A stretch of DNA of 56,404 nucleotides, the filler included, from Dugesia japonica (taxonomy: Eukaryota), in assembly GCA_001938525.1 (NCBI GenBank). It is 3 parts of 3 records of this genome, joined end to end, with 100 filler letters (N's around TTAATTAATTAA, not from the genome) between each part and the next. Parts side by side here need not be neighbours in the genome. Positions count along the whole stretch, not along the records: positions 44,121 to 56,404 come from MQRL01567029.1; 2 more parts are not named here. One strand, given 5' to 3'. A program made the translations under genes and the position numbers. The notes under the pieces were generated by a model. The model was not told the DNA's origin. It ran no database searches and worked only from the letters and a program-made list of their open reading frames with translations. Positions 1 through 56,404 of the stretch are shown here, piece after piece (the stretch's first letter is position 1; every line of letters starts with the position of its first letter).

Positions 1-17
1 GACCTTGAATTATTTCA

Positions 18-82
18 ACCAATCAGAATCGAGTATACTAGATCAGTGACCAATCAGAATCAAGTATATTAGATCACTGACC
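18..82. repeat. 31-bp tandem repeat, 2 copies (ACCAATCAGAATC...GATCASTG), probably a TE terminal region
   Basis: accaatcagaatcgagtatactagatcagtg vs accaatcagaatcaagtatattagatcactg, 3 mismatches. Confidence 0.8.
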
Positions 83-479
83 TTTAAAAAATTTGACCTG
101 GGAGGGGGTTATCCAGTGCGCTACTATCTATCTACTAGTTAATCTGTTTACAAACGTTACTATAAATGAAACTATCAATATTTTTATTGATCACTGAGCA
201 AATAATTACGCAAATTTAAACTATAAATTTCATGAAATAGCTGTAAAGGAACTGTTGACATTTTACTGTAAAGATCTTAATCTTTTATTTAATAATAACT
301 GATTCGCTCAGAAAGATGGAAAGAGATAAATCATTAAAATGAAATGAAATAGTTTGATGATAATCGTTAGATGAGTTTTGAGAACTCATCGGATTATCAA
401 CATCAAAATTCCACGCCATATATAAAACATAATATTGGAGACATCATTAGTGCTTCTTTCATTCCATTAAAAACTTCTT

Positions 480-2480
480 CTAACTCGTTCGCTCATTCAA
501 TTTTCTTGTTACTTGGCCCACTACACAGTTGTTCTAGCAATCTAGCTGTTTTCGAATAATCTTTAATAAACTTGCGATAGTAATTGCAAATTCCTAAAAC
601 GCTTCTCATTCTCTTAACGCATTTTGGTTTACCAATGTTTTTAATTGCTTTTCCTTTAGTTGGATCGGTTTTAACACCATTTTTACTGATAACGTGTCCC
701 AAAAATTTGATCTTCTTTCGCATGAATTGACATTTCTCTGGATTAACACTTGGAACAGCTTTCTTAATTTCCGTCAATACTTTATTGTCTATCTCAGTGT
801 TGCTCCTTTGTCTTGGTAAAATATGAGAATATCATCTGGATAAACCATCGCTCCTTTTATTTTTCCGATCACTTTATTCATCATTTCCTGGAACGTACCT
901 GGTGCTGCTACAATTTCAAAAGGCATCATATTGAAACAAAATGTTCCTTGTTTGGTCGAAAAAGCCGTCTTTTCTTAAGAATCTTCACTGAGTTTCACTT
1001 GATAGTATGCATTTCCCAAGTCTTTTGAGCTAAAATACTGCGTACCTTCCAATAGTATCCAGCATTTCGTCAACATTTGGCATAGGAGAAGCTTGTCTTT
1101 TTGTTATTGCATTGAGCTTTCTAAATTCTAAGCATAATCGTATATCCTTTTTTTCCTTTTTCCAAGCGCAGATTAATGGTGTCTTCTATTGAGAATTACA
1201 CTTTCGGATGAAACCATTATCATACAGATTCTTGATGCCTCTTCAATCTTTTCTTTTAGATTCATTGGTTGACGATACGGTTTTATGTTGATTGGACCTT
1301 ATTTAGTGATTATTTGATGCTTCGTTAAGTGTGTACAACCAATGTTCCGTTTATCTGCCAGTCAATTTGTGCATAGCCTCTAACATCAATTGGTCAGCCC
1401 AAACTTGGCATGCTCATTGCACCCTCACTGCTGCCGACAACCTTCCAAGCTACTCTGAGCTCTTACACCTCAATGAAGCTCTAAAATTAGAGAACGCTGA
1501 TTTGACAGCTTCGAATCGACAACATCACCCAAGCGATAGTGAAGAAGAAGTCAGCTTTGATTGGGAAAAGTTGACTGATGCGCTTGGCGACTAAACTCGT
1601 TCTCTTAGTCAATTTCAAAACATTCTTCACTGTGATATCCATTTTGTTTTNNNNNNNNNNNNNNNNNNNNNNNNNNNNNNNNNNNNNNNNNNNNNNNNNN
1701 NNNNNNNNNNNNNNNNNNNNNNNNNNNNNNNNNNNNNNNNNNNNNNNNNNNNNNNNNNNNNNNNNNNNNNNNNNGAATCTCCATTGTATGTCTCAATCGT
1801 TCACCCGTTTGTATCTGCTCTCAAAATTTTCTCGATGATTATTAGTGTATGCTCTACATTATTTTTGAAGATGATACCCAAATTTATTCTGAAATTCCAC
1901 TCCACTAATTAAATCTGGTATTAATTTCTATACTATTATGAATGTTACTTCCTTGCACACTTCTGAAAATACAACTTCCACGCGTATCTTTCCAATTGTC
2001 TTCAATGAGCTGTTTTTCACGCAATGCAATTGTTCCTTGCTTTTATCTAAAATTGTTTCTCTGAATCTAGTAAATCGTTTCATACTTACTACATTTATTC
2101 TTGCTCCTGTATCTAACAAATAATTAAACTGTTCACCCTTGATCATCTCTGCAATGCTAGGTCTCCCTTGTATTTTATCATATGAAATTTCTACGTTCTG
2201 TTTCACTTCAATTGTTTCTATTACTTCTGCTTTTTTTAACTTCTGCATCATTAAAACTTCCTCTTTTTAGGAGTCTGTAAACGTTTTCCCCACCTTTGCT
2301 CATTTTACTCCATTTATTAGCCTCCTCAAGTTAATCAAACAGCATTTCGTTTAATGAATGGCTCCGACCAACTCCTCTACTGATAGAGATCTGCCTTTTG
2401 GGTATTCTCTTCTCGGATCTTCATTTTTTATTGTGCACCAAGAATAAATCTCTTCGTTTTCATCCCACCACTGCCAGCAT
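480..2480 (-). mobile_element. Decayed Ty3/Gypsy gag-pol fragment (gag knuckle, protease, RT), interrupted at 1361-1773
   Basis: YLLDTGARINV (aspartic protease, ORF 1928-2251); NIGCTH..KHQI..GPINIKPYRQP (RT N-terminus); PEKCQF..IKFLGHVIS.NGVKTDP..LGICNYYRKFIKDYSK (ORF 493-777); multiple stops and frameshifts. Confidence 0.9.
1361..1594 (+). CDS. Orphan ORF fragment (coiled-coil plus acidic tail ...SDSEEEVSFDWEKLTDALGD*) inserted antisense into Gypsy pol
   Basis: Gypsy frame (MADKRNIGC on minus) stops at ~1360; a higher-GC open frame follows to the stop at 1594; the first codons of the ORF-track call overlap Gypsy sequence. Confidence 0.45.
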   Translation, partial: VNLCIASNINWSAQTWHAHCTLTAADNLPSYSELLHLNEALKLENADLTASNRQHHPSDSEEEVSFDWEKLTDALGD

Positions 2481-2864
2481 GTTAGATGAGCTTTGAGAAC
2501 TCATCGGATTATCAACATCAAAATTCAACTCCAAAAAATTAAAAAAAACATAAAAACTATAACATAATTATTTGTTTATTCAAACAAATTAAAATTTCAT
2601 GCTCTAATTGAAAACTAATTTTTATTATATTTAAAACTTTAGATTTCATTCAAAACTCATTCAAAGATTTTTAAAAAAAATGATTTCAAAATCAAATGCC
2701 AATTTTTATATCAAACTTCCATTCAAAATTATTATTTTAACTTCTTAATTAATTTGGGATTTTTCATTTTTTCTTAAATAGATTTTAAAAGAAACAGTTT
2801 CCAATCAAAGCACAAAACTTTTAACTCGCTTTTCAAAGCATACTCACAATAATAAATTTAGATT

Positions 2865-3340
2865 AATTTTCACTTCAAAAAACCTCAAGTTATTTAAGAA
2901 ACAAATATACTACAACAAAAGGTTTTCTCGCTAACCTAGTTTATCAATTTAATTGTAACGGGTTTGATGTCACGTATATTGTAGAGACAAAACGTCATCT
3001 TCTCACACGTGTTAGCGAGCATGAGCAATTGAGTAGGAAAAGTTCGGTTTTAAATCATGCTTCTTGCTGCAAAATAAGCATTGGTGAGTTAACAGTTTTG
3101 AACAGCGGTTTCGATAACTATTTCGGAAGAATTGTGTATTAGGCTTTGAGAATTTGGTTGCATAATCCGATTCTTAATACTCAGATTGACACACATTCAC
3201 TTTTAAATATATTTTAATCTTATTGTATTGAATTGATTACGTAACAGGCTTTATTGGTCAGTATATAAACAATTTTCTTCTTATTTTACCACGGTAACTG
3301 ATGATGGATATGAATTTGTCTGAAACATGTCTTACTAATA
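2865..3340 (+). mobile_element. Penelope-like element 3' end (GIY-YIG endonuclease remnant plus pseudo-LTR)
   Basis: NLVYQFNCNGFDVTYIVETKRHLLTRVSEH...SSVLNH, matching the 9702-9962 copy; followed by a hammerhead motif. Confidence 0.85.
3293..3336 (+). ncRNA. Minimal type I hammerhead ribozyme of a Penelope-like element
   Basis: GGTAA-CTGATGA-TGGATA(tgaatt)TGTCT-GAAAC-AT-GTC-TTACT: full core CUGAUGA/GAAA/GUC, stem I GGUAA:UUACU, stem II GGAUA:UGUCU, palindromic ACAUGU stem III. Confidence 0.85.
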
Positions 3341-3612
3341 AAAATTGCGTTTTCTCATGATATATATATATATATATATTAACAAATATTAATGAGCCAG
3401 GGATCATTTAATATCATGAGCATCGAATAGTATAAATAATAATTTAAAAATTTGAACCAACAGAAATTGTCAAAATTGAGTTAAACAACATTTTAGTTTC
3501 TATTTCGGAAAAGCTTATAATATAATTCCTTAGTTGTAATTTTTAATAAATATGTGAGAAATTAATTGTTCTGATTTCGAAAACAAATTATTATTTGAAA
3601 AATTACCTAACA

Positions 3613-3625
3613 TGGTGGCAGCGGT
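3613..3625 (+). promoter_or_regulatory. Primer binding site (TGGTGGCAGCGGT, tRNA-Leu type) after an LTR-like ...AACA end
   Basis: Complementary to the 3' end of eukaryotic tRNA-Leu (…ACCGCUGCCACCA); a gag-like remnant follows. Confidence 0.7.
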
Positions 3626-3975
3626 AAATACAAATAGATTATTAACGAATGTGTTCTGCAGAGGAGATTATATTGAAAAATTTATCAAGCGGTGTGAATT
3701 ATATTTTAAGGCTCAAAACATAATCCAGATAAAACAACAGGAGAGATTAGTCTTTGGTTTGCTAGACAATGATTTGTTGAAGAATATTTGAAGACGTTGA
3801 AAAAGGTTCAAGGTTTTCAGGCTCATTTACGTTTGGCATTTGGGAAAGAGAAAGATATTATCAAAGACTTTCAACATTTGATTATCTACATGCGTTGAAA
3901 TGAAGAGATTCAAGTATATTTAAAGAGTTAGTGAAAAGATTATTAAATTACCTTTTATTAATGAGAAATCATTAA
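3626..3975 (+). pseudogene. Gypsy gag N-terminal remnant
   Basis: RGDYIEKFIKRCELYFKAQNI... directly after the PBS; stops and frameshifts. Confidence 0.55.
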
Positions 3976-5052
3976 TTAAGCCGAATCATTCAAAATATAA
4001 TAAAAAATTTTAAACTCAAACACAATCCAAGAATTATATTCAAAACGCAAGCATCCAATTACAGAAACTAAGGCAACAATTTTGTGCTCCCAAATGCATT
4101 TGTGATGATAAAAATATATGCAATAAGAAAAATCTAACATAAAATAACATGAATCATTTATCAAGAAAACAAATATAGGTGAAAAATGCAGAATTATGGA
4201 ATTAAGGAACATCTGAAACTGAAAGAAAGTGAAATCTTCAAACACTTTCAACACAAGCATAAACTTTCACAAGAACAACATCACATAACATGGAAACCAT
4301 TTGACACAGGCTACATTTCAACACTTCATTGAAAAAAAACATGAAGAATTACTAATTAAAGAAGATAATCCTAAAATCAATCCAATTTATAAAATTTAAA
4401 TAAAACAAATCAAAATTAAAATTTAGTAAAAACAAATTAATTCAAAGAAAATTACTATTGTTAAAATAAATATTGAATAAATCAAAAAAGTCAATTCCTG
4501 AGGAAGAAATTAGAATTATTATTAAAAACCAAAAACAAAATTTGATCGAATCTTTTATTTTAACGAATTCTGAAAAGCGATCAATGATTACGTCCAACAA
4601 TTATTCTCGCAATAATTGTAATTGATAATTTTTAGTTTATAATTTCCGTTGATTCTGTATTGCGTGAAAAAATAAGTTTTTTTCAATAATATTAATTTGA
4701 ATAGAATATTTACATTTTCACTAATTATGTCACGTTCTAAATGAGAAAGAAAATGATGAATTGAGATTACACATAATCATGCTGATCGAATAAGAAATGT
4801 ATTAAATTTATTCAAAAATAAATAATTGAAATCTATTTTTTAACACATTCAATCATTATTAGTTTTGATTTGAAAGTTCTGGAACCGAAAGAATCGCAAA
4901 TATAATTTTATAAAAATTCGTAATTCGTAAAAATTTAATTGAAACCTTTATTCGATCAATTTGATTATTTTGCTTATTTTTGAAATTTTAATATCATATT
5001 TATAATATGTTGATAATAATATTAATTTTTTTAATATTTTTTGTTTTCAAAG

Positions 5053-5073
5053 GTCATACAACAAATATACCTT
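5053..5073 (+). CDS. Micro-exon, 21 nt, phase 1 (xHTTNIP)
   Basis: ttttcaaAG|...|GTaaag; 50-nt intron to the next exon. Confidence 0.55.
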
Positions 5074-8000
5074 GTAAAGTTTTCAATTAATCCAAAATCT
5101 ATTTTATAATTGAATTACTGTAGATAATGATGGCGACAAAGCATATTTTGGACCTGGTAATTACATTTTATATCGCATTTTTATTTAGAAAAGTATATTT
5201 TTTTGTTTTCGTATACTACTGAATAATATTTTTTAAAATATTTTACATAAACATATTTTTAGAATATTTCAAGTTAATTCTTAAAGAAGAAAATTGTCGA
5301 AGCGTCAAATTACTAAAATCAACTAAAAAACAACATTTTGATCGAAGCTTTTTAATTTATTGAAACTTTAAAATCCTACAATTCTCGCAATTATTGTAGT
5401 TGTAAAATTTTACATAAGACTGAACAATTAATTTGAAGTTTGACACCATATCTAAGCTGTCAGTGGACATATATATGAAATCAAATATACATCTTCAAGC
5501 GTGAATTTTTAGCAATTAAAAATCGAAAATTCAAATCAATAAATAATCAAAATCCAGAGATATGACATTTTTTACATGTGAATAAATTTTTTCATGTTGA
5601 AAAGTTAACATTGAACAAAAAGTTGTTATCAAATTTAATGCCAAACTGGGAAAAAGTGAATCTGAAACATTCCAATTGATGCATCTGGTTTACAGTCATC
5701 TTTGTTTAAGCCGGTCAAATGTCTTTTAGTGAAACATGCATTTCTTGGAAGGTAGAGATTCATTGGAAGACGATAAACGTACGGAAAATTCGATTTCTTA
5801 TCGATTACAGGAAATTATAGAAAGAGTTTCTAAGTTCATGACAAACAATCGTTGTGCCTCATAGAGAATGATGNAAAAGGCTTAGATGGTAAACACATAA
5901 ACAATCCGAGCAGTGTTACACGAAAATTTGAAAAAATTTAAAATCTGTTCAAAATTTGTTCCGCGCTCCTTAATCAACGAACAAAATTTTAGTAGAACTG
6001 CACATTGCAAAAACATTAGTTAAGCTACTAAAAATGACAAACATTTTCTGAAACTAATTGTAACACGTGATGAAACACAATGCTTTCAATAAGACCCAAA
6101 AACTAAAAAGCAAAGTCCTGAATGAAAAACAAAGAACTCGTCTCAAACCAAGAAAATTTCCATCAAAAATCAAAACAATACTCATCGTTTTCTTCTAATA
6201 GTAGAGGTCTTATCCACAAAATATTTGCACCACCTTGATAAGCAATTAAAGTAAAGATGAAATAATTAATGACGTACTCACAAAGAAGGTGATAAATACA
6301 AAGTTGATAGAAACGTTGACAACACATTCTGATATTAAGATCACGGAAATGAGATCCCTAGAAAAGATAATGGAAGATAGAACACAGGCAATGAAGCCAA
6401 AACCGATAGTATCAATGAAATATTTGGCAATATGTTATTTTAATAGACAGAGAGGATTTCCAGAACTTCATAAAGAGAAACTCCAATAGGGACAATGTTA
6501 TTGCTCCGGAGAACATTGACATAAACGATACCATATAAAACAAATGTTTTATTGGTTTCAAATCTGGCCATAATTTTAGATCATGTTTGATTTTACAGGG
6601 TTCGTCTAGTAGAAAGAACACTAAAATTTTGTATATTCAAGACTAATTTGATGATTCAAAAGAAGACGAGGAGAGCGTGACAGGTCATGATGTAGTAATG
6701 GGAAAAACCAGAACGACTCAATTGCTTACATTTCGTTGATGGAATCAGTATAGAAAAAGGTAAAATAAATCGAAATGATGACGAAAGAGGAGAGATGTTT
6801 GTAAAAGAAGATGGGCGAGAGTAGAGTAGAGTAGATGTTAATGGAGTAAAGTTAGAGATTCAGAAGCTTTGGCGACAGTCATGAGTGAAAACTATGGGAT
6901 TAAAATTGGAAAACCGTTGCTGTCGATGTGCAATATCAGATTAATTGGAGCATTTAATAAGGTCGGAGAAAAACTTTTGGGTATAGCAGAATTAAGTATA
7001 CAGTGGAACAAGAAATTCAGGAAAATTAAAGTCATTATAGTTAGACAGATTAATACAATGGTATTAATACAATGCAAAGTTTTGGAGTAAAATTAACAGA
7101 AATAAATAACATTGAAAATGAGAGTCTGAAGATAACACTTTCTGATGAAGGTAGAGAAAATAACGCGTAGATATTGTTTAAAGGAATAGGTAACAGAAAA
7201 ATGGTTTCGTTGATCCAGAATTTTGGTGAGATATTCATGGCTTCAAAGTTCAATATTAGGCATAAGAAAAAAGTAATACATTAAATAAAAGTTATAGAAG
7301 AGCCAATGGTAAGGCACCCTAGAAGACAGTTGATGCGTTTAAAAGCAAAGTTGAGTAATGATTAAAGAATTAGCAAAGATTGGTGTGATCAGCAAATGTA
7401 ATAGTCCTTGGAATTCTCCATTAGTGATTGTGGGTAAAAAGGACGGCTCGATATGAATGTGCGTGGATTACAGACAAGGGAATTTGAGGATAGAAAAAGT
7501 CTGTTTTTCAATGCCAGATATTCAGTTATTATTAGATTGTTTATCTGGCTCGAAATTATTTTCATCGATTAATCTGAGACAAGCTTATTACTAAGTGGAG
7601 TTAGCGGGAAAGTCAAGTGATGTCACTGTTTTCAGTACAAAGGAAGGTTGATTCAGATTTAACCGAATGCCTTTTGGATTAGCTACCGTACCGGCTAGTT
7701 TTCCAAAGTTAATGCACGAGTTATTGTATATCTGGAGGATNTTCTGGTGTACGGAAAAACATTGGAGGATAACGACAGTCTTTAACAGGATCAGAAGATC
7801 GGGATTAAGAATAAGCCCGGAGAAATGTAGGTTTTATCAAAAAGAAGTGTTATTCTTGGGACATACAGTTAGTGCAACGTATATACGCACTAATGAAGTT
7901 AATATCCAGGAGATTACGAATGCTATAGTACCAAAATGTTCTTCAGAGCTCCATTAGTTTCTCTGAATAGCATACTATTACAGGCGTTTCATAGAAGATT

Positions 8001-11000
8001 ATGCAAAGATATCAGGTGATTTATATGAAGCAACTTCAAGTGGCAACAAATCGTTAGTTTGGACAGAAGCATGTCAGAGTAGTTTCAATGCGTTAAAAGA
8101 CAAGTTATGTAGTGCTTCAGTATTAGAATATTTCAGGGAGAATCCGATGTTTATTTTAGACACTGGCGCTAGTTTTGGGGCTGTCGGTGCAGTCCTTAGT
8201 CAATGTGGAGAGTCAAAGGAAGTGATAATAACGTATGGATCCAGACATTTGACAGTTCATGAAAGAGGATGCTGTATGACAAGGTAAGAACTATTAGCTA
8301 TACACGAATTTGTACAAAAATTCAAACAATATCTGTATGAAAATATATTTTTAGTAGGAACGGACCACAAAATGTTGGTGTTTCTGAACAAGACAAATAA
8401 ACCAATCAGTCCACAATTCCAGATATGGATGGCGAATCAGGGAGACTATGATTTTGAACTCAAGTATAGAAAAGGCGAAGAACACAACAATGCAGATGGG
8501 TTGTCGAGGCTAACGGAGAGTTTGTGTTCACAATGTAGCATGAAATATATAAATGCAAAAGAAGAAAAAGCCAGAGTGAAACATATCAATGGAATTCAAC
8601 ATGAGACCAATAGAATATCAACGATTTGACCGGCTCAGACAAAAGAATCAGCAATGTTGCAAGAAGAAGCTTTAAAAACTAAAAATAGTGAACAAGGAAG
8701 CTACTGGAATAAACTAAAGCACGAATTGAAAATAATCGATGATTTTATAGTAGTAGAAAGAGAAAAAAATTTTGTTAAGAATTTCGACAAGCATAGTTGA
8801 TAAAATGATAAAAAAAATTCATGAAGGTTTAAATCATGTGGGAAGGAAAAGTTATTTTCATACGTACTAGATGGATATTTCTGATCAGGGATGCGCGAGA
8901 CAATTAATGAAAGTATTGATAAATGCGAGATGTGTGCCAAAAGGAAAGTAGTACAAAGTCGTACAAAAGAAACACTTATACCGTGGAAAAGCCAAAGTTT
9001 TTGAGAACAAATCTTGGTGGGCATAGTTCATATAGAACAGTGCAAGTCTGGAAAGAAATATATAGTGTTAATTATTTATCGTTTTAGCAAGCTACTCAGC
9101 TTATTTGCAGTTTCAAAAATGGATGAAGAGACGGTTTTTATGATAATTTTGAGTAAACTAAAATCCATTCTGACTGACAGAAGAAAATTGTTTGAAAGTC
9201 AAATGATTGCAAATAAACTAGGAAAATTTAGAATTGTACAAGAATTTAGTTCCCCGTATCTACACCAGTCAAATAACGGATAATTCTAACAGTGAGGGAC
9301 ATGATTACTATATCAATAAAAGGGAAATGTAATGGGAAATATTGGGAGACATTATTACTGAGAGTAGAATTTAGCATTAATGCTACAATAAGAGTCAACA
9401 AAATTCTCTCCTTTCAAAATCGTATTTGGTTGAAAGATAAATCGGCATAATAAAGCGGAAACGCTCTTAAAAGAAAGGATAGACAGAGAAGAGATTATGC
9501 GACAAAAAATGGAAAATTTCGAGAAAGATAATCGAGGGCAAAGATAGTTTAAATAGGGAGAGTGGGTATGAGTCAGAGTAAAACCACACAAACAAAAGAA
9601 AAACGGTTTGCTGTATAATGGACTATACCAGATAAAATACAATATCTATAAAAGAAATTTTGAAAATAAATTAAGATTTCTAAAGAAATTGAAAAATTAC
9701 TTTATATACAAAAGACTTTGCAATTACTTTTATTTTTATGTTTATGCTCAGCAATATTACTACCACCACCAAAATGATTATGTTCTTGAACCCTTGTACA
9801 GAGATGACGGGCAGTCTCTCCAATGTATGTGGCATCACACCCATTACATTTAAATTGATAAACAAGGTTAGAACACAAACCAATTGGTGTATGGGATTTA
9901 TTAACAAAGCTATTAACAATCTTATGTGAAGAAGAGACAATTTTCAATAAAGGAAGATGCATTAGCAGCTTTCAGAATCGAATTCTTAAACTTTTTAAAA
10001 CCTTCAGAATAAGGAATCGATAAAACAAATGACCCCATACAATTTGATAAAATGTTATCAGATTCCGAATTATTCAATACAGTTTAAGTATTTTCATCGA
10101 AATGAATATTATTACCAACCAATGTTTTGTCAATTGTCTGCGAAGTTAATGAATTTAGAAATTGTTTATTAAATTCATTTGATTGCAGTAACTTTAATAA
10201 ATGTTCAATGCTTTAATGGATTTTGAATAAGTTGAGGACAACGACAAAGAACGAAATACTAAACCCTTTATCGTGTTCCTTTTATAAACAGGATCACAAA
10301 ACCTATTTGGGGTAGCATAAAAGCCAGTATCACTTTTCTTTCTGTATATTTCAGTTTCACAATGTGTTGATTTCCTTTCTATTAAAATATCCATAAAAAG
10401 CAAAATATCATTTCTTTCCTCGTCTACAGTAAATCTAATATTAGGATGTAACGAATTCAAAAAACTCTGGAAAGGCAAAACATATTCACGATTACCAAAA
10501 ATAAGGAAAACTTGGTCAACATATCTTTTGTAAGTAAGAGGCTTATTCAAAGAATACAAGTTCATTTGTTCTTCAAGCTTATTCAAGAAAATTGACGCTA
10601 ATGTCGGAGTCAAAGGAGAATCCATAGCCACTCCATCAATCTATTTATACCATTCATTGTTAAACAGAAACGAAAAATTAGCCGTTGCAAAAGTCAACAA
10701 TTCACGAAAAGCCGCTTTATTCAATTCAGAATGATCACTCGCATTATTCTCCCATAAATCACAACAAAGATCTATTGTTAGAAAAGATCTATAGTGAATA
10801 AGCTAAAAACATCAAAAGACACCATAACTTGACACCATAACTTAGACACCATAAACATTCTTTGATCACAAGTGGCTTGCGTTCATAAAATACCTAGAAA
10901 ATATACTAATTAATGTAATTGCATTTATTATAACATAAACAAATCCAGAAATGAAGGGTATTAAAATTTAAAGAAAATTTATATTGCAAATATCAATGAA

Positions 11001-14000
11001 ATTTCGTTGTGTCTGTTGTAAATGTTTTTGACTTTTCACGTCATTCAGTTCGCAGACAAATTAAAAATGAAAATAACTAAAAGATAATAAAAAGAGACAA
11101 TATTATTAAGATTTAATCAAAATAATGAAATGTTATGTTTCTAAATTTAGAATTCATACAAAAATAAATTATATTCAGGCTTTATTATTTCTTTCAATAC
11201 TTAGGAAAAGCGTATGAGTTGTTTCTTTTTTCAATTTATTAAAAAAATTACGCAATATAAATCTTTTATAAACATTACAACATTAATATATTTAGAATAC
11301 ACAATGTTTCGTTTTTTAATGTATAAATTCCATTTAGATATTTTACGAATGAGATTGATAAATAATAACGAAATTACTAAATTTACTATTTATTTTATTA
11401 AATGCAAAAAATTAATTGATTATTTATTAATTAATTATTTAAAAATATACATTTTTAAAATTTTGATTGTTGCACTGTTATTTAAAAAATAATTATAACT
11501 TATTTTAATAATTTTCTTTAATATAATAAAACTATTTCTAAAAAGCTTTCTTTTAATTACACATAATCTGTGTTTGGGTGTGTTTGAAAATTATACTTTT
11601 GATAAAACTAATGAGATAATATTAGTGTTTGATCAAATATGTGTACTGTTTAGAGCATAATTGTCCAAATCTTCAATCTTTTTTTAATTTTATGAACTTA
11701 TTCAAGGAGCACATGATCTCTTTTAGTTGTTTTCAATTGCAAATTTACTAATGAATGTTAAAGAAATGATTTCCAATTTAATAAATTAATGTAATTTAAA
11801 GAAATATTGGTAATAATTTTTTTTAATAAAAACCCAAAATAAATATTTAAACTGCTTGAAAGATCATAGTGCTTTGCGTGCGCATGATTTGGAGGAGGTT
11901 TTATTGCGCCCTCGAGCTTAAAAAGGCAGAACATCCCTGGTATAGAGCAATCGAATATTTATTAATAATATTGTTAGAGTTGTTCATTTTTATAAAAAAA
12001 GGAAATAAATAAAATTAATTAATTAATCAAGGACTGTAAACATCCTTGTTAAACTTATTGATTAACCCGCATAGTTAAACTATACTAGGTTTGGAGAACA
12101 TATCAAAGAATGGTTCAATAATTGAAAATTATCTTTAGAAAAAAAGAAACTAAATTAAAAAGATAAGCTGTGAATAATAAAATGAGAACCGAAATTATCC
12201 ATATCAAGCCACTCGAAAGGCTAAATTTGCAGGATTTTAAATTGATTATTTGTTCAACAGAACGCATTAAAATATCTCTGAAGTCATTAAAACCGGTATA
12301 TAAATGAAAACTAAACTGAAATTATGTTAGAGCAATTGTTCAAGAAATAAAATTCTTCTTCAAAATTTAAAAGTTACAAAAATAAATGAGTTTTTTTAAA
12401 AATATATTTGTAAATTATTTTAAGAAACTAACTTAGTACCTTCACATTAAAATAGTTAGGATTTAATTTAAGAATAAATATTTTATGTCTAATGGATAGT
12501 TTTGTATTAATTTATTATTCAGAAACAACCANNNNNNNNNNNNNNNNNNNNNNNNNNNNNNNNNNNNNNNNNNNNNNNNNNAATTTAAGAATAAATATTT
12601 TATGTCTAATGGATAGTTTTGTATTAATTTATTATTCAGAAACAACCAACATGTCCCAAAAAGTATTCAAAGAGTTCAGTACCGACGCACGAGTAGACGA
12701 AAATTCTGTGTGTGGCTTTATTTTCTGCGTGATAAAGAAAATCAACTTGCAAAGTGTAAGAAATGCGACAAAGAAATAAAATCACAAGGTGGCAGTACCA
12801 GTGGACTTCATACACATGTAAGAACAAACCATGAAATCGACTTGCTAAAGAGAAAATCGCCCCAAGACGCAACATCTTCATCGGTTTCGTTGCGATCGAC
12901 AAAATATCCCAAATCTTTGATCCCCGGTTTCTTCAAAAATCAACATGACAAGTTGTTGCCCGTAGTTTTATCTAGATTGACTGCCCTTGACGGACTGCCA
13001 TTTAGCATATTTGTTAAATCAATGAACTAAAAACAACACTAAAAGCTTGGGGGTTTGTTGTTCCGAAATAGGCGACGACAATTTGAAATTTGGTAGTCAA
13101 ATACGCAAACACAATCAGAGAGACGGTCATATCGAAGTTCATTCGTCTCCGATCGCAAGGAATGCGATTCAGTTTGACATTAAATGAGTAAATGTCAATT
13201 AAAAATCGTAGATATTTAAATGTCAACGTTCACATTGAGGACGAATTTTGGAGCCTTGGATTAGCTAGAGTTGTTGGTTGACTGTGTGCATAAAGTTAGT
13301 TCAAAAGATGTTGATGCAGTTTATGCTGAATTACGATTACGAATTGTGCATTACTACTGACGGAGCTTCTGTAATGCAAAAAGTGGGACGTTTAAGCAAT
13401 TGTGATCAACAGCTTTGCATTGTTCATAGCATTCAACTTGGTGTGCAAGACGTTTTTTACAAAAAACCGTCAACTTCTGCCAAAAAAGCTTGAAAAGAAT
13501 TTCCAATGACGAGAATAACAGTGAAATTGACGATGACGATGACAAAAATACGACCACTGACAATGACGCAAACATAAAAAATGATGATCAAGAAGACTTT
13601 TTCGGCGGGTTTCAAGTTGTGATGAGTGAGAAGGACAACACTATTGAACTGACTGATGATTTGCAGCCGATAATTGCTAAGGTGCGCAAAGTTGTAAAAT
13701 TGTTTCGCCGTTCTCCGACAAAAAATGATAAAACACTCCAAACATACACAGTAGACGAATTTGGTAAATCCTTTCCATTAATACTCGACTCCAAAACTCG
13801 TTGGAGTAACTTGCACACAATGTTGGAACGTTTCATGAAATTGAAAAATTGCATTCGCAAGTCATTGATTGGCCTTGAGTTCAAAATTGAGATAACTGAT
13901 AAGGAGTTCGACACAATTTCACCTGTTGTATCATGTCTCGCGCCAGTAAAATTGGCCGCGGAAACATTGTGCCGAAATGATGCGACATTGTTGTCAGCCG

Positions 14001-17000
14001 ATACAACACTATTGTTCATGGTAAATAACCTTGGAGTAACGGATTTAGCTGTTAAATTGAAAACTGCAGTGGTGATATGAATAAAAAAACGACAAACAAA
14101 CTTTTCCTAGCTTGCTGCGATATCTGCACAAAGATAATCAACGATACGAGAATTTGGATCCAGCACTGTCATTTGATCACCTTAGCAAATCAGCCATTGT
14201 AAATGCCATAGTTTGACTGAATGAGCGGCTCAATTAGCAAGCAGGCAAGCTTCTCCATTTGACCAGCGTTTCATCTGATAGCGATTTTGTTGACAGCACT
14301 GCAAACTTGACATTGAAGGAAAAGCTTGGCATGGCAATTTTGAATGATAAGTGTAAAAATAAGGGAAGATTGAACGTTTCAAAAGATTTATCAAAAACAA
14401 TCCGCAAGGAGATTGCAGTTTTTGAAGAAGCAGGAACTCGTGGATAATATTTGCGAAACTCTTACGAATACTTAAAAACTGTAAAGCCAACAAGTGTCGA
14501 ATCGGAACGTGGTTTTTCTGCAAGTGGCAACATTGTCACCAAATTACGATCATCTCTTGGTGATGACACTCTGAATGACCTTTGTTTCTTACGGGCATAT
14601 TTTACAAACGAGAAAAAAGCGTAAAATTATTAAAAATCTGTAATGTTGATATAAAATAAAAAGGTTTATTGAATCACTGTAAATTTTTACTATTTATTTG
14701 AGATAATAACCAAGTTATAATTTTTTAAGTTTCAATACCGGTGTTATACCGGTATTACCGGTATTGAAATTTTTCAGTACCGAAATACAGGTATTAAAAA
14801 TATGCAATTGCAATTATTGCGAGAATAATTGTTGGACTTAACAATTGATCGTTTTATATTAAATGAATTAAAAATATAGCCGGTATGGGATGCACTATTT
14901 TAAACCGAATACCTTTTACTTGTTATTGTAATTTGAGCTGTTTATATTGCTTTTGTAATATTGTAGAATCATCTTGTATATTTTATACATATGATTCACA
15001 AAAATATACTTCGATATCGGGCTATTAAAATTAAAATTAAAAAAGTCGACTTAACAACCATTCAAACATATTTTATAATTAATTGAGTAAGAATATTACA
15101 TGATAAGAGTAAACTAATTGCATAGTAAAGGAAATCTATTATTTTAAATTACCATTTAACTAAATTTGATTATATATTTTAATGGAATAATTTTAGATGG
15201 TACAGTACCAGTTTATCCAAGTATAAATTTTTTTATTTATTTATTTTTCATTAATAAAATAATCATTCAAATTAGTGCAAGATAAAAACAAAGTATTTAC
15301 GATTCCAAGTAATAATTAATATTCTTAAGTTCTAATTTCTTTTTAGAGATTTACATGGATAACTTCATTATAATTTATTTTATAATTTAGACTCACCATT
15401 ACTACACATAGCAAGTTCGATTTTAATTAGATTAAACTAATTAATTTTTGATTTAAAAAAACACCTCCTATTTAATGTTTAAAAATTGATATAGTATAAA
15501 AAGTGATACTCTAATTGGTAATTTTCATTTACTTTGTGATCATTAAAATAAAATAAAATATACATTTTTAATCTCTAGAAATTTATATTTTACTGAAATA
15601 TTCTTAAATTATTAATGTTTTTTTTCTCTAAGATGGATTTAAATATTCAAATAACTAGTTTTCTTCATAAAAACTATAAAAGTAAATTTTCACGAGAATC
15701 ATGAAATTACAGCGTAATTGTGTTTTTACGCTTTAATTAAAAAAACGTAATTAGAAAATTTAATTATTCAGAAATTAAATTTTCCATTGTAATTCAGATC
15801 AAGTAGCACCAGCAATACCTGTGGTGAAAAGTATAATTTTTGTAAATATTTTTTATAGAAATTAAATAATTAATCTTTTAGATTGTAAATTCAATCATAC
15901 AATAAATTATGAAAGTATAAAATTATTATTTCATTATTATATTAACATATTTATTCGTTTGAATATAATTTATTTATCCTAAACTTATACACAAATGCAC
16001 TGTAACATTATAAAAAAACTCCATTTTATGTAGTTAAATTTTAATTTACAAACATTTACTTAAGAATTCGTAATTATTTTTTTGTTATTTTTATGTTTTG
16101 CAAAAAACTGGCATGTATTGATGAAAACTACTAGCTGATAATAAATACGAACTGATAAAAATTTAATAAGAGAAGTCACATAAACGTGATGCCAGCAGAT
16201 AACTGTTGTTTACCTAAACTTACGAAAACGTGACTCCGTTGGTCAAAGTGCTAATAAATTATAATCGTATTTTTAATTATCAAAAATTTCAATAAATTAC
16301 TCTAAAATATTTTGAAAATATTCATAGTGAACTAAAACTTTTTAATGAAACGTCAATCTTATTAGAAATCAAAAACAAATAATTTTTATTTAAAAATGCT
16401 NNNNNNNNNNNNNNNNNNNNNNNNNNNNNNNNNNNNNNNNNNNNNNNNNNNNNNNNNNNNNNNNNNNNNNNNNNNNNNNNNNNNNNNNNNNNNNNNNNNN
16501 NNNNNNNNNNNNNNNNNNNNNNNNNNNNNNNNNNNNNNNNNNNNNNNNNNNNNNNNNNNNNNNNNNNNNNNNNNNNNNNNNNNNNNNNNNNNNNNNNNNN
16601 NNNNNNNNNNNNNNNNNNNNAATTTTTTAAAGATTATTTATTTAAAATGTTGAAAAAATTAATTAAATTAATATTAATTGTTTAATTAATAATTGTGTTT
16701 GTTTATGTGTGTAAATTAATTTAGTAAATCATGTTTGAAGATTAATACAAATTCTAAGAACATTAAAATTTAATTAAAATATTTGTAAGGAAGCATGTGA
16801 TTTAAAAAGAAGAAAACTAACAACTTAAATTTGTTAACTGAAAAAATATAGAAAAATTAACGTAACGACTAGAGGAATTTAAATTTTATAGATAATAGGG
16901 AACAGGTAAGAGTTTAAGTGAAATTGGAAAATAAAAATTAAAAATACAGATTTCAAAACGAAATTTGGTGAGGTTTATAAAAAAAGTATTGATTGAATTA

Positions 17001-18597
17001 TTAAATTTATTTAAGTTAAATATGAAAATATAAGTAAATAAGTAAATTTACTTATATTTTAAAATAAGTAAATTAATAATCCACGACAATTTAATACAGT
17101 AGAACAGTGTTGTCCAAACTTTGTGTCGTGAAGAAGTTTTTTTGGGGCTGACAGAAAACAAGCAAATCGAGAGCGTTTACAGAATATAGATGAAGAAATG
17201 CGAATATGTTTATTAACCGTATAGAAATAATTAGTTCAGAAAAACTGTCTCATATTTCACACAAATATTATTTTTGTACGTTCAGTGCAGTGTGTTTGAA
17301 ATAATAACGATGAAATACCAAAATTAATTTTGTAATAAAAAATGTTCTTTTTCGGAAAAAATTGTATTTTCTTTAATTTTTTCAACGGTCTTACACAGAA
17401 AATTTTATTTAAAAAAAATCGTGTCACGTAAAGAAAACGATAGGACAACAATGCAGTAGAATGATTAAAATTTTATTAGATATATTAGTAAATATCATTC
17501 CATTGAAATCAGTCTGGATGGCGCTTGACAATAAATCTATGTATCTTTAAGTTTTAAATAGAGTAAGACTCAAATTTATCACGTTTCATATAAATTCTAT
17601 ATTCAAGAGCAAAAAATAGTTTTAATTGAGTTTTAATTTATCAAAGATGTATAAGATTTTGTGGATTAAAAAAAATTAATATTTAATAGTAAATTAAAAA
17701 ATTATTTAAACAAATTATTATGTTTATTGAAAATTAAATAATATTTAATTATGAAATTATAAAATTCAGTTCAACTTATTCCAATATTAATAAATTAATT
17801 TTTTTTTAGTAAAAAATGTCAATGAAAAAAAAAATGAACAACTATATATGAATTAATAGAGAAAATATCCATATTATAAATTGCAATTGAATATCCTGGA
17901 TCATATTTTTTATATTCTTTCTTTGAGAAATTAATTATTTGTATAAATTTATATAATTGTATCATATTCAAATTCGAACATAATTGCAAAGATAAATTGC
18001 ACACTGAAACATTTATAATTTTTTCTTCAAATATTTCATCAAAAAACATTCAGTTTTATTATTTTTTTTAATTTATTTGATTTTTATAATTTTAGACAAA
18101 TTAGTCGGTCTAGGTAAGTTAGTAATTCATTAAAGGTTTTTCAAATTAATAATTATTAATAAATTAATAATTGAAGTTAAATTAAATTGAAAACTTTTAC
18201 TAAAACAATAATTATTTTATAAATTATAAAAATATGTTTGATAACATATAAATTATAATATTGTCATATGTGAAATACTAATTACAAAAATGATGTTCAA
18301 TTCTCCTGGAAAATATGTTTACATTCTGCACAGTAAAATATGTAGTAACGGAAACTACTAAAAATATTAACTACAACATTCATATTTATTTACAATTAAT
18401 ATTTATATTAATCAAGTGAGACATATGCAGATTTATTGGAGAAAATTTTTTATATATATTATGAAGTGGATGAATTTTATTAAAATATATCACATGTGGT
18501 ATAGAAATATCGATATTGAACTATTTAGAAAAACGTGCAAAACATTAGAAATCCAAACGCACAAAGCCATATTTAAAAATTACTTGAAACATCACTA

Positions 18598-18665
<68 letters not shown>

Positions 18666-18764
18666 NNNNNNNNNNNNNNNNNNNNNNNNNNNNNNNNNNN
18701 NNNNNNNNNNNNNNNNNNNNNNNNNNNNNNNNNNNNNNNNNNNNNNNNNNNNNNNNNNNNNNNN

Positions 18765-18837
<73 letters not shown>

Positions 18838-21800
18838 GAAATATTTAAAATTATAGCAATTTACAACAAATTCTTCAATTCTTAATTACCAATAATTTTA
18901 TTTGGTTAATTAGATTTTAAAAAGAAATGTTTATATTTTTGAATGTTAATATAGCTATATCGAAAAACGTGATCGTTTTAAAATTTTAAAATATTTGAAA
19001 TTAAATGTATTTGTTTAATTAATTCAAAAGATAAACATAACTTTAAATCTGTTTTATAAAATAATAATCGCTGTAAAATATTTTTTGTACATAGCAGCTA
19101 CCAGCTTTAATAATTTCCTTCATTGTTTCAATAGATGCATCCAATGCTTTACCCATACGAATATTTAGGAATTTTGGTAGCTCACTATTCTGAAATGTTC
19201 TTGTTTCATCAATATGTTTAAAATCTGTACGACTTCTATCCAGTATTTTAAAAAGATAATTATCACAAATATTTATGTCTGGTGAATAGGGAGGTTGACG
19301 AAGAAGTTTGACGCTTTTAGAGTCAAAGAATTCAATAGAATCGCGAATAATCTGATCGGCTTTGGTTATGTATAAGATACATATTTTGTGGGAGAAAACT
19401 TTGATGTTTTTTGAAGAAAGTTAATGAGATTTTGAAGAAATTGTATCTAAGCACTTATCGTTTCATTCCGTTCTATTATTTCAAAGTAATAGTACCACGT
19501 TTTGAAATAGAAATAATGACTGTAAGATAATTTTAGAAAGCAGATTTCAATTTTTTGTGTTTTGCGCGAAATTTATTGAAATCAGTTTTGTTAAATATTT
19601 AAATTTGTAATATAAAATAATTTATAATTAGTTAAATTATCATTTTCATTATTTATAAAAACAACTAAATATGTATTGAACTTATGGCAATTTGTTAATG
19701 TTAAATGAGTTTTGAGAATTTATTTCAAATAAAAACTATAAACATAAATTTGCTTTTTTCAAACAAATTTAAAAATTCATATTTAAAAGCGAAAAATACT
19801 AAATATCAGCAGTTGTTAAAATTTTTAATTTTAAAGATTTATTATCAAATTTTAAAATACCCATTTTATTTATTTACTTTTATATTTTTTTCTATTAGAA
19901 ATATTTTTTAAATTTTGAAGCTTTATTATCAAATTTCAAAATACACTAAAAATATTAATTATATTTATTTACTTTTATATTTTATTCTTCTGATATAAAT
20001 TTTAAATACAAATTTGACTTTAATAAATTTCGCCTTAAAACACAAAAAATTTAAATCTGTTTTAAAACTATCTTATAGTTAATATTCTTAAAATTTTCAA
20101 ATTTCGGTTTGTCAACAAAATATATTTTTTAATGTATTTTTAATTATTAAAATTTTAGATAAAATAAGAGATTTAAAATTTTAAATAGAATAAACTAATG
20201 TCAATGAAATGCTTTTTTACTGTATTTTAAAATTTGACGTTAATAAAATTTTAAATTTGAATATTTTACAAAATGCTGATATTTGATATTTTTCGCTTTG
20301 AATATGAATTTGTAAATTTGTTTGAAAAAAGCAAATTTATATTTATAGTTTTGTTTGTGAATAAATTTTCTATGGAATTGAGTTTTGATATTAATAATCC
20401 GATAAGTACTTCAAACTCATCTAACAATGTCTATGTACTTCTTTTCCATCGTTGATCTGACATGAGTCTGAGAAGGACCATATCAACTAGCAACAGCTTC
20501 TTCGGTTAAGCAAGTACCAATTTTGTTATTTGCTTTAATTCTTCGGCAATAAAAAACCTTTTCGTCAACAGTTACAAGGCTTAGTCTACCCAACTTTTTT
20601 TTGTAATAAATCAATTATTTAATTACATCGATCAAGATATTTTATCTTTTGTGCATTCCATAATAATCTGAAATTAATTTATAAAACATAGATTTAAAGT
20701 TACGTTTACCTATTCAATTAATTAAACACAATTTTAATTTGAAATATTTAAAATTTAAAAACGATCATTTTTTCGATATAGCCCATATCTCTACAATATT
20801 GTGCAATTAATATAATAAAAATTCATTAGACATAAATGTTATTACACCTATGCCCCGATTTACATAGTACTTTCTTTTACAAGATTTCGTTTTTACATAA
20901 TTTTCCAAATAACAATTTTCAAATAAACTAGTAAAAATGAAGATTTCAACTGCGAATAAATTTCTACAATAGTTTTTAAATCCGTGATTTACCATTTTGT
21001 ATGCACAATAATACTTCCTACGTATTCAAGTAAATTATTGCAATAAATTTAAAGCAATAGAAAATTATACATAATTGTGTTTTATTTAATAATAATTCTT
21101 TAAAACTTCATACTTACTAGTTAGTGATAAGCGATGATATTTTTTCTAGCAGTTTTTTAAGTTAATAAAAGCTTTTGGATTTTTCATGCCAAAAAAATTT
21201 AAAAAGTAGAAATGAAAAGAAACAAAAATTAAAATTTCAGACCGTCNNNNNNNNNNNNNNNNNNNNNNNNNNNNNNNNNNNNNNNNNNNNNNNNNNNNNN
21301 NNNNNNNNNNNNNNNNNAAGACTGCATTAGAAAAAGTGTAGCAGCTGAATATTGTACTTCATATATAAGAGATGTCACAATGAGAAATATGGAAAGGCAT
21401 TAATAATATGACTAGAATACCAAACTCAAAAGCGAATTTCAATTTATACTAATGTCTTTAAAAATAAAGCTTTGAGGATGTATGAAACAATTGCCATCTA
21501 CTTCTTCGAATAAAAAAAACCTGTCTTTTCCAGCCAGTCATAGTTGATTTGAAAGATTCAAACAACGATATACTTTACATAATCTAAGACTGAAAAGTGA
21601 GCTAATATCGGTTCAAATTATCGCTATCGATTCCTACACTTCAGATCAGGTCATCAATGCTGACAGAACGACGTTATTTCGGAAAAATGGCAGAACAATT
21701 TGATTAAAGCTGAATAATCGGTAGGTGGTCATCACGCAGCAAATAGTTGAGTAACAATTCTTTTCAGGTGATCGTATAAAGAAACTATTATTTATTAACA

Positions 21801-24800
21801 AATCAAAATTTTCCCGCTCGTTTAAATAAAAAAATATCAATAACCTTCATGTTTATTTGATGGCTAATAAAAAAGCATGGATTATTGCCACACTATTAAT
21901 GAATGGTCTAATACTTTTTTTGTCCTAAACTATAAAGATATTTAAGTAGAAATTAACCAGATCATCCTCAGGACTTACAACACAAAAATGTAACACTTGT
22001 ATTTCTACGCAAGAATATGACTTCTTTGTTGCAGCCGTTAAATCAAAGAATAATTTACACTTTAAGACAATGTACATCAAGCAAACCTTCAAGTATATTT
22101 TAGAAAAAATGAAAATGGTGAATCTCTTACAATTATAGATGGTTGGAAAAAATTTACAATCTTTAATTGCTTGAAGCATGTCAGCGTGTCTTATACTGAG
22201 ATGAAGAAATCAACGCACCATGCCTGTTGGAAAAAGGTACAGGCAGCTGACGGTTCAAGTTTAGTATTGGAGCAATTTTATTCTCATGTAATTAAGTTGG
22301 CACATACAATATGAAGTGAAAGTTTTGAGGACTGTGCTGAGAAAGATATTATAGAACTAATGGCTAACAAAGAACTAGATAGAGATGACTTAATTAACAT
22401 GATTAGCAAAACAAAGAATCGTCAAAGTGATACTGTTGAAGAGGAACTTAAACCAGTTGAGTTCATATCAAAAACCATCAGTAAAAAACCTGAATTAGGG
22501 CTAAAATTGGGTTATCATTTTGCACAAAATGACAGTAATGTTTCAAGTTTCATTTTATTTTTATTTTCACAGAAATTTCTTGAGTTAGTTTCTAAAATCA
22601 ATTAATAATTTATGTAATTAATTTATTAATTATTAATTATGTCAACAATTTTCTGGCAATTTTTAACCCCCCTTCTCTCTTGTCAAAGTTTCAGTGACCT
22701 TTTTTACGCCATTCTCCCTTTTCAGTTTCGCTCTAATTTGATTCGATGGGGCGATGCAAACATTAGTGATTTTGAAAGGATTACTATTTTGGAAATCATT
22801 TTTCTTTCTGTTTTAGAGTTCTTTCTTGACCAATACCTTGTCTCCGATTTTGAAATCACGTTGGTCTCGTTTATCATTTTTGAAACTGGCCATTCTATTA
22901 GCAGTAATCTATAAATTCTTTCTGACTTTCTTTGTAATTTTGGAATCTAATAAAATTTGGTGATTCATTTCTGAATGTTGGTGTATCTTGTAACCAAATA
23001 CGGTTTCACAAGTCGAGAATCTCGTCCAATTTTGTTAAGCTGCGTTAATACTAAACTCAATTCTCGGAAGTAAGTCATGCTAGTTTTCTCTTCACAACAT
23101 CNTTTTAAAGAATCAATGATCATGTCACGGATGGTTCTCATCACTCTTTCTACTAGACCGTTGGACTGATGTTGGTACGGATAACTAAATTCATGTAAGA
23201 CCGCCAAATCTTTCCACTTCTGTTGAAGCCATGTGCTCTCAAAATTTTTTCCACTGTCGGTCAAAATACTTATTTATCTTCCAAATTTATATATCCAGCT
23301 GTTCATAATTATTATGAAAATTGATTGACAATGCATCTTAAACAATTCACTCCAACGAACCAACTTGATAAAGCGATCAATGATAATCAATGCCGTTTCT
23401 TCTCGGAATCAATATTTCTTTTGTACGAGTCGGATCTATTTTTCTTATAGTTCAAACAATACAAGCTTTCAAACATGAGCTGATTGAACTCCACATTGAT
23501 GACCAGAATTTTTCTAGTATTAAAATNNNNNNNNNNNNNNNNNNNNNNNNNNNNNNNNNNNNNNNNNNNNNNNNNNCTTCCAAATTTATATATCCAGCTG
23601 TTCATAATTATTATGAAAATTGATTGACAATGCATCTTAAACAATTCACTCCAACGAACCAACTTGATAAAGCGATCAATGATAATCAATGCCGTTTCTT
23701 CTCGGAATCAATATTTCTTTTGTACGAGTCNGATCTATTTTTCTTATAGTNCAAACAATNCAAGCTTTCAAACATGAGCTGATTGAACTCCACATTGATG
23801 ACCAGAATTTTTCTAGTATTAAAATAAGAATTTCCATCATCTTTCTTATAACCAGAAAATTGTTTGCTACATTAAGACTATCTTATCAGTGCGTGTAATG
23901 AATAATTTTCTATATAGATATTATTTAAAATATAAAACAAATTTGTATAAGGTTAACAATTCCTTTCTTGTCAAACAGTATCCTAGTTCATGAGTGGACA
24001 AATGCCCGCATCCATTTACAAAAACAACCTTAGTACCATTCTCTCTCATTTGATATAGTACTGTTTTTATGGCTCCAAAATTAGTATCTGTATTCAGCAC
24101 AAAAACTCAATCCTTCCTAGGAAAGTCGAATATTAGTGCATTGCATAATTCTTTAGATTTAATAACTTTGCTGACACCGATTGGTCTATTGCAAAACTTT
24201 GCATAATAATGCTGCAATTTCTTCATATCCGTGAATAAATTTTCGATAATAGTTTGTTAATCCCAAGAAAGAACGCAGGTGAGAAACACAAATAGGAGAC
24301 TCTGCTTTAAAAATTTCTTCAATTTTGTTTTTTTTGTTTTTACTCCTTCAACACTCACTGTGTGTCCCAGAAAAATTAATTCTCGTTGATGAAATTTACA
24401 TTTTCCCAGATTTATCTTTAATTGAGCACTACTAATTTATGGACAATCTTACTCCAATATATGGAGAGCTATAAACCATAATATCTTCAAGATAAACCAG
24501 TACACTGTTGAAAAAAAGGCCTTTTAGTAGTTCATGTATTAGTTTCTGAAACGTTGTTGCTGTTGTCAATCTAGTAGGCAAATGAATGAAACAAAACTGA
24601 CCTTGTTTGATACCAAAATCTGGAACCAACCTTTACTTTTCTGACAGCTCCACTTGATAAAACGCTTGACCCAAATCTATTGTTGAAAAATGTTTGGAAT
24701 TAGTCAAACAGTCAAATAGCATCTGCATCTTTTGCATAGGAAATGTAAACTTCTCAAACTACTTGAAAATAATTTAGGACCTACAACTTTTCTCTATGTT

Positions 24801-27800
24801 TCTTCATTCAAATTATTCATGGGAACCATTTATTATTCTGGTTCTTTGTAAATACATATCACTGACATTCTTCAGGACTTCAATGTTGTCTCCAGAAGTG
24901 GGCATGACAGAAAAAGATTATCATGTTTCGCACAAATCAAACATTTGTTTTTCAATGAACAGTGCATTCTCAGATGGTTTCCTCCGCGACATCAAAATCA
25001 CTGACCAAATTGAAGAAATTCATCTTTACTATCTAAAAAATCTCTACATTTATTATATATTCGTCTAGCTATGTGTTTCATGGAATACAGTGAGATATCT
25101 CTCCGTCTGGACTCAAGATGATGTATGGGTGCAGCCTTTTGTTCATTTTGCATTTTAAAATCCCCAATGTTAAGGTGATCATTATATGATTGTGAGTGTT
25201 CAAAAATGAATCGCTGGTTCATTCAATCTTAACCAAAATTTCTTTGTGGTTTTTGTCTATGATCTTCCGATTGGGATAGCTTTTCTGTACCATGTATGCA
25301 CAACTGTATTGGTACACTGTGTTTACCTGAAATTCATCCTTTTTAGCTTCTGATCACGTTTTCATAAAGTTTATCCAAACTGCGAATATCTTTTACTTGC
25401 ATATTTGGTTCGGTGATAAGAGCTTCTTTGAGTCCAGCACTTCTAGCGCGTTTTGCAAAATAATCATTGACAATTTCTTGTTTGGACAATCCAAAATCCA
25501 ACACACTAGTTAACAGATTTTAGACTCGAATTTTGAAGTTAGCAAATCTCTCATCATGATTTTGTTTTACGTTTGCAAATTCCATAAAAAGATCTGTGAT
25601 TGATTTCTTTATCATAAAATTTTCTATAAACCACGCACTTGCTTCTTTTTGTTATCGTTTCTTATTTGAAACTTTTTCACAAGGCTGCAGCCTCTTTAGA
25701 AAAAAGCAAATCAAAGACTCGAGTTACGCATAATCATTGATATTAAGCCATTCTTATATATCATTTAACCAATGTTCGGTTTCGTCGTAGTTTCTGACAT
25801 CAAAANNNNNNNNNNNNNNNNNNNNNNNNNNNNNNNNNNNNNNNNNNNNNNNNNNNNNNNNNNTTTTTTCTGATTGATATTTATGACAATATTTTTTTTG
25901 GCTTGGTCGACAGTAAAATCATTCTTACTATTTGATTCACACATTTAGTAATCACACTAAAACTGAAATCTATTTAATAAAATAAAACAGAATTATGTAA
26001 TATATAACTATTACAAAACTATTGTTTAATTTCTGATGCATGCGCTAAAGGCAGAATCACCTTATCGTTGGTAAGAGCTAAATTAGTTAAAAATTTAAAA
26101 TTTTGGGCTGTAGCCAGGCCAATTGGTGTGTATCGTCTCAACAAATCTATTTTCTTCGATTAACTAAATGTATCGTAAAAATTGTTAACGTCAATTTATC
26201 TTTGACAATTTAATTTAATTTTAATATTTTATATATATTTTTCAAGTATTATTAATTTAAAAATGAACAAAATCATAATTAAACTAGAAAATTCACATTC
26301 AAAATGAAACAATAAAACATTAAAAATCAAAATGAAACATCATCAAAAGTTATTGTTTGAAAATATTATACATATTTGAATATATATATATATATATATA
26401 ATGTACAAATTTAGACGACAGAAGTGATAAGAATCATTGAAATAATATTTCCTGAAAACATAAAATATTATAGTTTAATGAAGTAAAACTGTCGAATATT
26501 TTATGTTTATGCTGAAAACAATTTCGTTTTTAATCCCTGTAATATCTGATAGTATTAAATGAAAAATTAGATAGTTAAAGAGCATTATATTTCACTTTAA
26601 ATTCGTTTAAAATCTAATTTTATTGCGATAAAATCTCCAAACTATACTTTTCATAATTATTTGTTGATCAGCAACTGAACGAAAATAATGTTAACAATTT
26701 CGGACATTTTAATCTATATGTTGAGCATAATTGCTTTTCTCAAACTTATGATTAATTGGATTTTAAATTTTACAAAATATTGAATCAAAATCTAATTGCA
26801 ATATTTTCTGTCTAGTATCATTGAATAAAATTTTTATAAAACATGTACTTCAAATTTATAGTATTCAATTTTTATCTGATATTTTAATAGTTTATTCCTG
26901 ATTTATTTCAAAAAAAATATTATTGTATTGAGTTGAATTTCGACTTTTAAGACTTCAGTAATCAAAACACTCTTTTTTTGTATAAATAAATGTTGCCTGA
27001 AAATAAAGATTTTCCTATTGTAGGGTATGTAACCCCAACTCGTAATAGTCAATAAAAAAAACAAAATTAATAATAAGCAGAAAATATTGACGATATATAT
27101 TTCCTCAAAATAATAAATAATTTACAATAGTTTTAGTTATCACAAATAAATTATGATTCATAATTCACAAAACCTGACTTTATTATTATGAAAATAATAT
27201 ACATAATTTTATATAATTTAAAATAAATTCAATATTCAAAATTGTGAAAAAGTAAAAACTTTTCTAATGGCTACTGTTTTCATTTCATATTTTTAATTTA
27301 TTTTATATTGACTTTTTTATGAATGTTGGAATATATTCACTAAGAAATAGTTTTAATTCAAAAGTTTGAACTTCATTAATTAGAAATATAAACAAATACT
27401 CCACCACAAATGAATTTAGATGAAGTTACAATGACACTTTTCGAAGTTAAATTTTTATAAAATGATTTAATGAAATACATTGACTACACTTCGCAAATAT
27501 TTGTCTTCATGTCATCAGTCAATATAACGAAAGGTTTTATTAAAACTGCAATTCTCGCTAATAAAACTTAATTTGGAATTATTGAAACGTGAAATAGTCG
27601 CTGATAATTGTCAATTTTAGTATTACTACCACAAAATTTATGGACAAATCTTAAAGTATTGTTTTTCATATTAACTTGTAATTTAATTAAAGAAATTTTA
27701 ATGTTTTTCTAAGTTTATTTTCTACATTACTAAACAAGAAAAACATTCAACATTTGTAAGAATGAGATAAATTGTCTGAGATTATTAGACCTATAATATT

Positions 27801-29867
27801 CATGGATAAGGGAATGAATAAGTAGTCTTGTTTTTAGTAGGTCTGATCACTGAGCTGAAATAATATTTTATCCAGGCAGTTTTTTTTGTTTTTATCCGAT
27901 ACAAACAAGAGAAAAATGCTTGAATACAAATAAATTTTTTAATGACAATATCTGTCATATTAGTCTCGCAATTCATTTTTTATGTGCAACCATTTTTTAA
28001 TATAATTGAAAGGTGGAATAAGTGGATTGTATAAAATCAAGAGATATAAAGACAAAATAGATCAAGGTGTAAAAATAATCAAGAATAAGATATTTAATAT
28101 TAATTTATTATATCGATAAAACAAATGAAAAATATTTTAGAAGCTCAAAAATCTCACTAATTAATGTAATTTATACTTATATGCTGTCTTATTTTAGATT
28201 TCAAAGACATACACAACCAATTAAAATGTATNNNNNNNNNNNNNNNNNNNNNNNNNNNNNNNNNNNNNNNNNNNNNTAGTAAATGAAAAACAGCCTTCGA
28301 AATTTAAAAGTACTTAATTAAATTCTTAATGTCATACCAATATCATTAATATTTGTTTTACTATAGAACTTAAGAAAGGAGATAAAATTAGTAATTTCTT
28401 TTTATTTTCAATTTATAATTATTTTAGAATATTTACATTAAATTAAAATAAAATTTATTTTAATAAAAAAATTTCAGCATTAATAATATACTTTGTAAGA
28501 ACACGAAAAAATCAATATTATAAAGTTCTATTTATAATGTAATATTNGTCTTTTTCATTAATGAAAAATACAATCAATCAACTGACAAATCAATTTAACA
28601 AACATGTACAAATACAATCATATAAATCCAAACTCACATTACATTAATATCTTTCTTCATTTTTCTACATAAAAAGCAACTATTGACATAGGGCAATAAA
28701 TTGGAAATTTTAATTATAATTACATTATTATATTCCACTCTTCTTATCTGATTTTAACTATATTGTATATTATGAACTATTTTGTTCTATTATAACTAAT
28801 AAACTCAACTATTTTTAATGAAACTTATTATTTATTTCATATGAACCTTTCAACTTATGGTTCTGTTTATTTTTAATATTTTTAAATTCAAAGACAATTA
28901 CTCATCTTAAATAATCTGTATTTGATGTTCATTATTATAATGTTCATTTTATTAATATTTANAACATTATTTTTATTTTTATTCTATTCTTTTTGGTCTA
29001 GATTATTTCGTACATGTGCTCATCAATAATCTAATTAAACTTTCTTTCAATATGTTTGGTCGAATAAAATTACTTTTACAACAGAATTGTGTGACAAATC
29101 CATAATTACGGTTCTGAAATCATTTTATATTTATGCTCATTAATCATGTGATCTTAATATAATCGAAGCGTTGTTTCTCTAGTTTTTTTATTCCGGTGTC
29201 TACTATCCTTTTTAACTTTTAGTAGAAAAACCGATTTCCTTTAAGATTCTCTGATTGTATATTCTATGAGCCAAGGATCCTTTATTAAAGTATCTAAAGT
29301 AGTCTCTGTGATATTTCATATTTTTCCTCTAACTTTAGTAAATCTAGGAATTGAGAGAGCATTTATATTCATTCATTCATGTTTCGTTTTTCGAGAATTT
29401 CTTTTTGTGTATTTCGATATATTGAGAATCAAAAAACTAAAGTTTTAAATCACAAGATTTATAATCTCAAAATTAGAGAAATATCTCGAGATTTTCGAGA
29501 AAGAATTTCTCGAGCAGAAACTCTAGGCATATAGTTTGATTCTTTCTCTTTCTCCAAGTTTCTAGAATAAAAAGAGCTACACTTTATTGCGAAAATGCCA
29601 GATTGCACCTAGCTAAAGTAGTGTCGCTAGTAATAAAAATCTAGTAACCCACGTATAAACTTAATCTGTTGTAATATTTAGCTGTTAGAATCAATTTTAG
29701 AAATAAGAGACACTAAAAAAATAATTTTTATATCTAATTTTATTTTTACTTCAGATGTTGCTCGAGCAGGTCGAGATTTTCGAAGTCAGTTTTTTTTATT
29801 TTCACTATAAATTGTACAATTTCTGTTGATTTAGAATGTGATGGTGAAGATATGATAAATAATTTAC
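5053..29867 (+). CDS. Candidate micro-exon gene: at least 14 symmetric phase-1 micro-exons, first and last exons not identified
   Basis: Exons 5053-5073, 5124-5156, 15197-15220, 15276-15308, 15391-15414, 15798-15830, 15882-15914, 18096-18113, 27024-27041, 28198-28227, 28280-28309, 28367-28390, 29755-29784, 29835-29867 join to xHTTNIP-YNDGDKAYFGP-DGTVPVYP-MQDKNKVFTIP-NSPLLHIA-NQVAPAIPVVK-NCKFNHTINYE-NKLVGL-GYVTPT-HFKDIHNQLK-LNEKQPSKFK-KLKKGDKI-NVARAGRDFR-KCDGEDMINNL. Confidence 0.65.
5124..5156 (+). CDS. Micro-exon, 33 nt, phase 1 (xNDGDKAYFGP)
   Basis: tactgtAG|...ctg|GTaatt; GC higher than flanks. Confidence 0.7.
5413..6245 (+). mobile_element. Decayed mariner transposon (5' part)
   Basis: EQKVVIKFNAKLGKSESETFQLM; KFVPRSL; IVTRDETQCFQ*DPKTK (first catalytic D motif, normally TGDETW). 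Confidence 0.85.
6250..9640 (+). mobile_element. Decayed Ty3/Gypsy internal region (gag-PR-RT-RNaseH-IN)
   Basis: SPWNSPLVIVGKKDGSI*MCVDYRQ; RMPFGL; PEKCRF..VLFLGH; ILDTGASFGAVGAVLSQ; GTDHK; YRKGEEHNNADGLSR; integrase SSPYLHQSN; GPY/F-like GLYQI. Confidence 0.92.
9645..10835 (-). mobile_element. Penelope-like retroelement fragment (RT plus GIY-YIG)
   Basis: AMDSPL..LASIFL, YKRYVD(Q)VF, LNSLHPNIRFT, EIYRKKSDTG (10194-10631); NLVYQFKCNGCDATYIGETARHLCTRVQEH (9702-9962). Confidence 0.93.
10818..10856. repeat. Three-copy 13/14-bp microduplication (GACACCATAACTT) at the Penelope 5' truncation
   Basis: gacaccataactt gacaccataactta gacaccataaac. Confidence 0.7.
12651..14897 (+). mobile_element. hAT DNA transposon, decayed transposase
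   Basis: BED finger VWLYF..AKCKKC..GSTSGLHTH..NH; CITTDGASVM; CIVHSIQL; LDSKTRWSN; PTSVESERGFS dimerization motif; subterminal ATACCGGT repeats; right end GGGATGCACTA. Confidence 0.92.
15197..15220 (+). CDS. Micro-exon, 24 nt, phase 1 (xGTVPVYP)
   Basis: ttttAG|...|GTataa; 55-nt intron to the next exon. Confidence 0.65.
15276..15308 (+). CDS. Micro-exon, 33 nt (27 nt from an alternative in-frame acceptor at 15282), phase 1 (xQDKNKVFTIP)
   Basis: aaattAG|...|GTaata. Confidence 0.55.
15391..15414 (+). CDS. Micro-exon, 24 nt, phase 1 (xSPLLHIA)
   Basis: aatttAG|...|GTtcga (weak donor). Confidence 0.5.
15798..15830 (+). CDS. Micro-exon, 33 nt, phase 1 (xQVAPAIPVVK)
   Basis: aattcAG|...|GTataa; 51-nt intron to the next exon; GC higher than flanks. 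Confidence 0.7.
15882..15914 (+). CDS. Micro-exon, 33 nt, phase 1 (xCKFNHTINYE)
   Basis: cttttAG|...|GTataa; open in phase 1, stop in phase 0. Confidence 0.6.
18096..18113 (+). CDS. Micro-exon, 18 nt, phase 1 (xKLVGL)
   Basis: ttttAG|acaaattagtcggtctag|GTAAGT consensus donor. Confidence 0.7.
18598..18836. repeat. (AAT)n microsatellite spanning a gap
   Basis: Seen directly. Confidence 0.97.
18954..20782. repeat. Two diverged copies of one repeat family in inverted orientation (arms 18954-19065/20672-20782 and ~19714-19825/20262-20370)
   Basis: gctatatcgaaaaacgtgatcgttttaaa... vs reverse complement gctatatcgaaaaaatgatcgtttttaaa...; aaaactataaacataaatttgcttttttcaaacaaattt is matched on both strands. 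Confidence 0.75.
19070..19530 (-). mobile_element. Tc1/mariner transposase C-terminal remnant
   Basis: KSVKLLRQPPYSPDIN (YSPDL-type motif). Confidence 0.7.
21318..22540 (+). mobile_element. Decayed pogo/Tigger-like DDE transposase
   Basis: QVINADRTTLF(W)K (normally QVFNADETGLFWK); WMANKKAWI; LQHKNVTLVFL; many stops. Confidence 0.7.
22740..25805 (-). mobile_element. Decayed Ty3/Gypsy internal region
   Basis: Integrase TDSGKNFES..SYPYQHQSNGLVERVMRTIRDM; RDFKIGDKVLVK; RT FSTIDLGQAFYQV, TFQKLIHELL..VLVYLEDIMVYS; gag remnant at 25250-25800. Confidence 0.9.
27024..27041 (+). CDS. Micro-exon, 18 nt, phase 1 (xYVTPT)
   Basis: ttcctattgtAG|ggtatgtaaccccaactc|GTaata. Confidence 0.55.
28198..28227 (+). 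CDS. Micro-exon, 30 nt, phase 1 (xFKDIHNQLK)
   Basis: tattttAG|...|GTat, then a gap. Confidence 0.6.
28280..28309 (+). CDS. Micro-exon, 30 nt, phase 1 (xNEKQPSKFK)
   Basis: (gap)tAG|...|GTactt; 57-nt intron to the next exon. Confidence 0.55.
28367..28390 (+). CDS. Micro-exon, 24 nt, phase 1 (xLKKGDKI)
   Basis: ttactatAG|...|GTaatt. Confidence 0.6.
29755..29784 (+). CDS. Micro-exon, 30 nt, phase 1 (xVARAGRDFR); an internal alternative donor gives an in-frame 15-nt form
   Basis: tttttacttcAG|...|GTcagt; 50-nt intron to the next exon. Confidence 0.72.
29835..29867 (+). CDS. Micro-exon, 33 nt, phase 1 (xCDGEDMINNL)
   Basis: gatttAG|...|GTatgt. Confidence 0.72.
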
Positions 29868-30317
29868 GTATGTATTTGTAAATTTTATAAATAAATTTAA
29901 TTTAAATATTGAAATTATGATAATAAATTTGTTTTCAATTTTATATTATTTAAAATTGAAATTCTGATTTATACATTCTTAATAATATTGTAAAGAAGTG
30001 CAAAAATTTTGAATTTCTTTTTTTTACAAATTTTAGATAGATAATTTCCAAAATACTCCACGAAACTTCTAATTACTTATTAAAGACAGAGCACCATCAG
30101 TAACGCAAACCATCTTATATTTTAGAGGAATTTTATTTCTCTAAGTAACAACTTCTTTTTTACTTCTTGCCAATATAAATATATAAAGATAAAGAACAAA
30201 CATTTTTTGTTCTCCATTTGGTTAATACCTGCCTTTGTTCATCTTTAGACATTTTATAAATGGAATAAGGTAATGATACATTTTTAAGCAAGCTTGATAT
30301 TTGGGTTCCCCATGAAC

Positions 30318-30417
30318 NNNNNNNNNNNNNNNNNNNNNNNNNNNNNNNNNNNNNNNNNNNNTTAATTAATTAANNNNNNNNNNNNNNNNNNNNNNNNNNN
30401 NNNNNNNNNNNNNNNNN
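30318..30417. other. Artificial scaffold-joining spacer (N44-TTAATTAATTAA-N44)
   Basis: Six-frame stop 12-mer centred in exactly 100 nt; identical to 44021-44120. Confidence 0.95.
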
Positions 30418-31792
30418 GCTAATTAGCGTTCGATATTATTATAAAAATAATTAAATCTGGTCCAGTCACTAGTTAGTTTGGATTTTCCAAAATCCAAACT
30501 AACGAGAATTCATGCATTTACATTGGTGATTCAACAAAGGCCACCAGCACGACAACGCGAATTTCGTTTTCCAAATTCGTTGTCAATCATCTATACACCA
30601 CAACTTCGGATTGTAGTATAAGGCGAAGAAAATTCAGAACAAAACCAGAACAAGGAGTAACCAATGAGGAAACGAGATTGTAGAAAAATCAAAAATGATT
30701 GGCCAGTAGTGGTGTCTCAACAATCAGACATTCAATTTAGGCAGAATAAAATTACGATGCAAAAAAATCAAGAAACACAATTTCTGACATTTTAATTTTA
30801 AAAACGCTGTTTGAACAATTATTAAATATTTTAAACACTATTGAAAGAAAATTTTTTAAACGAAATTTTAAACTCGGCTCAACGCAAAAACTCTTTAACA
30901 ATTTGTTCCAGCTTAATTTTAATTTACCAGAAGAGGGAAATTTTGAAAGTTTATAGCAACCAACATTTGTAAGCCATCTGAACAATTTTAATCGAACAAA
31001 GTAAGGATTTGGTTACATTTTTATATCGATGCATTATATGAAATTAATTTAAAATTTTTTTTTAACAAAATAAAATCATGACCGAGTGCCAACCTGGGAA
31101 GCTGGTAGTGAAATCAAAATGAGATGAAAGTTAATGATGAGAAAAGTTTATTTTTTTGTGTGGCTCGTAATTATGTATGGGGAGTGTACGGGAATTCAGA
31201 GGAATTCGCCCAGTAGAAATTATTCGTAGAGCGAGAGAGTCGATACTGAGAGTAATACTAAATGGAGGTCTGTCAGATTTCAGTGGGTGTAAAACTTCCA
31301 GTAAAATTTTTCTGATTTCTGATGTGATTATTGTGTAATTGATTATAATTTAATTGTGGAAAAGGTTTTGGTTTTATTGTCCCAAGCAATAATAATATCT
31401 AATAAAAATTATAAACATTATTCAGATTTTATTTTTATTTTATTTATTATTAATTATGTTATATAATCATTTTCTTTTTATTTATATATTTTAGTTATTA
31501 ATAGTAATGTGTTATAAAAAATAAATGGAACCGCCATGATTTTAGTATTGAGGAGTGATCCACAGGACGAATGGTAGTGGGAACGAGGAAAGATATCTGT
31601 TGCCAGCGGGTATCTTCCCTGGTTCGTACTACGGGATGTGAGAGATAGTAATAGATTGTAGGTCGATGTAAATTGAACAAATTCTGAGAAAATTACCAAT
31701 CTGATCTTATGATTATAAATTTGTCATTATTAGCTTTATAATGTCCGCATCGTAGGTGGAGTAAAATATTAACAGTTTTATATTTCTAATAG

Positions 31793-32182
31793 ATGACTAA
31801 AGGCAGGAGAAATCTGAAAAGGCCCCGCTACATTTGGCCATACATCGACACGGATGGCCGGTATTATATCGAATGGGCGGAGGTCCAAGATATGATTCGG
31901 GCGGAGAAGATATCGCTGAAAGAAGAAGTGGATGAGTTGAGAGCGGATCTTGAGACCGCCAACTTACATATCACCATTCTCGCTGCGAACAACGAACTCC
32001 ACAGGGCGCAACGGGATCGATTTATGGCGGTCCTCGAGGAGACCGAGTTGACAGCTGCAACCGAGGATATTCAACCGCCGGAGCCGGAAGTGAACGATGA
32101 GAATGAACAAGCCGAGCGAGAGGAAAGTGACATCATGCGGCTATTGCTGGGCCTGAGTGGTGCTGGCATGGCCGAGTTGTAA
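31793..32182 (+). CDS. Orphan 129-aa ORF: basic N-terminus, coiled-coil, acidic tail; probably an accessory gene of a mobile element
   Basis: Intact GC-rich ORF in AT-rich DNA; heptad-like ISLKEEVDELRADLETANLHITILAANNE; ATG directly after the splice acceptor tttctaatAG; AATAAA just after the stop. Confidence 0.7.
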   Translation: MTKGRRNLKRPRYIWPYIDTDGRYYIEWAEVQDMIRAEKISLKEEVDELRADLETANLHITILAANNELHRAQRDRFMAVLEETELTAATEDIQPPEPEVNDENEQAEREESDIMRLLLGLSGAGMAEL

Positions 32183-32620
32183 TATAAAATAAAATTGTGA
32201 GTCGTATAAAATTGGTTGTTGGATTTTGTGTTATATTCGGTTTAAATCGTTTGGAATGGGATATGTACGTCCTGACAATCTGCAAAGGCAGTGTTGAATC
32301 AGTTAGAATTCAATTTTAATAATATTAAATAAGAATAGAATTATTTAATAATTCATAGATAATGATATATATTTAAATTTAATTCATTGGAGGAGTTGGA
32401 CTTGGATTGTTGATATTTGTTTTTATTTGGTATCGATAAAAGTGTATTATGGAGATTTACATTAATTTTAAGATTCTAAAGCATTTAGATAGCCAGGAAT
32501 TCCAATTTATCAGTTGCTATTGTGCAGAACATTGGGCAATGATTTGCTCGATTTAAAATTATATCGCCAACAAATAATGAGCCAAGGCGGGTGTTAGAAA
32601 TTGGGAAGCAGAAACGTAAG

Positions 32621-32730
32621 ACGCGATACCACAAAGTCGCGCTGAACCCGCGGAAAGAGGGGCATGTCACAGAGGTGACTAAATGCTTGTGGTTTTTAGG
32701 TATGCCCCTAGACGAAANNNNTCAGGTTTA
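32621..32730 (+). other. GC-rich multi-hairpin element downstream of the orphan ORF
   Basis: CGCGAT/GTCGCG hairpin; AGGGGCAT (32658-65) pairs with ATGCCCCT (32702-09), enclosing a GTCAC-agag-GTGAC hairpin. Confidence 0.55.
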
Positions 32731-32822
32731 TTAAGTGATGGGAACAACTAGATAAAAAGAGATGGATATTAAAATCAGATATTCGAAATCCTAAAAAACC
32801 CAACATATATATTATATATTAT

Positions 32823-33231
32823 ACCACACCCTCCATATTCTCCTGACATTTCGCCAAGTGATTACCATATTTGGCTCTTAACAACTTTATGAGGCATAGG
32901 CAGTTTGAAACTCGAGTTGAGGTAATAAATGCAGTCCGTCAATTNNNNNNNNNNNNNNNNNNNNNNNNNNNNNNNNNNNNNNNNNNNNNNNNNNTTTATG
33001 AGGCATAGGCAGTTTGAAACTCGAGTTGAGGTAATAAATGCAGTCCGTCAATTTTTTGAATAAAAATCCGTGGATTTCTATAAAACTGGCATACGAAAAT
33101 TGGTATCACGTTGGAAAAAGGTCATTGAGTGTGATGATAACTATTTCGATGAATAAAAGTGTGTTACTGTTTTCTTAATAAAATCTTATATTTTATCATA
33201 AAAAACGCACGAACTTTTTTGGTAACCTGAT
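32823..33231 (+). mobile_element. Mariner transposase 3' end plus right TIR
   Basis: HPPYSPDISPSDYH; GIRKLVSRWKKVIECDDNYFDE*; TIR-like AAAACGCACGAACTTTTTTGGTAACCTGATA. Confidence 0.9.
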
Positions 33232-33271
33232 ATTAATACTAATGTAAATAATAATGGCAAAATTATTTTAT

Positions 33272-33600
33272 TTAGTGAGAAGTTTGTTGTTTATTAGAGG
33301 ATAATTTTTCCTCCATGCGAGGTTCATAGTGAGTATTATTTAATATTACACATACGAGATATATTTCTTTGCTAAATCGGTTGCTTTGTGTAGATTTAAT
33401 AAAATTCATACAAGAAAACAATTGCTCACACGCATATGATGATCCAAACATAGTTAATAATGCAGTTGATAATTTTTTCATTGCANNNNNNNNNNNNNNN
33501 NNNNNNNNNNNNNNNNNNNNNNNNNNNNNNNNNNNCGGTAAAGAATTCCATTCTTCTAGTATGAATTTTCAGTTCAATCTTTTACTGATTTATTCTCAGT
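33272..33600 (-). mobile_element. hAT (GTF2IRD2/SPIN-like) transposase C-terminal remnant
   Basis: LLTMFGSSYACEQLFSCMNFIKS...NR. Confidence 0.8.
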
Positions 33601-34724
33601 AGAAATTTTTACATGTCTTTATTTTTAATTTAGTAATTAGTTCTTCAAAGTATTTTCGCCAACTAAATAAATTTAGATCTAGTCTACATTAGACGATCTC
33701 ATCAAGAATATGCCCCCCGGGCGGGCTGCCTTCCCCGCCACCCATAGGTACGCCACTGATTATACACTGTATATTACCAAAAAACATCTAAAATTTTTAT
33801 AGATTCCAGAAAAAAAATTATATTTTGGTGTGAAGCAGACTAAAAACGTTTGAGAGACACTGTTCTAGATTCTAGAACTTTATTAAAATTTAAAATCTCT
33901 GGCGGCACACAGTTTGCGAGACATTTTATTAGGTTATTGGAAATTGCTAATTCTTATTTTGAAATAATATTATGTCATACATAAGCATTTAAATTAGTAA
34001 TTAAAATTTGTAAGATAATTAAACGATTTTAAAATTTTTAAATTAATTTAATTTTAAAAAATATTTAATGAATGTTTTATTATGATTTTCTCAGATAAAT
34101 TTTCAAGAACTAAAATTATTTTATTAATAAATCTTTATCGAAAACTTAGATAATATTATAATAAATTATGGTACTGGTGTTCATCACATGTTGTTTAGTG
34201 TTGTTAAAACGTGAAATAATAATAATAATAATAAATACAATCATAAAAATTATTAATAATATAATAATAACAATAATATTAATAATAAAAATAATTATTA
34301 TTATCATTAATTTTATTAATAGAAGCAGATCACACATACTCATTCATTAAAGACTCAATCAAAATTTTTAATATTTATTCCAAACAAAATTTAGTAATTA
34401 TTTTGTGAATTTCTCAAAAAATTAGTCTCGAGTTATATTTGAATGTCTATTCGGCTGAAATAAATAAATACAAGAAAAACCTATTTAATCCAATTACAAA
34501 TATTTAATTAAAATTTATTTTATTATAAAATTACTAATTACACGTTTCCATTTATTTTAAGTAATTCTATCAAAATATAAAGATTTAAACAACTACTTGT
34601 TTCTCTTTTATAATTAATTTCTCATTAATTTATAAACTTTAAACTTAAAAATATTAATTTACTTATCGTGACAATAATAATATCAATAACAACAAAAATT
34701 ATGTTAATAATAATAATAATAATT

Positions 34725-34755
<31 letters not shown>

Positions 34756-36699
34756 TAAGGAAATAAATAATAATTGATAATTTCAGCCAATAAAAAGCAA
34801 TTAAAATAATTATTTAATTTATTTCTATTCACGTTAAGATATTTAATCAGTTATCTGTTTTAATAGTTAAATAAATTATGTCTAAAATATTAGTTGTGAT
34901 TTGAGAAATAAATTATCAATTGAAGATTTATCTAATAAAAATAATAAAAATAATAATAATAATAATAATAAACAACTATATCAACTATTTAATTAATTAA
35001 TTGATTAAATAAAAATGTGACTAAAATTGAATAGTACCTGTATATTTTGATATGTTTGCAGGTTTAAGTATAAATCACTAGAAATTGTTGGCAATATTTT
35101 TAGAGAAATTAATTGAATAAATATTTATATTTATGTTTAGAATCTGTTCTGAAACCTCGTTAAAAAATCTTAATGCAACAAATGAGGAAATTAATATATT
35201 TATTGACATCAAAGTAAAACATGAAAGTTCGAATGAGGGCGATAATAATATCTACTGCAAAAAGAATTTAAGAGTTTCTTATTAATAAATAAAATAACGA
35301 ATTGTGGTTCGATGTAAAGGTGTTAATAGTAGAATTTTCACATATCACCTTACTATTCATATCAACCACACTATCACCATAGTAAATGTCATGTTGAGAT
35401 TTTAGTATTCTTCATTGCTCTTATTTTCATAATAATAATACAAAGCAATTACGACGTTCAGTTTCGAAATGTAATTTTAAAACGAAAAATGAAAATAACT
35501 CAGTAATGTCCATATCTAAAACTTAATTATTATTTTCATATATTTACTGGATTTTTTTTATTACAAAAATTTATTTCGTTCAAATTATTTTTACAGGGAT
35601 ATTCTATATACAATATCCTGCTAGATCGCAGACAAGAGCATATTGATCCAAGAAAATAAAACAGAAAATGATTATGTTGTGGAACAAAAAAATATATACA
35701 AATTTTATTTATTTAGAAATGATCTTAGGAATTTTGATCACTGTTTGTCGTGGATTGTTGCATCATGCCCCAGTCAATGAAGACTTCTTTTTCGTTGTTG
35801 ATTGCACTTCTTCTTTTTCCATGATTAGTTCTTTGTTTATTTTTATTAGTTCACCATAGCTGGCATTAGAATTAGCTGCATTGAAAGTATTTTGCCTTCT
35901 CCACTTATGTGCACACCAGTATATGTTTGATGCAATACACTTGTGTTTCATGTCAAATAGATTCTTCTTGGAGAAGTCTAGTTTTTTGAGTATGAAGTGT
36001 TTTATTGAAAATTAGATGTACTTTATTTTAAAAGCTAAAATAACCTTGGTAAAGACAAAGTTGCATTTATTTCAGAAAAAAATTACAATGAAAATTTTCT
36101 ATAAAATTTGAATAACTAATATCAAAAACATTTTAATAGGGGTCCAAAAGAAAATCTGGAAATTCCAGTACAAAATAAATAGCAAAATAAAACAAATTTC
36201 ATAATGTTTAGATTTTATAATATCAGAAAAATACTTTTAATAAACTTCACTGCTACAAAATATTTAATTTAGATTTGACAAGTTTCAACATGTTTGTTTA
36301 CAAATCAAAATTTTGATNNNNNNNNNNNNNNNNNNATCAATGGAATGAATAAATAGTTTCATATTTTACTTTGAAAATAAGATCTCTAATAAATAATGTT
36401 AATAAATAGTGTTAACAGAATAGTCAACAAATAGGAATAGTAAATATTAATTCATAACAAACATACTTTTATGTTAAAATAATTTTAAACATCACTTCCG
36501 CTTTAACTCCAAATATTTGTTGGTATAAATGAATATCGGATCCTAATGTGACTACCAGTTCTTGATATTTACACTTCAACTTTCATATTTTTAATTTTAC
36601 ATATCAAGGGTGGGAAACGTTTTTTTGGGTCTGTTATCAAATTTTTATTCTTTTGATTAGAAATCTACTTATTTTAGTTTATAGATTTCGATGTAATTC

Positions 36700-37100
36700 A
36701 TTTATGAAACTGCTCAATCAGAAGTTATTTTAAACTGACGATATACATATTTAAAAAAAACGAATGGTTGTGTTTTACTTTTACAAAAAAAACTACAGTT
36801 ATTCCCCGATAAAACGTTCTCCTCTATAACGTAATAATTCTTGAAAAATAGAAACAGTTAAAATGTTGCTCATTTTATTGTAATTAATTATTATTGGGAA
36901 AGAATTATGAGGCATTGATAATTAGATTGATTGTTCCAAAAATGTTCAGACAGGTCTTTCTAGGTCTTTATTGAATGTTTTTAATTAATTTGATTAGTTG
37001 AAGGGATTACGTTATTGGTTTNNNNNNNNNNNNNNNNNNNNNNNNNNNNNNAAAAATTATACTTGAAAATGACAGATAATCTACCGAAACATGTTGCAAA
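36700..37100 (+). mobile_element. Highly decayed Penelope-like 3' end with a degenerate hammerhead
   Basis: 36890-36955 resembles the GIY-YIG tail at 3120-3190; TTGAAAA-TGACAGATAATCTACC-GAAACATGTT at 37063-37095. Confidence 0.4.
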
Positions 37101-37736
37101 AATATTTAGAAATGGCGTTTAAAATTGTTTATATTATTTTATTATACATTAATATTAATTCAGGAAATTTTAGAATTTCTTACAATTTGTAAAATAAAAT
37201 TTTTTTTAAAATTAAAAATTGTTTAATATGATTTAAGATTTTAATATTTAAATGAATAAATATTAATGTATATTATTTATTACAATTTTTAAAATATAAA
37301 TTTTTATTTTTTATATTTTAAATTTTCCTTAAAATAAAGTAATAGCTTCGATCTAATTAAATTGTTGTTTTATAGATATTCAAATTTTCGACAATTTTCA
37401 TCTTCGGGAATATCTTCAGGATAGTTCATTAAATTAATAATTAAAATATTTATTCTACTAATTTAATAAAATTAAATATTATTTGTATTGAAAGGTTAAA
37501 ATCGTATTTTAAATTAATAAAATAGAATAAAATTACAAAAAGTATGATTTTAATAATAATGATAGTAAGAATTTGCAGTAAAGTATATTTTTTAAATTGT
37601 ATAATTTGTATTAGAATTAATTGGTATTTTAATTAAACCGAATTGATGTTATTTTTATAATAATTTTTAAATTAGAAAAACGGTTTTTGTTTGGAGTTTG
37701 TTTAAAAACAAGTTAGGCATTGTAAATTTATTATTA

Positions 37737-39500
37737 CAGTAAAATATCGATTAATCTTAATTAGATTAATTAAAAAAAAATTTTTTAAAGTGCATTATAT
37801 GGAATACCACACACAAGCGCATAGTTTTATCTGTAGTGCAAAACCTTGACATTGTTGGTTAGCTTAATAACCAAAAAAACAGCTAAATCTATATCCGAAG
37901 GATATGGGGTTGGATTTTCTACAATTTCTGATATTAATCCATCTCCTGGATCAATTCTTAGTAAAGTGCCAATTTAAATAAATCAAAAAACGCTTATAAA
38001 AGAAAATCATTTAAAGCACCATCAAATGTAGATCTAGAGAATACTGGTTATTATTAGAAAAACGATAATTCAAATGTGGACAGTTTTATTGAAAGTTTTA
38101 AAAACGAAATTAAAGAATTGAAGAGGGAACATGAATTTATTTATAACGGGTTTGAATTGAAGTTCCTTGTTGACACAAACGAGTGAAAATCAAATGTACA
38201 NNNNNNNNNNNNNNNNNNNNNNNNNNNNNNNNNNNNNNNNNNNNNNNNNNGATATGTGCAAAGTAATCATGAAGTCACAAAATACCTCTATTAATAATAT
38301 GAAAATTAAAATCCCCAAGATTAATAAAGACCTTAAAAAAATTTCCTGTATTTTATCAATAGCGAAAAAAACTCTTGGATGAATACAACAATATTTATTG
38401 ATTGGTATGATAATATTGTCATACCAAATGTAAAGGAACACCAGAATAAAATAAAATAATATGGTAAAGTTTTATTACTAATAGATAATGCCTCATCACA
38501 TTCCGAAATCGATATTCTTGAAAGGGAAAACGGCAGGTTTCGAGTACGATTTATACCATCACATGTTACATTCACTTTGAAACCTATGAATCAAGACGTA
38601 ATTGCTGCATTTAAAAGAGGANNNNNNNNNNNNNNNNNNNNNNNNNNNNNNNNNNNNNNNNNNNNNNNNNNNNNNNNNNNNNNNNNNNNNNNNNNNNNNN
38701 NNNNNNNNNNNNNNNNNNTGCATTTTTGCAGCATCTTCTTGGACTTTAATCAAAGAAAATACATTATCAAAATCATGAAATAAAATAATGAATATGAAAG
38801 ATGGCATTAAATGTATCAAAAATATAAATACATTCAACACTGAATCTAAAAGTATTAACAAAAGAATCAAGTAATAAATTGGACAATGATGCTTTAACGA
38901 ATGGTTATGTGAGGATGAAAATTATCAAGGAATTGAAATATTAAATGATGAAGACATAATCGATTTTATCACTTGCATACCATAAATAAATTTGGAATAN
39001 NNNNNNNNNNNNNNNNNNNNNNNNNNNNNNNNNNNNNNNNNNNNNNNNNNNNNNNNNNNNNNNNNNNNNNNNNNNNNNNNNNNNNNNNNNNNNNNNNNNN
39101 NNNNNNNNNNNNNNNNNNNNNNNNNNNNNNNNNNNNNNNNNNNNNNNNNNNNNNNNNNNNNNNNNNNNNNNNNNNNNNNNNNNNNNNNNNNNNNNNNNNC
39201 AGTAACTAACAAAAATAATTCTGATAACGATGATGAACATGTGTATGTTGTTTCGCATTTAGAAGCCTTAACGTCTATTTTAACAGTAATGAACAAGAAA
39301 CGTATGATTTAATTAATATAGCATGCTTGCGAAATTTGAAGAGATTTTGCTGCTAAGGAAAGAAATTGTTCAACGAGACAAATAAAAATAACAAAATTTT
39401 TAAATGAAAAAAAATGTTTTGGATTATCCGCTTTTTCCATTATCCGTGAGATTTCATTCTTTTTTGATTCAAACCTTTGCGGATTATCGAGATTTTACTG
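37737..39500 (+). mobile_element. pogo/Tigger (Jerky-like) transposon, decayed, both ends present
   Basis: TA|CAGTAAAATATCGAT...ATCGAGATTTTACTG|TA TIRs with TA TSD; KVLLLIDNASSH; FIPSHVTFTLKPMNQDVIAAFKR. Confidence 0.9.
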
Positions 39501-39533
39501 TATTAATAATTTTTATTTATATTGTATTGTGTT

Positions 39534-39640
39534 ACAATTAAAATTATTGCGAGAATAATTGTTGGACTTAAACCATTGTTCGCATTTAAGATTTCATTAA
39601 ATTAAAAGTTTCGATCAAAATATTGTTTTTCATTTTTTAA
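39534..39640 (+). repeat. Short interspersed repeat family (ACAATTGCAATTATTGCGAGAATAATTGTTGGACTTAA...)
   Basis: Other copies at ~4550-4625 (-), ~5330-5400 (-, partial), 14805-14870 (+), 41640-41965 (+, split), 47680-47790 (+). Confidence 0.8.
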
Positions 39641-40582
39641 TATTTTTTTATTTGAGTTCTAAATAGTATTTCAAGAAATGAATATCTAAAAAATAAATAT
39701 AAAAGCAAAACAATATTTTGATCGAAACTATTTATTTACTGAAATTGTATTGTGGGTTGAATTTAAACATTTTGAAAAACCTTTATTAATAATCTTGCAT
39801 TATTTTATTTAATATATATATATATATATATATATAATAGTGGATGATAATTATTTACTCGTTAAATCTTAAGATTAATTGTTCTAATTGCCGTATTATT
39901 TTTTCAGAAAAGTCAATTGAAATTTTATTTTAATAAATAAGTATATGGGAAAAGAACATTCGTCCGTTGTCGATGTTGCACCTGTCTCTAATCATAATAA
40001 TGATAATAATAATATTAATAATATTAATAATAATACAAAATAAATAATAAAAAAAACAATAATAGCCACAATAATTTCATTAATAAAATACCTTTGATAA
40101 AATTATTTTGTCTTTGATAATATGTTGAAAATTCGAAATATTATCAAAAACAAAAAAATAATAATAATAATATGACAATAATAGTTAAAAATTTTAGTGA
40201 AAAAATTAAACAATGTCTGTGGGTTAAATACATTTCAATAATGAATCATATGATAGCATTATTTATTATTACCTTTATCATTACTATTATTAAACATTAA
40301 TGTATACAATAAGCATTCAAACATTTGCCGAGATAAAATGTATGATACATAAATACTCTGAGGGCACACCAAACTTTCAAATAGATATTAAATAATAACC
40401 ATTGGTGTGTGTGCTATCATGTAATTATCAATTATTTTAGTGTGAAACCATAAATTGACTGAGTGTAGTAAAATATTTAGTGCCAATGTTAAAACATCAA
40501 ATATACAAATAAGACTAATATTTACGTTGTAACAATAGTAAACAAATTTCATATTTAATAAACATAAAAAAACTTGATTTAC

Positions 40583-40877
40583 CTCCCAATCTGAAACGAT
40601 TTTCTTCGTCATATTCTACTACTTTCGTATCATTCGATGATCGTCTGGGAAACTCAAACATTGCTAAAATGTCATTATCTCCAGATAGGCCCCAATTTCT
40701 AGGTATTGGTCTCAGATCTGCAAAACTTAAACTTTTATTTTCTTCAATAATAAACAAATGTTTATTATTTGTAGGGTTGTTAGTTTTAAACGGGAAAGGA
40801 AGCTTTTCTTTAATACTTGAATTTTGATGTAACTTATTGCGAGATTCTGATGAACATCTTGCAACAAAATAAGGATT
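40583..40877 (-). CDS. Internal exon of an unidentified host gene (98 aa)
   Basis: tttAG|NPYFVARCSSESRNKLHQNSSIKEKLPFPFKTNNPTNNKHLFIIEENKSLSFADLRPIPRNWGLSGDNDILAMFEFPRRSSNDTKVVEYDEENRFRLG|GTaaat; 295 nt open. Confidence 0.7.
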
Positions 40878-41675
40878 CTAAATTTTAAAAAAAACTTCAA
40901 TCTTTTTAAAACTTTTAACGTTAGTTTAAATAAATAGAAAATAATAAATTTTTCTATTAATTATCGATTTAATTTTGACTTTTTAAATTGACATTATCAC
41001 ATTATAAAGACACTTTAATTAAAGCAGTAAAATAAAATCACAAAAAAATTATTAATTTCAAATAAATTTGATAAATAGAAAAATTTCAATAATAAATTTT
41101 GTTGACACATTTGCAAACGCAAATTAAAATTTAATTTTTACCAATCTTAGTTTTTCTATGTAACTGTGTTTGCTTGTTAGTGTGGGTCAGTTAAAATTGT
41201 GTGTAAATGTCAACTTTTTCAGTTATTACTAAACCTGTAATATTCACATTAATTTTTCAGAATTCAAAGGTCGAAAATTTAATAATTTACTTTTCAAAAG
41301 CTTTNNNNNNNNNNNNNNNNNNNNNAAATAAAAAATAAAATTTTTCAATTTTTTTTAATATTTATTGAAAGTGCCTTAATAAGAAATTGGAATTATTAAT
41401 TGTTAGTAAAAAGTACAAATCAGATTTCTAAAGTTTATTTTCCAAAAATATGAAATAAACAGTTTTTATACACCTAATTTTGTTTTTAGGCGATTCCAAA
41501 AAAATATTGCACTTAATTTTTACGTGGTTTAAATTTTATTTAAAATTTTAGAGAAAAAATATGATTTTTTAATTGATTTTTCTGGTAATTTTTGTGAAAT
41601 TATAAATGTTTTTGTTTTTAATCTAAAATTATGCATTATAATTACAATTATTGCGAGAATAATTGTTGGACTTAA

Positions 41676-41907
41676 CCCTTAGAAGCCTGATTTTCCAAAT
41701 TAAATTNNNNNNNNNNNNNNNNNNNNNNNNNNNNNNNNNNNNNNNNNNNNNNNNNNNNNNNNNNNNNNNNNNNNNNNNNNNNNNNNNNNNNNNNNNNNNN
41801 NNNNNNNNNNNNNNNNNNNNNNNNNNNNNNNNNNNNNAATCCCATTGCAAGTGGACAATTCGATTTTAAAGTCCGGTATCAAATTTGTAACTTGGGGCAT
41901 TTAAGGG
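41676..41907. mobile_element. Non-autonomous piggyBac-type element in a TTAA site
   Basis: TTAA|CCCTTAGAAGCC...GGCATTTAAGGG|TTAA; removing it restores the host repeat (ggacttaaccattg...). Confidence 0.85.
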
Positions 41908-44020
41908 TTAACCATTGATTGCATTTGAGATTTCATTAAAATAAAGTAATAGCTTCGATCAAATTAATCATTTGATCTTATTGTAGTATTATTGTAAAAT
42001 TATGCTTCTTTATAAAATAATTATTAAATGAATTGTTTCTTAGATTTTTGTTTAAATAAAATTTGTGTATAAAGCACATAAGAACCATGAATTTAAATTA
42101 TACTTTATTCATTTTATTTTAGATTATATTTAACATGTAGAACCAATTCTCTTTTTATATGGATACGCTATCTTCTTTTACGCAAGTTGCCGCAAACGTA
42201 TCCATCGCTTAAAAACAGAATTAGGTGTATTGTCTTAGAATACAGTAGTCTAGGAAAAATCAATGAAATAATAATATGGGACTCAACATAAATCAACATA
42301 CTTTGTCATATACGCATACAATCAGATAATTTATTTACTTTGGCAATGAGAGATAATTATGTAATCATCTCAAAATGATTAATTTTTTTATATAATTTAT
42401 TATAACCATTGTTATTATTATTACTTTCAATTATTATTTAATTTAAAACCTCATTACAAACATCATTGGATTTCATTTTATAATCTACTTAATTAGTTTG
42501 TTTAAAAATGAGAAATGTCAGTTAATAATCTATTTTAAATAAATCATCGTTACTATATCTCATTTAAAATGAGTATAAGTCATGAATATATTCAAAAAAT
42601 TATTCAATGCTCATTTATGTAAAATAAAATACTGATTAGAAAGAGCAAGAAAATTATGAATTATCCATTATTGTTTTTTTTAAAGAACAAAATTTGGAGT
42701 TAATAATAACATATTAATTTTAAACAAATTCCATTTATAAAAAAACTGTCATTGTTTTGATAGTCGTTTATTTATGAATAAATTAAATAAAATAATAAGC
42801 AATGTTGAATAAGTAAATGAGAAAAAGAAACTTTAATGTTTTCTTTAATTAAAAAAAGTACAACTTAACCGTCAACCGATCTGTGAGATACACTATCTCT
42901 TCACTACTGTATTACTTTGTAATCTTTTGACAAAGGAAATACAAGTTAACCTTACCTTCCCCTATCCAAAAAATAGTAAATACAAAAATGATTTTTATTT
43001 CATTGTATATCATACAATTTTACCTCATGAAAGTTTGTTTATTGAATTTTGTGATGGTTATTGAGAACAGGTGATATTGAATTCATTGTTTATTATGTAT
43101 GTAATGTAGGATTTATAGTAATTTGTAATTATTATTTGTTTATAAATCTTTTATCTAACGTGACCTTAAATCTAGCTTTGATCTTGGTTTTAATAATAGT
43201 TTTATCGCATTCCACATGAAATATACAGATCATAATCAATATTATTTAAAAAATAAATTCCTTAATTTTTCAATTATCAAAGCAATGTTAACTTCATTTA
43301 CGTATTTTTTTATTACAACACAAAACATTGGTGTACTCTTAAATATAGAATAAATGACTTTATGAAATAGCCGGAAACAAATGACCTGTAATAACTAAAA
43401 TTTGATATGCAATACAATTTCACAATTCAACTTTCTAATGGATTATCTTCTTTGAAAGTTTATTACAAAAATAACTCACACTAGGTGTTGGTATTATTGC
43501 CAAAGTTGCTATAAAATTACACAATTATTATTTATATCTAGAACCAATAAAATGATATTATCGTTAGTTATCAGTTTAATAATAACTTATATCTGTGTCG
43601 ATATCGATTTATAAAATCGTATTATTTAACTGCTACATTAATTGATTGCGTTATTAATTCAACAAATTATTTTCTTCCATAATAATATTAATATTACAAC
43701 ATACATTATGTAACTTAATGATAACAACTATTGAATATAGAAAAAATTAATAAATATAAACACGGTACTAACTGGATTACACAAAATGAAGTATTAAAAG
43801 AAAAGTATCTGCATTAATTTATCATGAAAATTCAGTTTATTTTTGTTTAAATATATTTTTAATTTAAAGTTTTGACTGAACAAAAATTAATGAAACAAGA
43901 ACTATAGAAAGAAATAATGCCAACCAAAACCTAGAAGATATACATATCCGGTATTGTATGCTTTACGAGTTTCACCACAGTTGCCACCAAAAACATTTAC
44001 AATACATTAAGTGCATTAAA

Positions 44021-44120
44021 NNNNNNNNNNNNNNNNNNNNNNNNNNNNNNNNNNNNNNNNNNNNTTAATTAATTAANNNNNNNNNNNNNNNNNNNNNNNN
44101 NNNNNNNNNNNNNNNNNNNN
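44021..44120. other. Artificial scaffold-joining spacer (N44-TTAATTAATTAA-N44)
   Basis: Same as 30318-30417. Confidence 0.95.
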
Positions 44121-44492
44121 TATCTTAATCTGAACAAGAGCACTATTCTCCGGACAGGGGAGGTAAGCACACTTATCGGAACGGAACTCAAGAGAAGACC
44201 AATCAGCCCAACGAACAGCAACATCGATCATGTCCTGAATGGAGGCTTTTGAAGATGCTATCAACGCAAGATCATCCGCATAAGCTAAAACGGAGATGTG
44301 ATAACCAGCACAACTAACTCCACCTCCGGGAGTCTTTCCTATTTCCTTGATAACTGGGTCAATACCAATGTTGAAAAGTAACATCGACAAAGGACAGCCT
44401 TGTCGGGCTCCTCTTTTATTTGCAATAGGATTGGTAGAAGTCCCATTACAAATATAATAGCTTGAGCAATCCGTATACAAGCTCCTAATCAA
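44121..44492 (-). mobile_element. Non-LTR retrotransposon RT fragment (R2/NeSL/Utopia-like)
   Basis: KRGARQGCPLSMLLFNIGIDP; ISVLAYADDLALIA; LEFRSDKCAYL; open up to the scaffold edge. Confidence 0.9.
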
Positions 44493-45339
44493 ACAAATAT
44501 TTATTTTAACACTCTGAACTAAATAAATTTAAAAATTATTTTATTGAAAAATCACTGAAACTTAATTTATTTAAAATTTATTTTTAAATTTTATTAATAA
44601 TCAATTTCTTAAATATAAATTAATTATTAATTCATTAATTATAATTTTGTGAAATGAAAATGAATTTTTAATACTTAATAAAATTTAAAACCCAAATTTC
44701 ATAATAATCTTTAACCTTAACCTTGAACATTTAAAAATAGTATTTACACTTAAAAGAATCAGACTAACAACTTGCAACATGCTAACGTATCTTACAGTTG
44801 CAGTTGATATATTTTTAATAAATATCTTAGAAAATTCAATTAATATCTTTTATGTAAAAAATTTCAATTGAAAGTAGACTTTGATGATTCAATTTTTAAT
44901 TTTTTTTACTAAACTACTATTTATTACTGTTTTTTTTCCAAAAAAACCGTTTCAACTCAATTAATTACGAAGGGGTAAAATGAAAATATCGACTAAATAT
45001 TTTAATAAATAATAGTTAAAATTAATTTAATAAACGACAAAAATTTAAAGTGAATTATAAGACATTAAATTTTATTTTTAAAAATGTAATTAAATGTAAA
45101 AAAATGTAATTTTGATAATGCCTTAGAAATAAATATCTTGTAAATAAAAAAATAAAAATTTTAATTAAGTAAATTGAAGGTAGATTTATTTGAATAATTG
45201 TTGTTTGTAAATATATTTTGTGTTTAATTATTTATTTGTAATGAATACCAGTAATTTACGAATCAATAATTCCAACACAGCTGATTTATATTAACTTTTA
45301 TTTCATCAATAAATCAATATAATTTTGAAATTTGAAATT

Positions 45340-45865
45340 GGAAAATTTGTTACTTGTAATTTCACACGAATTTTTTGTAATTATTTTTTCTGAATTATTT
45401 TGTGTTCTTACTGTTAATTGATAAATAGATTAATTATTTCTAATAGATTGATTATTTTAATAATAATAACAATTATTTCTAATAGATTATTTTTAATAGT
45501 AATAACAAAAACATGAAGTTTTAAATTTAACTGTTTCGACACTAATTATCATCGGTTAGACTGGTGGCCAAAAAATCACAATATCAGCGAGTATCGCATA
45601 AAACACATCCAATTGTCTATCTTTTGTACGTGCACGCCACATGTATCTGTTAGCGATAAAGTCATTATATTGATTTTTGAACGATGCATTCATGCACAAT
45701 TCCATGTTGTTGAAGGAACTGTAGACTACTTCTTTTATCACGACATACAACGGATAATTGCAACAAATTCATTTTATTAATTAATATATTTATCAATTTA
45801 TTAATAGTAAGAACAAAAAGTAATTCAGAAAAAATAATTAACAGATAAGTTACGAATATTTTTCC
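45340..45865 (-). mobile_element. Internally deleted Merlin (IS1595/ISXO2-like) transposon with long TIRs
   Basis: ATG at 45772: MNLLQLSVVCRDKRSSLQFLQQHGIVH..C joined to the C-terminus MWRAR...DVFYAILADIVIFWPPV*; inverted repeats ~45340-45435 / 45776-45865 (taattattttttctgaattatt..gttcttact). Confidence 0.75.
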
Positions 45866-46339
45866 ATCAATTGTTCTAAAGAATTACAATTTTACATTGA
45901 GGAAATTTTCAGTTTTATTTTAAATTTTTATATTAAAAATAAAATAAATTCAATGAAAATTTTGAGAAAAATATTCGTCAATGTGAACATTAAGCATCTT
46001 TAATTATTTATAAATTCGATGTTTTAAATCCTATTAATGAGAAATTTATTGTTGTTCTGTCTGTTGCTAATTAGAGATAAAGATCTTTAATTAAATCTAT
46101 TAATTTAATCCCGACTTAGTCTTATTTTACATTTTGATCCTTAAAATCTTTTCAATAATTTTAATAATCTACCATATGTAAAGGAAAATTATAAATCACG
46201 GATGACTTCAGACTCTGCTTCTCTAATATTAGAAAAGTAATTAAATAATATAACACTAGCATTTTTAAAATTATTTTTTTCAAAGATTATTATAGATTAT
46301 ATTTTCAATTTATTTAATGTTTTTTTTTTAATATTTTAG

Positions 46340-46511
46340 AAACTTAAATTATTTTTCTGAAAAAATGAGTCCGAGTGATGCCTTGTTGGATCTATGGGAA
46401 GCTAGATGTCGAGATGAGGGTGCAATTGCAGATTTAATCAATATTCTCAGAGTAATTGGAAGAAATGATTGTGCAATGATTGTTGAACAAGACATTTTAA
46501 AGCAGTGCTGA
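46340..46511 (+). CDS. unc-5: Terminal exon of an UNC5-type netrin receptor (C-terminal half of the death domain)
   Basis: ttttAG|a NLNYFSEKMSPSDALLDLWEARCRDEGAIADLINILRVIGRNDCAMIVEQDILKQC*; matches the UNC5 motif LNYF..K.SP...LLDLWEAR. Confidence 0.85.
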
Positions 46512-47319
46512 AATCTGTGATATTGATTTTGTTAAATGCTTTGTTTTTTTTAAAAGGAAATATCGATAATGAGCTTACCAAAGTTTTGAGATGAGAAATC
46601 CTTATCCAGTGATTATTCATACCAAACGAGAAATCATTTTTTTCTAATTTAAAAAAGTATTAACAATTTTAAAAGTTTATGTGCTTTTTGTAAATTATTT
46701 AATTAAAATCGTTTTCTGGGATTGATGTAGATTTGCACAAATGGCAATAGTTTGCCTCTGATTGAAAATCTTCGCTCATCAAATAATAAATAAAATGTGT
46801 CCCATTTTGTGTTTTAATTTTTTTTTTGGAAAAAGATTTAATAGATATATGAATATTTTGCACTTGTTTGATGTCATAAAATATAAAATTATTCTCATAG
46901 TGATCGTTTTTTTTTNNNNNNNNNNACATTTCAAAAAATATAAGAAATATCAAATATTTGTTAAATTAAACAGAAAAAAAATGAATTTATTTTATTATTA
47001 TTTATTATTAAATCTAATCATTAAATAATAAATCAATAAATTATTTATCAATTATTACTGTAGATATTGGAGTGCTTTTGAATGTATCTTAAAAAACATT
47101 TCAAAAGCTTAAACAAATGTTTTACTTTGTAAATTGGTAACCTTTGTTTACTGACGAATCACATTACTTTAATTTTATCGAGTAATGGAATCTCTGATTT
47201 TATCAGTTTTGAATTTTTTTAAACGTAGATTTCAAATTATTCTATATATCATATTTTGCTTCTATTTTTAGTTATGCTTTTTTTTATCGAATTATTTCTT
47301 ACCAAATAGTTTTTCTTTT

Positions 47320-47520
47320 TTGACTTCTAGCTGTTCGTTAATTCTGTTTAGGTCGTCTGCGTAGTTGACTAAGAAGTTTCATATTCCTGTTGCAACGACT
47401 TTCCATAGTGTCTTTATAATTGATTGTGAATCGCTATGAACTTATAATGATATTGCTATCGTTTTTTTTTCTTTGAAGAGTCGCAACCATTTTTATCTCA
47501 ATAGTGTGGCATACAAAATA
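47320..47520 (-). pseudogene. Possible decayed non-LTR RT fragment
   Basis: Only FLVNYADDLNRI is recognisable. Confidence 0.3.
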
Positions 47521-48580
47521 CTACCAATCCAAACTTTGCATTTCATTAAAAGAAACATTTTTATCAAAGAATTCAATTTGTGATTCTGTTTTACAGATAT
47601 TTTCTAAGCTTCAATATAAATAATTAGCTTAACTTGTGTTAAAAGTTGTTCTATTTACGTGATAACTTTACTTACTCTTACAATTGCAATTATTGCGTGA
47701 ATAATTGCTGGACTTAACAATTGATCGTGTTTGAGATTTCATCAAATTACTAACTTCGATCAAAATGTTGTTTATTTTAATATTTTCTCAGTAGTTGTTA
47801 GTATTTCGAAGACAAAAGTCGAAAAGCTTTTAATTTATTAAAACTTTACTTAGCTCTGTAACTCAATATGTGTATCATACAATCGATAATTTACGGATAT
47901 CAAAATAGAATTTCAGAAGATTACGTAACATTAATAACTATGTTTGTAATTATAAATTAATATATAAATATCGATAAAATTTGGAAATTCCACAGCTCTA
48001 TACTTCATTAAAACAAATTTTTCTTTTCTCATGTTTAGATATAAAAGAAACTTACCATTTGACTTTGTCTATGAAAGTCTTTTGTACATTTAGCCAAAAT
48101 TCTTTCTTGGTGATGACCTGATATTCAACCGATTGGTCTCGAAGATAATTTGTCAACTGTTTTAATCAAGCAAGCTTATTTTCCAAGTTTAATATTATTT
48201 GTTTTAGTCATTTCTTTTGCTTTCTAAAATTTTACTTCTATGGTTGGAACAATTCGACACAATTTTCAATGAGATAAAATTGTTAAAATATTTGAAATTA
48301 TATTAATCATTCTCGATATTTAAATTTACTAACAAAATAGTTATTAATGTTTTATTTACAAATTATTTTATTCAAATTATTTGTTTAAATTATGATATTT
48401 GACAAAAGTACCAAAGCAACCATTTCTTTTGACTTTGGAATTCCTTACTTTTTTTTAATTGAATGATTATAATTCAAACACAGTATCAAACACAGCATCA
48501 AAAAAGTATTAATGAATTTAACCTCACGATATTTGATCATTCTCAAAACGAATCATATGACATATTGAATTTAGCATTAA

Positions 48581-48871
48581 GGGATCGTCCATTAATTATG
48601 TCAACAACATCGTGGAGAGAGAGTCTGAAAAAGTTTGACAATTGTTAACAAGGTGTGGGGGAAGATGTCCAAGATAAATTAATGTCATCAATTTTTTTAA
48701 CGACAACTTTATTAAATCAAAAAAAAATTAGTTAAAATATTGTTAATTTGTGTGGGATGGGATAAAAATTTGGAGACAATTTTATTAGGGGATCACTGAA
48801 AGTTTGACAGTTGTTGTCAAGGGGGATTAAAAACTGTCTGAAAACTGTTAACATAATTAACGGACAGCCCC
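48581..48871. mobile_element. PIF/Harbinger-type MITE
   Basis: TAA|GGGATCGTCCATTAATTATGT...ACATAATTAACGGACAGCCCC|TAA; partial copy at ~22625-22700 (-). Confidence 0.85.
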
Positions 48872-50173
48872 TAAACATTTTGTATGATCATAATCAACTT
48901 AACAAGTGTCATTAATTGTTCACATGTGAATATGGATTGATAAAATGTCAAACAATAACTGCAATAATTTTGTTTGAGAAAAGTTGTTGTGAATCGAAAA
49001 AAATGCTCATGAATTTTATTAAAACCAAATTAAATTTTACATGAAATTTTAATAGGGAGATAAAATGGAAATCAATTGAAATTTCTCATCGATTAACATA
49101 CATAACAGCTAAATTATCTGACGAATGATCTTTGTTTACGTTGTAGTTTCAATTATAGATTGCCAGGTAGTTTATTGATTTTGTCTCTTGTTTGATTTTA
49201 GTGTTTAACCCTTTTACTGGGTAAAATTACTGATGAATTATTTTTTTGACTGATTTAATTCGCGAAAATTAATTAATCCAATTTAAATATATTTATGTTT
49301 CAATATTGACTTATCTATCTCAAATCAATTTATTTATAAAGTAATTTGTTTTTTTCTGTCTATTAAGACTTTCTGAATTTATTTTAGATTATAATTATTT
49401 GATAGGATAATTTTCTCAGTTTAATTTGAGTTTAAGAAATAAATTATTTGATTGCTCGTTGATTTAAACTTTCTGAGTTTGTCGTGTAATTGGTTCATAT
49501 GTTTGTGAATTATTTTGTAAACGATTAGTTTTCACTTCGGCTAGAGCACAAATTTTAGAGTTTTTCACTACATGCTTTTTTCCAAAAATATTCTTAATTT
49601 AACATTTTTTTTATTCCTATTATGGGCTATCCATAAAATTATATACGCACTGAGAGGAGGAAATTTTGCACACATAGAAGGAAAGGTGTAACAAAAAGAT
49701 ACATGGTAATAGTAATTAAAAAAGGGACATGATAAAAGTTATCACATTAAATTTGAAAATGGTAAAATAGTTATCAGAAATGTAGAGTATGAGATGTGAG
49801 GATATTCTGTACATATTGTAAACATTTATTCCAATTGTATGTTGCATACTTAATAATTTACCGTCAGTTCAAATGTATAGCATCTTGCATAATAGATCGG
49901 CATTTGTATGTTGATTGGCGAAGGTTGATTGCTCAAATCGTAATCGTATATATATTTATTCTAGGTTTTCTAAATTATCATTGTGAGTATCCATTCATGA
50001 ATTTCGGATGTCTGAGATTTTTTAATTTTTATATTTAATATTAAGATTGGTTTNNNNNNNNNNNNNNNNNNNNNNNNNNNNNNNNNNNNNNNNNNNNNNN
50101 NNNATAAATATATATGTAAAACAAAGATATTTTAAATTAAAGTTAAAATTTTACATGGTGTTAAATTATGTTG

Positions 50174-50324
50174 GGGTCCCACCTGAGTTGAGTGAAAAAG
50201 ATGGAGGCTGGGGAAAAACAGCCCTCAGGGGACCCGTCCAAGAATTTACCCTGACGCCCNNAGGTCAGGTCTTCAGCATATGGTGGTTGACCTCTCTCTT
50301 AATGGGAGGTGCACGCCCATAAGC
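50174..50324. other. Three consecutive GC-rich hairpins at the element end (R/U5-like)
   Basis: GGGTCCC..CTGAG / CTCAG-GGGACCC enclosing GGCTG/CAGCC; CCTGAC/GTCAGG; TATGG..ACCTCTC / GGGAGGT..CCATA. Confidence 0.7.
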
Positions 50325-50436
50325 CTTTTATTCGGGTTCACTGTTTTCCCTCAATATATTCAAAAATTTAAGCCCGTGATAATTGAAGCATTTATTACTA
50401 TAACATTTACAATCCGTCCAATACCCCAGGATCTAA

Positions 50437-50742
50437 TCACTGATATGGGTTGGTAGTTAAAAAATTGAACGCCGCGACGTCATCGTCGTCGTTCCACTGC
50501 ACCCAAGCTGGATTACCAATCTGGCGAGAAAGGTCGGCGATATATAATTTTAAAAAGTCTATCTTTCTTAACAGAAGTTGCTTATTTTCTGTTTCCAGGG
50601 CCTTGGTTTGGGCCGCCAAATCGTTTTGTTTTCGAAATATCAAATCCAATTTTTTTATGAGCTTGTCACGCTGAGCAAGATGTCTGAGAAGGGCTCGATC
50701 TGCTTTAAGTTTTAAGTGGCGTTCCAACAATAGACGGCGCAT
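50437..50742 (-). CDS. Orphan 101-aa basic/coiled-coil protein with acidic tail (MRRLLLERHLKLK...WNDDDDVAAFNFLTTNPYQ*)
   Basis: Intact ORF inside the putative LTR; splice acceptor tttttctttAG at 50791-50790 just upstream. Confidence 0.65.
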   Translation of the reverse strand: MRRLLLERHLKLKADRALLRHLAQRDKLIKKLDLIFRKQNDLAAQTKALETENKQLLLRKIDFLKLYIADLSRQIGNPAWVQWNDDDDVAAFNFLTTNPYQ

Positions 50743-50905
50743 GATACGATGACATCTCCGCAAGCTAGTTGGGAATACGATTCGAGGCACTAAAGAAAAA
50801 TTATAGTTAAGTCGGTGAACCCCAAGTTTAGAATTTGGGGAAACAAAGTAGACAATATGCAAATCAATAATTTATTAAAGTTAATCAAAACTGTAAACAT
50901 AATAC

Positions 50906-51139
50906 TCAGGAGTGGTTAGTCTGAATGCCTTTATCGATCAAGAGGGGAGTCAAAGGTGTAGCTGCCNTCAACTTCAATATATTTCCCAAGAGTTGATTCT
51001 CACGCTCCTGATAAGATTTGATAATTTCAGTAAAAGTTTCGACATGTGTTTTCCATACCCTCTCTAGATTCTGGGTGGCGTCTACTTCAGATTTTAAAGA
51101 CAAACATTTCAGCTTGTAAAGTTTCTTTTCCGATTTCAA
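50906..51139 (-). CDS. Orphan coiled-coil-like ORF inside the putative LTR
   Basis: KSEKKLYKLKCLSLKSEVDATQNLERVWK...IIKSYQERENQLLGNILKL; no clear ATG. Confidence 0.45.
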   Translation of the reverse strand: MKSEKKLYKLKCLSLKSEVDATQNLERVWKTHVETFTEIIKSYQERENQLLGNILKLXAATPLTPLLIDKGIQTNHS

Positions 51140-51304
51140 ATGGTGAATTTTCGAATGGATCGAAGTGAATTTCTTTCTTTTTTATAATTAATTTAACCAC
51201 AATCAAAAGGATACTACTTTGATTTCCGTTTAAGGTAGAGTAAAAATTTCTTCGTATGTGATTAACTGGTATAATGCTATTTCTTCTCTCGATAAATTTC
51301 CGAT

Positions 51305-51520
51305 TTAGAGTATGTAGTTTAGTAGTTCACAATTATTACAAATTTGTTGTTTTTTGTTTCTAAATTCAAGGGATAGGATTTTCTGCACACCCCAACTTCT
51401 TCCAGATTTGTGGGTTTTTTTTAGACTGAAATTTTCCGATTTTATTGGTTCCAGTGACAATTTTCTAAAATTTTTACAGAGTTTTGGAAACTCAATTGGT
51501 GTGTATTTTTGGAATGACAC
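51305..51520 (-). CDS. Orphan basic ORF inside the putative LTR
   Basis: ORF track, 71 aa, ends with CNNC; co-oriented with its neighbours. Confidence 0.35.
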   Translation of the reverse strand: MSFQKYTPIEFPKLCKNFRKLSLEPIKSENFSLKKTHKSGRSWGVQKILSLEFRNKKQQICNNCELLNYIL

Positions 51521-51562
51521 ATGACAATTTGGTCTTTGTTTTATTTTTATTTTTTAGATCTC

Positions 51563-51742
51563 TCATTGGCCCGATCTTGAAAGCCCTGTAACAACCTTCT
51601 GGATGGTGGTAAATTTTTTCTTCCTAGCAATTTTGATGCGTCTTGTTATTTTCTTTTCGTATTTTCTTACCCGGGTTCTTTCCGATCTCCGTGAGTGAAG
51701 TATTTCGGCCAAAACAGAATTTTGACTAATTTCGCTTCTTTT
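51563..51742 (-). CDS. Arg/Lys-rich open frame inside the putative LTR (...LHSRRSERTRVRKYEKKITRRIKIARKKKF...)
   Basis: About 59 open codons with no ATG (below the ORF-track cutoff). Confidence 0.35.
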   Translation of the reverse strand, partial: KRSEISQNSVLAEILHSRRSERTRVRKYEKKITRRIKIARKKKFTTIQKVVTGLSRSGQ

Positions 51743-53629
51743 TTATTTTAAAATGAATTAATAATTTTCTGTTAATTAATTATTTTCCTTTAATGATTTC
51801 TTAATTTCTTCTTAGGAATTTAATAATTCTTTTTAATTCCAGTATTGATGTAAGTTGGTTTTATGTTACCCGGTTCTTCGTATTCATCTTCGATTTTGTT
51901 TCATTCTTTTCTAATGGTGGTTTCATGCTTTACCTTCTATATTTCATTATTGGTGAATATANNNNNNNNNNNNNNNNNNNNNNNNNNNNNNNNNNNNNNN
52001 NNNNNNNNNNNTTCATGCTTTACCTTCTATATTTCATTATTGGTGAATATAATGGTCCTGCCGTTCTTTTCCGTTGATTCGGGCCCTTCGGCCTTATTTC
52101 CTTTTAACGGGTGTTTCTCCCCAACAATTATAAAATTTTAAAAATTATTTTCTAAAATGAGGTTTAAAAATAATTATTTTGGAATTTAAAAAACCAATAT
52201 TTTTGAAAAATATTTTATTAAGATTTCTCAGATTATTTATTTGGAATTTGTGAATTGTTATTTCATATTTTTTTTTAAGAAAAGACTTGTAATAACCAAT
52301 AAACAATTTATTGAGACTTGTGAGACTTTAAATTTAACTAATAAACATATATCAAATTCGAGATTAAATTCAAATAAATTTCGAGATAAAAACAAAAGTG
52401 TGATTAGTTATATCATCAGATCGAATACAGAAATAAATTATAAAAACGGGTTATAAAAGAAACAACTCATAATCAAATTGGAAACAAAGCAAGTGGTGAG
52501 ATCAAGTTAAAGACAGAATCACTTCAAATCGAAAACAAAACCAAGTTAAAAGATCAAATTAAATATGGAAACAAATCCTGAAATGAAAATGAAAACAAAT
52601 TTAGTAAATGAATGAGAGCCGAATTTATTTTAATTTATGAAAACAGTTTGATTTATAAGATCAAATAGAAGTAAGGAAAAGCAGGAGTAATTTATGAAGA
52701 GACAACAAAATTATTGAGATTGAATGAATTAGATTACGATGATTGTAAAACAATTGTCATTGAGATCGGACGAAAGAGTTTGCGCAATGAGAAACCGAAT
52801 TCAATTGTCAAGGAGATCAAATTATAGTGCAGTAATCCAAACCTGATTATTGATGAAATTAAATGAAAAGTTCAATGAAAATTCAAAAATTGATTTGCTA
52901 GGTAAAATCAGAAAACCAAGGTAATTTATGAATCAAATAATTCACACGGTCGAATTAAAAGCCAAAATAATTTATGAGATGGTCGCTCGATTACCTGATA
53001 AGTTATATTTTCATTTCAATTTTTTTTTATTTTACTTTCTTAAAAAAATTTCTATTGTTTAAGTTTGTTTAAATTTTAATAATGAAATTGTAACTATTAT
53101 CTTTATATATAAAGTTAAATGTTTATTTGTGTTTGGTTATTTTTGAAATTCTATTGGACGAAAGTAAAACGAATGTCCAATTAAATGTCCAATTAATATT
53201 TTATTTCTCCTAATCAATTACAATAAAATTTATCTTATGTTTAAAAGAACTTATGTATAATGTAACTATAACTTTCCACCTTGCGTTAAACTTTATAATT
53301 TTGCTGAAAAAATATTATATAGTAGTCTTCTAAAAAAAGGAGTAAATTTTATTTTGTTTGCTAGATTCAAAGTAAAATGTTAAATGTTATTTACAACTAA
53401 ATATGTTATTTAAAAATAAATCAAATTTACATAATCAAAAAATCGAATTTTTAAAAAAAATTATAGTAAAAAANNNNNNNNNNNNNNNNNNNNNNNNNNN
53501 NNNNNNNNNNNNNNNNNNNNNNNNNNNNNNNNNNNNNNNNNNNNNNNNNNNNNNNNNNNNNNNNNNNNNNNNNNNNNNNNNNNNNNNNNNNCAAAAACAT
53601 CTGAAATAATTAGAATTGTAATAATATTG

Positions 53630-53920
53630 CACGTGAAACAGCGGGAAATGAGAAACAAGACATGAATCCCAAAGATTAAGAACTTTCACTACAAGATCTT
53701 GTGAAACGATAGAACAGAGAGAACCTAGACAGATTGCAAAGATTAAGACAAGCCACTTTTAGATTTAGACATTCTCAAAAAGATATTAAATTTCTCGCTT
53801 TTACTTCCAATTTAAATTTACATTGTCAGGATCTAGAGGAAATACAAATTTGCTTGATGAACAATATTTGGCACCATTGTGCCATATTAAAATTGAAAGA
53901 GAAAACGAAAATCTTTCGAA
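53630..53920 (+). mobile_element. Helitron Rep N-terminal remnant
   Basis: R.CETIEQREPR...RLRQA repeats; LAF...IQI..MNNI(C)HHC.ILK. Confidence 0.55.
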
Positions 53921-54480
53921 ATAACAAACAGAGCACGGTATTTAGATATTATTGTTGGAATAAGAATTATAAAAACAAATAAGATAGTAAATTCAAGTGG
54001 AAATATTACGTTCGGAAGATATTATACGACTCCCCATGAATGTTCTGTNCTTCAGAAAAATATTATAATTCAAAAGATAGATGAGGTTATAAAAGAATCC
54101 TATACTGTTGAAATAAAAACACCCAAGTAAATAAAAAAAGTCTCTTGAAATTACAGGTCTGTGTACCAAACCAAATCATCTTTACAATAAATTGAAAAAA
54201 TGCAGAGCTTACGATGAAAATGGAAAGCTGTTGATATATCAGATATTATGAATAAGTTGAAAGATAATTACAAAAATGTTTTATATTGCGTTGATCAAGC
54301 TAGTGTGACATCAATGTTTACATAATAATATATACTAAATGCAATTGAAAATGTAAAATATTTTCACATTGACTTACAAGGACTGTGATGCTGATTTTCC
54401 ACTTTNAGTATTTGATTACTCTGCTTAAATAGGATTTTTATTCTGTTAAGCGGTGAAGGTAAGGATACTTTGGTATATGT
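53921..54480 (+). pseudogene. Possible FLYWCH/MULE-type transposase remnant
   Basis: YYCWNKNYK..SGNIT..HEC; LNAIENVKYFHID; weak. Confidence 0.3.
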
Positions 54481-54604
54481 CTTTTGGTATATGTATATAC
54501 AACTAATTCGATAATTAATTGTTTTAAATACATTNNNNNNNNNNNNNNNNNNNNNNNNNNNNNNNNNNNNNNNNNNNNNNNNNNATTTTAATTATAATAA
54601 ATAA

Positions 54605-55050
54605 ATTTATCACATCCCCCTCTTCAATAACTAATTATATTTGGGATTTAGATTTCTAGTAGGACTAGTAAGATATCTTTTATTATTGACTTGTTTGTTC
54701 GTTCCTCTTCTGCTCTAAATACGTGTACTTTGAGATGCTGTCGTCTTGTCATTCTTGTCGATTTGTGGAATGTGTTTGATNTTTTTATAATTTNTGTNTA
54801 TTACTTGCTAACATTTTTCACTCTTTAAAATATAAGTTCATTCGTTATTAATTGAAATAATAATGGAGGGTCCAATAAATCTTTGACCAAATCATTCTCT
54901 GTTTTCGTTTCTCACCAATACCGGATCTCCCACATTTAGTTTTTTATTCTATCTTGTTCTATAATACTGTTTTGCTTTTCTATGGTTTATTGTTTTTACA
55001 TTCTATTTACCTTTTCTATGAATGAATTTTAATTCACCTTGTAGAATAAA
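54605..55050 (-). mobile_element. Gypsy 3' end: integrase GPY/F tail, polypurine tract and start of the 3' LTR
   Basis: KLNVGDPVLVRNENR..GQRFIGP; GAAGAGGGGGA|TGTG on minus at 54625-54611. Confidence 0.75.
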
Positions 55051-55149
55051 TAAAAACTGGTCATAACTTACTAGGTATTTTATGAGTGGCAAGCCGCCCG
55101 TAATCAAAGACTGTGCGTTAAAAAACCATTTGAGGAAATATTTTTTAAT

Positions 55150-55975
55150 TAAATTTATTTATGCAACTCATTTTGTCTTATTCGTTTCTATGCATTGAAC
55201 TTGCTCAGTAGATTTAATTTTCTTGACATAAGTGTCTTTCATTTGCTCGTTTTATGTTGTTCAATGAACCTCATGTTAGCTTTGATTTTTCTACTAACCA
55301 CCCGCCTTTTTTGGCACATCAATTTCTTCAGGAAGTTGCTTGATCATGTTCACCGTCATTTATTGATATTCTTCGACATCAGATGCTTCCCGCTTGCTCT
55401 CATTTTGATTATTTTGTTGAAATCGTATTTTGGACTTACATTTGGAAGACTTCGTTATAGACTACATCTGATAGTGATCGTGAAAAATCGAAAAGTCGAA
55501 AAGTAAAGTCATTTTTGAACTGGTCCCATAGATCGATAGGACTCGCAGGGTGACCAAAGTCGAGATTAAAAGCATGAATTTTTCATAAATTTTTCTTGTT
55601 CTTTTTTATAATAACTTCCATTAAAACTTTTAAAATTATCACCATTAAAGTTTACCATTTTTGAATTCTTTTCTTGGTCATTTTCTGAATAACTTTTATT
55701 CAATTTTTCAATTTTTTGGAANNNNNNNNNNNNNNNNNNNNNNNNNNNNNNNNNNNNNNNNNNNNNNNNNNTATTGATATTCTTCGACATCAGATGCTTC
55801 CCGCTTGCTCTCATTTTGATTATTTTGTTGAAATCGTATTTTGGAATTACATTTGGAAGACTTCGTTATAGACTACATCTGATATTGATCGTGAAAAATC
55901 GAAAAGTCGAAAAGTAAAGTCATCTTTGAACTGGTCCCATAGATCGATAGGACTCGCAGGGTGACCAAAGTCGAG
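55150..55975 (-). mobile_element. Helitron RepHel linker fragment (duplicated across a gap)
   Basis: FGHPASPIDLWDQFKNDF...DVVYNEVF resembles Helitron CxPSxPxxLWxxFKxDLSED...YNxAL. Confidence 0.45.
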
Positions 55976-56404
55976 ATTAAAAGCATGACTTTTTCATAAA
56001 TTTTTCTTGTTCTTTTTTATAATAACTTCCATTAAAACTTTTAAAATTATCACCATTGAAGTTTACCATTTTTGAATTCTTTTCTTGGTCATTTTCTGAA
56101 TAACTTTTATTCAATTTTTCAATTTTTTGGAACTTTAGTAAATTTTCAAATAAACAAACAAACAAACAGACATACACCACTGGGTTTTGAATATATTAAT
56201 GGAAAATTTTAAAAGGTAAAATAAAAATGTTCTGCCCATATTCATTTTATGTTAACTGAAAAATCTATATTATCACATAATATTCTCATTAGTGCCATAA
56301 TTTCCGATTCTTTTATTTCATTTTTTCAGTTGCAATTCAATATTATTCAAAATTCTGACAGTGCCTTGATTATCAACTTTGGCTTCATTAAACGATAAAT
56401 TTGT

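What the first reader, a model, noticed from the sequence alone, without database searches (positions are those of the whole stretch)
5053..29867. Hidden micro-exon gene: at least 14 symmetric phase-1 micro-exons scattered among TEs
Seen: 14 AG...GT segments of 18, 21, 24, 30 or 33 nt. All are multiples of 3 and stop-free in phase 1 despite the extreme AT content. Several are GC-richer than their flanks, and most lie in pairs or triplets separated by 50-57-nt introns (5074-5123, 15221-15275, 15831-15881, 28228-28279, 28310-28366, 29785-29834). They splice into one open frame of about 128 aa with no family I recognise. Established: this is the architecture of Schistosoma micro-exon genes (MEGs), where symmetric exons are skipped combinatorially to diversify secreted host-interface proteins. 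Inference: a MEG-like diversifying gene that ORF finders cannot see. In-frame alternative sites (acceptor 15282, donor 29770) would add variants. The exons were picked by eye, so some selection bias is possible.
Basis: partly seen in the sequence, partly recalled or inferred. Interest (0 to 1): 0.88.

Follow-up and report, generated by a model that had tools for sequence, protein, structure and literature searches.

The report
Secreted-protein gene built from micro-exons
Spread over 25 kb of transposon debris in an AT-rich animal genome is a gene for a small, probably secreted protein made of a signal-peptide exon and about 13 tiny exons in one reading phase, a layout known from blood-fluke and aphid gland genes; expression and exon skipping are not yet shown.

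Summary
The 14 segments exist and carry a coding signal. In phase 1, GC at codon positions 1/2/3 is 0.50/0.32/0.16 (permutation p 0.00025). A blind exon-short intron-exon rule finds 4 symmetric pairs on the + strand, all stop-free in phase 1, against 0.4 in shuffles.

Correction: the first segment is not a micro-exon. It ends a 67-nt first coding exon (ATG 5007) that encodes a signal-peptide-like start. A strong acceptor at 30037 followed by a stop may end the gene. The model is 15 exons and 145-162 aa. It meets the published structural rule for flatworm micro-exon genes (MEGs) and scores 0.9998 on the aphid bicycle-gene classifier.

Not shown: expression or skipping (four RNA runs gave no exon reads or junctions over 28277-30317; strain or tissue may differ), one transcript across six gaps, the organism, and homology. 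One single-exon skip makes a stop. The host is probably not Schistosoma; a planarian is my best guess, by inference only.

Verdict: a real MEG-type gene; family membership and diversification are untested.

The parts
5007..5073 (+). First coding exon: ATG, 22 codons plus 1 nt, 13-residue hydrophobic core then a short polar stretch (signal-peptide-like), phase-1 donor
   Evidence: max Kyte-Doolittle over 10 residues 3.95; none of the other 13 exons has an upstream in-frame ATG with a hydrophobic core; about 0.5 such starts per shuffled strand
5124..5156 (+). Micro-exon 2, 33 nt, after a 50-nt intron
   Evidence: acceptor score 10.0; only donor within 60 nt
15197..15220 (+). Micro-exon 3, 24 nt
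   Evidence: GC 0.38 against 0.06 in flanks
15276..15308 (+). Micro-exon 4, 33 nt, after a 55-nt intron; in-frame alternative acceptor at 15282
   Evidence: acceptor weak
15391..15414 (+). Micro-exon 5, 24 nt, after an 82-nt intron (less sure: GTTCG donor)
15798..15830 (+). Micro-exon 6, 33 nt
   Evidence: GC 0.42 against 0.10
15882..15914 (+). Micro-exon 7, 33 nt, after a 51-nt intron; first Cys and a Tyr
18096..18113 (+). Isolated micro-exon 8, 18 nt, consensus donor
27024..27041 (+). Isolated micro-exon 9, 18 nt (in-frame alternatives: acceptor 27009, donor after 27047); less sure
28198..28227 (+). Micro-exon 10, 30 nt
28280..28309 (+). Micro-exon 11, 30 nt, after a 52-nt intron that is mostly masked; skipping it alone makes a stop
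28367..28390 (+). Micro-exon 12, 24 nt, after a 57-nt intron
29755..29784 (+). Micro-exon 13, 30 nt; in-frame weak alternative donor after 29769
   Evidence: GC 0.47 against 0.15
29835..29867 (+). Micro-exon 14, 33 nt, after a 50-nt intron; second Cys; 55% identical to exon 7 with Cys at the same place
30037..30144 (+). Candidate last coding exon. T-rich acceptor at 30037 (stop ends 30044), tandem acceptor 30041 (stop ends 30072), or acceptor 30086 (stop ends 30144, hydrophobic tail)
   Evidence: no RNA cover; unresolved
5157..15196 (+). 10-kb intron with mariner, Gypsy, Penelope-like and hAT remnants
18114..27023 (+). 8.9-kb intron with mariner, foldback element, pogo-like and Gypsy remnants; holds four assembly gaps

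Best explanation
One protein-coding gene, about 5007-30100 on +, for a small (145-162 aa), lineage-specific secreted protein. Exon 1 supplies a signal peptide. About 13 internal exons of 18-33 nt, all flanked by phase-1 introns, supply short interchangeable modules: Pro-rich near the start, Lys-rich later, two Cys in look-alike exons. Shown: the exons, their coding bias, one shared phase, their order and strand, the hydrophobic start. Inferred: minimal introns are removed first by intron definition and fuse the pairs and triplets; the blocks are then joined across long transposon-filled introns; variation comes mainly from skipping isolated exons or whole blocks and from in-frame alternative sites, as in flatworm MEGs, and over evolution from exon duplication and loss. 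The product is probably a gland or surface secretion of restricted tissue or stage. The host is most likely a planarian (about 55%, inference).
For: Codon-position bias p 0.00025 and 14/14 stop-free in phase 1. Blind pair test 4 against 0.4. Signal-like exon lies first, in frame, with a phase-1 donor and a 50-nt intron. 87 of 91 joins stay open. MEG rule met and bicycle classifier 0.9998 (rules). All gaps lie in introns and three have overlapping or microsatellite flanks. Planarian genes have a 45-85-bp intron peak with intron-defined splicing proposed (PMC13594981).
Against: No exon reads or junctions in about 6,900 million letters from four RNA runs. No homologue for exon 1. Skipping exon 11 alone makes a stop. 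Six gaps interrupt the model. The last exon is ambiguous. The organism is not identified. No signal-peptide predictor was available, and T-rich DNA translates to hydrophobic residues easily.
Confidence: 0.55

Rival explanations
1. Same gene, but spliced constitutively, as described for bicycle genes. The single phase reflects origin by exon duplication and gives evolutionary, not transcript-level, flexibility.
For: The bicycle paper never mentions alternative splicing (0 occurrences) for the same structure. Paired exons share minimal introns. Some skips give stops. Exons 6-7 and 13-14 look like duplicates.
Against: In-frame alternative acceptors and donors at exons 4, 9 and 13; weak splice sites (+5 G in 4 of 14); isolated 18-nt exons between long introns are typical skipping candidates (own knowledge).
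Confidence: 0.22
2. The clusters belong to two or more small genes (tandem paralogues) or to mis-joined contigs.
For: A second ATG-hydrophobic-GT stretch at 28925-29009 lies before exons 13-14. Exons 6-7 resemble 13-14. Three gaps show no flank overlap.
Against: One such hydrophobic start is expected by chance about half the time. No convincing last exon or first exon lies between the earlier clusters. All exons share strand and phase.
Confidence: 0.12
3. A once-coding gene that is now silent or decaying, or is private to the assembled strain.
For: No RNA. Only two runs hold the 3' stretch (0.53 and 0.19 of its words); the other indexed runs of the same species label hold none. One strong non-3n candidate exon, 16892-16905.
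Against: No stop in any exon and a clear third-position bias. Tissue-restricted expression is usual for such genes.
Confidence: 0.08
4. Chance AG..GT segments picked by eye from AT-rich DNA.
For: Loose rules give decoys (5 on the minus strand; 2 pairs), so one or two unpaired exons may be false.
Against: The codon-position bias was not a selection criterion (p 0.00025); blind pair excess; in-frame signal-like first exon.
Confidence: 0.03

Closest known systems
Schistosome and tapeworm micro-exon genes (MEGs; PMC4350168, PMC4413821, 10.1101/2020.04.08.031872)
   Same: Coding region mostly tiny symmetric exons, signal peptide first, no known domain, transposon-rich introns, small product.
   Different: Exons here come in pairs or triplets across 50-57-nt introns rather than being spaced by 0.2-5 kb introns (10.1101/2023.06.21.545858). 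The genome is more AT-rich than Schistosoma. Skipping, gland expression and sequence homology are not shown.
Bicycle/unicycle genes of aphids, phylloxerids and scale insects (10.1101/2020.10.28.359562; 10.1101/2021.09.24.461719)
   Same: 5-25 micro-exons that start at codon position 2 (the same phase as here), signal sequence, long introns; classifier score 0.9998.
   Different: Only two Cys, so at most one C-Y-C order. 50-nt introns and TA-poor DNA fit aphids badly (own knowledge). Salivary expression and host not shown; the classifier was trained on an aphid, so a pass outside Hemiptera does not imply homology.
Regulated cassette micro-exons of ordinary planarian genes (PMC4978528)
   Same: Frame-preserving exons of 27 nt or less exist and are regulated in planarians.
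   Different: Those are single cassettes in conventional genes; here nearly the whole mature protein is made of micro-exons.

Membership tests
Flatworm MEG | At least 7 exons, at least half under 70 nt and divisible by 3, run of 4 or more | tested here: met
   15 exons, 13 consecutive 3n micro-exons (rule)
Flatworm MEG | N-terminal signal peptide | tested here: met
   Exon 5007-5073, judged by hydropathy and position only; no signal-peptide predictor available
Flatworm MEG | Isoform pool by exon skipping | tested here: inconclusive
   No reads on exons and no joints; 87 of 91 joins open
Flatworm MEG | Platyhelminth host | tested here: inconclusive
   Organism name coded; composition, intron size and transposons fit a planarian but do not prove it
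Flatworm MEG | Sequence homology to a described MEG family | not testable with these tools
   Exons too short to search; exon 1 found nothing; joined search left out on instruction
Flatworm MEG | Expression in glands or exposed epithelia | not testable with these tools
   No tissue-resolved, strain-matched RNA
Bicycle genes | Many micro-exons starting at codon position 2 | tested here: met
   13 of 13 internal exons
Bicycle genes | Published gene-structure classifier above 0.72 | tested here: met
   0.9998 for three endings; 0.998 with paired exons only
Bicycle genes | One or more widely spaced C-Y-C motifs | tested here: inconclusive
   Two Cys (exons 7 and 14) with Tyr between; motif spacing is loose and phylloxerid and coccid homologues lack it
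Bicycle genes | Aphid, phylloxerid or coccid host with salivary-gland expression | not testable with these tools
   Organism coded; 50-57-nt introns argue against (own knowledge)

The most novel reading that the evidence does not exclude
This is a MEG-type, exon-skipping secreted-protein gene in a free-living planarian. The architecture would then not be a parasite invention for the host interface, but an older or repeatedly evolved way to vary gland secretions, missed in planarian annotations because no exon reaches normal size.
Probability: 0.35. Interest if true: 0.78.

Novelty: new member of a known kind. Interest (0 to 1): 0.6.

Why it matters
MEG and bicycle genes are read as adaptations of parasites and plant feeders, and a 2020 tapeworm genome paper calls curating MEGs across flatworm lineages a high priority. 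A well-delimited gene of this build in what may be a free-living flatworm makes that question testable: is the design tied to parasitism, and does it give isoform diversity or only fast evolution? My paper searches found no report of such genes in planarians (the library is incomplete). It also shows a class of genes that ORF finders and short-read mapping miss, and a structure-based genome scan could count them.

Tried and rejected
RNA: one search and one read-laying were allowed. I used 28277-30317, beside the masked stretch 28232-28276, with four RNA runs. 20 reads were laid, all partial; by their bins they fall on T-rich intron pieces and a repeat at about 29450-29590; there were no joints and no depth at 30002-30317. 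This is weak evidence of absence because indexed runs of the same species label share 0.00 of the words. Organism identification through transposon proteins failed: hAT relatives are 79-85% identical at DNA level but come from unnamed assemblies; Penelope-like and Gypsy queries found nothing. No Rfam match. DeMarco 2010 is not held, so MEG features come from later papers. Rejected: 5053 as a true acceptor; Schistosoma as host; tandem-repeat origin of the exons. No N stretch was filled or looked up. One early script printed translations of neighbouring exon pairs; these were not searched or saved, and once a secreted product was suspected I kept exons apart with X at junctions.

Full report
Setting. 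The piece (1-30317) is 27.5% GC with no CpG depletion (observed/expected 0.94) and is mostly decayed transposons. There is a hAT element at about 12643-14800 (zf-BED; relatives 79-85% identical in unnamed assemblies), Gypsy pieces (RVT_1), and by inspection a Penelope-like element, two mariners and a pogo-like remnant. No long host ORF and no Rfam family is present. The exons lie in the very AT-rich islands between these elements.

Gaps first. All six assembly gaps and the masked stretch 28232-28276 fall inside introns of the model, so they do not affect the frame unless exons hide in them. Two 50-N gaps have duplicated flanks of 67 and 249 nt, which suggests overlapping contig ends; one sits in an AAT microsatellite; three show no overlap. 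Continuity is therefore plausible but not proven. I did not fill or look up any N.

Observation. To get past selection by eye I ran two tests. First, a fixed rule (acceptor, 12-45-nt exon, 45-62-nt intron, 12-45-nt exon, donor) gave four symmetric pairs on +, all stop-free in phase 1 and none in phases 0 or 2. Local shuffles gave about 0.4, one of 300 reached four, and the minus strand gave two. Second, GC by codon position in phase 1 is 0.50, 0.32, 0.16, the pattern of coding DNA in an AT-rich genome; random phases reach this with p 0.00025, or 0.003 for the 11 paired exons alone. The exons are coding-like beyond chance. The three unpaired ones are less certain, because a loose single-exon rule yields five decoys on the other strand.

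New anatomy. The first segment has a poor acceptor, and its frame is open upstream to ATG 5007. Exon 5007-5073 encodes Met, a 13-residue hydrophobic run and a short polar stretch, and ends in phase 1 before a 50-nt intron. None of the other 13 exons has such an upstream start. Shuffles give about 0.5 such starts per 30-kb strand, so finding one in frame in front of the first cluster is unlikely by chance, although T-rich DNA favours hydrophobic codons and no predictor was run. At the other end a T-rich acceptor at 30037 is followed by a stop in phase 1, with alternatives at 30041 and 30086. The model has 15 exons and 145-162 residues; introns are 50, 10040, 55, 82, 383, 51, 2181, 8910, 1156, 52, 57, 1364, 50 and about 170 nt. 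Exons 1-4 each end in a Pro codon. Exons 7 and 14 are both 33 nt, 55% identical, with Cys in the same place, and each is the second of a pair, which points to growth by exon duplication (inference).

Expression. The run search on 29660-30317 found one holder at 0.53 of the words, one at 0.19, and none on record as RNA. The same species label has RNA or probable-RNA runs from nine studies, and the indexed ones hold none of the words. Laying four RNA runs (about 6,900 million letters) on 28277-30317 gave 20 partial reads, no joints, and no depth on exon 11 or the candidate last exon. The gene is silent in those samples, tissue-restricted, or too different in those strains; the data cannot tell which.

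How it probably works. Shown: exon positions, a single phase, coding bias, a signal-like start. Inferred: the minimal introns are removed by intron definition (proposed for planarians in PMC13594981), fusing pairs and triplets, and the blocks are then joined over long transposon-filled introns. Because every internal exon is 3n and in phase 1, 87 of 91 joins stay open. Four give a stop, including skipping exon 11 alone, so skipping cannot be fully free. Isolated exons, whole blocks and in-frame alternative sites (15282, 27009, after 27047, after 29769) are the likely sources of variants. I give 0.55 to this reading, 0.22 to constitutive splicing, 0.12 to several genes, 0.08 to a silent gene and 0.03 to chance.

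Comparison. It works like a flatworm MEG: tiny symmetric exons, signal peptide, transposon-rich introns (PMC4350168), and it meets the operational MEG rule of the tapeworm genome paper. It fits aphid and coccid bicycle genes as well; their micro-exons start at codon position 2, and the published classifier gives 0.9998. Membership of either family is not shown: host, homology, gland expression and skipping are open. Exon 1 had no protein match, and the joined search was left out on instruction.

Host. Tool names are coded and transposon searches did not reveal it. Low GC, 50-57-nt introns, weak donors (+5 G in 4 of 14), AAT repeats and the transposon mix fit a planarian such as Dugesia (short-intron peak 45-85 bp; low GC). 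They fit Schistosoma and aphids less well (own knowledge), and an AT-rich beetle or fly is not excluded. I put a planarian at about 55%.

Verdict. A real, previously invisible-type gene model of a known architecture: a new member of the MEG/bicycle kind. Interest 0.6. If it proves to be a skipping MEG-type gene in a free-living flatworm (probability 0.35), interest 0.78.

Noticed in passing
window 16892-16905 and 16950-16985: A 14-nt AG..GT segment with a very strong donor, then a 44-nt gap and an 18- or 36-nt phase-1 open segment. The 14-nt piece would break the frame; it may be a decayed exon, a poison exon or an assembly slip.
   Followed up: partly
window 5263-5295: Further 33-nt, phase-1, stop-free candidate exon 106 nt after exon 2; low GC, uncertain.
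   Followed up: partly
window 28925-29009: Second ATG with a long hydrophobic run and a phase-1 donor, upstream of exons 13-14; within chance expectation, but could start a separate small gene.
   Followed up: partly
window 12643-14800: hAT transposon with BED finger, 79-85% identical at DNA level to copies in ENA sample ERZ25073822 (L001, L002) and two JGI metagenomes (L003, L004); possible related host or horizontal transfer.
   Followed up: partly
window 19714-20370: Foldback element of about 660 nt with long imperfect inverted arms; parts resemble 2480-2617 and 363-420.
   Followed up: no
window 18954-19065 and 20673-20782: Inverted repeat of 115 nt (86%) bracketing a decayed mariner; likely its terminal repeats.
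   Followed up: no
window 29450-29590: Repeat element that draws partial RNA reads in two runs, showing that those samples share this repeat family though not the exons.
   Followed up: no
window 12465-12648 and 23278-23825: 67-nt and 249-nt direct duplications on both sides of 50-N gaps: probably unmerged contig overlaps, not biological repeats.
   Followed up: yes

Follow-up and report, generated by a model that had tools for sequence, protein, structure and literature searches.

A solo-LTR-like insertion in Dugesia japonica that may carry at least one small gene in its predicted U3

Textbooks describe U3 genes in a small number of vertebrate retroviruses (MMTV sag and part of HIV nef). Does a long terminal repeat (LTR) of Dugesia japonica also house genes of its own? 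We found no description of U3 genes in any Gypsy-type element from an animal other than a vertebrate, a weak negative as most of the subscription literature and Repbase lay outside the scope of the search. The window, by which we mean the whole 56,404 nt stretch analysed (assembly GCA_001938525.1; the part at 44,121-56,404 comes from MQRL01567029.1), contains the element set out in Table 1. The original prediction had read it as a giant solo-LTR-like element with a cassette of orphan genes, set out as five frames, in U3.

Table 1. Features of the element and its target site, in window coordinates
Feature	Position	Strand	Basis or remark
Whole element, putative solo LTR	50169..52126	(-), predicted sense strand	1958 bp as assembled
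Left target-site duplication, ATTA	50165..50168	(.)	Sequence and empty-site joints skipping 1962
Right target-site duplication, ATTA	52127..52130	(.)	Sequence and contig joints
Terminal 8-mer, putative U5 att end	50169..50176	(-)	Sequence
Terminal 8-mer, putative U3 att end	52119..52126	(-)	Inverted repeat only 8 bp
GC-rich terminal block, putative R-U5	50177..50354	(-)	Contig depth
ORF5, 101 aa (P0001)	50437..50742	(-)	Frame open upstream to 50871; gap-free in 8 of the 8 contig pieces listed
Acceptor-like site (branch-like TTAAC, pyrimidine tract, AG)	50790..50810	(-)	48 nt upstream of the ORF5 start codon
Frame 4, 91 codons between stops, lacking an in-frame ATG	50906..51181	(-)	Gap-free in 2 of the 2 pieces listed
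Frame 3, 82 codons, basic, no ATG	51305..51553	(-)	Indels elsewhere; coding doubtful
Frame 2, 59 codons, Arg/Lys-rich, no ATG	51563..51742	(-)	Donor-like site 51670
Broken frame 1, across assembly gap 51962-52011	51830..52120	(-)	Two stops besides the duplicated piece

The termini of the element are TG..CA, with an inverted repeat that ends after 8 bp; TGTTGGGG at 50169 and CCCCAACA at 52119-52126 each occur once within the window. Seven TG..CA pairs in the whole window combine a perfect 8 bp inverted repeat with a 4 bp flanking repeat, and the element is the sole GC-rich pair among them. Its ends alone are therefore not beyond chance, and it is the read data that settle the insertion. Contigs from two public runs, X1 and X2, were aligned to the element. 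Nine of the 15 contig joints listed skip the whole element and join the flanking repeat without it; two of these skips measure exactly 1962 (1958 + 4) and the others 1966-1986. These empty-site joints rule out chance ends and bear out the predicted termini with their 4 bp ATTA duplication. In the two runs 8302 and 6803 contigs aligned, at identities of 82 to over 99% and with every bin covered, including about 50-70 contigs per site over the ORF5 block; contig depth does not measure copy number, and unrelated contigs are drawn to AT-rich bins. Contigs of both runs show many copies. No gag, pol or transposase match was obtained among the element frames tested, as predicted. The data thus support a mobile, multi-copy insertion of integrase type without enzyme genes.

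The flanks of the element are a very high-copy AT-rich repeat, and four flank frames gave no Pfam match. A hAT transposase lies in the neighbourhood and has one distant beetle protein among its relatives. Rfam returned 0 matches at E up to 1, no tRNA lies within the window, and no PBS-like or PPT-like sequence adjoins the termini in either polarity. A two-LTR mini-element of the TRIM/LARD kind was rejected, since self-BLAST and a repeat search show no repeat common to both ends. An exact 40 bp duplication (51922-51961 = 52012-52051) brackets the 50-N gap at 51962-52011, a pattern that recurs at four more 50-N gaps in the window, and the element is therefore probably ~90 bp shorter than assembled. 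The source excerpts available define an LTR by 5'-TG..CA-3' ends with a short inverted repeat (PMC12440569), give its usual length as 100-500 bp (PMC6238403) and put plant Ogre LTRs at 1.9-6.5 kb (PMC6431247). At ~1.9 kb, 'giant' is apt against the usual range but describes only the low end of the Ogre range.

All five frames of the original prediction are present at their predicted places on the minus strand, which is A-rich in most bins of the element. Shuffles gave an expectation of 0.6-0.7 for minus-strand frames of 79 or more codons, of which there are four (P 0.0005-0.002, with length thresholds set after the frames were seen); the longest frame, of 144 codons, has P 0.005-0.011 and the ATG-ORF P 0.025-0.032. 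A five-gene cassette is nonetheless an overstatement, as only ORF5 has both an ATG and an acceptor, and frames 1 and 3 take indels in other copies (frame 1 at 52083; frame 3 at 51346, 51350, 51372 and 51550, the frameshifting ones within 51346-51372). Frames 2, 3 and 4 lie in one reading frame with 7 stops over 279 codons between them, and no acceptor passing our crude filter precedes any of them. The acceptor at 50790, predicted to be strong, is the only site in the element to pass that filter, but the two strands of the window together hold 38 such sites. Position 50755, between this acceptor and the ORF5 ATG, carries an ATG that is out of frame.

ORF5 and frame 4 contain 0 gaps in 206 substitutions (10 diverged contig pieces), compared with 11 gaps in 128 substitutions in other stretches (6 pieces, 5 of them with gaps). 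Fisher's test by piece gives 0.0014 (X2 alone 0.018; X1 alone 0.11) for 16 of 15,189 pieces, which were picked as the longest and may include identical copies from X1 and X2. None of the 12 indels listed falls in 50437-50789 or 50906-51139, in a table whose 10% threshold favours low-depth spacers. Depth troughs lie mostly between frames, and the 3' two thirds of frame 4 is well covered by other copies. Judging from the gap-free pieces, ORF5 was likely coding and frame 4 probably so. The predicted coding content holds to this extent only: frame 3 is frameshifted elsewhere, and frames 1-4 have no start. ORF5 itself, predicted as intact at 50742-50437, is there but is not pristine. The letter at 50437, in its stop codon, is absent from nearly all other copies that cover the site (21 contigs in X2, 26 in X1), so that the stop looks private, and five further private differences fall at codon positions 1-2. 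These private changes at the stop and in amino acids suggest that this copy is probably dead.

The main alternative keeps the solo LTR and dispenses with the genes: U3 would be long and non-coding, with conserved regulatory blocks, and the A-rich strand would leave frames open. Consistent with this, the blocks that are conserved are also richer in GC, frames 2-4 have no ATG, the ATG-ORF reaches a P of only about 0.03, P0001 has no homologues and the ORFs have no RNA over them in two runs. It does not account for the gap-free substitutions over ORF5 and frame 4, for four long frames whose P stays at 0.002 or less in local dinucleotide shuffles, which retain the strand bias, or for the codon-position pattern of ORF5 (GC1/2/3 = 0.53/0.29/0.46), and we consider it unlikely. 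RNA was examined in two poly(A) runs of 7 raw RNA runs (~25% of each, 82% identity): no reads covered 50274-51164, and neither run gave an RNA joint, at acceptor 50790 included. The family was silent in both of these samples. Of the runs listed as containing the sequence, none is recorded as RNA, which is no evidence either way.

The ORF5 product has a basic N-terminus, a helix predicted at 74 residues that includes a zipper-like word, and a short acidic/aromatic tail helix; the structure model of P0001 is one long helix plus the tail helix (pLDDT 81.5), and no transmembrane segment is predicted. Homologues of P0001 were found neither in a word-index search nor among 1.84 billion representatives, and there is no exact record. 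The Atlas gave no homologue (best 0.87, recognition 1487), Pfam only sub-threshold coiled-coil rows, viral folds 0 matches at E 0.001 or less and, for the element DNA, viral contigs 0 matches. Two coiled-coil matches to PDB sequences (E 0.036-0.047) were judged not to be homologues. Two further matches were rejected: a chance 19-mer inside a bacterial gene, the only one from the metagenomes, and a 39-aa coiled-coil resemblance to a bacterial MAG, the only one from the prokaryote genomes. Function is thus guessed from composition, and any coiled coil would look alike; the product, predicted as a basic zipper-like coiled coil, would most likely act as a small regulator, either a trans-activator or an antagonist of host silencing.

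The original prediction had taken a TATA-like box, AATAAA and three hairpins as marking U3-R-U5 order. These signals are all at chance level, and we discarded them as orientation evidence: TATAWA is absent between the ORF5 stop and AATAAA, the minus strand has 7 copies of AATAAA where 3.8 are expected, loose contig ends at 50328 (68 and 48 contigs) disrupt the canonical hexamer in relatives, and the hairpin region folds at shuffle level (z -0.45 and -0.92). The ends give no orientation since both read TGTTGGGG, and RNA reads over the terminal block are too sparse to provide one. The terminal block, which contains AATAAA at 50332-50327, TGAACCCG at 50340-50333 and a donor-like site at 50249, has a summed contig depth 12.8 times (X2) and 7.8 times (X1) that of the ORF5 block, with a step at 50354. 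Such strongly one-sided depth, at one end only and 8-13-fold, is as expected of R-U5 and unlike a TIR transposon. As the gag-pol partner was never seen, LTR status and U3-R-U5 polarity are inferred. The 4 bp duplication is compatible with Ty3/Gypsy but not diagnostic of it.

The original prediction named a non-autonomous Ginger-like gene carrier as its alternative. More broadly, a Ginger-like or IS481EU-like non-autonomous DNA transposon whose TIRs are very short could have captured small genes and moved them as a 1.9 kb unit. The full-length LTR partner has not been seen, and TGTNR ends with a 4 bp duplication are shared with Ginger1 and Ginger2 as excerpted (PMC2836005). The same excerpt gives TIRs of 40-297 bp, compared with 8 bp here, and targets of CCGG/CCGT or RTATAY, neither of which matches AATTAT (one site); a Ginger-like gene carrier is therefore unlikely. 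IS481EU has TGT..ACA ends, TIRs mostly below 50 bp and 4 bp duplications but, in the text available, is reported from parabasalids only (PMC10045372), which makes IS481EU/Banshee an unlikely source. With one end 8-13 times deeper than the other, a DNA transposon of any such type seems to us quite improbable.

An LTR of the opposite (plus) polarity would place the ORFs antisense, for which HTLV-1 HBZ is a precedent. The chance-level promoter and poly(A) signals and the identical reading of both ends leave room for it. The high-copy conserved block would then form the beginning of U3, where an LTR usually varies most, and the A-rich strand is the minus strand; we regard this polarity as very unlikely. 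Equally slight is the prospect of a composite, in which a short abundant 190 bp element (a small LTR or similar) joined an acquired decayed coding segment, possibly one long ORF: the step at 50354 and the common frame of frames 2-4 with its 7 stops would suit it, but the short block lacks a second copy at the other end, the opposite end has a TG terminus of its own, the target-site duplication brackets the whole unit, and in other copies frames 3 and 4 are set apart by a depth trough and by indels that shift the frame.

We favour, with moderate confidence, a solo LTR of a long-LTR, probably Ty3/Gypsy-type element. Its family likely retained one or more small genes, ORF5 and probably frame 4 as well, within the predicted U3. 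Integrase would have made the 4 bp duplication, and recombination between LTRs would have removed gag-pol and left the solo LTR. The GC-rich 190 bp end would be an R-U5 common to many more elements than the U3 of this one; related lineages would then swap or rapidly replace U3 content. Expression would resemble that of MMTV sag: in a full-length element, splicing to acceptor 50790 of the 3' LTR would yield a subgenomic RNA that terminates within R. A bolder version, which we put forward tentatively and think rather doubtful, is a complex-retrovirus-like lineage whose LTRs have one R-U5 in common and interchangeable U3 modules, each module bearing two or more spliced orphan accessory genes for basic zipper-like coiled coils with acidic tails. 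The window holds a second element of similar build at about 31174-32805, which would then be a second, deeply diverged module built to that design. The two elements have no DNA or protein similarity beyond shuffles, tblastx of the element against the window gave nothing under E 0.4, and P0002, considered with the second element, has no homologue.

Known systems match this layout in part. As far as the excerpts used here describe them, MMTV sag and HIV-1 nef are accessory ORFs lying wholly or partly in U3 and made through spliced RNA (PMC12789967), the arrangement predicted for the element; ORF5 resembles neither in sequence or fold and has no predicted transmembrane segment. Burro/GYPSM1, a class of dugesiid planarian element of >30 kb with a giant polyprotein, offers an AT-rich planarian genome crowded with Gypsy, long elements, accessory ORFs and thousands of copies (PMC6431247, PMC11410931). 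The portion available places its ORFs internally and mentions none within the LTR (PMC6431247). Ogre likewise combines long LTRs with extra ORFs of unknown function, which the same portion describes as internal (PMC6431247). The sORF1/sORF2 of the Drosophila MDG1 group, according to the available text, are accessory ORFs of ~70-110 aa in invertebrate Gypsy-type elements, under selection and piRNA-silenced (10.1101/2025.03.14.642691).

Should the frames not be genes, the element is an ordinary long solo LTR. If the favoured reading is true, repeat libraries mask a class of orphan genes as 'LTR', and solo LTRs spread promoter-plus-gene units by the hundreds; under the modular version, every solo LTR would be a dispersed gene cassette. 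The proteins would then be direct candidates for self-activation of the element or for countering piRNA silencing.

The element at 50169-52126 begins with TGTTGGGG at 50169 and ends with CCCCAACA at 52119-52126, each found once in the window; its terminal inverted repeat is 8 bp long and ATTA borders it on both sides. The terminal pattern by itself is weak proof, because seven TG..CA pairs with such an inverted repeat and TSD occur in the window. Two contig runs (X1, X2) and two poly(A) RNA runs (X18, X21), four of the 24 on record, were mapped to 49950-52350 at 82% identity. In nine of the 15 joints listed (the best 15 of 32) the left flank is joined to the right flank and the element is skipped; two of these nine skip exactly 1962 bases (1958 + 4) and seven skip 1966-1986. 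The element is therefore a single insertion with a 4-bp duplication, observed directly, and the perfect ends and ATTA TSD of the original prediction are borne out by termini, flanks and joints alike. The element is real. It is also multi-copy, a family seen directly in the contigs matched (8302 and 6803 in the two runs; about 50-70 per site over the ORF5 block). A 50-N gap and a duplicated 40-mer probably lengthen it by 90 bp.

The element had been proposed to carry a cassette of five genes, of which one or two likely stand (ORF5 and probably frame 4). Stop to stop, the minus-strand frames measure 144, 91, 82, 79 and 59 codons. Dinucleotide shuffling (2000 shuffles, three block sizes; thresholds set post hoc) gave P = 0.0005-0.002 for four frames of 79+ codons, 0.005-0.011 for the 144-codon frame, 0.025-0.032 for the 101-codon ATG-ORF and 0.03-0.06 for five frames of 59+ codons. 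Ten of the 16 contig pieces listed fall in the ORF5 and frame-4 blocks and directly display 206 substitutions and no gaps over 1762 bp; the other six hold 128 substitutions and 11 gaps over 1012 bp (five of six gapped). Fisher's test on this contrast gave 0.0014 pooled, 0.018 for X2 alone and 0.11 for X1 alone, from 16 of 15,189 pieces that are few, tool-selected and partly redundant. Copies 12% diverged without any indel suggest, at the sequence level, coding constraint during divergence. None of the 12 indels listed (the best 12 of 14) lies in 50437-50789 or 50906-51139; frame 3 holds three of them and frame 1 holds one, under a 10% threshold biased toward low-depth places. Depth minima (50355-50435, 50841-50921, 51084-51326) lie mainly between frames, and two AT-rich spacers show high depth, probably from unrelated contigs. 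An in-frame ATG is present in ORF5 and absent from frames 1-4, and the candidate ORF5 acceptor at 50790 is the only site within the element to pass a crude filter (38 pass across the window). Given the shuffles, gap-free pieces, indel places, ATG and acceptor, ORF5 is likely and frame 4 probably coding; for frames 1 and 3, with their indels, this is doubtful. Frames 2, 3 and 4 (51742-50906, minus) share one reading frame with seven stops between; this may have arisen by chance (1 in 9) or be what is left of one long ORF.

The ORF5 described as intact is indeed a long frame, but this copy is decayed: one stop-codon letter and five codon-position-1/2 sites are unlike nearly all other copies. Since that stop letter is nearly private, the family ORF probably ends elsewhere. 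P0001, the 101-aa product, carries a net charge of +10 in residues 1-75 and of -4 in residues 76-101, and has a zipper-like word, LETENKQL, at 49-56. Its single-sequence model places a helix at 2-75, then another at 85-95 (pLDDT 81.5, pTM 0.43), and no search run found a homologue. From its composition P0001 may be a zipper-type regulator whose tail is acidic, a look that many coiled coils share. RNA reads matched to 49950-52350 numbered 106 in X18 and 22 in X21 (about 25% of each run sampled), and 94-100% of them continue into unlike sequence; in these samples we saw no reads over 50274-51164 and no joints, including into acceptor 50790. piRNA silencing of transposons is common, in planarians (available part of PMC8532177).

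No enzyme gene was found in the element, as predicted for gag, pol and transposase, nor a repeat common to both ends, nor a PBS or PPT adjoining either end. Contig depth, which is not a measure of copy number, exceeds that of the ORF5 block 12.8x (X2) and 7.8x (X1) over the terminal block 50193-50354 and shows no such rise at the opposite end. This one-sided depth is more readily explained by an R-U5 that many kinds of LTR have in common than by a TIR transposon. A handful of X18 and X21 reads match only 50193-50273 and then diverge; relatives of the block with different upstream sequence may be weakly transcribed. The TATA box, AATAAA and hairpins offered as U3-R-U5 signals proved weak: there is no TATAWA between ORF5 and AATAAA, AATAAA occurs seven times against 3.8 expected, the hexamer is disrupted in many relatives (contig loose ends at 50328), and folding z-scores are -0.45 and -0.92. 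Ginger transposons have TGTNR ends, 4-bp TSDs, TIRs of 40-297 bp and CCGG/CCGT or RTATAY targets (available part of PMC2836005); the element shares the ends and TSD length but differs in its 8-bp TIR and AATTAT target. A solo LTR, with a putative gag-pol partner, is the best reading of the sequence.

Features in the window outside the element
Feature	Position	Strand	Remarks
Decayed LTR-type pol	about 493-2266	minus	pol fragment about 500-2270; stretch with orphan frame inserted antisense inside
Small orphan frame	1310-1594	+	zipper-like word, acidic tail; antisense within decayed pol
Decayed LTR-type pol	6250-9600	+	pol fragment about 7970-9280
GIY-YIG/Penelope-like remnant	9700-10640	-	
BED-finger hAT remnant	12617-14080	+	
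Integrase-like remnant	22965-23707	-	
LTR-like candidate	about 31174-32805	+	start TGTATGGGGAG, end CCCAACA; TG..CA ends like the element
P0002, intact 129-aa orphan coiled-coil/acidic ORF	31793-32182	+	directly after acceptor-like AG
Non-LTR RT remnant	44073-44528	-	

The candidate sister element has differing flanks (ATTA/TATA), and the AG before its ORF falls just short of the acceptor filter. P0002 is modelled as a long helix, then a tail helix; no homologues were found. The window holds just two copies of the 8-mer TGAACCCG, at distances of 172 and 163 bases to the 3' ends of the two elements, a match noticed post hoc. The two elements have no overall DNA or protein similarity. The orphan frame within the first decayed pol, without a Pfam match, is the third of the zipper/acidic-tail type in the window. 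The window (26.9% GC) is crowded with decayed mobile elements; none of the pol, integrase-like, GIY-YIG, hAT or non-LTR RT remnants adjoins the element, and the integrase-like and Penelope-like labels are presumed from motifs. Both flanks (49950-50168, 52127-52350) consist of AT-rich repeat sequence of very high copy number, with a summed depth of about 9,000-166,000. In some contigs 52148-52174 runs back into 50104-50106, which may point to a host repeat in tandem or foldback arrangement. At each of the 50-N gaps (12532, 23527, 32945, 51962 and 55722) a stretch of 40-361 bp is duplicated directly and almost exactly on either side; these duplications are scaffolding artefacts that inflate lengths and imitate repeats.

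Small accessory ORFs of invertebrate Gypsy-type MDG1 (sORF1/2; 10.1101/2025.03.14.642691) and those of Burro (PMC6431247) sit outside the LTR in the available parts of these sources, whereas the putative ones of the element lie inside the inferred LTR. We found no report of genes within an invertebrate Gypsy-type LTR in the literature searched; the available parts of PMC11410931, PMC13238120, PMC12440569, PMC10045372, PMC13524379 and PMC6238403 do not describe them. In the mechanism we propose, an integrase would have produced the 4-bp TSD, LTR-LTR recombination would have left the solo LTR, U3-R-U5 would run on the minus strand, the 3' LTR would give rise to a spliced subgenomic RNA in the manner of MMTV sag (available part of PMC12789967), and the ORF5 product would serve a regulatory function; taken whole, we give it somewhat better than an even chance. 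The element is likely a long solo LTR that carries one or two genes, not five.
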